From the IMG/VR virus record IMGVR_UViG_3300033149_005670, positions 1-11,688 of that record: a stretch of DNA of 11,688 bases; one strand, written 5' to 3'. Shown piece after piece: positions 1 to 11,688 of this stretch. The stretch is from a virus. The translations under genes and the position numbers were made by a program. Each line of letters opens with the position of its first letter. Within the stretch, counting starts at the first letter, position 1. The notes under the pieces are model-generated. The model saw nothing but the letters and a program-made list of their open reading frames with translations. It did no database searches and had not been told where the DNA came from.

Positions 1-114
1 ACTCAAAACACTGATACTGCTCTTGGCTCTGGATGTGTTGCAGCAGACCATGGGACAGCTTCTACTGACCAAGTAATAAATGTATGTTATGGAACAGGAG
101 ACCCGCCAACTGCA
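1..114. repeat. Terminal overlap, copy 1 (identical to 11575..11688); signature of circular closure
   Basis: Base-by-base comparison gives 114/114 identity with the last 114 nt of the window, so the unit length is 11,574 bp. The repeat lies inside a coding frame. Confidence 0.95.
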
Positions 115-159
115 AACACGACGACGATTGGCACTCTCTTTGTGAAATATACAGCTTAA
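1..159 (+). CDS. C-terminal end of the tail-fibre / receptor-binding-like protein (5'-partial here; continues 11020..11688 across the junction)
   Basis: Frame 1 is open from base 1 to TAA at 157-159 (TQNTDTALGSGCVAADHGTASTDQVINVCYGTGDPPTANTTTIGTLFVKYTA*). It is in phase with the frame-1 reading at 11575..11688. Confidence 0.85.
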   Translation, partial: TQNTDTALGSGCVAADHGTASTDQVINVCYGTGDPPTANTTTIGTLFVKYTA

Positions 160-160
160 A

Positions 161-808
161 ATGGCATTAGTTTTAGGAACAAATTATGGTTTTGTAACTT
201 CTTCTCCTGTGGATGACCCAGCAGCAGGAAATACTACAGCAGACACACGTTCATTAGCAGTTATAGATACAAGTCCAGCAACAGCTGCAAAAATAACAGA
301 AATAGGGTGGTGGGCGAATGCAGACCCCCAGGATACAAATTTTGAAGTAGGTTTATATAGTGATGAAGGAAATGGAGAACCAGAAGCAAGATTATACGTA
401 GATGCTACAAATGCAACAGGGGGCTCTGCGGGATGGAAAAGAGTATCTGTTGATTGGGAAATTAGTCCGTCAACAAATTATTGGTTAGCAATACAAGTTG
501 ATGATGTAGGAATTCCCTCTACAACAGTAGATTATGCGAGTAGTGGTGGTCCAGGTATAGCAAGATTATATTCTCAAACAACACTTTTATCTGATTGGGG
601 AACCAGCACTGCTAAAGACTCTGATGGAATAATTTGTATCTATGCAGTCTGGGAAGCAGGACCAGGACCAGAAGGAACAAACCTACAAATAAACATAGAA
701 GATACATGGAAGGAAGTATCTGCAATTAAAGTAAATGTAGGAGACTCTTGGAAAGATGTAGAATCTGCTAAAATTAATATTGGGGATTCTTGGAAAGATG
801 TCTTTTGA
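161..808 (+). CDS. Beta-rich structural protein, likely fibre/appendage-associated, with C-terminal 14-aa tandem repeats
   Basis: 215-aa ORF whose ATG lies 1 nt after the fibre gene stop. The composition is Gly/Thr/Ser/Asp/Trp-rich, typical of virion surface proteins. I recognise no family. Confidence 0.8.
   Translation: MALVLGTNYGFVTSSPVDDPAAGNTTADTRSLAVIDTSPATAAKITEIGWWANADPQDTNFEVGLYSDEGNGEPEARLYVDATNATGGSAGWKRVSVDWEISPSTNYWLAIQVDDVGIPSTTVDYASSGGPGIARLYSQTTLLSDWGTSTAKDSDGIICIYAVWEAGPGPEGTNLQINIEDTWKEVSAIKVNVGDSWKDVESAKINIGDSWKDVF
689..805 (+). repeat. In-frame tandem repeat, 2.8 copies of a 42-nt / 14-aa unit
   Basis: The peptide reads INIEDTWKEVSAIK / VNVGDSWKDVESAK / INIGDSWKDVF at the C-terminus of the 161..808 product. 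Confidence 0.85.
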
Positions 809-815
809 TATTGTT

Positions 816-833
816 TCTCTCTCTCAGTGGTAA
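816..833. repeat. (TC)5 tract followed by agtggtaa, just after the stop at 808
   Basis: The sequence is tctctctctc + agtggtaa. The same two elements recur at 2129..2159, and agtggtaa recurs at 2224..2231. Confidence 0.6.
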
Positions 834-864
834 GAAAGATATATATACAAGTGATTCTTAAAAA

Positions 865-872
865 TATTAATT
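865..872 (+). promoter_or_regulatory. Possible TATA-like element for the small-gene module
   Basis: tattaatt sits exactly 21 nt upstream of ATG 894, but it is the least canonical case. An alternative TATA (gatatatatac, 838..848) plus an aggag Shine-Dalgarno-like motif at 881..885 would give a leadered mRNA instead. Confidence 0.3.
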
Positions 873-893
873 AAATCCATAGGAGAGTTAAAA

Positions 894-1232
894 ATGGAAT
901 ACAACGAACAACAAGCAACACCTGCACAGATCAAAGCAATTCAAAAGTTGAAGCTACACCCTAGACCCTGGGAGTTGACAAAAAGAGAAGCATGGAAATT
1001 AATGGATGATAACATTAATAAAAATGGAAATGCACCCCAACCATCAGATCAACCATCAAAAGTTCAGCCAAAGGCTTCTACTAAGGAATTTCATTTATCT
1101 GTGGAACAGGTTAATACAAATGCCTTAAATGCAGCTATTGAATTGATGAAAGAGACTACTAATGGTTATCCTTCAGATGAATTAATGGCTACAGCAAAAG
1201 GATTCAAGGAATTTATTGAGAATGGGAACTGA
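894..1232 (+). CDS. Hypothetical protein (112 aa)
   Basis: ORF with an aggag motif 9 nt upstream of the ATG. It is the first gene of a cluster of small Lys/Glu-rich ORFs. No family recognised. Confidence 0.7.
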   Translation: MEYNEQQATPAQIKAIQKLKLHPRPWELTKREAWKLMDDNINKNGNAPQPSDQPSKVQPKASTKEFHLSVEQVNTNALNAAIELMKETTNGYPSDELMATAKGFKEFIENGN

Positions 1233-1410
1233 GAAAACAAGAAGACAAAAAATTGATTGGATGAGGGATATGGCTCGAAGAATCAAGGATGAAGAGGCCC
1301 TCATCCGACATTTTATGCTGGTCTTCGCAACAACTAAACACACGGCACAGGAGATTTATAATATAGTAAAATGGCAGAAGAACACAAAACAGAAGACTCT
1401 GAAGATATGA
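1222..1410 (+). CDS. Hypothetical small basic protein (62 aa from ATG 1222; the track starts it at TTG 1216)
   Basis: ORF overlapping the previous stop by 11 nt. It is basic and helical-looking, so a DNA-binding role is possible. It overlaps the next ORF by 40 nt, so one of the two may be spurious. Confidence 0.45.
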   Translation: MGTEKTRRQKIDWMRDMARRIKDEEALIRHFMLVFATTKHTAQEIYNIVKWQKNTKQKTLKI

Positions 1411-1604
1411 AGTTCTGGAAAGAACTGACAGAAGATACAAAGAGAGTAATAGCTCAAACTGAGAAAAAGCTAAAGTTTTTAGAGGGAATTTTAGAATCTG
1501 CTGAAGCCAAGTATGAAGATGTTAAGTATGTTTGGGAGAATATGATTAATGAACAGGGTAAAAGAATTTTAACTGAAACTGAAAAAGAGGAGAAAGAAAA
1601 ATGA
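1371..1604 (+). CDS. Hypothetical acidic coiled-coil-like protein (77 aa)
   Basis: ATG-initiated ORF. Its stop TGA (1602-1604) overlaps the next ATG (1601-1603) in an ATGA arrangement. Confidence 0.6.
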   Translation: MAEEHKTEDSEDMKFWKELTEDTKRVIAQTEKKLKFLEGILESAEAKYEDVKYVWENMINEQGKRILTETEKEEKEK

Positions 1605-1723
1605 ATAAAGTTTTAAGAAGTGTTAAAAGAAAGATGGTAAAAGGACACGATGATTTTCAGAATTATTATTGTATTCATATAGAAGACTGGAGAAAGATTT
1701 TAAAAAAGGAAAAATCAAAATGA
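1601..1723 (+). CDS. Micro-ORF, 40 aa (MNKVLRSVKRKMVKGHDDFQNYYCIHIEDWRKILKKEKSK); not in the ORF track
   Basis: Hand translation. There are ATGA stop-start overlaps at both ends (1601-1604 and 1720-1723) and a gaggag motif at 1586..1591. Confidence 0.45.
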   Translation: MNKVLRSVKRKMVKGHDDFQNYYCIHIEDWRKILKKEKSK

Positions 1724-1929
1724 AAACAGAAACTGAAAAAGAACTATTCAATAAAAAAATTGATGAGTTAAAAGACAAAATAAATGAGGTGTACCAAGAT
1801 TTAGTTCAATGGTATAATACTCATTATCCTAATTTTGTTTTAAGAAAAAGGGGTTTTGAGAAAATATTAAAGAGAATTGAAAAAATAAACAAAATCTTCA
1901 ACTCTGAAAAAAAAAGAAAATTCAATTAA
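1720..1929 (+). CDS. Hypothetical small Lys/Glu-rich protein (69 aa from ATG 1720; the track starts it at TTG 1669)
   Basis: The ATG at 1720 is coupled to the upstream micro-ORF by an ATGA overlap and has an aagga motif upstream. Confidence 0.6.
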   Translation: MKTETEKELFNKKIDELKDKINEVYQDLVQWYNTHYPNFVLRKRGFEKILKRIEKINKIFNSEKKRKFN

Positions 1930-1967
1930 AAGGATTAGTTGAGGCAGAGTTGATCTTGGAAGAAGAA

Positions 1968-1975
1968 TTTAAAAA
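1968..1975 (+). promoter_or_regulatory. TATA-like box (tttaaaaa), 21 nt upstream of ATG 1997
   Basis: Same 8-mer + 21 nt + ATG geometry as five other sites, with a purine-rich stretch (aagaagaa) immediately upstream. Confidence 0.55.
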
Positions 1976-1996
1976 TGTCAAAGAGGAAGATTTGAA

Positions 1997-2122
1997 ATGG
2001 TGGTAAGCTGTGAATGTGCTGGTTTGCTGTTTTTGGATATATGTGCAGGTATAGGTCTACTTCTAATGATTTATGTAGCTTGGTTAAAATATCAGCAACT
2101 TGTTGTAGAGGGTAAGTTATAA
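1997..2122 (+). CDS. Micro-ORF, 41 aa, single predicted transmembrane helix (MVVSCECAGLLFLDICAGIGLLLMIYVAWLKYQQLVVEGKL); not in the track
   Basis: Hand translation shows a hydrophobic core. The promoter-spacing rule places a leaderless start exactly at this ATG. Confidence 0.45.
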   Translation: MVVSCECAGLLFLDICAGIGLLLMIYVAWLKYQQLVVEGKL

Positions 2123-2128
2123 TTCTGT

Positions 2129-2159
2129 AGTGGGTAATAGTGTGTGTGTCTCTCTCTCT
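2129..2159. repeat. agtgggtaa + (TG)4(TC)5 dinucleotide tract
   Basis: agtgggtaatag tgtgtgtg tctctctctct lies directly after the stop at 2122 and mirrors the elements at 816..833. Confidence 0.7.
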
Positions 2160-2168
2160 AAAAGTGTC

Positions 2169-2211
2169 TAATTAGTATTATTAAATATTAGTATTTTAGA
2201 GTATATTAGTA
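2169..2211. repeat. Three direct copies of a 9-mer (taattagta / atattagta / atattagta), iteron-like
   Basis: The attagta cores are at 2171, 2187 and 2205 (spacing 16 and 18 nt) within a very AT-rich stretch. Confidence 0.6.
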
Positions 2212-2275
2212 GCATATCAAGTAAGTGGTAACACTTTCTAGACTAAGATACGAATAAAAACCTTAGTTTGGCAAT

Positions 2276-2308
2276 ACCTTATTACCTTATTCTTAAGACA
2301 GACAGACA
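2276..2308. repeat. Tandem accttatt x2 followed by (gaca)3
   Basis: accttatt is at 2276..2283 and 2284..2291, and gacagacagaca is at 2297..2308. ccttattct recurs at 2372..2380. Confidence 0.6.
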
Positions 2309-2383
2309 CACTAACTTAGGCCTCTTTCATCCTTCGACTAAACATCAGAATCTTTTTGAGTATAGTTGTATCCTTATTCTACC

Positions 2384-2539
2384 TTAACGACACAGCAAGC
2401 AGACTTCCATAAGCTTGTCATTACAGAAGACTATACGATCACACTTAGAACATCTTTTTGCGACTATAGCTGATGTTGCGATTAAGGGTATTTCTTTGAG
2501 TTCTTTTAAGTTTATCTCATCGTGTAGTCTTTCTCCCAT
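2384..2539 (-). CDS. Micro-gene on the minus strand: 51-aa zinc-ribbon protein (C-x2-C-x13-C-x2-C), a candidate regulator
   Basis: Hand reverse-translation gives MGERLHDEINLKELKEIPLIATSAIVAKRCSKCDRIVFCNDKLMEVCLLCR*. A TATA-like box sits exactly 21 nt upstream on the minus strand. It is the only convincing minus-strand gene. Confidence 0.55.
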   Translation of the reverse strand: MGERLHDEINLKELKEIPLIATSAIVAKRCSKCDRIVFCNDKLMEVCLLCR

Positions 2540-2560
2540 AGATTTCTGTAGAATAGGATG

Positions 2561-2568
2561 TATATAAA
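2561..2568 (-). promoter_or_regulatory. TATA-like box (tttatata on the minus strand), 21 nt upstream of the zinc-ribbon ATG
   Basis: + strand tatataaa at 2561..2568, then 21 nt (2540..2560), then cat (= ATG) at 2537..2539. Confidence 0.55.
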
Positions 2569-2625
2569 AGTTGTTTACTACTCATGAGTTTTTCTTTACT
2601 TTTAGGAACATCACTTATCAATAGT

Positions 2626-2633
2626 TTTATATA
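2626..2633 (+). promoter_or_regulatory. TATA-like box (tttatata) with no downstream ORF; candidate promoter of a non-coding transcript
   Basis: It is divergent from the zinc-ribbon promoter. The 21-nt rule predicts a start at about G2655, and no ORF longer than about 25 codons follows on the + strand before 3188. Confidence 0.45.
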
Positions 2634-2645
2634 TTTTAGAAACTT

Positions 2646-2666
2646 CAGACTTGCGTAGCAAGTCTG
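2646..2666. promoter_or_regulatory. Perfect 9-bp inverted repeat with a 3-nt centre (cagacttgc gta gcaagtctg); candidate operator
   Basis: The reverse complement of 2646..2654 equals 2658..2666. The centre (2656) coincides with the start predicted from the 2626 TATA box. The half-site cagactt also occurs at 2403..2409. Confidence 0.5.
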
Positions 2667-2751
2667 TCTACCTAAAACATAAAAAGACTATTTAGTTCTG
2701 CTCCTAAAAGTAACAAAACAAACCTTTCTTGACTTACACCCCCCCTTTTCT

Positions 2752-2823
2752 TTAGTGAACTTGGCCTTCTTGGCCAAGTGGGCTCTATAGAGCCCATCCC
2801 TTCAAGAAGAAGGGATTCACTAA
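2752..2823 (+). other. Gap-free four-way junction (cloverleaf-like but not tRNA); could form in RNA or as extruded DNA
   Basis: The closing stem is 2752..2759 with 2816..2823 (8 bp). Hairpin 1 is 2760..2766 / 2772..2778 (loop ttctt). Hairpin 2 is 2779..2785 / 2790..2796 (loop tata). Hairpin 3 is 2797..2803 / 2809..2815 (loop aagaa). All pairs are Watson-Crick and no base is unpaired between helices. Confidence 0.75.
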
Positions 2824-2836
2824 CCCAGGACTTCTT

Positions 2837-2873
2837 CTTCTGGCCTTAGTGAGCCTCTGCTTCTGGCCTTAGT
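2837..2873 (+). repeat. 14-nt direct repeat cttctggccttagt, two copies 23 nt apart
   Basis: Copies are at 2837..2850 and 2860..2873. The uggccu core of either copy can pair with aggcca at 2908..2913. Confidence 0.7.
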
Positions 2874-3030
2874 AGTTATCCGCTACACCGGGTAACTCAA
2901 GATGAATAGGCCATTTTGTAAAGCTGTTCCATAAGAAATAGAGCATAGGTAACCTCCATTTCCAGTGGAACTCAGAATATTAGCGAGAGTTGTCACTACA
3001 CAATAGTGATTTGCTTAACCCTCCAGAAAC

Positions 3031-3057
3031 TTTTTAAAATTTTTAATATTTTAAAAA
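3031..3057 (+). terminator. Oligo-T runs within an AT-only inverted repeat (tttttaaaa ... ttttaaaaa)
   Basis: There is a T5 run at 3031..3035 and a T4 run at 3041..3044. 3031..3039 is the reverse complement of 3049..3057. This could be an oligo-T terminator or an easily melted duplex. Confidence 0.3.
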
Positions 3058-3158
3058 TCTCATTTCACTTATTATATAGAGTGAGGTGGATAGTTCATCT
3101 TGATATCCAAAACATCACTCAACTTTTTAATTTTTTTAAAAAAAGAAAAAACAAAAAG

Positions 3159-3166
3159 TATTTAAA
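3159..3166 (+). promoter_or_regulatory. TATA-like box (tatttaaa), 21 nt upstream of ATG 3188; promoter of the packaging/structural operon
   Basis: The 8-mer and spacing are identical to the site at 7982..7989, with an A-rich stretch (acaaaaag) upstream. Confidence 0.6.
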
Positions 3167-3187
3167 GAAGTTCGCATAACTCTTTTA

Positions 3188-3397
3188 ATGGGAATCAGGA
3201 AAAAGATGACTGCTGTCATAGGAAACAAGAATCAATCACGATGGAACACCATAAAGCAAAACTCAGAAGCGATTTTGGAACAGGCAAATATGCAGGTAAT
3301 GCTTCAAACAGAGATTCTAAAGATAGCAAAGAAGAAGTTAAAAGGAACAAAGGAGATAGATATATCAAACTTGATAAGTGGCAAGAAGAAGTCTTAA
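3188..3397 (+). CDS. Small basic protein (69 aa), overlapping the terminase N-terminus in another frame
   Basis: The ATG is exactly at the leaderless position predicted by the promoter rule. It overlaps 3241..3397 of the terminase ORF, and its function is unknown. Confidence 0.4.
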   Translation: MGIRKKMTAVIGNKNQSRWNTIKQNSEAILEQANMQVMLQTEILKIAKKKLKGTKEIDISNLISGKKKS

Positions 3398-4674
3398 ATG
3401 CAAAAGGACATTTCTTATTGTGCACTGGTAGACAAGTAGGTAAAACAACTATTTTTGCGATTAAAGCAGCTGAAAGAATGATATCTCAAAAGGGGTGCAG
3501 AATTATAGCTGTTTCTCTTACAGAAGATCAGGCCTTTCTTATGAAAACCATGGTTCAGGATTACCTGGAAAAGAAGTATAAATCTTATTTGAAAGTTAAG
3601 AAAGAGCATAAACCAACAAAAAACAGAATTATTCTAAATAATGGAAGTTCATACATCGTTAGACCTGTTGGAAATACTGGAGATGCAGTTAGAGGGTTTA
3701 CAGGCGATGTTTTAATTATAGACGAGGCGAGTAGAATGCCTGAAAGTGTTTTTATAGCTTCAAAACCAACATTACTAACAACTGGTGGAGATATTTGGAT
3801 GTGCTCGACTCCTTTTGGAAAGAAAGGCTACTTTTACGAATCCTGGCTTAATAAAAACAAAAGATTCAAAGTTTTTCACATTTCAAGCGAGAAAGTCATC
3901 CAGGATAGAGAGATAAGCGAAAGTTGGAGTGAGGAAAAAAGAGAATCTGCCATAAGAATGCTTGAAGAAGAGAAAAAAGACATGTCTACACTTCAATATG
4001 CCCAGGAATATTTAGGAATGTTTACAGAAGATCTAAGGCAGTTCTTTCCTGATGAGTTAATAGAACAGGTCTGCACAGGCAAGAGAAATCAGCCTTTTAA
4101 TTTAGCTCCTAAGTTCTATATGGGAGTGGATATTGCAAGATTAGGAGAGGATAAAAGTGTCTTTGCAATAGTTAACAAAATACGAGATAATCTATTCCAT
4201 CAGGTAGAAAATATAGTAACATCAAAGAAAAGAACTACTGAAACCTTTGATAAGATAGTTGATTTAGAGCAGATGTGGAAGTTTAAACAAATAGGAATAG
4301 ATGCAGGTTCAGGAAGTTTAGGTGTTGGGGTGTTTGACTTCCTTTTAAGAGAACCAATTATCAGGAAAAAGGTTATAGACCTGGATAATGCAAGAATAAT
4401 GAAAGATAGCAGAGGGGAAAAAACAGGAAGATGGTTTAAAGAAGCTTCTTATGCTAATATGTTAATGTTGATGGAAAAAGGAAGAGTTAGACTTCTTGAT
4501 GATGATGAGATAAAACTCTCTTTGAAATCAGTTCAATATGAATACTCTATTAAGCCAGGACAGAAGTCTAAGATGATAATATTTGGAAGAAATCATGATA
4601 TTGTGGAAGCAATTCAAAGAGCACTATGGTTAGCAAATCAGAAAACTATAAATACACAGATAAGTTACATTTAA
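3241..4674 (+). CDS. terL: Terminase large subunit (packaging ATPase plus nuclease)
   Basis: Walker A is CTGRQVGKTT and Walker B is DVLIIDEAS, followed by a CSTPFG coupling motif. The C-terminal RNase H-like nuclease has acidic motifs (MGVDIARLGEDKSV, IGIDAGSGSLG, HDIVEAIQ). Length is 477 aa. Confidence 0.93.
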   Translation: MEHHKAKLRSDFGTGKYAGNASNRDSKDSKEEVKRNKGDRYIKLDKWQEEVLNAKGHFLLCTGRQVGKTTIFAIKAAERMISQKGCRIIAVSLTEDQAFLMKTMVQDYLEKKYKSYLKVKKEHKPTKNRIILNNGSSYIVRPVGNTGDAVRGFTGDVLIIDEASRMPESVFIASKPTLLTTGGDIWMCSTPFGKKGYFYESWLNKNKRFKVFHISSEKVIQDREISESWSEEKRESAIRMLEEEKKDMSTLQYAQEYLGMFTEDLRQFFPDELIEQVCTGKRNQPFNLAPKFYMGVDIARLGEDKSVFAIVNKIRDNLFHQVENIVTSKKRTTETFDKIVDLEQMWKFKQIGIDAGSGSLGVGVFDFLLREPIIRKKVIDLDNARIMKDSRGEKTGRWFKEASYANMLMLMEKGRVRLLDDDEIKLSLKSVQYEYSIKPGQKSKMIIFGRNHDIVEAIQRALWLANQKTINTQISYI

Positions 4675-4675
4675 T

Positions 4676-5026
4676 ATGGCAGAAACTATGTGCACCTCAG
4701 GACAAGCAATAGCAAGAGCAGGAGCTCATGCAAATTCTTCTGTTATAATTGATAAAACTATTATGGATGCATGGAGTAATGATGCTGAGAGACAGATAGA
4801 AGCTGAGACTGGATTGTCCATAGTATCTAATTTTGAAAATTATCAATTAAGTGGAGCTGCCTCAGCTGCTTGTGCTGCATTATGGGCTAATAACATTATA
4901 GCTTATGATACAACAGGGTATTTATCAAGAGAAGCTGACACTCTTTTAAATGTAAATGATGCAGTATATAAAGCTTGCATTAAGAACATGGATAAAAACA
5001 AAACTAAATTAACTTCACCAATATAA
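4676..5026 (+). CDS. Hypothetical virion protein (116 aa, helical); possibly a head-tail adaptor
   Basis: It is tightly coupled to terL, starting 1 nt after its stop. Its size and Ala-rich helical character resemble gp6-like connectors, but this is a weak resemblance only. Confidence 0.75.
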   Translation: MAETMCTSGQAIARAGAHANSSVIIDKTIMDAWSNDAERQIEAETGLSIVSNFENYQLSGAASAACAALWANNIIAYDTTGYLSREADTLLNVNDAVYKACIKNMDKNKTKLTSPI

Positions 5027-5027
5027 A

Positions 5028-5675
5028 ATGTTTCAAAAACCTTATCAAACTCAGAATGTTCCTCTTATTAATTATAACTTTACAGATACAATTACAGGAG
5101 TTTCTTATAAAACATTCTATGCAGGAGATGCTTCAGGAACTAAATTTTTAATATCTTCTCCAACTGCTTCTTCATGGGGGGGAATAACTCAGGTAGGAAA
5201 CAGCATATATCAAGGTAGTTTAGTTTTAGCAGGAACTTATAACTTTGATACAACTTTTAATATTCCTCAAATAATAGAAGGGGATGCAGTAGCACAATTT
5301 ACATTAGGCCAGTATTGGGAAGGAAATGCAACAGGAACAAGAAGACAAGCAAGAATATCTTTGCAGAAAAATACAGTTGAATTAATAAGTGGAGCAACTA
5401 CTGCAACAGTAGCAGCTGATGGAAGTGCAGGTGATACTTTATCAGCACCAGAAGCGATTATATTACCAGTTCCAAAAACATCTTTCGCAATAGGAGATAC
5501 TTTAAGAATGGAAGTTAAGATATATGGTCAGGGTCAGGGAAGTCCAGGCCAAGATATAAAACCAGGAATAGGAACAGATCCAAATGGTGCAAAGGATGAA
5601 GGAACTAAGAAAGTTATAGAAGATACAGACTCAACAATATTTAAACTACACTTGCCATTTAGGGCAGATATATAA
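5028..5675 (+). CDS. Hypothetical beta-rich structural protein (215 aa)
   Basis: The ORF is coupled on both sides (a TAATG overlap with the portal gene) and has a Gly/Thr/Ser-rich composition. It contains a G7 tract at 5176..5182. Confidence 0.8.
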   Translation: MFQKPYQTQNVPLINYNFTDTITGVSYKTFYAGDASGTKFLISSPTASSWGGITQVGNSIYQGSLVLAGTYNFDTTFNIPQIIEGDAVAQFTLGQYWEGNATGTRRQARISLQKNTVELISGATTATVAADGSAGDTLSAPEAIILPVPKTSFAIGDTLRMEVKIYGQGQGSPGQDIKPGIGTDPNGAKDEGTKKVIEDTDSTIFKLHLPFRADI

Positions 5676-6742
5676 TGGCGAACTTTGACATAAGACAAAC
5701 AACAACAACAGGACTCAAAACAGGAGTTCCAAACTTCTCTATAGATGCAACTCAAGTGTCAGGAATACAAGATGCTCCGGAAACAAAGCAGACATTTGAA
5801 GAATTTAACAATAGATTTACTTACTATGACACAATTCCAGAACTAAAAAAAGCCATTCAAGTCTATGCAACATGGGTTTTAGGACAGGGTTATGATTCTC
5901 CTCAAAGTGTAATTTTAGATAATATAACAGGTAGTGGAGAGGACTCTTTTACATCTATTCTATGGAACTTGCTTGTTACAAAGAAGATTAATGGAGATGC
6001 TTTTGCTGAAATTGTGAGAAATGATAAAGGAACTTTGATTAATCTTAAACCTTTAAATCCTCAAAGGATGGCTGTAATCTTCAGCAAGAAAGGAGTTATA
6101 GATAGATATGAGTATCAGGGAAGAAAAGAACCATTTACACCTGATAAGATATTTCACTTAGTAAATGATAGAATAGCAGATTCTACTCATGGAGATTCTG
6201 TAATTGATGCTTTGAAATGGTTAATTGATGCAAGGCAGGAAGCTATGAGAGACTGGAGAAGAATATCGCATAGGAGCACAATAAGAGTGCTGATAGTTGA
6301 TGAGGATGATCCTGCTAAATTAACAACTTTGAAAACTCAGTATAAAGATGCAATTAAAAATGGAGAGGTTTTGATTCTGCCAGGGAAACCAGGCGAGAAG
6401 GCTTTTCAGGACTTGCAGCTTCCTCCTGTAGAGGCCTTCTTGGCCTGGATTAGATATTTAGAAAATGCATTTTATAAAGCAGTTGGAACTCCAAAGACCT
6501 TAGCAGGAGATGCAGAAGGTATTCCTGAATCAGGGGGAAAGATGGTAGTTCTTACTCATGAACCTACTTATGTAAGAGAAGTTAATGATTTAGAAAATGA
6601 TATTTGGAATCAGTTAGCTATTAGAATTACATTTAAGAGACAGGCTTCACTTAAAGAGAATGTTCGGGAACAAGAAGGAAAGAGTATAAATCAAACTCAG
6701 GCAGTTCAGCCAAGTGATACAAATATAAGAGATATTAAATAA
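5675..6742 (+). CDS. Portal protein (small, 355 aa)
   Basis: Its position near terL and its portal-family-like motifs support the call (NGDAFAEIVRN..G.LINLKPLNP, HGDSVIDAL, and a helical PPVEAFLAWIRYLENAFYKAVGTP segment). Confidence 0.8.
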   Translation: MANFDIRQTTTTGLKTGVPNFSIDATQVSGIQDAPETKQTFEEFNNRFTYYDTIPELKKAIQVYATWVLGQGYDSPQSVILDNITGSGEDSFTSILWNLLVTKKINGDAFAEIVRNDKGTLINLKPLNPQRMAVIFSKKGVIDRYEYQGRKEPFTPDKIFHLVNDRIADSTHGDSVIDALKWLIDARQEAMRDWRRISHRSTIRVLIVDEDDPAKLTTLKTQYKDAIKNGEVLILPGKPGEKAFQDLQLPPVEAFLAWIRYLENAFYKAVGTPKTLAGDAEGIPESGGKMVVLTHEPTYVREVNDLENDIWNQLAIRITFKRQASLKENVREQEGKSINQTQAVQPSDTNIRDIK

Positions 6743-6924
6743 TGACAACAAAAACAAAACAACCTAAAACAGACTGGAGAGTTTTATGCATAGGTATATT
6801 ATGCCTTACAGCTTTAGAGCTATTTGCATTAAACAAAGGTATTAATGGAGTTCTATTGACTACTATTGTAGGAATAATAGCTTTAGCAATAGGTGTATCA
6901 ATTAAAAACCCATTAGTAGAGTAA
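6742..6924 (+). CDS. Small membrane protein (60 aa, two predicted TM helices)
   Basis: It has a TAATG overlap with the portal stop and two hydrophobic stretches (VLCIGILCLTALELFAL, VLLTTIVGIIALAIGV). Confidence 0.6.
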   Translation: MTTKTKQPKTDWRVLCIGILCLTALELFALNKGINGVLLTTIVGIIALAIGVSIKNPLVE

Positions 6925-6925
6925 A

Positions 6926-7921
6926 ATGACAACTTATACAAGGATGAAAAAAGCAACTTCTTTTCAGGAAAAGGAGAGGCTCAGGAAAAAGCACGAGGAA
7001 GAACTGGCTAAAAAGAGAGAAGCAAAAGCTCAGAAACTTGCAGAAGCTCAGGAAATAGGCAGAACAGCTCCAAGTTTTTCTGAGAAGGAACTGGGCAAAG
7101 AGGGGTATAAACAAGCTAAACTTGCTGCACAAGCACAAGTTCTTAAATCACAAGCACAGGCTACAAGAGAAGCAGAAGAAGCAAGAAGAAAAGAAGCAAA
7201 GGCTTTTTTAGAAGAAAGAGGGTTTTTTGAAGAAGCAGCTCCTGAAAGAGTAAGTTTAGCTCCTGAGGAAAGATTAGGGGGACAAATTCCTGTTGCAGGT
7301 GGAATATTAGGAGCAAGAAAAAGTTTAGTTCCAGAGCAAGGCACAATATTAAATTTAGCTAAAGATAAAGGATGGATAAAAGGAGAAGTAAAAGGGGAAG
7401 GTATTTTAATAGAGACTCCTGAGACTTTAAGAGAACAGGCTTTAAATGAAATACAAAAGGAAGTTATTAAAGAAGGTTTATCAGCAGGAGAAAGATTTGG
7501 TTCTTTAGTTGAGGGGATTCCTGTTATAGGTTCTCTTGCCAGTAAATATGCAACAGGATTAATAGAAGATCCTAAAGGAAATATAGAAACTATTGTTTCT
7601 GAAATAGCATCAGAAAGAGAAAGAGCATCTGTTTTAGCTGAAAAGGTAGCTACAGGAAAAATAAGCCCTTATGTTTTCTATGAGGAAATAGATGTTATGG
7701 AAGAAAATATAGCTGCATTAGAGCAAAGAATAAAACTTTTAATAAATTCTTCTCCTGCTTTGAGAGTAAATGCTGATAAAGTTCATAGAATAGAAGAACA
7801 GATTTTAAGGGCAAAGGAAAGAATATATATGGCCAAACAACTTGCAGCAGGGGGTATGGTAGTAGAGCCCACTGACACAAGTATATATTTTGAATTGGAG
7901 AAATTAAAAAGTGAAAGCTAA
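6926..7921 (+). CDS. Coiled-coil, Ala/Glu/Lys-rich protein (331 aa); scaffold or internal virion protein candidate
   Basis: A long ORF with charged heptad-like segments that sits between the portal and capsid modules. Confidence 0.8.
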   Translation: MTTYTRMKKATSFQEKERLRKKHEEELAKKREAKAQKLAEAQEIGRTAPSFSEKELGKEGYKQAKLAAQAQVLKSQAQATREAEEARRKEAKAFLEERGFFEEAAPERVSLAPEERLGGQIPVAGGILGARKSLVPEQGTILNLAKDKGWIKGEVKGEGILIETPETLREQALNEIQKEVIKEGLSAGERFGSLVEGIPVIGSLASKYATGLIEDPKGNIETIVSEIASERERASVLAEKVATGKISPYVFYEEIDVMEENIAALEQRIKLLINSSPALRVNADKVHRIEEQILRAKERIYMAKQLAAGGMVVEPTDTSIYFELEKLKSES

Positions 7922-7981
7922 AGAGTTTCCTTGGTGGTTTTGGATATTAATAGTTATTGCATTACTTTCATAATAGAAACA

Positions 7982-7989
7982 TATTTAAA
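7982..7989 (+). promoter_or_regulatory. TATA-like box (tatttaaa), 21 nt upstream of ATG 8011
   Basis: Exact geometry match, with agaaaca upstream. Confidence 0.6.
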
Positions 7990-8010
7990 TCTATTTCTAT
8001 TTATTTTTGA

Positions 8011-8277
8011 ATGGAAGAAGAAACAGAAGCTAAGCAAACAAAAGAAGAAGAGAAGAAGTCTTTTTTGAAAGAGGTTAAGGAAGAGAGAATAGCTCTTGAA
8101 GCTATTAGAGATGCGAATAAGCAGATTGTAGAAGAGCTGAAAGAACTAAGAGCTAAAGAGATAATTTCAGGAGATACATCTGCAGGACAGCCTAAAGAAA
8201 AACCAAAAGAAGAAACTCCTGAGGAGTATTCTAATAAATTAATTTCAGGAAAAATTAAAAATCCTGAACTTGAATAA
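8011..8277 (+). CDS. Acidic coiled-coil protein (88 aa); scaffolding-protein candidate
   Basis: It has a leaderless ATG, a highly charged helical sequence, and the classical position upstream of the capsid genes. Confidence 0.7.
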   Translation: MEEETEAKQTKEEEKKSFLKEVKEERIALEAIRDANKQIVEELKELRAKEIISGDTSAGQPKEKPKEETPEEYSNKLISGKIKNPELE

Positions 8278-8715
8278 ATGCACCTGGATTTTATTGCAGA
8301 AGCTATAGAAGAAGAACTTAATGAGTTTGAAAAGTGGTGGTCTACAAGAGTTTATCCTTTGCCTGTAACTAAGCCAGATGGAACTATTGAATCAAAACCA
8401 ATTCAAATTGGACTTAGAGCCAGGAGATATTATAGTTTAATCTTTCCAAAAGAAGCTCTTGATGTTGTTTTAAATACATTAAATCCTGAGAATTGTGTTG
8501 TTTCGATGGTAGATGGAAAAGGAACTAAGAAATTTAGGACTATTTTAAAATTGATGAGGAAAATTCTAAAATTAAAACCCATACCTAAAGCTGACAAAGA
8601 CAAAGGATTTCTTCCTGTGAGGCCTTTTAAGAACACAAGAATAGTTGGTTTAGGTATTAGAGAAGATAAAAACATAGTTACAGAAAAAGATGGCTCAACA
8701 CATGAAGGTCTATAA
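8278..8715 (+). CDS. Hypothetical protein (145 aa)
   Basis: The ATG immediately follows the upstream TAA. No recognisable motifs. Confidence 0.7.
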   Translation: MHLDFIAEAIEEELNEFEKWWSTRVYPLPVTKPDGTIESKPIQIGLRARRYYSLIFPKEALDVVLNTLNPENCVVSMVDGKGTKKFRTILKLMRKILKLKPIPKADKDKGFLPVRPFKNTRIVGLGIREDKNIVTEKDGSTHEGL

Positions 8716-8727
8716 AGTTCAGAAAGA

Positions 8728-8735
8728 TTTAAATA
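8728..8735 (+). promoter_or_regulatory. TATA-like box (tttaaata), 21 nt upstream of ATG 8757
   Basis: Exact geometry match. The 21-nt spacer gtttattctttacaatatttt closely resembles the spacer upstream of ATG 10114. Confidence 0.6.
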
Positions 8736-8756
8736 GTTTATTCTTTACAATATTTT

Positions 8757-9155
8757 ATGGCAAATGAAGCAGTGCTGGTTGACAGAATAGCAGATCCTAT
8801 TAATTTTGGTTGTGCTGATATAGCTATGGAGAAGGGAACTATTGTTTGCTTGTCAGGAGCAAGAGATGTTAAACCTACTTCTGCAGATAATGATATAGTA
8901 ATAGGTATTACTGCAAGAGAAAAGATTGCAGGAGATGGAAGATTATCTGTGCCTGTATTTGTTCAGGGAGTTTTTAGATGTCATAGTGATAGCACAATAG
9001 GAATAGGAACTCCTGTTGTAATTAGTGGTGCTAATACAATTAAAGCCCTTACTACTCTTGATGATGAAAAAGGTTATGTTCTTGGAAGAGCATTAGAAGC
9101 AGCAGGTTCTGCTGCTGATGATATTGAAGTCTTATTGGGACATGGTGGTGCATAA
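8757..9155 (+). CDS. DUF2190-like head decoration / capsid-associated protein (132 aa)
   Basis: It lies directly upstream of the major capsid gene. It has the Gly-rich beta pattern typical of this family (KGTIVCLSG, VIGITA, VFVQGVF, IGIGTPVVISG, GYVLGRALE). Confidence 0.55.
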   Translation: MANEAVLVDRIADPINFGCADIAMEKGTIVCLSGARDVKPTSADNDIVIGITAREKIAGDGRLSVPVFVQGVFRCHSDSTIGIGTPVVISGANTIKALTTLDDEKGYVLGRALEAAGSAADDIEVLLGHGGA

Positions 9156-9232
9156 TGGAAGAAGAAAATAAACAACCTGAGGATTTTGTTGAGGAAGTTA
9201 ATAAAGAATCCGAAGAAAATAAAGAAGAATAA
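9155..9232 (+). CDS. Micro-ORF, 25 aa, strongly acidic (MEEENKQPEDFVEEVNKESEENKEE); not in the track
   Basis: TAATG overlaps at both ends (9153-9157 and 9230-9234) bridge the decoration and capsid genes exactly. Confidence 0.4.
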   Translation: MEEENKQPEDFVEEVNKESEENKEE

Positions 9233-10083
9233 TGGCAGATAGAGTAGAAATGGCTGAAATAAGAGGATTAGATGTAGACAAAGCTGTGAAAGGCTTTGCT
9301 TTAACAAACTATATCTTTAAGAATCATGTAACTGTTAGCTCTATGAGTGGAGATAGTGTTAGATGGTATCAGGAAACTGCTGATGATTTGACTGCTACTG
9401 CACCTTCTAAAGTTGCAGATATTGCACCTTTAGCTACATTTACAAACTTAGAGCCAAGTTGGACTCGTCAGACTTCTTATCCAAAGAAATATGGAGCAAG
9501 AGGATTTATTTCACTTGAAGATTTAAAGTCTGCTGATATTGATATTTTAGCAAGAACTCTTTTAAGACTTACAAGAGGAGTAATTAAGCAGGTTGATTCA
9601 AGAATTTATAATATTATTAAAGGTGTTACTCTAACAGGGGCAGCTTTAGGAACTGGATGGGATGACACAACTAATGGAAAACCTTTAGTAGATATTCTCT
9701 CAGGGCAACAGGCTATTGCTGAACATGATTATGATATATCTTCAGGAGAGATATGGATGACTCCTAAGAACCACAGAGACTTAAAACAATATTTAATAGA
9801 TACCAAAGGGACTTACTTTACTCAATATGCAAGTGAGAAACTTAAGACTGGTGTAGTTATGAATGTGTTGGGATGGGATGTTGTAGTTTCAAATAATGTA
9901 ACTGCTGATGAGGTATGGATGGGACTGCCTAAGGTTGCATGCACTTGGAAAACTTATACAGACACAACTGCTAATGTAACTGATAAGCCAGGATTAGGTA
10001 AAGAGATAGTTGTATGGGAAATGGGAGAAGCTATTTTAACAGACCCTTATGCAGGTTACCTTATAACTGATGTAGATACATAA
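9232..10083 (+). CDS. Major capsid protein, HK97 fold (283 aa)
   Basis: Its size and synteny (scaffold, decoration, then capsid) support the call. So does a spine-helix-like segment (SLEDLKSADIDILARTLLRLTRGVIKQVDSRIYNII) and a C-terminal beta-rich region. Confidence 0.8.
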   Translation: MADRVEMAEIRGLDVDKAVKGFALTNYIFKNHVTVSSMSGDSVRWYQETADDLTATAPSKVADIAPLATFTNLEPSWTRQTSYPKKYGARGFISLEDLKSADIDILARTLLRLTRGVIKQVDSRIYNIIKGVTLTGAALGTGWDDTTNGKPLVDILSGQQAIAEHDYDISSGEIWMTPKNHRDLKQYLIDTKGTYFTQYASEKLKTGVVMNVLGWDVVVSNNVTADEVWMGLPKVACTWKTYTDTTANVTDKPGLGKEIVVWEMGEAILTDPYAGYLITDVDT

Positions 10084-10084
10084 A

Positions 10085-10092
10085 TATAAAAA
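10085..10092 (+). promoter_or_regulatory. TATA-like box (tataaaaa), 21 nt upstream of ATG 10114
   Basis: Exact geometry match, with the spacer ctttatttctttgaatatttt. Confidence 0.55.
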
Positions 10093-10113
10093 CTTTATTT
10101 CTTTGAATATTTT

Positions 10114-10248
10114 ATGACAATAGGACCAGATACAAAAGGATGTATGGCTGTTGATAAGGATTATCCTTATGAAGAAGGTTTGACAGCTGAAACAACTAAA
10201 CAAACAGGAAACCCTAATTTAGAAGAAGAGGGTTCTAAATATTTATAA
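10114..10248 (+). CDS. Micro-ORF, 44 aa (MTIGPDTKGCMAVDKDYPYEEGLTAETTKQTGNPNLEEEGSKYL); not in the track
   Basis: It has a leaderless ATG by the promoter rule, and its stop TAA (10246-10248) overlaps the fibre ATG (10248). Confidence 0.45.
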   Translation: MTIGPDTKGCMAVDKDYPYEEGLTAETTKQTGNPNLEEEGSKYL

Positions 10249-11042
10249 TGGGTGGCGAAGGAAGTGGAAGAAGACCTGACCCAGTAAAAGCTTTAATAGC
10301 TCAAAGAGCTCCACAAATGCCTGTTGCTGGAAGTGATTATATTATTCCAAACTTATCAGGAGATTTATCAAAAGGAAAAGTTATAGATACTCCTGTTAAT
10401 CCTAAAGACCCTGTTAACAAAGAATATGTTGATGCTGCTGGCGGAGGGGATTCTCCGTGGAGCACATCAGGCTTAAATATTTATTATAATGATGGAAATG
10501 TAGGAATAGGAATAACGGAGCCAAGTGCGAAGTTGGAGGTGGTAGAAACTGGAGTAACTAAAGATAGTTGGAAACTTAGTAACCCTCATAAAGCAATTGG
10601 TATTCAAGGGGATGGTGGTGCTTATTTCTCTGGAAGAGATGTAACAAATGATATAGAATTTGCAATGGGGACATCAGTCGTTGGTCGTAGTTTTGCTGGG
10701 TCTCTTACTAATCACGGATTTGATTTGAGGACTAATAATACAATCAGAATGATCATAGACAACAACGGAGACGTCGGTATTGGGACTGATAGTCCTTCCG
10801 AAAAATTACATATTTCAAATGGCGTGGCTATATACGATAGCGATAGAAGTATAACAGACCTTCACCATTTGGTTGATAAAAAATATGTTGATGAAGCAGT
10901 AACAGCGTTGGGTGCAAGGTATTATATGCTTAATGCTGATTCTGGAGAGGCAGATTACAAAAATTGTTCAACCACTCCATCGGCTGGCGGAGAGCAAAAT
11001 GTAAGCAAAGCAGATTTAACCCAACTGGCGAATTTATGCTGA
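10248..11042 (+). CDS. Tail-fibre / receptor-binding-like protein, N-terminal reading frame (264 aa)
   Basis: It carries fibre-type motifs: NKEYVD and DKKYVD, plus two G(N/D)VGIG-x4-5-P-S-x-KL modules (GNVGIGITEPSAKLEV, GDVGIGTDSPSEKLHI). It ends at TGA 11040-11042, while homologous coding sequence continues in another frame. Confidence 0.8.
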   Translation: MGGEGSGRRPDPVKALIAQRAPQMPVAGSDYIIPNLSGDLSKGKVIDTPVNPKDPVNKEYVDAAGGGDSPWSTSGLNIYYNDGNVGIGITEPSAKLEVVETGVTKDSWKLSNPHKAIGIQGDGGAYFSGRDVTNDIEFAMGTSVVGRSFAGSLTNHGFDLRTNNTIRMIIDNNGDVGIGTDSPSEKLHISNGVAIYDSDRSITDLHHLVDKKYVDEAVTALGARYYMLNADSGEADYKNCSTTPSAGGEQNVSKADLTQLANLC

Positions 11043-11688
11043 AAAAACTGCGGGCACACAAACACTGAGATTATATTGGAAACTGGTTGAAAGAAAAAGT
11101 GATGATTCAGAAGTTGTTATCGGAACCTCAGTTGTTAGTAACAAGATAACAACTGGCAAAAATTCATATATTATTCCTTTAACTTTATCAGCAGACTACG
11201 ATATAGCGAGCGATAGTTATGTTGTTGGGAAGATTTATGCTGATGTATCTGGGAGCGGCTTAGCACCAAGCGTTACTTTATACTATGAAGGAGATTCTCA
11301 CTCTCATTGGGAAATCCCAGTTAACACAGAAATACTTAATAATTTTTATGTTAATGTAGATGGCGACACAATGACTGGTAATCTTACAATGCCCGCTGAG
11401 TCTTTTGTTGGTCCAAGTTCTACTGCTGGGATATATTTTAAAGACGGCGATGTCGGCATCGGGACAACTAACCCATCGGAGAAATTGGATGTAGATGGAA
11501 ACATTGCTGTTAGTGGGACAGTTGATGGAATAGATATTGCAACTGATGTGACAGCGAACACAAATGCAAGGCATACTCAAAACACTGATACTGCTCTTGG
11601 CTCTGGATGTGTTGCAGCAGACCATGGGACAGCTTCTACTGACCAAGTAATAAATGTATGTTATGGAACAGGAGACCCGCCAACTGCA
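11020..11688 (+). CDS. Tail-fibre-like protein, C-terminal reading frame (+1 relative to 10248..11042; no start codon; continues to 159 after circular closure)
   Basis: Frame 1 is open from 11020 to the window end, with no ATG, GTG or TTG until 11371. It encodes VDGDTMTGNLTM and a third GDVGIGTTNPSEKLDV module. Confidence 0.75.
11575..11688. repeat. Terminal overlap, copy 2 (identical to 1..114)
   Basis: Same comparison. The overlap may extend further but is cut by the window edge. Confidence 0.95.

Follow-up and report, generated by a model that had tools for sequence, protein, structure and literature searches.

An 11.6-kb HK97-lineage virus genome, probably archaeal, with an origin-like region upstream of its terminase gene

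What kind of element is an 11.6-kb genome that encodes packaging, capsid and fibre proteins but no recognisable replication functions, and how could it be copied? We studied this question in an 11,688-nt stretch of DNA (hereafter the window; IMG/VR record IMGVR_UViG_3300033149_005670). With a probability that we put at about 0.55, the window holds the complete genome of a minimal archaeal virus of the HK97 lineage, replicated by its host from an ORB origin; the same figure covers, jointly with this explanation, the proposal that such viruses of 11.0-12.3 kb form a globally distributed, uncultured and undescribed family. A sequence-only reading had offered three possibilities without ranking them, namely a reduced virus fully dependent on its host, a capsid-encoding satellite, and a lineage whose replication proteins are too divergent to recognise. 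The absence of genes together with the origin motifs favours the first, and an autonomous minimal virus is our best reading over a satellite.

Genome unit and size

Bases 1-114 of the window are identical to bases 11575-11688, so it consists of a unit of 11,574 bp plus a 114-bp overlap. The contig junction sits within a fibre ORF that wraps from 11020 to 159; the contig ends are therefore an assembly overlap and not physical termini, and the sequence is circular or circularly permuted. As had been proposed from the sequence, the unit is a complete genome and not a fragment: at least 11 relatives with conserved gene order close on themselves at 11.0-12.3 kb (L053, 11,748 nt; L062, 11,998; L064, 11,017; L095, 11,686; L098, 11,194; L128, 11,958; L173, 11,324; L183, 11,948; L207, 12,287; L212, 12,001; and L081, in which a second lap begins after 11,721 nt), and their contig starts differ in genome position from one to the next. 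The comparison with the smallest known tailed viruses was also right, since the smallest isolated tailed phages measure 11.6-11.7 kb, and the mean genome length predicted for a T=3 tailed-phage head is 11.78 kb (PMC7762592). A T=3 head would thus suit a genome of 11.6 kb.

Genes for packaging, head and attachment

The gene content is that of capsid building, capsid filling and cell attachment, plus a handful of very small proteins, and all genes described here lie on the plus strand unless stated otherwise. Of the packaging, capsid and fibre set that had been read from the sequence, profile searches matched TerL, portal, cement, HK97-type capsid and fibres. TerL (3241-4674), with its ATPase and RNase H-like nuclease, matched Pfam Terminase_6N (1.6e-14) and phrog_2 (2e-39), and its best cultured match was the haloarchaeal Halogranum tailed virus 1 (HGTV-1; 25% identity, 7e-23). 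Its alignment with relatives starts at residue 42, and its annotated start is overlapped by a conserved 69-aa ORF (3188-3397), the first gene of the packaging operon, which lies 21 nt downstream of a TATA-like heptamer (3160-3166). Identity to L020 is 69% in this ORF and 38% in the TerL frame that overlaps it; L029, L006, L053 and L081 gave weaker matches. The 69-aa ORF has no Pfam match and occupies the position expected for a small terminase, which makes it a candidate by position. The earlier statement that no small terminase is recognisable holds as regards family matches, but had missed this conserved gene.

Between TerL and the portal (5675-6742; PF04860, 7.6e-15; phrog_12, 7e-16) lie two genes. 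The first encodes a 116-aa protein (4676-5026) conserved in 12 loci, with no PDB or Pfam match and a single-sequence model too poor for use (pLDDT 50); that it is a head-tail adaptor is only a guess from size and position. The second (5028-5675) encodes a 215-aa protein which AlphaFold models as an all-beta jelly roll (pLDDT 82, pTM 0.80); Foldseek searches of PDB and BFVD (TM ~0.4-0.5) show a likeness to fibre-tip, C1q/TNF-like and birnavirus VP2 domains. From this model it is probably a surface or receptor-binding appendage, and it is in this cassette that the two laps of L081 differ.

The portal is followed by a conserved 60-aa membrane protein (6742-6924; tblastn matches in L001, L009, L013 and L014) and by a 331-aa protein with an N-terminal coiled coil and Gly-rich hydrophobic stretches (6926-7921). 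The latter belongs to a positional family of ~290-380 aa, found after the portal gene in 17 loci, and showed weak profile matches to the Sulfolobus Vps4 MIT domain (E 7e-4) and a crAss-like cargo protein (E 0.12); it is an unconfirmed candidate for a scaffold or an internal/ejection protein. An 88-aa acidic helical protein (8011-8277; TATA-like heptamer at 7983-7989, 21 nt upstream) is another scaffold candidate. Next to it stands a conserved 145-aa protein (8278-8715; homologues in L020, L006, L053 and L087) with no PDB match, and then the capsid cement/decoration protein (8757-9155; PF09956, 3.5e-6; heptamer at 8727-8733, 23 nt upstream). The HK97-fold major capsid protein (9232-10083, 283 aa; PF25209, 3.3e-10; phrog_1650, 1e-19) had 410 homologues and no match among GenBank phage records.

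The fibre is encoded in two parts. The first (10248-11042, 264 aa) carries GNVGIGT...KLEV repeats and matched phrog_18345 (5.9e-8); the second (11020-11688 and on to base 159) is in the +1 frame, matched tail/fibre PHROGs at 4e-4 and has no ATG, GTG or TTG within its first 117 codons. Either a frameshift joins it to the first part or an indel error splits the gene. Downstream, a 215-aa protein with C-terminal GDSWKDV repeats (161-808) has no Pfam match, and in L053 and L006 its homologues directly follow the capsid gene; it is probably a fibre or vertex-associated structural protein.

The remaining ORFs are small: a 112-aa protein with a homologue in L053 (894-1232; 1.4e-11), a 77-aa charged helical protein with a weak homologue in L064 (1371-1604) and a basic protein of ~70 aa whose frame is open from 1669 (1720-1929), none with a family match in profile searches. 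Two ORFs are probably real: a 41-aa membrane peptide (1997-2122; heptamer at 1967-1973, 23 nt upstream), with a similar peptide, 'SCEC...', read by eye in the DNA of L020, and an ORF of 44 aa lying after the capsid gene and before the fibre (10114-10248; heptamer at 10084-10090, 23 nt upstream), where L019, L020 and L021 have a 43-aa gene. On the minus strand, a tentative 51-aa CxxC...CxxC zinc-ribbon ORF (2384-2539) is a candidate regulator; no homologue or Pfam match was found for it, and TTTATATA on its own strand (2562-2569) stops 21 nt upstream of its ATG. These last three ORFs and 3188-3397 were lacking from the earlier gene list.

Searches of the window proteins against Pfam and PHROGs gave no replication, integration, small-terminase or lysis family match, as had been read from the sequence, and no tail tube, sheath, tape-measure, nozzle or adaptor gene was recognisable. 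The window also contains no tRNAs. Among 135 accessory ORFs of 18 relatives there was no polymerase, primase, Rep, helicase, Orc1 or integrase family match, and matches were limited to CcdA-like, HNH, methylase, laminin-G and beta-helix families. On these searches the absence of replication and integration genes is family-wide. The idea of unrecognisably divergent replication proteins is weakened, because the only unassigned protein that could be modelled confidently (5028-5675) is a jelly roll and not an enzyme; the other window proteins without assignment are short or coiled-coil.

The region upstream of TerL

The count of about 1 kb of non-coding DNA was right (~2123-2383 and ~2540-3187), but treating it as a remainder missed that no other part of the genome is as informative. 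Genetic codes 4, 15 and 25 open no ORF in this gap. Along the genome only 2600-3100 stands out in folding; z-scores were -12.2 (plus strand) and -8.9 (minus strand) for 2130-3060, and -7.9 and -6.1 in the sliding analysis for 2601-2800. The hairpin-dense region, whose elements have no assigned strand, starts with a long imperfect inverted repeat (2591-2718) around an inner perfect hairpin (~2648-2668). A C7 run (2739-2745) precedes a 72-nt cloverleaf with a four-way junction (2752-2823), built without linkers from a 7-bp outer stem and hairpins of 8-5-8, 6-4-6 and 8-5-8 with loops TTCTT, TATA and AAGAA. Then come two direct copies of CTTCTGGCCTTAGT (2837-2850 and 2860-2873), for which L006 has an analogous pair of different sequence, and a palindrome, GTTATCCG-ctacac-CGGGTAAC (2875-2896), conserved in sequence in L001/L020, L006, L026, L074 and L078; among the first 119 IMG/VR contigs listed for a degenerate form of this pattern, 32 were family members.

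Further downstream, two ORB-like sites form an inverted pair: TTCCATAAGAA (2927-2937) and TTCCAGTGGAACT (2960-2972), the latter being exactly the Pyrococcus 13-bp mini-ORB (PMC1904270) and reading GTTCCACTGGAAAT-GGA-GGTTA on the minus strand. G/C runs and two A/T-rich tracts (~3027-3058 and ~3123-3158) adjoin these sites, and the first tract opens with a family-conserved C-run followed by CAGNCAAA, T5-9 and an A-run. The family sites read GTTCCAYWGGAAAY-GAA-GGTTA, compared with GTTCCAGTGGAAAC-AAA----GGGGG for the euryarchaeal ORB (PMC1868953), and agree with the cellular ORB consensus in 12 of 14 positions. Of the sites with their core, TTCCNNNGGAA, 23 fall in the 1.1 kb that precedes TerL and 7 elsewhere, a 29-fold enrichment (P=1.8e-17). 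Only 16 of 2.9 million IMG/VR contigs contain the inverted pair, all 16 carrying genes of this family.

Judged by these motifs, the ~0.65-kb stretch upstream of TerL looks like a host-type replication origin. The genome would then replicate as a small 'minichromosome': host Orc1/Cdc6 would bind at the ORB pair (2927-2972), unwinding would take place in the neighbouring A/T-rich tracts and the host MCM-based replisome would copy the circle. The tracts (3027-3158) are candidates for an unwinding element, a terminator or a packaging site. Cellular origins have an adjacent orc1/cdc6 gene, whereas the window has none. Its only two ORB-like sites face each other 33 nt apart and do not flank an A/T-rich tract; in Pyrococcus a single mini-ORB is insufficient for Cdc6 binding in vivo (PMC1904270). 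In L026, L053 and L064 the motif is absent and other repeats take its place.

The region could instead serve mainly packaging or regulation, as a cos or pac site whose repeats bind terminase; a virus protein would then bind the ORB-like motif and a small unannotated protein would start replication. The cos sites of lambda-like and HK97-like phages lie upstream of the small-gene-plus-TerL position, and the region directly precedes just such an operon, with an HNH endonuclease adjoining TerL in several relatives. The sequence-conserved palindrome and the direct repeats would also fit, and contig ends gather here (17/26 upstream against 4/26 downstream of TerL, P=5e-4), so part of the conserved region may be a packaging site or a physical end. 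We nevertheless regard this account as rather unlikely, since a virus-specific site would match the ORB consensus at 12/14 positions, and the Pyrococcus mini-ORB exactly, only by coincidence, and no small protein save the 69-aa one is conserved across all motif-bearing lineages. It overlaps with the host-replicated virus that we favour because packaging and origin functions are not exclusive, and terminase probably also starts packaging within this hairpin-dense region, just ahead of the packaging operon.

We also considered a structured non-coding RNA of ~450 nt (~2591-3040) with the cloverleaf as one domain, which by analogy might act in packaging, like phi29 pRNA, or in replication priming, like ColE1 RNA II. 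Besides the fold z-scores, this agrees with T-runs downstream (3031-3044) and with strong compensatory variation in the cloverleaf: in six sequences 92.6% of cells are paired and 28 of the 34 pairs vary at both positions, matched by 0 of 500 shuffles. Hairpins 1 and 3 have loops of complementary sequence in most copies, at 5/5 bases in the window, L062, L074 and L227 and at 4/5 in L006 and L164. An RNA is nonetheless unlikely. Strand asymmetry is lacking (26 G.T against 21 A.C mismatches in 159 stems, P=0.56), and either strand gives the same cloverleaf, down to its G.U and A.C closing pairs, which suits a DNA-level element. Moreover, the cloverleaf occurs in only 7 lineages, the window has no Rfam match at E<=1, and the only nearby TATA box suits the minus-strand ORF.

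Autonomy and host

A capsid-forming satellite, which would package itself into its own small heads while a larger helper virus supplied tails, replication functions or egress, agrees with the missing tail, adaptor, replication and lysis genes. L020 (11.5 kb) is moreover 99.87% identical to the 35-kb L019 over 8,181 nt, a stretch that covers the head module and reaches ~580 nt into the fibre gene, beyond which L019 has different genes, including one for a 1090-aa laminin-G protein. L019 may, however, be a chimera joined at the conserved fibre N-terminus; it has a second ORB region at ~16.8 kb. Known satellites (P4, PICI, cf-PICI, PLE) exist in integrated form and have genes for an integrase and a replication initiator. 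Here an integrase is missing, and 185,579 species genomes yielded no integrated copy of a close relative. The element has its own TerL, portal and capsid, occurs in virus-fraction metagenomes, and carries fibres and a fibre-tip-like jelly-roll protein, neither of which a head-only satellite would need. A satellite is therefore improbable, and we keep to an autonomous minimal virus.

The host of this virus is probably an archaeon, as suggested by promoter spacing, the haloarchaeal TerL neighbour and the ORB motif. This pointer to an archaeal host had escaped the sequence-only reading. In archaeal promoters the TATA box is centred ~26 nt before the transcript start. In the window, 5 of 11 plus-strand AT[AT]TAAA sites end 21-23 nt before an ORF ATG (0.16 expected), and in 95 loci the spacing between heptamer and ATG peaks at 21 nt (27) and 23 nt (43) over a background of ~3. 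This fits a TATA box ahead of a leaderless transcript; host archaeal machinery would transcribe the genes from such promoters, mostly into leaderless mRNAs. No CRISPR or provirus tie of the family to a host was obtained, and a Heimdallarchaeaceae label, which comes from binning, is weak evidence. A phage of small-genome bacteria such as Patescibacteria would suit the low G+C, the habitats and the binning of relatives into Saccharibacteria, Levyibacteriota, Dojkabacteria and other bacterial MAGs, but is very unlikely given that the 21-23-nt spacing clashes with bacterial -10/-35 geometry, that the ORB motif and the nearest cultured TerL are archaeal, and that the bins also include Methanomicrobia, Pacearchaeota, Heimdallarchaeaceae, Bacteroidota, Richelia and Actinomycetota. 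Relatives are binned into at least 10 unrelated phyla, and that all the relatives so labelled are on free contigs of <=12 kb points to binning noise. Capsid homologues number in the hundreds, with a contig ceiling near 12 kb; their sources are marine, lake, groundwater and sediment samples, virus-fraction samples among them.

Genome unit, gene content and relatives

The first 114 bases of the window are identical to its last 114, which sets the genome unit at 11,574 bp, and because one ORF spans the contig junction (11020 to 159) the window ends must be arbitrary cuts in a circular or permuted sequence. The plus strand carries all the long ORFs. Profile searches identified TerL at 3241-4674 (Terminase_6N, 1.6e-14; phrog_2, 2e-39 over residues 41-457; an ATPase match plus a weak T7-type RNase H-like domain), the portal at 5675-6742 (PF04860, 7.6e-15), the cement protein, a capsid decoration protein, at 8757-9155, the HK97-type capsid protein at 9232-10083 (PF25209, 3.3e-10; phrog_1650, 1e-19) and fibre proteins at 10248-11042 and 11020-159. 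The TerL, portal, decoration, capsid and fibre calls of the sequence-only reading were thus borne out, and judged by its predicted capsid, portal and TerL proteins the window belongs with the Duplodnaviria/Caudoviricetes-type HK97-lineage viruses. The same reading had found no replication, integration, small-terminase or lysis genes; in agreement, profile searches of the window matched no such family.

To extend the search to the relatives described below, we took 18 of them and compared their accessory ORFs of 78 aa or longer, 135 in number, with Pfam. These ORFs matched only CcdA-like, HNH, DNA methylase, laminin-G, beta-helix and similar families, with no replication or integration gene among them. 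No polymerase, primase, Rep or integrase family and no Orc1/Cdc6 or AAA+ initiator was detected by profile in either the window or the accessory ORFs. A search of the window for tRNA and tmRNA genes returned none, and the Rfam 15 covariance models gave no match at E<=1 on either strand. Profile searches of the window recognised no adaptor, nozzle, tube, sheath or tape measure, and the tail-related content seen consists of the fibre proteins and a fibre-tip-like jelly-roll protein. The latter (5028-5675) was modelled with 19 homologues at a pLDDT of 82, and the model shows a jelly-roll similar to those of fibre tips, C1q/TNF-like domains and birnavirus VP2. The adaptor candidate at 4676-5026 reached a pLDDT of 50 in single-sequence prediction, too low for use, and profiles of three further conserved families of unknown function found nothing solid among PDB sequences. 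The family of ~340-aa proteins formed by 6926-7921 and its positional homologues (alignment A5) showed a marginal match (E 7e-4, 22.7 bits) to the MIT domain of Sulfolobus Vps4/CdvC (PDB 2w2u, 2v6y), without Pfam support for such a domain in 6926-7921. We take this sequence match only as a lead; if real, it would hint at contact with host ESCRT-III.

The fibre is encoded by two overlapping ORFs, 10248-11042 and 11020-11688 (continuing to 159). The second lies in the +1 frame, and none of its first 117 open codons is ATG, GTG or TTG; either an assembly error of one base near 11020-11040 or a programmed +1 frameshift is the suggested cause.

Searches with TerL and capsid proteins (IMG/VR, JGI metagenomes, GTDB genomes and a set of 5.8 billion proteins) retrieved hundreds of relatives from marine water and viromes, Tara samples, anoxic lakes, groundwater and sediments. 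Their contigs top out near 12 kb and begin at differing points of the gene order. At least eleven of them close on themselves: ten by terminal overlap (11,748, 11,998, 11,017, 11,686, 11,194, 11,958, 11,324, 11,948, 12,287 and 12,001 bp) and the eleventh, L081, by beginning a second lap after 11,721 nt. Together with the terminal overlap of the window, these relatives agree with the earlier claim of a complete genome of truly small size, and we are nearly certain that it is one, from a real family. The conserved gene order runs from a small gene through TerL, a 116-aa protein, the jelly-roll protein, the portal and a small membrane protein to the ~340-aa protein, an acidic protein, a 145-aa protein, the cement protein, the capsid protein and the fibres. 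The capsid protein matched none of 50,697 GenBank phage records, the best cultured match of TerL is the haloarchaeal virus HGTV-1 at 25% identity, and a literature search found no matching description of the family.

The 18-kb contig of L081 circles once and then runs into a second strain. Its two laps (1-5366 and 11722-17087) are 99.6% identical over 5,366 nt, to just beyond TerL, where the cassette between TerL and the portal is replaced (5367-6206 versus 17088-17977); the portal gene is 81% identical. Such a swap fits, as expected, a host-recognition gene.

The window equals in size both the smallest isolated tailed phages, at 11.6-11.7 kb in line with the range of about 11-12 kb given by the sequence-only reading, and the predicted 11.8 kb capacity of a T=3 tailed-phage head; among these phages are Mycoplasma virus P1 (11.7 kb) and Salmonella phage astrithr (11.6 kb) (PMC7762592). 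The T=3 HK97 capsid has been predicted but not seen, and the family would be an obvious place to look for it. P1 and astrithr have a short-tailed virion plan, which the window may share, but they infect bacteria and not the archaeal host proposed here. P1 and the small phi29-like podoviruses encode their own protein-primed DNA polymerase, whereas the family of the window has no recognisable polymerase.

ORB-like sites in the non-coding region

Fold z-scores are close to zero along the genome except at 2600-3100, where they reach -7.9, -4.5, -3.4 and -3.6 on the plus strand and similar values on the minus strand; for 2130-3060 they are -12.2 and -8.9. This stretch falls within an ORF-free gap (1930-3240) in which the alternative genetic codes 4, 15 and 25 opened no ORF. 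Reading it beside the sequences of the relatives, we found the promoter of a minus-strand ORF, followed by a long imperfect hairpin (2591-2718), a C7 run, a 72-nt cloverleaf (2752-2823) and two direct repeats (2837-2873). Next come a palindrome conserved in sequence (2875-2896), two TTCC...GAA sites that form an inverted pair (2927-2972) and a small hairpin, after which lie A/T-rich tracts with a conserved "C-run CAGNCAAA T-run A-run" motif (3027-3158) and the TATA box of the packaging operon (3160-3166). We considered the palindrome GTTAYYCGG..CCGRRTAAC as a family signature and rejected it as enriched but unspecific, since 32 of the first 119 matching IMG/VR contigs belong to the family. The non-coding stretch starts with a (GT)5(CT)5 microsatellite at 2140-2160, gtgtgtgtgtctctctctct, and GT or CA runs occur near the same region in relatives (for example L053 at ~10135, L004 and L064).

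The TTCC...GAA pair resembles the Origin Recognition Box (ORB), the archaeal origin motif bound by Orc1/Cdc6. Positions 2960-2972, TTCCAGTGGAACT, match exactly the 13-bp mini-ORB given for the Pyrococcus origin, whose invariant cores are "TTCC" and "GAA" (PMC1904270), and a second ORB-like site at 2927-2937 is inverted relative to the first. When oriented, the sites of the family read GTTCCAYWGGAAAY-GAA-GGTTA and agree at 12 of 14 positions with the euryarchaeal ORB consensus, GTTCCAGTGGAAAC-AAA----GGGGG (PMC1868953). Taken alone, the window shows no significant excess of a loose ORB pattern (4 matches versus 1.9 expected). Across the family, the core TTCCNNNGGAA occurs at 23 sites within the 1.1 kb upstream of TerL, which make up 10% of the sequence, versus 7 sites elsewhere, a 29-fold enrichment (P=1.8e-17). 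Relatives carry one to five sites each; the motif is absent from L026, L053 and L064, where other repeats stand instead. Moreover, the inverted-pair pattern has only 16 matches in the whole of IMG/VR and all 16 contigs bear TerL, portal or capsid genes of the family, so that the pair could be used as a cheap and specific DNA signature to find such viruses, and could also serve to assign them to archaea.

As far as its sequence goes, the region would resemble an archaeal oriC in the shared core motif, the inverted copies, the G/C runs and A/T-rich tracts and the intergenic position between divergent promoters. It differs in its few sites, in the "GGTTA" element that the family has in place of the G-string, in A/T-rich tracts that lie 55-190 nt to one side of the ORB pair rather than being flanked by it, and in that no orc1/cdc6 gene adjoins the sites (window and the 135 accessory ORFs). 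On these motifs, host Orc1/Cdc6 would recognise the sites at 2927-2972 and the A/T-rich tracts would then unwind, which would explain how an 11.6-kb genome does without any replication gene. We lean slightly towards the view that the sites act as an origin. If they do, they offer a concrete example of how a dsDNA virus may dispense with replication genes, by carrying the origin recognition sites of its own host. Our literature search for ORB sites in viruses without replication genes found nothing matching; one paper reports that ORBs are absent from an Aeropyrum virus.

The cloverleaf and the packaging operon

We searched for the cloverleaf of 2752-2823 with a structural scan of all loci and then with a covariance model built from three copies. 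It was found in seven lineages (the window, L006, L062, L074, L164, L205 and L227), always upstream of TerL, and three of the seven copies were found by the model outside its building set. Across six aligned copies 92.6% of the cells pair and 28 of the 34 pairs change on both sides; none of 500 shuffles reached the observed pairing, and sliding the partner reduced it to 30-47%. Hairpin loops 1 and 3 are mutually complementary in most copies, and loop 2 reads TANA. The model found no copy in most of the further relatives, so the element is not universal in the family. We regard it as a well-supported conserved structure without known counterpart.

A few G.U pairs had given the early impression of a structured RNA on the gene strand, which fell when 159 stems from 30 loci showed G.T and A.C mismatches to be equally frequent (26 versus 21). 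Either strand of the cloverleaf gives one and the same structure, down to the closing pairs, G.U in hairpin 1 and A.C in hairpin 3. Given this symmetry and the equal counts, RNA identity cannot be claimed for the cloverleaf, and an element acting as DNA, in single strands extruded where packaging or replication starts, is at least as good a fit. As single-stranded DNA extruded at the ORB origin it might load the replisome of the host; as an RNA or DNA that oligomerises, it might instead be a scaffold for the packaging motor, much as the phi29 pRNA is. The phi29 pRNA, the parvovirus ITRs and the enterovirus 5' cloverleaf are multi-branch nucleic-acid elements for packaging or replication. By analogy, the cloverleaf may be compared with them as a compact multi-helix junction kept by compensatory change, with the pRNA in its two mutually complementary loops and with the ITR hairpins in its location in a probable origin or packaging region; it differs from all of them in lacking sequence or Rfam similarity and in being a perfect, strand-symmetric four-way junction with three hairpins. 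It seems to us improbable that the cloverleaf is a new structured nucleic-acid device replacing proteins in what would also be the first family shown to be a purely Orc1/Cdc6-dependent minichromosome.

The first gene of the TerL operon is a 69-aa ORF (3188-3397) that overlaps the annotated TerL N-terminus by 157 nt (3241-3397) in a different frame. Compared with L020, a relative of 11,496 nt, the 69-aa frame is 69% identical versus 38% for the overlapping TerL frame. This ORF is detectable in distant relatives and occupies the position of a small terminase, with no Pfam family match. In its own frame TerL has just one further possible start, a TTG at 3418, and since TerL lies in the -1 frame with respect to the 69-aa ORF a frameshift fusion is conceivable. 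In many relatives the gene immediately before TerL encodes a small HNH-type zinc-finger endonuclease (L062 8547-8840, L064 5173-5523, L078 4129-4413, L081 3677-3973); the window has none there.

Among the 26 contigs found through TerL, 17 end 100-1,300 nt upstream of this gene (L001, L003, L005, L013, L014, L089-L092, L096, L099 and others) versus 4 that end as near downstream (P=5e-4), and the upstream breaks often lie 30-130 nt from the ORB pair. This cluster may reflect physical genome ends in the control region or a region that is hard to assemble.

Host and autonomy

On the plus strand of the window, 5 of the 11 AT[AT]TAAA heptamers lie with their ends 21-23 nt ahead of a start codon (ATGs at 1997, 3188, 8011, 8757 and 10114), where random placement would give 0.16. 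Likewise, the minus-strand zinc-ribbon ORF (2539 to 2384) has TTTATATA 21 nt ahead of its ATG. Over 95 loci the spacing between heptamer and ATG peaks sharply at 21 nt (27 cases) and 23 nt (43 cases), above a background of ~3. The archaeal TATA box is centred ~26 nt upstream of the transcript start. The observed spacings point to the geometry of an archaeal TATA box before a leaderless mRNA and do not fit bacterial promoters; a bacterial host for the family is unlikely, and we hold an archaeal one to be probable. The exact proteins of the window occur in two NCBI "Heimdallarchaeaceae" MAG records, while an exact search for source contigs with its TerL and capsid protein gave no record. We set this label aside as a product of binning, since relatives, always free short contigs, have been binned into many unrelated phyla (Methanomicrobia, Pacearchaeota, Saccharibacteria, Levyibacteriota, Bacteroidota, Richelia and others).

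The two copies of a 46-nt direct repeat, at 8727-8772 and 10084-10129, are 74% identical; one takes in the promoter and start of the cement gene, the other those of a 44-aa gene. Duplication or convergence of a promoter with leaderless start is the probable origin of the repeat. In L006 (2813-3202, minus strand) and two other relatives, a gene divergent from the packaging operon encodes a CcdA-like ribbon-helix-helix protein, whose C-terminal part is cysteine-rich in L006. These proteins hold the same position as the 51-aa zinc-ribbon ORF of the window and are probably regulators.

An autonomous minimal archaeal virus that relies on the host replisome fits all these observations, with an origin function and a tail that we infer, and we give it a probability of roughly 55%. 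The rival that we keep alive is a capsid-forming satellite that builds and packages its own head and borrows the tails of a helper, as the missing tail core genes would allow. A contig of 35 kb could be read in the same direction: over 8.2 kb it matches an 11.5-kb relative at 99.87% identity, and the two then part within the fibre gene. However, the element encodes its own fibres and no integrase was found, nor any integrated copy of a close relative: in the GTDB species genomes the capsid patterns matched nothing and the TerL patterns matched only free short contigs and distant (29%) TerL relatives in Methanomicrobia, and all close relatives lie on free contigs of at most 12.9 kb. The cf-PICI and P4-type satellites reside in bacterial chromosomes, and their genes include those for an integrase, for regulators and for either a replication initiator or a primase. 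The window resembles both in its small size (~10-15 kb) and the cf-PICIs in combining a full set of head and packaging genes with a lack of recognisable tail genes, but it matched no integrase, regulator, initiator or primase family and it encodes fibres. We judge autonomy to be fairly likely when set against satellite status.

The 35-kb contig ends in locus L019 (ENA contig ERZ27249171 k141_36388, 35,193 nt), which is 99.87% identical to L020 over 8,181 nt. Past the divergence come a laminin-G protein of 1090 aa and, at ~16,790-16,960, a further cluster of ORB-like sites; the contig may be a chimera, a larger relative or a helper.

If the reading as an autonomous virus is true, the family would mark the lower size limit of HK97-lineage viruses in archaea; to our knowledge, the smallest archaeal tailed viruses described are about twice 11-12 kb. 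For archaeal groups that have not been cultured, so small a genome would also lend itself to use as a shuttle vector or as a model of a minimal virion. Several of the same traits are described for the verdandiviruses, tailed viruses associated with Asgard archaea (Medvedeva et al., bioRxiv 10.1101/2021.07.29.453957): small circular HK97-lineage genomes known from metagenomes only, a capsid gene directly preceded by a cement (capsid-stabilisation) gene, arrays of tiny genes, and no replication or transcription genes, with full reliance on the host predicted for them as for the window. They are described as differing in a size of up to ~20 kb and in encoding a siphovirus-type major tail protein, a tape measure and a baseplate hub, none of which was matched in profile searches of the window; the description consulted reports no ORB origin.

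A TerL relative of 29% identity also lies at 10001-10843 of a large archaeal contig, L103 (158 kb, Methanomicrobia archaeon JdFR-19), and this locus may be a provirus of a related lineage.

Follow-up and report, generated by a model that had tools for sequence, protein, structure and literature searches.

Archaeal core promoters contain a TATA box centred near −27 and a BRE near −33 (PMC5316973), and their box is found about 26 nt from the starts of leaderless genes, the corresponding bacterial box about 10 nt (PMC6028130). The combination of BRE/TATA with leaderless mRNA is the so-called 'group D' of GeneMarkS-2, and has been mapped in Thermococcus, Haloferax and Sulfolobus (PMC6028130). For SSV1 (NC_001338), the TATA 8-mers of promoters with a mapped transcription start site (TSS) end 21-22 nt upstream of it, and at T3, T4, T9 and Tind the TSS falls 0-1 nt before the ATG.

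The viral DNA analyzed here (the window, 11,688 nt) carries a terminal direct repeat of 114 nt, which leaves a unique genome of 11,574 bp, circular or circularly permuted. It is a miniature tailed virus with terminase, portal, HK97 capsid and fibre, whose capsid protein has zero matches among 50,697 deposited phage/virus records. The family it belongs to consists of widespread, very small tailed viruses of about 11.5-12.4 kb. A preliminary description had proposed that TATA-like boxes, at a fixed distance of 21 nt upstream of ATG codons, are archaeal promoters giving leaderless mRNAs. Our analysis of the window and its relatives indicates that the boxes are very probably archaeal-type core promoters, with which the polymerase would start at or near the ATG and leave the first genes leaderless. 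The mechanism is already known, a textbook design of which the present case is a new instance; what is more, the promoters point to archaeal hosts for the whole family.

Methods

The family set comprised 90 related genomes, and the window was excluded from motif training. A 16-nt weight matrix was trained on the related genomes only and then used to scan the window. The loose pattern, as defined in the preliminary description, is [AT]8-N21-ATG. SD-like motifs were sought at −17 to −5 of the start codon.

Results

The box pattern in the window

The six [AT]8-N21-ATG sites described earlier, as well as the orphan box at 2626, were all recovered at their positions (Table 1). On both strands there are 20 matches of the loose pattern against 10.0±3.2 in 200 dinucleotide shuffles, none of which reached 20, so that the pattern exceeds shuffled sequence, though only about 2-fold, and therefore about half of the loose matches are chance. 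They cluster at gene starts, being found at 7 of the 20 gene-start ATGs versus 7 of the 247 other plus-strand ATGs (Fisher p = 1e-5). Scanning with the family matrix gave 11 matches that reached 10 bits or more, where shuffles gave 1.44±1.17. Of these, five strong ones have an ATG at exactly 21 nt (ATG 3188, 4676, 8011, 8757 and 10114), where shuffles lead to an expectation of 0.026, and every other spacer between 10 and 34 nt is represented by one match at most.

Chance in an AT-rich genome, together with selection of ATGs lying 21 nt downstream, would be in line with the roughly 10 of 20 loose matches that are expected anyway, and with ORFs 1997 and 2539(−), for which the relatives offer no independent support. 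As an account of the whole pattern it is hardly credible in view of the five strong sites, and of the spacing peak and orthologous conservation seen across the family with the window excluded; chance is rejected for the five strong sites, and might account for box 1968 alone. As a control, the same criterion was applied to three bacterial phages of AT-rich composition, 62 kb altogether; it gave 2 matches, at the head of ORFs with 2 and 6 codons, versus 5 matches opening ORFs of 44-132 codons in the window. The very AT-rich Mycoplasma phage P1 gave several matrix matches once the threshold was relaxed.

Table 1. Predicted promoter elements and structural genes in the window
Feature	8-mer	Span	Strand	Score or basis	Start codon at 21 nt
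BRE/TATA agaaagaTATATATAc	840-847	833..848	+	17.4 bits	
Weak TATA-like box	1968-1975	1961..1976	+	6.3 bits	ATG 1997
BRE/TATA aacaactTTTATATAc	2568-2561	2560..2575	−	9.7 bits (moderate)	ATG 2539
Orphan BRE/TATA, without ORF	2626-2633	2619..2634	+	10.1 bits	
BRE/TATA caaaaagTATTTAAAg	3159-3166	3152..3167	+	12.3 bits	ATG 3188
BRE/TATA agaaaacTATAAATAc	4647-4654	4640..4655	+	15.4 bits	ATG 4676
BRE/TATA agaaacaTATTTAAAt	7982-7989	7975..7990	+	13.5 bits	ATG 8011
BRE/TATA agaaagaTTTAAATAg	8728-8735	8721..8736	+	17.0 bits	ATG 8757
BRE/TATA acataaaTATAAAAAc	10085-10092	10078..10093	+	13.6 bits	ATG 10114
Further orphan boxes		2253 and 3032		Family-matrix scan	
Box inside coding region		1698		Family-matrix scan	
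Large terminase		3241-4674	+	PHROG match	
Portal		5675-6742	+	PHROG match	
Scaffold/decoration-like gene		8757-9155	+	PHROG match	
HK97-type major capsid		9232-10083	+	PHROG match	
Structural module under these predicted promoters		3241..10083	+	PHROG matches, upstream sequences, family core clusters	

Motif and spacing in the related genomes

The de novo family motif is MGAWAnnTWTAWAWA, i.e. an A-rich BRE followed by a TATA box, and EM from random seeds, run on 277 intergenic gaps of the relatives, arrived at AAAnnTtTAtAtA (AAAnnTTTAWAWA). Among the 134 intergenic motif sites, distributed over 61 loci, 74 have a spacer of 21 nt, 13 one of 22 nt and 5 one of 20 nt, and at least one such site occurs in 82 of the 90 loci; together with the five strong window sites, these counts bear out the fixed 21-nt distance claimed previously. 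Counting [AT]8-Nd-ATG on the gene strand of the 90 relatives yields a peak at d = 21-22 (607 and 577 versus a background of about 430), and no peak is seen on the opposite strand. The information content sits in the BRE and the TATA box, and the sequence of the 21-nt spacer varies among orthologues. Measured from the ATG, the box is centred on −25.5. Its final position is A in 97%, and only about 53% of cases show a pyrimidine at −1. Among sites with a 21-nt spacer, 139 start codons are ATG and 5 are GTG. An AT peak (0.80) lies at −10, which is consistent with a promoter-proximal element (PMC5316973).

The box is also kept at orthologous genes: upstream of gene 8757 in 44 loci, with the protein alignment beginning at residue 1, of gene 4676 in 17, of genes 8011 and 10114 in 15 each, and of the terminase gene, which itself begins 21 nt after a box, in 8 relatives.

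Translation-start signals

It had been claimed that none of the box-carrying starts has an SD motif. This largely holds across the family, where the share with an SD-like motif is only 4% for genes with a box at 20-22 nt, 48% for tightly coupled genes and 17% for random 13-mers, but not at ATG 1997, which has GAGG at 1983-1986. The internal structural genes show stop-start coupling (TAAATG, TAATG, ATGA), and the conserved box is absent ahead of coupled internal genes.

These observations also bear on the view that the conserved element is no promoter at all, and serves instead as a site bound by a viral regulator, as an AT-rich enhancer of translation, or as a signal for termination or processing before certain genes. 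The T-rich spacers do look like archaeal oligo-T termination signals, and where units are not divided by a terminator, as at some boxes, read-through could make a promoter dispensable. Yet such a role is very unlikely for an element whose sequence, internal spacing and orientation are those of a canonical BRE plus TATA, which coupled internal genes lack, which so rarely coincides with an SD-like motif, and which precedes minus-strand genes in the correct orientation. Nor would a translation enhancer have to sit invariably 22-29 nt ahead of the ATG.

Predicted promoters and transcription units

As a promoter, the element would be bound by the TBP and TFB of the host, which would recruit the host RNA polymerase. 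Its BRE part would be the A-rich stretch with consensus M-G-A-W-A, AAA lying at −34 to −32 relative to the ATG, and its TATA part the 8 bp T-W-T-A-W-A-W-A at −29 to −22, with two unspecified bases in between. The polymerase would start about 21-22 nt past the box, either on the A of the start codon or on the base preceding it, and as a consequence the first gene of the unit would be leaderless and need no SD; the downstream genes would be translated via stop-start coupling and, often, SD-like sites. That the boxes fire and that the TSS coincides with the ATG is what we infer from the motif, the spacing, the orthology, the SD depletion and the geometry of SSV1, all of which support the original core reading of an archaeal BRE/TATA with the TSS at or within one nt of the ATG.

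The genome would be cut into roughly seven to nine units, and the earlier figure of about eight is a fair one. Boxes 3159, 4647, 7982, 8728 and 10085 would head leaderless units, box 840 a leadered one with SD and box 2568 one on the minus strand, to which the weak or orphan boxes 1968, 2253, 2626 and 3032 may be added. The six sites listed before do exist, but that list missed boxes 840 and 4647, and its box 1968 is weak. Box 840 lies 46 nt before ATG 894, with a predicted TSS near 869, and the SD-like AGGAGAG is found at 881-887; judged from the sequence, the mRNA of gene 894-1232 should be leadered and SD-bearing. Box 4647 is within the 3' end of the terminase gene and precedes gene 4676-5026 (116 aa), and the gene downstream of box 7982 is 8011-8277 (88 aa). 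Box 8728 would drive the scaffold/decoration-like gene, then 9155-9232, then the major capsid gene, with whose stop codon box 10085 overlaps; from the latter, micro-gene 10114-10248 (44 aa) would be transcribed, followed by the tail-fibre genes.

The micro-genes proposed earlier fared differently. Micro-gene 10114-10248 is conserved in 17 loci, and ORF 3188-3397 (69 aa), the candidate served by box 3159 and overlapping the terminase gene at its N-terminus, in 8; but ORFs 1997-2122 (41 aa, hydrophobic) and 2384-2539(−) (51 aa, CxxC...CxxC), the candidates for boxes 1968 and 2568(−), have zero homologues in the 90 relatives. In 12 of 17 relatives, about 1.2 kb ahead of the terminase gene, the minus strand encodes a ribbon-helix-helix (RHH)/Zn-ribbon regulator whose gene has a strong box at 21 nt. 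Orphan box 2626, with a predicted TSS near 2655, faces the gene-poor region 2123-3187, which contains non-coding blocks (about 2750-3060) that more than 10 relatives conserve ahead of their terminase genes.

The host

An archaeal host is likely because of the box motif, the SD depletion, the lack of sigma-70 and terminator enrichment, the SSV1 geometry and the archaeal Hjc-type resolvase encoded by 15 relatives. One of these resolvases is above the Pfam Hjc cut-off, and 9 of the 10 PDB matches of a 13-member profile are archaeal Hjc/Hje (1GEF at 1e-5, then 4TKK, 1HH1 and 2WCZ); the gene is absent from the 11,688-nt window. By terminase the nearest isolates are Halogranum tailed virus 1, the closest, and Methanobacterium virus PhiF1, with an identity of only 23-25%.

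If the host were bacterial, e.g. CPR/Patescibacteria, the 8-mer would be a −10-like or T4-late-type TATAAATA element used by a bacterial or phage sigma factor, and the mRNA would have a 5'-UTR of about 14 nt without SD. SD-free translation exists in some bacteria, and box 4647 is identical to TATAAATA, the T4 late consensus. Moreover, the six GTDB genome bins holding relatives are four CPR bacteria, one Actinomycetota and one archaeon, and one terminase homologue is labelled as deriving from an Izemoplasmatales MAG. The bacterial bin labels, however, are likely mis-binning, because the relatives in the six bins, the CPR-binned ones included, are all free-standing contigs of at most 12 kb, and all four examined contigs binned to Levyibacteriota, Saccharibacteria, Patescibacteria and Actinomycetota carry the same box-plus-spacing.

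The promoter signals likewise make a bacterial host improbable. As stated in the preliminary description, no −35/−10 pair fits: a −35 signal is absent at the expected distance, and sigma-70-like sites are not enriched (31 versus 38.7±5.9 in shuffles), nor are intrinsic terminators (6 versus 6.4). A −10 hexamer requires T at its last position, where the boxes have A, and we know of no bacterial counterpart of the conserved AAA two bases upstream of the box. The window yielded no protein resembling a sigma factor or gp55, and a UTR-bearing mRNA would not explain the exact 21-nt spacing to the ATG. In bacterial leaderless genes, the box is expected about 10 nt from the start (PMC6028130).

Discussion

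The family element resembles the archaeal core promoter in its 8-bp A/T box of TTTAWATA type with an A-rich BRE just upstream, in its distance of about 26 nt from the start codon and in the AT-rich −10. As in archaeal leaderless systems, first genes have the ATG only, without SD, and internal genes have SD-like sites. It departs from the archaeal norm in its unusually sharp spacing, 21 nt in more than half of the sites, and the box centre of these predicted promoters lies nearer to the ATG, by about one base, than the textbook −26/−27. With sigma-70 and T4 late promoters (TATAAATA at −10) it shares an A/T-rich hexamer or octamer, box 4647 being the T4 late consensus itself, but the boxes here have no −35, end in A instead of T, and have AAA two bases upstream. 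Its distance from the ATG is wrong for leaderless mRNA in bacteria, and the sigma-70 scan shows no enrichment.

Terminase, portal and HK97 capsid form a module like that of the archaeal Caudoviricetes Halogranum tailed virus 1 and Methanobacterium virus PhiF1, although the genomes of these have 74-144 kb versus 11.6 kb here. SSV1 is a fusellovirus, unrelated in virus type and host, and its boxes read TTTTTAAA or TTTATAAA. They are not scored by the family matrix because G/C-rich bases, not GAAA, precede them; the matrix detected the promoters of neither SSV1 nor AFV1, and is lineage-specific, not a general archaeal detector. Nevertheless, the SSV1 genome is likewise split into several units by box A/TATA elements with T-rich spacers, and the geometry from box to predicted start in the present virus is the same as that of the mapped SSV1 promoters.

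Putative promoter motif in the related genomes

For a promoter test independent of the window, 90 related loci were collected. On the gene strand of these loci, an AT-only 8-mer followed by a spacer of d nucleotides and ATG ([AT]8-Nd-ATG) shows peaks at d = 21 (607 occurrences) and d = 22 (577), against about 430, and no spacing peak is seen on the opposite strand. An upstream profile was then built from 351 gene starts preceded by a gap of 28 nt or more, and compared with that of 770 tightly coupled genes. The 351 upstream regions have AAA at −34..−32, TTT at −29..−27 and A/W up to −22, as well as an AT peak at −10 (0.80, versus 0.62-0.67 at flanking positions) and a pyrimidine at −1 in 53%, where +1 is the A of ATG. 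The tightly coupled genes are instead enriched in G at −14..−7.

Expectation-maximisation was run on 277 intergenic gaps of the relatives, starting from 30 random seeds and leaving out the window; it converges on AAAnnTtTAtAtA, and the refined 16-nt matrix (the family matrix) reads M-G-A-W-A-n-n-T-W-T-A-W-A-W-A-S. Its TATA part, T(.90) W T(.99) A(.80) W A(.98) W A(.97), is the 8-bp A/T-rich, TTTAWATA-like box of archaeal core promoters, here obtained de novo from the relatives. The BRE part, M-G(.59)-A(.86)-W-A(.99), stands two bases 5' of the box, corresponding to the purine- or A-rich element directly 5' of TATA that sets direction, and the sites follow gene orientation on both strands. Of the sites found with confidence (134, in 61 loci), 74 stand 21 nt from the called ATG, 13 stand 22 nt and 5 stand 20 nt from it; the box spans −29..−22 relative to ATG.

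Boxes in the window and at orthologous genes

The family matrix finds 11 matches of at least 10 bits in the window, versus 1.44±1.17 in shuffles, and five matches with an ATG at 21 nt, versus 0.026 in shuffles, while every other spacer from 10 to 34 nt has one match at most. The six [AT]8-N21-ATG sites of the preliminary description, together with an orphan box at 2626, are all present where it had placed them, yet its list was incomplete, since boxes 4647 and 840 had been missed. It had proposed a comparison of the 8-mer pattern with shuffled sequence. This gives 20 matches on both strands versus 10.0±3.2, although the pattern as defined is loose; its occurrences are concentrated at gene starts (7 of 20 gene-start ATGs versus 7 of 247 other ATGs, p = 1e-5). 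All sites are collected in the table.

Putative promoter boxes, predicted transcription units and annotated genes of the window (box named by the first base of its 8-mer; genes from the PHROG scan)
Feature	Position	Strand	Score (bits)	Remark	Predicted unit
Box	840	+	17.4	strongest of all; 46 nt before ATG 894	leadered; genes 894-1929, perhaps 1997
Box	1968	+	6.3	weakest box; 21 nt before ATG 1997	
Box	2253			weak or orphan	
Box	2568	(−)	9.7	21 nt before ATG 2539	own minus-strand unit
Box	2626		10.1	orphan, without ORF	
Box	3032			weak or orphan	
Box	3159	+	12.3	21 nt before ATG 3188	3188 ORF and terminase
Box	4647	+	15.4	21 nt before ATG 4676; within terminase gene end	4676-7921
Box	7982	+	13.5	21 nt before ATG 8011	8011-8715
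Box	8728	+	17.0	21 nt before ATG 8757	8757-10083
Box	10085	+	13.6	21 nt before ATG 10114	10114, fibres, then across the junction to 161-808
Large terminase	3241-4674	+			
Portal	5675-6742	+			
Scaffold/decoration-like protein	8757-9155	+			
HK97-type major capsid protein	9232-10083	+			
Tail fibre	10248-11042	+			

Two further sites were noticed. A 12.7-bit box at 1691-1706 lies within a coding region, just 14 nt before ATG 1720, and the near-palindromic box 7982 also reads on the minus strand (7989-7982(−), 10.8 bits); these could be internal or antisense promoters, or chance matches.

In the relatives, 218 sites of at least 10 bits have an ATG at 20-22 nt, with 173 at exactly 21. The ORFs opened by such sites include orthologues of the window genes starting at 8757 (44 loci), 4676 (17), 8011 (15) and 10114 (15), of the terminase gene (8) and of the portal gene (3). 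When 37 distinct upstream regions of the 8757 gene are anchored on protein alignments, AAA..TtTAAAaA stays in register and the sequence of the 21-nt spacer varies; in some orthologues the box is replaced by a Shine-Dalgarno (SD) sequence. Since the register of the box is kept while the spacer changes, and the box is sometimes swapped for SD, we infer that selection maintains the distance between box and ATG; such selection would be expected only where the box sets the point at which the RNA begins with respect to the start codon. Upstream regions of the portal, the capsid and the genes starting at 5028 and 8278, anchored in the same way, have no box and display stop-start coupling only, the 8278 gene with a GGGA SD in addition.

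Translation initiation signals

An SD-like signal, taken as a tetramer at −17..−5, precedes 4% of the genes whose box is at 20-22 nt and 48% of coupled genes, and is present in 17% of random 13-mers. The codon at spacer 21 is ATG in 139 cases and GTG in 5. The sequence signals of archaeal-type leaderless mRNA, namely a fixed promoter distance, absence of SD and an AUG start, are thus found together, the 5' end itself being predicted. The SD absence previously claimed for every listed start fails at ATG 1997, where GAGG occupies 1983-1986.

Mapped promoters provide a reference for the predicted 5' ends. In the GenBank record of SSV1, the TATA 8-mers end 22, 21 and 22 nt before the mapped transcription starts of T3, T4 and T9, which lie one base before ATG, and the start of Tind falls on the ATG itself; T-rich spacers are common to SSV1 promoters and the window. 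Applied to the window, this geometry predicts that the starts would fall on the A of each ATG. The start annotation of the SSV1 record was used for this comparison because the family matrix scores no match to crenarchaeal viral promoters in SSV1 and AFV1; the matrix is lineage-specific, not a general archaeal detector.

A different arrangement is predicted at ATG 894, which is preceded by AGGAGAG at 881-887. Transcription directed by box 840 would start near 869, so that ATG 894 would have a 25-nt leader bearing an SD, and a leadered unit would stand beside the leaderless ones.

Bacterial promoter alternatives

A bacterial sigma-70 promoter consists of a −35 element TTGACA, a spacer of 16-18 nt and a −10 element TATAAT with invariant A2 and T6. 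Sigma-70-like pairs number 31 in the window, versus 38.7±5.9 in shuffles, and a match of 9 of 12 positions stands 5' of a boxed gene start just once (7947-7974). The upstream profile of the relatives' gene starts lacks a −35 signal, and the last position of the box is A at 97%, where the −10 hexamer needs T; we know of no bacterial role for AAA two bases 5' of the box. The sigma-70 reading is hence unlikely, in line with the preliminary description, which saw no fitting bacterial −35/−10 pair.

Leaderless transcripts also occur in bacteria, where the Pribnow box lies about 6-10 nt from the start codon (GeneMarkS-2 group C; about 10 nt in PMC6028130). This reading is likewise unlikely, because the box is conserved at −29..−22 rather than at −12..−7. 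As a control, three AT-rich bacterial phages (62 kb in total) were searched for matches of at least 10 bits with an ATG at 20-22 nt, giving two, which open ORFs of 2 and 6 codons, versus five in the window, which open ORFs of 44-132 codons.

Predicted transcription units and small genes

The predicted units in the table make up a reasonable map of the window. Hairpin-plus-T terminators are not enriched in the window (6 versus 6.4), and with no evident terminators nested 3'-co-terminal transcripts are likely.

Three micro-genes had been proposed from the boxes. The one at 10114-10248 is conserved in 17 loci, while those at 1997-2122 and 2384-2539(−) are unsupported, since neither has a homologue in the 90 relatives or in profile searches. 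ORF 3188-3397 is conserved in 8 loci and is likewise supported. It encodes 69 aa and overlaps the terminase gene over the first 52 terminase codons, in a different frame; in the nearest relatives its protein is about 70% identical. Most other relatives have a terminase gene that begins where the window protein has residue ~42, with a box 21 nt before the start. A profile of one protein cluster of the relatives (cluster 14) matches both ORF 3188-3397 and the gene starting at 1371. ORF 3188-3397 may be a small-terminase-like gene, or may frameshift into the terminase gene.

The tail-fibre gene ends at TGA 11040, directly followed by an A6 run, and fibre-like sequence with GDVGIGT repeats goes on in the +1 frame, which is open from 11020 through the terminal repeat to a stop at 156-158 and lacks any start codon (ATG, GTG or TTG) close to where it begins. 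This break could be due to a +1 frameshift, to an indel in the assembly or to a split gene. Recoding of TGA 11040 was rejected, as the same frame stops again after 15 codons and TGA ends several other genes.

The region 2123-3187 is a gene-poor stretch of ~1 kb where GC skew falls to about zero. It has perfect hairpins at 2646-2666 and 2781-2796, and CT/GT dinucleotide runs occur at 2140-2160 and also at 820-836. More than 10 relatives share conserved non-coding blocks 5' of the terminase gene, corresponding to ~2750-3060 of the window and comprising AGTTATYCG...CGRATAACT (with one covarying pair), the palindrome CATTTCCAGTGGAAC and TYAGCGAGAGTTG. RNA structure was considered and set aside, because there is one covarying pair only and the inverted repeats look more like DNA sites; a pac/cos site or an origin is the probable explanation of the region, an RNA a less likely one.

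Genome, virus family and host

The same 114 nt stand at both ends of the window, thus the genome is circular or circularly permuted, with 11,574 bp of unique sequence. It has 35% G+C and almost all genes on the plus strand, and tRNA and Rfam scans of the window gave no match. This is a tailed virus of miniature size, whose terminase has over 1,300 homologues; many of these lie on 11-12.6 kb contigs, and IMG/VR contributes at least 227 of them. Terminal overlaps in 6 relatives indicate complete genomes of 11.5-12.4 kb, sizes that put them with the smallest tailed viruses. A comparison with 50,697 deposited phage and virus records places Halogranum tailed virus 1 closest by terminase (25% identity) and gives no match for the capsid protein. 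The family was sampled from an Antarctic meromictic lake, groundwater, marine water (Tara) and deep-sea sediment; the Ace Lake sample IMG 3300035698 alone contributed eleven of the 80 relatives listed from IMG/VR. A literature search found no description of ~12-kb archaeal tailed viruses, and the family appears to be large, cosmopolitan and undescribed.

One close relative (L002, ENA contig k141_36388, 35,193 nt), whose terminase is 79% identical and lies at the contig end, has a fibre region running into a 1,090-aa Laminin_G_3 protein. A similar protein is found in a 26.6-kb integrase-bearing element (L096/L097), reached via a related fibre protein, which comes from a Challenger Deep virome and has no host link. 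L002 may be a larger hybrid virus or a chimeric assembly.

A scan of GTDB species genomes placed relatives in six bins, all as free-standing contigs of at most 12 kb, labelled Methanomicrobia, Levyibacteriota, Saccharibacteria, Paceibacterota, Patescibacteria and Actinomycetota (L006-L011); several of these labels, Levyibacteriota, Saccharibacteria and Patescibacteria among them, are CPR bacteria. Such mixed labels on free-standing contigs were judged binning noise. The box occurs at 20-22 nt in 4 of 4 contigs binned to Levyibacteriota, Saccharibacteria, Patescibacteria and Actinomycetota, therefore these bins are probably contaminated. The Methanomicrobia-binned contig has boxes, none of them at 20-22 nt. 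The Paceibacterota-binned contig (L009, 11,986 nt, 45% G+C), with a terminase 41% identical, is without any box-plus-spacing site of at least 10 bits. It may stand for a branch of this terminase lineage that infects bacteria, and would then serve as a natural contrast to the promoter signal. The listed contigs showed no integrated copy; all are at most 12.6 kb, except one of 35 kb.

Among 148 accessory-gene cluster representatives of the relatives, a Pfam scan returned only methylases, HNH, RusA, a CcdA-like ribbon-helix-helix domain, pentapeptide repeats and Laminin_G_3; a later Hjc match is the sole diagnostic accessory gene. It concerns a small nuclease encoded by 15 relatives, and one member scores above the threshold of the Pfam model for archaeal Hjc. 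With a profile built from 13 members, 9 of 10 PDB matches are archaeal Hjc/Hje structures (1GEF at 1e-5, then 4TKK, 1HH1 and 2WCZ), and the top matches of this profile in a large protein database all belong to the same virus family, with no cellular homologue. Another gene, encoding a ribbon-helix-helix domain and a zinc ribbon, lies upstream of the terminase gene in 17 relatives (on the minus strand in 16), and in 12 of these 17 its ATG follows a strong box at exactly 21 nt. Neither the window genome nor the 148 accessory-gene clusters of the relatives (L012-L090) revealed a recognisable replication protein, and the family may be either autonomous or satellite.

The promoter grammar and the Hjc-type resolvase of 15 relatives make an archaeal host likely, with rather high confidence. 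DPANN-type hosts would be a reasonable guess at most, suggested by the low G+C, the samples from anoxic lakes and groundwater, and the co-binning with CPR bacteria. For the whole cosmopolitan family of smallest tailed dsDNA viruses, we lean slightly towards an assignment to archaea by the promoter grammar, possibly to small-celled DPANN-type lineages that co-occur with CPR.

Discussion

The archaeal BRE/TATA and leaderless reading of the preliminary description is supported at the level of sequence by the motif, the fixed 21-nt spacing, the depletion of SD and the conservation at orthologous genes. The mechanism is a textbook one and the instance is new. It is useful chiefly as a marker of host domain for a large family of very small tailed viruses, apparently undescribed so far: BRE/TATA at −34..−22, SD-free first genes and SD-like coupled genes together offer a domain-level host call for an uncultured family. 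The same grammar points to probable mis-binning where viral contigs sit in CPR bacterial MAGs. It settles start codons, supports the micro-genes 10114-10248 and 3188-3397, and provides a predicted transcription map for one of the smallest tailed-virus genomes known. It also yields short, strong and well-defined candidate promoter fragments, for example 8721-8759.

Regarding known systems, promoters of Thermococcus have an 8-bp TATA box near −27, an A-rich BRE near −33 and an A/T element at −10 (PMC5316973). In GeneMarkS-2 group D, leaderless first genes are combined with SD-led internal genes, and the archaeal promoter box lies ~26 nt from the leaderless starts (PMC6028130). In the family of the window, the sequence signals predict the same dual scheme.

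Follow-up and report, generated by a model that had tools for sequence, protein, structure and literature searches.

A gene-free stretch before the terminase gene of a tiny archaeal-type tailed virus is probably a DNA control region with an archaeal-type replication origin

IMGVR_UViG_3300033149_005670 is a complete virus record from IMG/VR with 11,688 nt, and we analyzed all of it ("the window"). A 114-nt repeat at its two ends sits within an ORF, so we read it as the assembly overlap of a circular or permuted genome. The large genes are all on the + strand, and they include the large terminase (TerL; 3241-4674, with a match to Terminase_6N), the portal (5675-6742), and an HK97-type capsid protein (9232-10083). 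Upstream of terL, there is no ORF of at least 60 amino acids in 1930-3187. Among the ORFs of the window that were tested, we found no recognizable replication protein, no TerS-like protein, and no match to the Cdc6/AAA family. A blastn search against a phage collection gave no match.

Relatives were found in three ways: a protein search with TerL gave 18 related loci in viral contigs, a search with a TerL alignment gave 80 metagenome loci and 8 loci in MAGs, and a search for a 22-nt motif gave 53 further viral contigs. Altogether, we compared over 100 related virus contigs of about 11-12.5 kb. Many of these are 11.3-12.9 kb, so they form a family of miniature tailed viruses, and the window is a tiny archaeal-type tailed virus. 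(Two contigs of this family, L101 and L102, are in MAGs that are labeled as CPR bacteria, namely Levyibacteriota and Saccharibacteria. These contigs are virus-sized, and we set the labels aside as evidence about the host. Given the archaeal promoters and origin recognition boxes described below, they are probably binning errors.)

The archaeal character of the window is suggested by its promoters. Six genes that come first in their operons share one arrangement: an A/T 8-mer, then exactly 21 nt, and then the ATG. This indicates archaeal-type promoters and leaderless mRNAs. Scans for bacterial sigma-70 promoters and for intrinsic terminators gave results at or below chance. Another archaeal-type TATA box, TTTATATA at 2626-2633 (+ strand), is an orphan promoter with no ORF behind it. 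In the relatives it is kept as TTTAWATA, and the unit downstream is ORF-free there too, over 330-420 nt. If the 21-nt rule is applied to this box, transcription should start at about 2655, which is where the original prediction had put it.

That prediction was of a discrete structured non-coding RNA of about 380 nt that would span about 2655-3035 of the + strand. The cloverleaf and hairpins would form in this RNA, which might act in packaging (as the pRNA of phi29 does) or in regulation. How well the region is conserved matters for this idea, and 2626-3060 is a conserved modular cassette across the related contigs. In the window, the TATA box comes first, with a palindrome at the predicted start site. 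After it come a C-run, then a four-way junction, then direct repeats and a 22-bp palindrome, and then two origin recognition boxes (ORBs) as an inverted pair; a C-rich end with oligo-T and an A/T tract are last. The usual order in the relatives (in the sense of TerL) is similar: the TTTAWATA box, a perfect palindrome, about 100 variable nt, and C-runs; two or three adjacent hairpins of 7-8 bp, short direct repeats, the palindrome GTTATTCGGTAYACCGAATAAC, and optional ORBs; and finally GCGAGAGTT or CCGACGTT, a C-rich CAGAAA motif that leads into a T-run, A/T-only sequence, and the terminase promoter. The C-runs and several of the non-palindromic motifs keep one fixed orientation relative to TerL, and in most relatives the cassette lies directly upstream of terL. 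Both of these features fit a non-coding RNA, as do the conservation of the orphan box with its fixed distance rule and the lack of ORFs. In contrast, the order and the context of the modules vary, which does not fit. For instance, an ORB lies upstream of the promoter in L008, an ORB takes the place of the junction in L129, L134, and L147, and some relatives have ORB pairs or hairpins with C7 loops instead of the adjacent hairpins.

Several of the smaller modules had been noticed before and are as described. A C7 run (2739-2745, + strand) lies just upstream of the junction, and in many relatives the junction, or whatever replaces it, is bordered by C-runs. A tract of CTTCTTCTT and two copies of a 14-nt direct repeat, CTTCTGGCCTTAGT (2837-50 and 2860-73), make up 2831-2873 on the + strand; direct repeats recur at this position of the cassette in relatives, with different sequences. 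Further along the + strand, 2982-2999 holds the conserved motif AGCGAGAGTT followed by CACTAC, and 3013-3035 holds the conserved end motif GCTTAACCCTCCAGAAAC followed by T5 (in relatives, GCTWAWCCCC..CAGAAA and a T-run). The T-run at 3031-3035 is the first with at least five Ts, as had been claimed for the end of the transcript, and there are earlier T4 runs at 2746-2749 and 2915-2918. The conservation of the end motif and its T-run favors a non-coding RNA. Since conservation extends to the promoter, the lack of ORFs, and the T-run, a + strand transcript from about 2655 to 3031-3035 is plausible. A search of sequencing runs listed no RNA run with this sequence and only one DNA run, with a small share of matching words, which has no bearing on expression. 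From 3031 to 3160, the sequence is A/T-rich with T- and A-runs (GC content 0.29-0.33) and is a candidate unwinding element. This stretch ends at the next promoter (TATA box at 3159, ATG at 3188).

Five relatives (L144, L161, L134, L147, and L117) have another kind of module, namely two runs of 7-8 Gs that are 3-7 nt apart and about 60-130 nt upstream of terL. These paired runs come after CCGACGTTG and before the CAGAAA/T-run end; the window has no such runs. They recall CSB II of mitochondria, which is a G-rich block before a primer end. We considered long-range pairing between C-runs and G-runs and dropped the idea, because C-runs are not regularly present in the relatives that have two G8 runs.

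We then examined the start of the predicted transcript. A perfect palindrome (9 + 3 + 9 nt; 2646-2666) has its center at 2656, on the predicted start site. In 27 relatives, the TTTAWATA box is likewise followed by a perfect palindrome, whose dyad center is 22-24 nt after the box. The spacing holds at any arm length from 7 to 12 nt, and just 1% of random anchors pass the same test. The arms covary among the relatives. Because the palindrome straddles the start, an RNA from the predicted start could not contain both arms, so this is a feature of the DNA, which argues against the RNA reading. Its role is probably that of an operator, or else of a hairpin that can be extruded. The palindrome is also near the center (about 2655) of an imperfect 128-bp dyad (2591-2718) with 45-nt arms that are 71% complementary; a motif from its outer arm, CCTAAAAGTAAC, recurs in L008 and L136. 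A divergent gene for a 51-amino-acid zinc-ribbon protein was considered as the partner of the start-site palindrome and was dropped, as no relative has such a gene there.

The four-way junction lies at 2752-2823 and has no gaps between its stems. Stem P1 (2752-59 with 2816-23) closes it, and the inner arms are P2 (2760-78, loop TTCTT), P3 (2779-96, loop TATA), and P4 (2797-2815, loop AAGAA). We found further junctions in eight relatives (L008, L031, L036, which is cut, L052, L124, L136, L144, and L161). All of the stems differ in sequence among relatives, yet 7-8 perfect pairs are kept. The loops are conserved: P2 has TTCKT or TGTG, P4 has AMGAA (or once TACA), and P3 has TATA, TCGA, AGCT, TAGA, or TCTA. 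Covarying stems with conserved loops are a classical signature of RNA. Also, the P2 and P4 loops are complementary to each other in 4 of 8 junctions, and in L144 both loops have changed together (TTCGT/ACGAA).

The junction truly covaries, though not in the manner of known RNAs. First, all 171 of the 171 stem pairs are Watson-Crick, with no G·T pairs. Second, the loop of P3 is in most cases self-complementary, which makes P3 a palindrome without a spacer. Third, because the P2 and P4 loops are reverse complements, both strands show the same loops in the same order. A covariance model of the junction therefore scores both strands, and it has no strand preference. In fact, the loops of the L161 junction match the type in L052 and L136 only if the other strand is read. 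The model had no hits in 151 genomes of the archaeal phylum of G001. We considered and dropped the possibility that the junction is tRNA-like or a MITE, as ARAGORN finds no tRNA and the stems differ completely while the loops are kept.

Two more observations concern the junctions. On either strand, 118 of the 171 stem pairs across the relatives have T or C on the 5' side. L114 has a three-way version (about 300-420, in TerL sense) with two TCGA-loop hairpins, and it is followed by three tandem 20-nt copies of the 3' arm of its own closing stem.

The wider folding of the region shows no strand preference either. The 381-nt interval folds better than 100 of 100 shuffles on either strand (-107.5 kcal/mol and z = -4.14 on the + strand; -129.7 kcal/mol and z = -4.94 on the - strand). 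Since both strands beat their shuffles, the folding energy does not indicate a strand. No match in the window reaches the Rfam gathering score, and ARAGORN finds no tRNA or tmRNA in it. Cassette hairpins that have one internal mismatch show little sign of wobble pairing: the mismatch is G·T in 5, A·C in 4, and of another type in 21. Self-complementary 4-nt loops (TCGA, TATA, TTAA, or GGCC) are present in 22 of 63 distinct hairpins, where about 6% would be expected, so they are over-represented by 5-6 times. This mix of mismatches and the excess of self-complementary loops are signatures of DNA palindromes. RNAalifold gave only local hairpins and no long-range helix for ten whole cassettes, a result of little weight because their alignment was rough.

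The additional pairings that had been proposed for the RNA were also compared across relatives. They are not conserved. The hairpin at 2992-3010 exists (7 pairs, including one G·T) and recurs only in L114. The segment AGGCCA (2908-2913), which was to pair with either copy of the direct repeat, is present in the window but missing from the closest relative, L003, and the pairing is absent from L008, L031, L052, L136, and L144. Similarly, AAGAAGAAG (2804-2812) and CTTCTTCTT (2831-2839) are complementary as claimed, but the helix is absent from those same five relatives; the tract CTTCTTCT itself does recur in L008. The mutually exclusive helices of the proposed switch between two folds are not conserved in the relatives examined.

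Another hairpin had been offered as evidence for RNA on the + strand. It is formed by GTTATCCG and CGGGTAAC at 2875-2896 and contains a U·G pair (T2879·G2892), which would be a mismatch on the other strand. The hairpin is there, but it turns out to be a degenerate form of a conserved DNA element, the 22-bp palindrome GTTATTCGGTAYACCGAATAAC, so the argument from the U·G pair fails. In relatives, this position is T-A, and other copies have A·A or C·C mismatches. The palindrome is conserved by sequence and not by covariation, and its exact consensus form is present in 53 viral contigs. In three relatives (L124 4650-4671, L126 2738-2759, and L143 3198-3219), it precedes the TATA box of the capsid operon by 5-6 nt; this operon encodes a protein of 138-141 amino acids and the capsid protein. 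This promoter-proximal position again argues for DNA over RNA. The palindrome looks like a site for a regulator of late promoters, and it is placed where a transcription factor would be expected to bind.

The 22-bp palindrome is also found in contigs without TerL, sometimes in many copies. Four such loci without a TerL match have many copies: L138, L139, and L160, which are on one 28-kb contig with at least 7 copies, and L133. The palindrome is therefore common to other mobile elements or viruses as well.

The most informative element of the cassette had been overlooked. This is a 46-nt inverted repeat at 2926-2971, which is an inverted pair of ORBs. The right box (2950-2971) has an exact core, ATTTCCAGTGGAAC, at 2958-2971. 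The left box (2926-2943) is an inverted copy whose core (2926-2939) has 3 mismatches. The 13-bp mini-ORB of Pyrococcus is TTCCAGTGGAACT (PMC1904270), and 2960-2972 of the window is identical to it. The ORB1-3 oligonucleotides of P. furiosus have the same core as the window (PMC1904270), and the layout of the window's boxes resembles that of P. furiosus ORB1 (PMC1904270). The inverted repeat matches those of several relatives, some of which have tandem pairs, and L017 and L100 have arrays of 2-4 pairs. Across the relatives, ORB cores are concentrated near the terminase: their density is 0.464 per kb within 1 kb upstream of TerL and 0.033 per kb elsewhere (a 14-fold difference). These sites for a protein lie inside the supposed RNA, which argues against it.

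The boxes also resemble those of cellular chromosomes. The relatives have an extended consensus, ACCTyyRTTTCCWRTGGAA, and we searched for this 19-nt pattern in 301 archaeal genomes (the phylum of an archaeal MAG, with genomes of 0.5-2 Mb). It was found in 25 of the 301 genomes, and a reversed control pattern had no matches. The two chromosomal matches that we examined both adjoin orc1/cdc6. One of them, L163, was read in sequence: it has cdc6, two boxes, about 120 nt of pure A/T, and an inverted box. This is the textbook layout of an archaeal origin (PMC5333045). Because both the core and the extended consensus match chromosomal boxes next to cdc6, we conclude that the window carries initiator boxes of the host type.

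L163 itself (1445-1730) is the chromosomal origin of a small archaeal genome; it has an inverted ORB with a G-string, and its extended box does not differ from that of the viruses. This shared box hints at the host group.

Archaeal origins, such as Pyrococcus oriC, Sulfolobus oriC1 and oriC2, and those of DPANN-type genomes, combine ORBs or mini-ORBs with Orc1/Cdc6 and an A/T-rich unwinding element. The window is like these chromosomal origins in having the dyad core TTCCnnnGGAAA, a 13-mer that is the published mini-ORB, inverted boxes, and an A/T tract nearby, and it is like small archaeal chromosomes in that its extended consensus is that of the boxes beside orc1/cdc6. Also, it has several boxes clustered in a non-coding region, including the inverted pair, as an origin should. 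There are differences, too. The window is an 11.6-kb tailed virus with no orc1/cdc6 gene beside its ORBs. Its two boxes abut and do not flank the A/T tract, which begins 60 nt to one side of the pair, whereas in textbook origins the tract lies between boxes. Finally, neither an orphan promoter, nor a cloverleaf of palindromes, nor the 22-bp palindrome has been described for cellular origins.

Overall, we think that the gene-free stretch before terL is probably a DNA control region that includes a replication origin of the cellular archaeal type, and not a self-folding RNA. The control region would be 2626-3160, with the origin as its core. Since the virus has no recognizable replication protein, we infer that the host's Orc1/Cdc6 binds the inverted ORB pair at 2926-2971 and that the duplex opens at the A/T tract (3031-3160). 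The hairpin at 2875-2896 would be a weakened copy of a protein-binding palindrome that lies directly upstream of late promoters in the relatives, and the palindrome at 2646-2666 would be an operator or extrudable hairpin, centered on the start site of the orphan promoter. The strand-symmetric cloverleaf of perfect palindromes at 2752-2823 is probably extruded or unwound as DNA, and is probably a landmark for a replication or packaging protein; recognition during packaging and priming associated with the origin are the main candidates for its role. Transcription from the orphan promoter probably runs rightwards over these elements as far as the T-run at 3031. If an RNA is made in this way, it is more likely to be a by-product of the origin, or to activate it, than to be a regulatory RNA with a fold of its own. 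Given the strand symmetry, the start-site palindrome, and the ORBs, we consider a structured regulatory or packaging RNA to be unlikely.

If the RNA did act in packaging, then the obvious comparison would be the pRNA of phi29, which also has a branched junction with two mutually complementary loops and comes from a small tailed virus, by the packaging genes. But the window's junction is four-way instead of three-way, has no match to the pRNA family in Rfam, and is built from strand-symmetric perfect palindromes without wobble; only 4 of 8 relatives have complementary loops. And TerL is a classical large-subunit terminase of the two-domain type, not an ATPase of the phi29 type.

Alternatively, the cassette, and the cloverleaf especially, could be the pac or cos site for the terminase, in a family that has no recognizable small terminase. 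The cassette is immediately upstream of terL in most relatives, and no TerS-like protein was found. Also, the points at which contigs break vary relative to the 22-bp palindrome, which is consistent with circular permutation and with headful packaging that starts at a pac site. L145 has a 104-amino-acid ORF with motifs like those of HNH nucleases; it is placed after the cassette and about 283 nt before terL, much as in HK97-type cos phages. However, in L124 the junction stands alone between the structural gene block and the next TATA box, far from any terL, and in L132 a consensus copy of the 22-bp palindrome is several kb from terL. Furthermore, the ORBs account for part of the conservation without any role in packaging. 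A packaging site therefore seems quite improbable as an explanation for the cassette.

A third possibility is that the terminase operon has a long untranslated leader, transcribed from the orphan promoter, with the hairpins as elements for mRNA stability or attenuation. The promoter does point the same way as terL, with no ORF between them. But a separate TATA box lies 21 nt before the ATG at 3188, in a genome where leaderless mRNAs are the rule, and several relatives likewise have TATA boxes just before terL. T-runs intervene between the orphan promoter and terL, and the signature of DNA-type palindromes applies to this idea as well. We consider a leader very improbable.

The DNA control region that we favor also has parallels among viruses of eukaryotes. 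The core origin of SV40 and other polyomaviruses, and oriS and oriLyt of herpesviruses, have perfect palindromes, A/T tracts, and promoters within one short non-coding region, and transcription across or beside these origins is common. The window is alike in how palindromes, A/T tracts, and promoters are packed together. The initiators are unrelated, and the window has no virus-encoded initiator, so we do not claim homology. The terminal hairpins of parvoviruses such as AAV are T- or Y-shaped palindromes with flip and flop forms. Like them, the junction has a closing stem around adjacent small perfect palindromes with conserved tips, and flipped forms are seen between relatives. Unlike them, it is internal to a circularly assembled double-stranded DNA genome rather than at a terminus, it has three inner arms and not two, and the window encodes no Rep nickase.

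We also considered a more specific role for transcription, in which an untranslated RNA is made from the orphan promoter through the flip-invariant cloverleaf and the Orc1 boxes into the A/T tract, and either this transcription or its product activates or primes replication. The cloverleaf would then work either in the RNA or in the single strand that is displaced. This would be an archaeal counterpart of the RNA II primer of ColE1 or of the mitochondrial LSP/CSB II system, and the double G8 runs before the T-run in several relatives are a hint in favor of it. We think that such priming is unlikely.

If replication does depend on host-type Orc1/Cdc6 boxes, this would explain how so small a genome can be autonomous. 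At about 11-12.5 kb, these viruses are about as small as tailed viruses get, and they have no recognizable replication protein. The ORB reading, if true, would also point to small-genome (DPANN-type) archaea, a group with few known viruses, as hosts. The cassette has three more conserved elements: the strand-symmetric covarying junction, the start-centered palindrome, and the 22-bp palindrome that is common to many contigs. They offer concrete handles on origin firing and late-gene control in archaea.

Some minor features of the window lie outside the cassette. At 1968-2122, there is a 41-amino-acid hydrophobic ORF (ATG at 1997), perhaps for a small membrane protein, and an A/T 8-mer of its own precedes it by 21 nt. 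Next to it is another ORF-free, A/T-rich stretch (2123-2383), with a (TG)4(TC)5 tract at 2141-2159 and no ORB core. On the other side of the cassette, a 69-amino-acid ORF (3188-3397) begins at the leaderless position, and it overlaps terL in another frame over the first 52 codons (3241-3364). The recognizable part of TerL starts only at residue 42, and several relatives begin terL just before that point.

What the first reader, a model, noticed from the sequence alone, without database searches (positions are those of the whole stretch)
2752..2823. Gap-free four-way junction: three adjacent 7-bp hairpins closed by an 8-bp stem, in a non-coding G+C-rich island upstream of the terminase gene
Seventy-two consecutive nucleotides partition exactly into four Watson-Crick helices. 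They are ttagtgaa/ttcactaa, cttggcc/ggccaag, tgggctc/gagccca and tcccttc/gaaggga. The loops are 5, 4 and 5 nt, and no base is unpaired at the junction. The three internal palindromes have unrelated sequences. This argues that the fold itself is selected, rather than a repeated protein-binding site. By hand count the segment is about 47% G+C in a visibly AT-rich genome. G+C-rich islands are a classic signature of structural RNAs in AT-rich archaeal genomes. It is not a tRNA, because the loops are too small and there are no D/T-loop signatures. I have three non-exclusive hypotheses. (1) It is the core of a virus-encoded structured RNA, for example a packaging RNA analogous to phi29 pRNA; this genome has no recognisable small terminase and the element lies about 420 nt upstream of terL. 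(2) It is a DNA-level cruciform acting as an origin or pac site, analogous to the internal palindromes of parvovirus ITRs. (3) It mimics a Holliday junction and is recognised by junction-binding proteins. I do not recognise it as any described family.
Basis: partly seen in the sequence, partly recalled or inferred. Interest (0 to 1): 0.85.

Follow-up and report, generated by a model that had tools for sequence, protein, structure and literature searches.

The report
Conserved DNA cloverleaf in viral origin
The 72-base "four-way junction" is real and is conserved, with every stem re-written yet always perfectly paired, in a large family of tiny (~11.6 kb) archaeal head-tail viruses, where it behaves like a folded-DNA signal beside host-type replication-origin boxes rather than like an RNA gene.

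Summary
Window 2752-2823 folds on either strand into an 8-bp stem closing three perfect hairpins, with no unpaired junction base (z about -7 to -10).

The fold is conserved. Thirteen independent relatives (TerL 34-61% identical) carry, at the same place upstream of terL, three hairpins (loops TYCKT / TATA / AMGRA) or two hairpins (both loops TCGA), mostly closed by a 2-11 bp stem. The stems are unrelated in sequence. All 349 pairs are Watson-Crick, with no G-T.

No tRNA or Rfam family matches.

The element lies in a ~1.25 kb non-coding region of a circular-map 11.6 kb genome, apparently between divergent promoters. About 130 nt downstream is an exact 19-nt match to the archaeal origin recognition box (ORB). 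In two relatives an inverted ORB pair sits between the same C-tract flanks.

Best reading: a cis-acting DNA fold (compound cruciform or single-strand cloverleaf) in an Orc1/Cdc6-type viral origin and control region. A packaging (cos/pac) role is the main rival. A pRNA-like RNA is disfavoured but not excluded. The function is inferred, not shown.

I found no description of such an element in the searches I ran.

The parts
2591..2718 (+). 128-nt imperfect palindrome. Its tip is a perfect 9-bp hairpin, 2646-2666 CAGACTTGC-GTA-GCAAGTCTG, which contains the DNA mini-hairpin motif GCGTAGC (2653-2659).
   Evidence: inverted repeat I1. DNA fold -23.1 kcal/mol, z -6.3. Triloop hairpins with G-N-A loops on the terL-sense strand occur in 13 distinct relatives, against 5 on the other strand. 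The GCGNAGC motif is described in PMC13037366.
2739..2745 (+). C7 tract forming the 5' flank of the cassette. Relatives have ..CCCCCCTCTT at the same place.
2752..2759 (.). 5' arm of the closing stem (TTAGTGAA).
2760..2778 (.). Hairpin 1: CTTGGCC-TTCTT-GGCCAAG (8 bp if read as 2759-2779).
   Evidence: Homologues listed.
2779..2796 (.). Hairpin 2: TGGGCTC-TATA-GAGCCCA, an 18-bp perfect palindrome. The apex CTC-TATA-GAG is conserved in relatives.
2797..2815 (.). Hairpin 3: TCCCTTC-AAGAA-GAAGGGA. Its loop is the exact complement of loop 1.
2816..2823 (.). 3' arm of the closing stem (TTCACTAA). It can alternatively pair with TTAGTGA at 2847-2853.
   Evidence: inverted repeat I4.
2833..2873 (+). 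Two 18-nt direct repeats, TCTTCTTCTGGCCTTAGT and TCTGCTTCTGGCCTTAGT, 23 nt apart. Each ends in a copy of the 5'-arm sequence and looks iteron-like.
   Evidence: direct repeat D3. L006 has analogous repeats CTTCTTCTGATCCGCCT x2.
2875..2896 (.). Imperfect copy (GTTATCCGCTACACCGGGTAAC) of the family's 22-bp palindrome GTTATTCGGnnnnCCGAATAAC. It looks like an operator.
2926..2947 (+). Degenerate ORB-like element GTTCCATAAGAAATAGAGCATA, inverted relative to the next part.
   Evidence: By eye it is similar to the ORB consensus; it scores below 15/22.
2950..2971 (-). Origin recognition box GTTCCACTGGAAATGGAGGTTA.
   Evidence: exact match to GTTCCASTGGAAATGRAGG; 0.02 matches expected with up to 3 mismatches.. 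Consensus taken from PMC4153887 Table 2.
2983..3009 (+). Conserved motif GCGAGAGTT followed by the hairpin TCACTA-cacaa-TAGTGA.
   Evidence: Conserved in L021, L025, L026, L027, L051.
3020..3166 (.). A+T-rich stretch (23-26% G+C) containing T5AA-type repeats and a TATA-like box (TATTTAAA, 3159-3166) about 25 nt before the ATG at 3188. It is a candidate unwinding element and late promoter.
   Evidence: Both the promoter and the unwinding-element readings are inference.
3188..3397 (+). Conserved 69-aa ORF overlapping the terL start. It is a possible packaging or recognition subunit.
   Evidence: 60-69% identity in L071 and L021. No family hit and no database homologue.
3241..4674 (+). Large terminase gene (terL).
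   Evidence: PF03237, PF03354..

Best explanation
The 72-nt segment is one instance of a conserved cis-acting DNA element. It consists of a cassette of two or three abutting perfect palindromes, usually enclosed by a further inverted repeat. As single-stranded or extruded DNA the cassette folds into a gap-free three- or four-way junction (a DNA 'cloverleaf').

It sits in the large non-coding control region of a ~11.6 kb circular-map archaeal head-tail virus that encodes no recognisable replication protein. It lies between C-tract flanks. About 130 nt away is a canonical Orc1/Cdc6 origin recognition box. It is also close to an A+T-rich stretch.

Proposed mechanism:
1. Host Orc1/Cdc6 binds the ORB(s) and the neighbouring duplex is opened.
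2. Each strand of the cassette snaps into the same cloverleaf. This works because the stems are perfect palindromes and the loops are arranged with pseudo-dyad symmetry (TTCTT - TATA - AAGAA reads the same on both strands).
3. The folded junction holds the region open and displays loop sequences that are read by a structure-specific factor. This would be a single-strand initiation (priming or loading) signal usable on both strands. It is comparable to the hairpin signals of the phage G4 complementary-strand origin or to ssiA/ssiB of RSF1010.

Shown here:
- The fold exists.
- It is conserved with complete covariation.
- The pairing rules are those of DNA, or of both strands together.
- The loops and flanks are conserved.
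- It is adjacent to ORB elements, and an ORB pair can occupy the same slot.

Inferred only:
- Extrusion or folding in vivo.
- The identity of the reader protein.
- A role in initiation.
For: (1) Conservation with covariation. There are ten three-hairpin and three two-hairpin cassettes in relatives with 34-61% TerL identity. All lie within a few hundred bases upstream of terL (73-499 nt to the estimated start). All 349 pairs are Watson-Crick. On six equal-length cassettes, cells are 100% paired, 16 of 18 pairs have double-sided changes, none has a one-sided change, and 0 of 500 shuffles reach this.

(2) DNA-type pairing. There is no G-T in 349 pairs, which has P<1e-7 if G-U occurred at 5%. A G-U-tolerant scan finds no further cassettes, so this is not an ascertainment effect. 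Both strands fold identically.

(3) Loops 1 and 3 are mutually complementary at the consensus level (TYCKT / AMGRA). They are complementary 5/5 in the window, L108, L103 and L071, and they covary (TTCTT/AAGAA versus TTCGT/ACGAA). Middle loops are mostly self-complementary (TATA, TCGA).

(4) Origin context. There is an exact 19-nt ORB match at 2953-2971(-) (consensus from PMC4153887). ORB-like elements occur in many relatives' control regions. In L143 and L172 an inverted ORB pair lies between the same flanks (CCCCCTCT...ATTCACCCC) that enclose cassettes elsewhere. An A+T-rich stretch lies next to it. No replication gene was found in the genome.

(5) A GCGTAGC mini-hairpin motif lies about 90 nt upstream. 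Such motifs are reported at phage priming and initiation sites (PMC13037366).

(6) No promoter-like box lies directly upstream of the cassette in any relative, and no T-run follows it.
Against: - There are no experimental data and no read-level data.
- Arms of 7-9 bp are short for spontaneous cruciform extrusion.
- The cassette is not universal in the family. About 14 of 39 distinct control regions have it. Others have a single hairpin or ORB pairs.
- ORB-like boxes are not detectable in every cassette-bearing relative: none scoring 15 or more in the control regions of L026, L074, L083, L090, L097 or L111.
- Loop polarity relative to terL is kept in 9 of 10 three-hairpin cassettes. A purely symmetric two-strand model does not require this.
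- Adjacency to terL fits packaging equally well.
- The host is uncertain: the NCBI bin is Heimdallarchaeaceae, while sequence hints point to DPANN.
Confidence: 0.45

Rival explanations
1. It is a packaging initiation site (cos or pac). In this model the extruded junction is the structure-specific recognition or cleavage site for the large terminase, whose nuclease has an RNase H/RuvC-like fold. The conserved 69-aa ORF may help. This would replace sequence recognition by a classical small terminase.
For: - The cassette always lies a few hundred bases upstream of the terL operon.
- No small terminase is found by Pfam or PHROGs.
- Copies of the closing-arm sequence are iterated next to the junction: window 2847-2853 and 2870-2876, and three tandem copies in L083.
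- Branched DNA is the natural substrate of RuvC-fold nucleases. This rests on established knowledge and was not tested here.
Against: - No termini information exists. Complete contigs end at arbitrary places with 114-127-nt assembler overlaps.
- The cassette is replaced by an ORB pair in the same slot in L143 and L172 and by simple hairpins elsewhere.
- The ORB and mini-hairpin context points to replication.
Confidence: 0.22
2. It is a structured non-coding RNA: a pRNA-like or tRNA-shaped RNA with a kissing interaction between loops 1 and 3.
For: - The fold is very stable as RNA.
- Loops 1 and 3 are complementary and covary.
- The 72-nt size and four-helix layout resemble a cloverleaf.
- TATA-like boxes exist farther upstream (2560-2570, 2622-2638), so read-through cannot be excluded.
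Against: - No G-U in 349 pairs.
- The fold is identical on both strands.
- No Rfam or tRNA hit.
- No promoter-like box within about 30 nt upstream and no T-run terminator in any relative.
- The number of hairpins varies (1, 2 or 3) and the closing stem can be absent (L067).
- A neighbouring module (the ORB pair) is found in inverted orientation in L068. This fits DNA sites, not one RNA.
Confidence: 0.12
3. It is a cluster of ordinary B-form operator palindromes bound by dimeric regulators (for example the RHH protein encoded next to the region in L006). No folded state would be involved.
For: - The region contains a bona fide operator-like 22-bp palindrome that recurs in the family and in DPANN genomes.
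- An RHH/CcdA-like gene is adjacent in L006.
- The middle hairpin apex CTC-TATA-GAG is conserved.
Against: - In hairpins 1 and 3 the arms are unrelated between relatives while the centres are conserved: mean pairwise identity of the five loop-proximal arm bases is 0.34-0.38. This is the opposite of a half-site pattern.
- The exact abutment of palindromes and the enclosing inverted repeat are not needed for B-form binding.
Confidence: 0.1
4. It is a by-product without function: palindromes generated and homogenised by template switching or hairpin-primed repair in a recombination-prone region, or a selfish palindromic insert.
For: - Perfect stems could be produced mechanically.
- Assemblies of the closest relative break in this region in 4 of 4 contigs, which suggests instability or heterogeneity.
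- Tandem duplications of the closing arm are seen.
Against: - Loops, hairpin number, flanks and position are conserved across TerL 34-61% identity.
- There is only one cassette per genome and none elsewhere in the genomes.
Confidence: 0.06

Closest known systems
Single-strand initiation signals: the phage G4/St-1/alpha3 complementary-strand origin (three hairpins) and ssiA/ssiB of RSF1010 oriV
   Same: - Tandem DNA hairpins in a non-coding origin region.
- Function depends on the folded single strand.
- GCGNAGC or GCGNNAGC mini-hairpin motifs are present (PMC13037366).
- RSF1010 places two signals on opposite strands. Here one pseudo-symmetric cassette gives the same fold on both strands.
   Different: - Those hairpins are separate, imperfect and strand-specific, and occur in ssDNA phages or plasmids of bacteria.
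- Here the hairpins abut without a gap, are enclosed by a stem into a multi-way junction, are perfectly Watson-Crick, and sit in a dsDNA archaeal virus next to ORB boxes.
- No primase relationship was tested.
Parvovirus (AAV) inverted terminal repeat: a T-shaped hairpin
   Same: - A stem enclosing two short abutting palindromes, forming a three-way junction. The two-hairpin variants (L069, L083, L090) have exactly this shape.
- The small arms carry mutually complementary loops (from my own knowledge of AAV2).
- It is a DNA-level fold read by a replication protein.
   Different: - AAV ITRs are at the ends of a linear ssDNA genome and are served by an HUH Rep nickase with GAGC repeats and a terminal resolution site.
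- Here the element is internal in a circular map, no HUH protein was found, and the window's version has three arms.
Archaeal oriC-type origins: inverted ORB elements flanking an A+T-rich unwinding element, bound by Orc1/Cdc6
   Same: - Exact ORB consensus match at 2953-2971 (PMC4153887).
- An inverted degenerate partner.
- An adjacent A+T-rich stretch.
- C/G-string flanks.
- An ORB pair occupies the cassette slot in L143 and L172.
   Different: - As far as I know, and from the literature searches, no described archaeal origin contains a multi-hairpin junction.
- No orc1/cdc6 gene is adjacent.
- Binding was not tested.
Cruciform-forming inverted repeat (IR-II/ICR II) in the double-strand origin of pT181/pC221 rolling-circle plasmids
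   Same: A DNA cruciform at an origin whose extrusion presents a loop to the initiator (PMC5775427 and PMC5062986, listed).
   Different: That is a single hairpin, nicked by a Rep protein. There is no Rep and no nick-site motif here.
phi29 pRNA
   Same: A multi-helix junction with complementary loops, located near packaging genes.
   Different: - pRNA is a transcribed RNA containing G-U pairs and bulges.
- It works with a phi29-type ATPase and a protein-primed genome.
- No match to any Rfam family was found, and the terminase here is T4-type.

Membership tests
tRNA / tRNA-like gene | Cloverleaf with 7-nt anticodon and T loops and conserved D/T residues, detectable by ARAGORN | tested here: not met
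   ARAGORN finds 0 genes in the window. The loops are 5, 4 and 5 nt.
Any curated RNA family (Rfam 15) | Covariance-model score at or above the gathering threshold | tested here: not met
   No hit at gathering thresholds over the whole window. The permissive search of 2400-3250 gives only chance-level miRNA and snoRNA hits. None is centred on the junction, although weak MIR319 hits at 2804-2865 (E about 2-3) overlap its 3' end.
phi29-type pRNA | A transcribed RNA with wobble pairs and bulges and its own promoter | tested here: not met
   0 G-U in 349 pairs. No promoter-like site directly upstream. Whether it is transcribed could not be tested.
phi29-type pRNA | Partnered with a phi29-type packaging ATPase and a protein-primed linear genome | tested here: not met
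   The terminase is T4-type (PF03237). The genome has a circular map.
Parvovirus-type terminal hairpin (ITR) | Located at the termini of a linear genome | tested here: not met
   The element is internal. Contigs close into circles with assembler overlaps at arbitrary positions.
Parvovirus-type terminal hairpin (ITR) | HUH Rep nickase with its binding repeats | tested here: not met
   No Rep or HUH family among the window ORFs.
Parvovirus-type terminal hairpin (ITR) | A stem enclosing abutting short palindromes (T/Y shape) | tested here: met
   L069, L083 and L090 form gap-free three-way junctions. The window forms a four-way junction.
Archaeal Orc1/Cdc6-dependent origin | ORB consensus element(s) | tested here: met
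   2953-2971(-) matches GTTCCASTGGAAATGRAGG exactly; 0.02 matches expected with up to 3 mismatches. Consensus from PMC4153887.
Archaeal Orc1/Cdc6-dependent origin | Inverted ORBs next to an A+T-rich unwinding element | tested here: inconclusive
   The inverted partner at 2926-2947 is degenerate. The A+T-rich stretch at 3020-3166 lies on one side only.
Archaeal Orc1/Cdc6-dependent origin | Orc1/Cdc6 binding and initiation at the site | not testable with these tools
   Needs EMSA or ChIP and origin mapping.
Single-strand initiation signal (G4 ori_c / ssi type) | Stable hairpins in single-stranded DNA, often with a GCGNAGC or GCGNNAGC mini-hairpin | tested here: met
   DNA folds with z -6 to -9.6. 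GCGTAGC at 2653-2659. Motif described in PMC13037366.
Single-strand initiation signal (G4 ori_c / ssi type) | Primase recognition and primer synthesis at the hairpins | not testable with these tools
   A biochemical assay is required.
cos/pac packaging site | Virion DNA ends, or the first headful cut, map to the site | not testable with these tools
   Only assembled contigs were available. Contig ends are assembler overlaps.
cos/pac packaging site | Location just upstream of the terminase genes, with repeats for terminase binding | tested here: met
   418 nt upstream of terL. Two 18-nt direct repeats at 2833-2873.

The most novel reading that the evidence does not exclude
A compound DNA cruciform ('DNA cloverleaf') is an obligatory, structure-read component of the replication origin or packaging site of a widespread family of minimal archaeal head-tail viruses. 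Because its loops are pseudo-symmetric, one element would give the same folded signal on both strands. It could work in either of two ways. It could recruit host priming or helicase-loading factors beside Orc1-bound ORBs. Or it could be cut, like a Holliday junction, by the RuvC-fold terminase in place of small-terminase-guided recognition.
Probability: 0.35. Interest if true: 0.85.

Novelty: new variant of a known kind. Interest (0 to 1): 0.68.

Why it matters
Folded-DNA signals are well known in ssDNA phages, rolling-circle plasmids and parvoviruses. As far as I know, they have not been described in a dsDNA archaeal virus or next to Orc1/Cdc6 recognition boxes.

This element offers an unusually clean natural example of selection on DNA secondary structure: hundreds of base pairs, complete covariation, and no wobble pairs.

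The viruses that carry it have circular maps of roughly 11.3-12.9 kb and no recognisable replication gene. The ~1 kb control region must therefore hold everything needed to hijack host replication and to be packaged.

If the cloverleaf is read by host initiation or priming factors, it gives a compact and experimentally tractable handle on archaeal, and by extension eukaryote-like, origin firing. If it is read by terminase, it would show how packaging specificity can be achieved without a small terminase.

Tried and rejected
- BLAST of 2500-3250 against GenBank phages: no match.
- Exact 34-mer of the element in viral contigs: none.
- TerL search in species-representative genomes: no relative, so no provirus or host link.
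- First idea that L067 carries the cassette inverted, because its stems resemble the window's in reverse order. Rejected after more instances showed that its loops fit the common forward pattern TYCKT / TATN / AMGRA. Only L071 has the reverse loop order.
- Idea that contig ends mark physical genome ends (cos). All four assemblies with TerL P0002 end 315-459 nt upstream of terL, but at four different positions, two of them within or at the edge of hairpins. Complete contigs close on 38-127-nt overlaps elsewhere. These are assembly breaks, not termini.
- An alternative pairing of the 3' half of the junction with 2846-2864 (I4) suggested a switch. The equivalent complementarity is not evident in L006, so I did not pursue it.
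- GC skew is dominated by the single coding strand and is not informative for an origin.
- The 69-aa ORF was searched for homologues, to test a small-terminase role: nothing found.
- The MAFFT alignment of all ten cassettes misplaces those with 4-nt loops. Pair counting was therefore done on the six cassettes of equal length and by script on all of them.
- In one search the L090 and L111 entries used coordinates from my reverse-complemented copies. Those two folds are meaningless and are not used.
- Literature searches found no description of this element or of this virus family's control region.
Full report
**1. The observation**

The sequence at 2752-2823 is exactly as described.
- An 8-bp stem, TTAGTGAA/TTCACTAA, encloses three abutting perfect hairpins.
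- The hairpins are CTTGGCC-TTCTT-GGCCAAG, TGGGCTC-TATA-GAGCCCA and TCCCTTC-AAGAA-GAAGGGA.
- No junction base is unpaired.
- G+C is 47.2% against 35.3% for the window.

The four-helix fold is the minimum-energy structure on both strands.
- With RNA parameters the energy is -42.5 kcal/mol, z -6.8 and -8.1.
- With DNA parameters it is -24.9 kcal/mol, z -7.3 and -9.6.
- No shuffle reached these values.

Three adjacent perfect hairpins never arose in 300 Markov simulations of the window or in 100 simulations with the island's composition. ARAGORN finds no tRNA. Rfam gives nothing at gathering thresholds, and the permissive search gives only chance-level hits.

**2. What the window is**

The first 114 bases repeat exactly at the end, so the window is a closed ~11,574-bp genome.

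It encodes a T4-type large terminase (3241-4674), a portal, an HK97-type capsid protein and a tail fibre-like protein. Apart from these there are only a few small ORFs without family matches. No replication protein was recognised.

Its TerL is recorded at NCBI under a Candidatus Heimdallarchaeaceae MAG. More than 1,300 relatives exist, many on contigs of 11.3-12.9 kb. Several of those contigs also close on assembler-type overlaps at arbitrary positions.

In the ten relatives whose context I examined, 0.85-1.0 kb of non-coding DNA lies between small minus-strand genes and the terL operon. In the window this region is about 1930-3187.

**3. Conservation of the fold**

Scanning the regions upstream of terL in relatives found the same architecture repeatedly.
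- Three-hairpin cassettes: L006, L026, L067, L071, L074, L097, L103, L108 and L111.
- Two-hairpin cassettes: L069, L083/L109 and L090.
- TerL identity to the window is only 34-61%.

The stems are unrelated in sequence. The mean identity of loop-proximal arm bases is 0.34-0.38 for hairpins 1 and 3. Yet every one of 349 base pairs in the 13 independent cassettes, closing stems included, is Watson-Crick.

On six cassettes of equal length:
- 100% of cells are paired.
- 16 of 18 pairs show changes on both sides.
- No pair shows a one-sided change.
- No shuffle (0/500) and no slid register comes close.

A scan that tolerated G-T pairs found no additional cassettes, so the perfection is not an artefact of how I searched.

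The features that are conserved in sequence are the following.
- The loops: TYCKT, then TATA-like, then AMGRA. In the two-hairpin type both loops are TCGA within CTCGAG.
- The apex of the middle hairpin: CTC-TATA-GAG.
- The flanks: a C-tract such as CCCCCCTCTT on the 5' side and (A)ATTCACCCCCC on the 3' side.

Loops 1 and 3 are complementary at the consensus level. They are complementary 5/5 in four genomes, and they covary: TTCTT/AAGAA versus TTCGT/ACGAA.

**4. What is and is not the conserved unit**

The closing stem varies: 11 bp in L006, 9 in L111, 8 in the window, 7 in L097 and L108, 6+4 in L074, 5 in L026, 3 in L071, 2 in L103 and none in L067. The two-hairpin forms have closing stems of 7-9 bp and are gap-free three-way junctions.

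In other relatives the same slot holds different contents.
- L076 has a single hairpin inside a 10-bp stem.
- L021/L065, the closest relative at 79% TerL identity, has a single 13-bp hairpin.
- L081, L091 and L032 have other single hairpins.

The selected feature is therefore a compact, perfectly paired fold-back cassette at this position. The window's four-way junction is one elaborate form of it.

**5. DNA or RNA**

Several observations argue for a DNA-level fold, or for constraints on both strands at once.
- There are no wobble pairs in 349 pairs. This has P<1e-7 even at a 5% G-U rate.
- Both strands give the same fold with the same loop order, because loops 1 and 3 are complements and the middle loop is self-complementary.
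- Hairpin number and enclosure vary among relatives.
- No promoter-like box lies within about 30 nt upstream and no T-run follows, in any relative.
- The cassette appears to lie between two divergent TATA-like boxes. One, near 2561-2568, would serve the minus-strand ORF 2384-2539. The other, at 3159-3166, would serve the ATG at 3188. This is inference from the sequence.
- A neighbouring conserved module occurs in inverted orientation and at a different place in L068. That is normal for DNA sites and awkward for a single structured RNA.

**6. The surroundings point to a replication origin**

The neighbouring module at 2926-2971 contains the sequence GTTCCACTGGAAATGGAGGTTA on the minus strand (2950-2971). 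Nineteen of its bases match the archaeal origin recognition box exactly.
- Published consensus sequences are GTTCCAGTGGAAATGG-AGGGGTA and CTTCCAGTGGAAACGAAAGGGGT (PMC4153887, Table 2). PMC1904270 gives background on ORB and mini-ORB elements.
- The search pattern GTTCCASTGGAAATGRAGG hits once with no mismatch. The expected number of hits is 0.02 even when three mismatches are allowed.
- A degenerate inverted copy abuts it.
- An A+T-rich stretch (23-26% G+C) follows it.

ORB-like boxes recur in the control regions of many relatives.

The most telling observation is in L143 and L172. There, an inverted ORB pair sits between the very flanks (CCCCCTCT...ATTCACCCC) that enclose hairpin cassettes in other genomes.

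About 90 nt upstream of the cassette there is a 9-bp hairpin with the motif GCGTAGC. It tops a 128-nt imperfect palindrome.
- GCGNAGC 'mini-hairpins' are exceptionally stable DNA folds.
- They are reported at phage and plasmid priming or initiation sites: G4, St-1, alpha3, RSF1010 ssiA and N4 promoters (PMC13037366; PMC3201870, listed).
- In relatives, G-N-A triloops on the terL-sense strand outnumber those on the other strand 13 to 5. This is a bias, not a rule.

Two 18-nt direct repeats (2833-2873) and an operator-like palindrome (2875-2896) complete a typical origin and control layout.

**7. Mechanism proposed**

I commit to the following, with confidence 0.45. The cassette is a cis-acting folded-DNA signal of an Orc1/Cdc6-type viral origin.
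- When the adjacent duplex is opened, both strands fold into equivalent cloverleaves.
- These stabilise the open state.
- They also present conserved loops to a structure-specific reader, such as a priming or loading factor.

Only the anatomy, its conservation, the pairing rules and the ORB context are shown. Folding in vivo, the reader protein and the effect on initiation are inferred.

The main rival (0.22) is a cos/pac site read or cut by the RuvC-fold terminase.
- In favour: its position upstream of terL, the lack of a recognisable small terminase, and the iterated copies of the closing arm (window 2847-2853 and 2870-2876; three tandem copies in L083).
- The two roles are not mutually exclusive in a genome this small.

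The remaining rivals are less likely.
- A structured RNA: 0.12.
- Plain B-form operators: 0.10.
- A functionless by-product: 0.06.

**8. Comparison with known systems**

The element works most like single-strand initiation hairpins (G4 ori_c, RSF1010 ssiA/ssiB). In shape it most resembles the T-shaped AAV terminal repeat.

It fails the defining tests of the parvoviral family: it is not terminal and there is no HUH Rep. It also fails those of pRNA and of tRNA.

It meets the sequence test for an archaeal ORB-type origin context. Binding cannot be tested here.

I found no description of a multi-hairpin junction at an archaeal or archaeal-virus origin. I therefore file it as a new variant of a known kind (folded-DNA origin or packaging signals), not as a member of any named family.

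**9. Caveats**

- The host is uncertain. The family's 22-bp palindrome also occurs in intergenic DNA of Woesearchaeota and Nanoarchaeota MAG contigs. That hints at DPANN hosts despite the Heimdallarchaeaceae bin label.
- ORB-like boxes were not detectable in every cassette-bearing relative.
- Arms of 7-9 bp are short for spontaneous cruciform extrusion. Folding may therefore require strand separation.
- Everything functional rests on comparative sequence evidence.

Noticed in passing
window 1-114 and 11575-11688; whole window: The window is a complete circular-map genome of about 11,574 bp. It belongs to a very small head-tail virus. It has only a handful of small non-structural ORFs and no recognisable replication gene. 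The family is large: more than 1,300 TerL relatives, many on 11.3-12.9 kb contigs.
   Followed up: partly
window 2875-2896; L115 4630, L127 6413, L121 2511 and 2555: The 22-bp palindrome GTTATTCGGnnnnCCGAATAAC is conserved upstream of terL in 34 viral contigs. It also occurs in intergenic DNA of Woesearchaeota and Nanoarchaeota MAG contigs that carry no viral genes. It may be a host transcription-factor site. It hints at DPANN hosts rather than the Heimdallarchaeaceae label at NCBI.
   Followed up: partly
window 3188-3397 (+): A 69-aa ORF starts about 25 nt after a TATA-like box and overlaps the first 157 nt of terL in another frame. It is 60-69% identical in L071 and L021. It has no family hit and is not called in the protein database. 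It could be a small terminase-like subunit or a sign of frameshifting.
   Followed up: partly
L083 326-390 versus L109: In L083 the 3' closing arm plus flank (GGATCTATGAATTCACCCTGG) is present in three tandem copies. The near-identical L109 has one copy. The window likewise repeats its 5'-arm sequence twice downstream (2847-2853, 2870-2876). The closing arms seem prone to duplication, or they provide alternative pairing partners.
   Followed up: no
L001, L021, L065, L066 (first 1-460 nt): All four independent assemblies of the closest relative (TerL 79% identical) break 315-459 nt upstream of terL, inside the hairpin region and at different positions. One of these contigs is 35 kb long, about three genome lengths. 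This suggests population heterogeneity or palindrome-induced assembly failure.
   Followed up: partly
L068 3403-3452 versus window 2926-2971: In L068 the inverted ORB-pair module is present in the opposite orientation and on the other side of the 22-bp palindrome. Modules of the control region are shuffled and inverted between relatives.
   Followed up: partly
L116 about 1480-1560; L091 about 7485-7511; L032 1344-1370: Some relatives have perfect 10-12 bp hairpins whose loops are homopolymers (C7 or G7) in the same control region.
   Followed up: no
window 2983-3020 and the equivalent in L021, L025, L026, L027, L051: A conserved motif GCGAGAGTT is followed by a short hairpin and by AACCC, just upstream of the A+T-rich late-promoter stretch. 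Its function is unknown.
   Followed up: no
L074 1097-1510; L006 2792-3184 (-): The early regions differ between relatives. L074 encodes a Dam-type methylase. L006 encodes an RHH/CcdA-like DNA-binding protein directly beside the control region.
   Followed up: no
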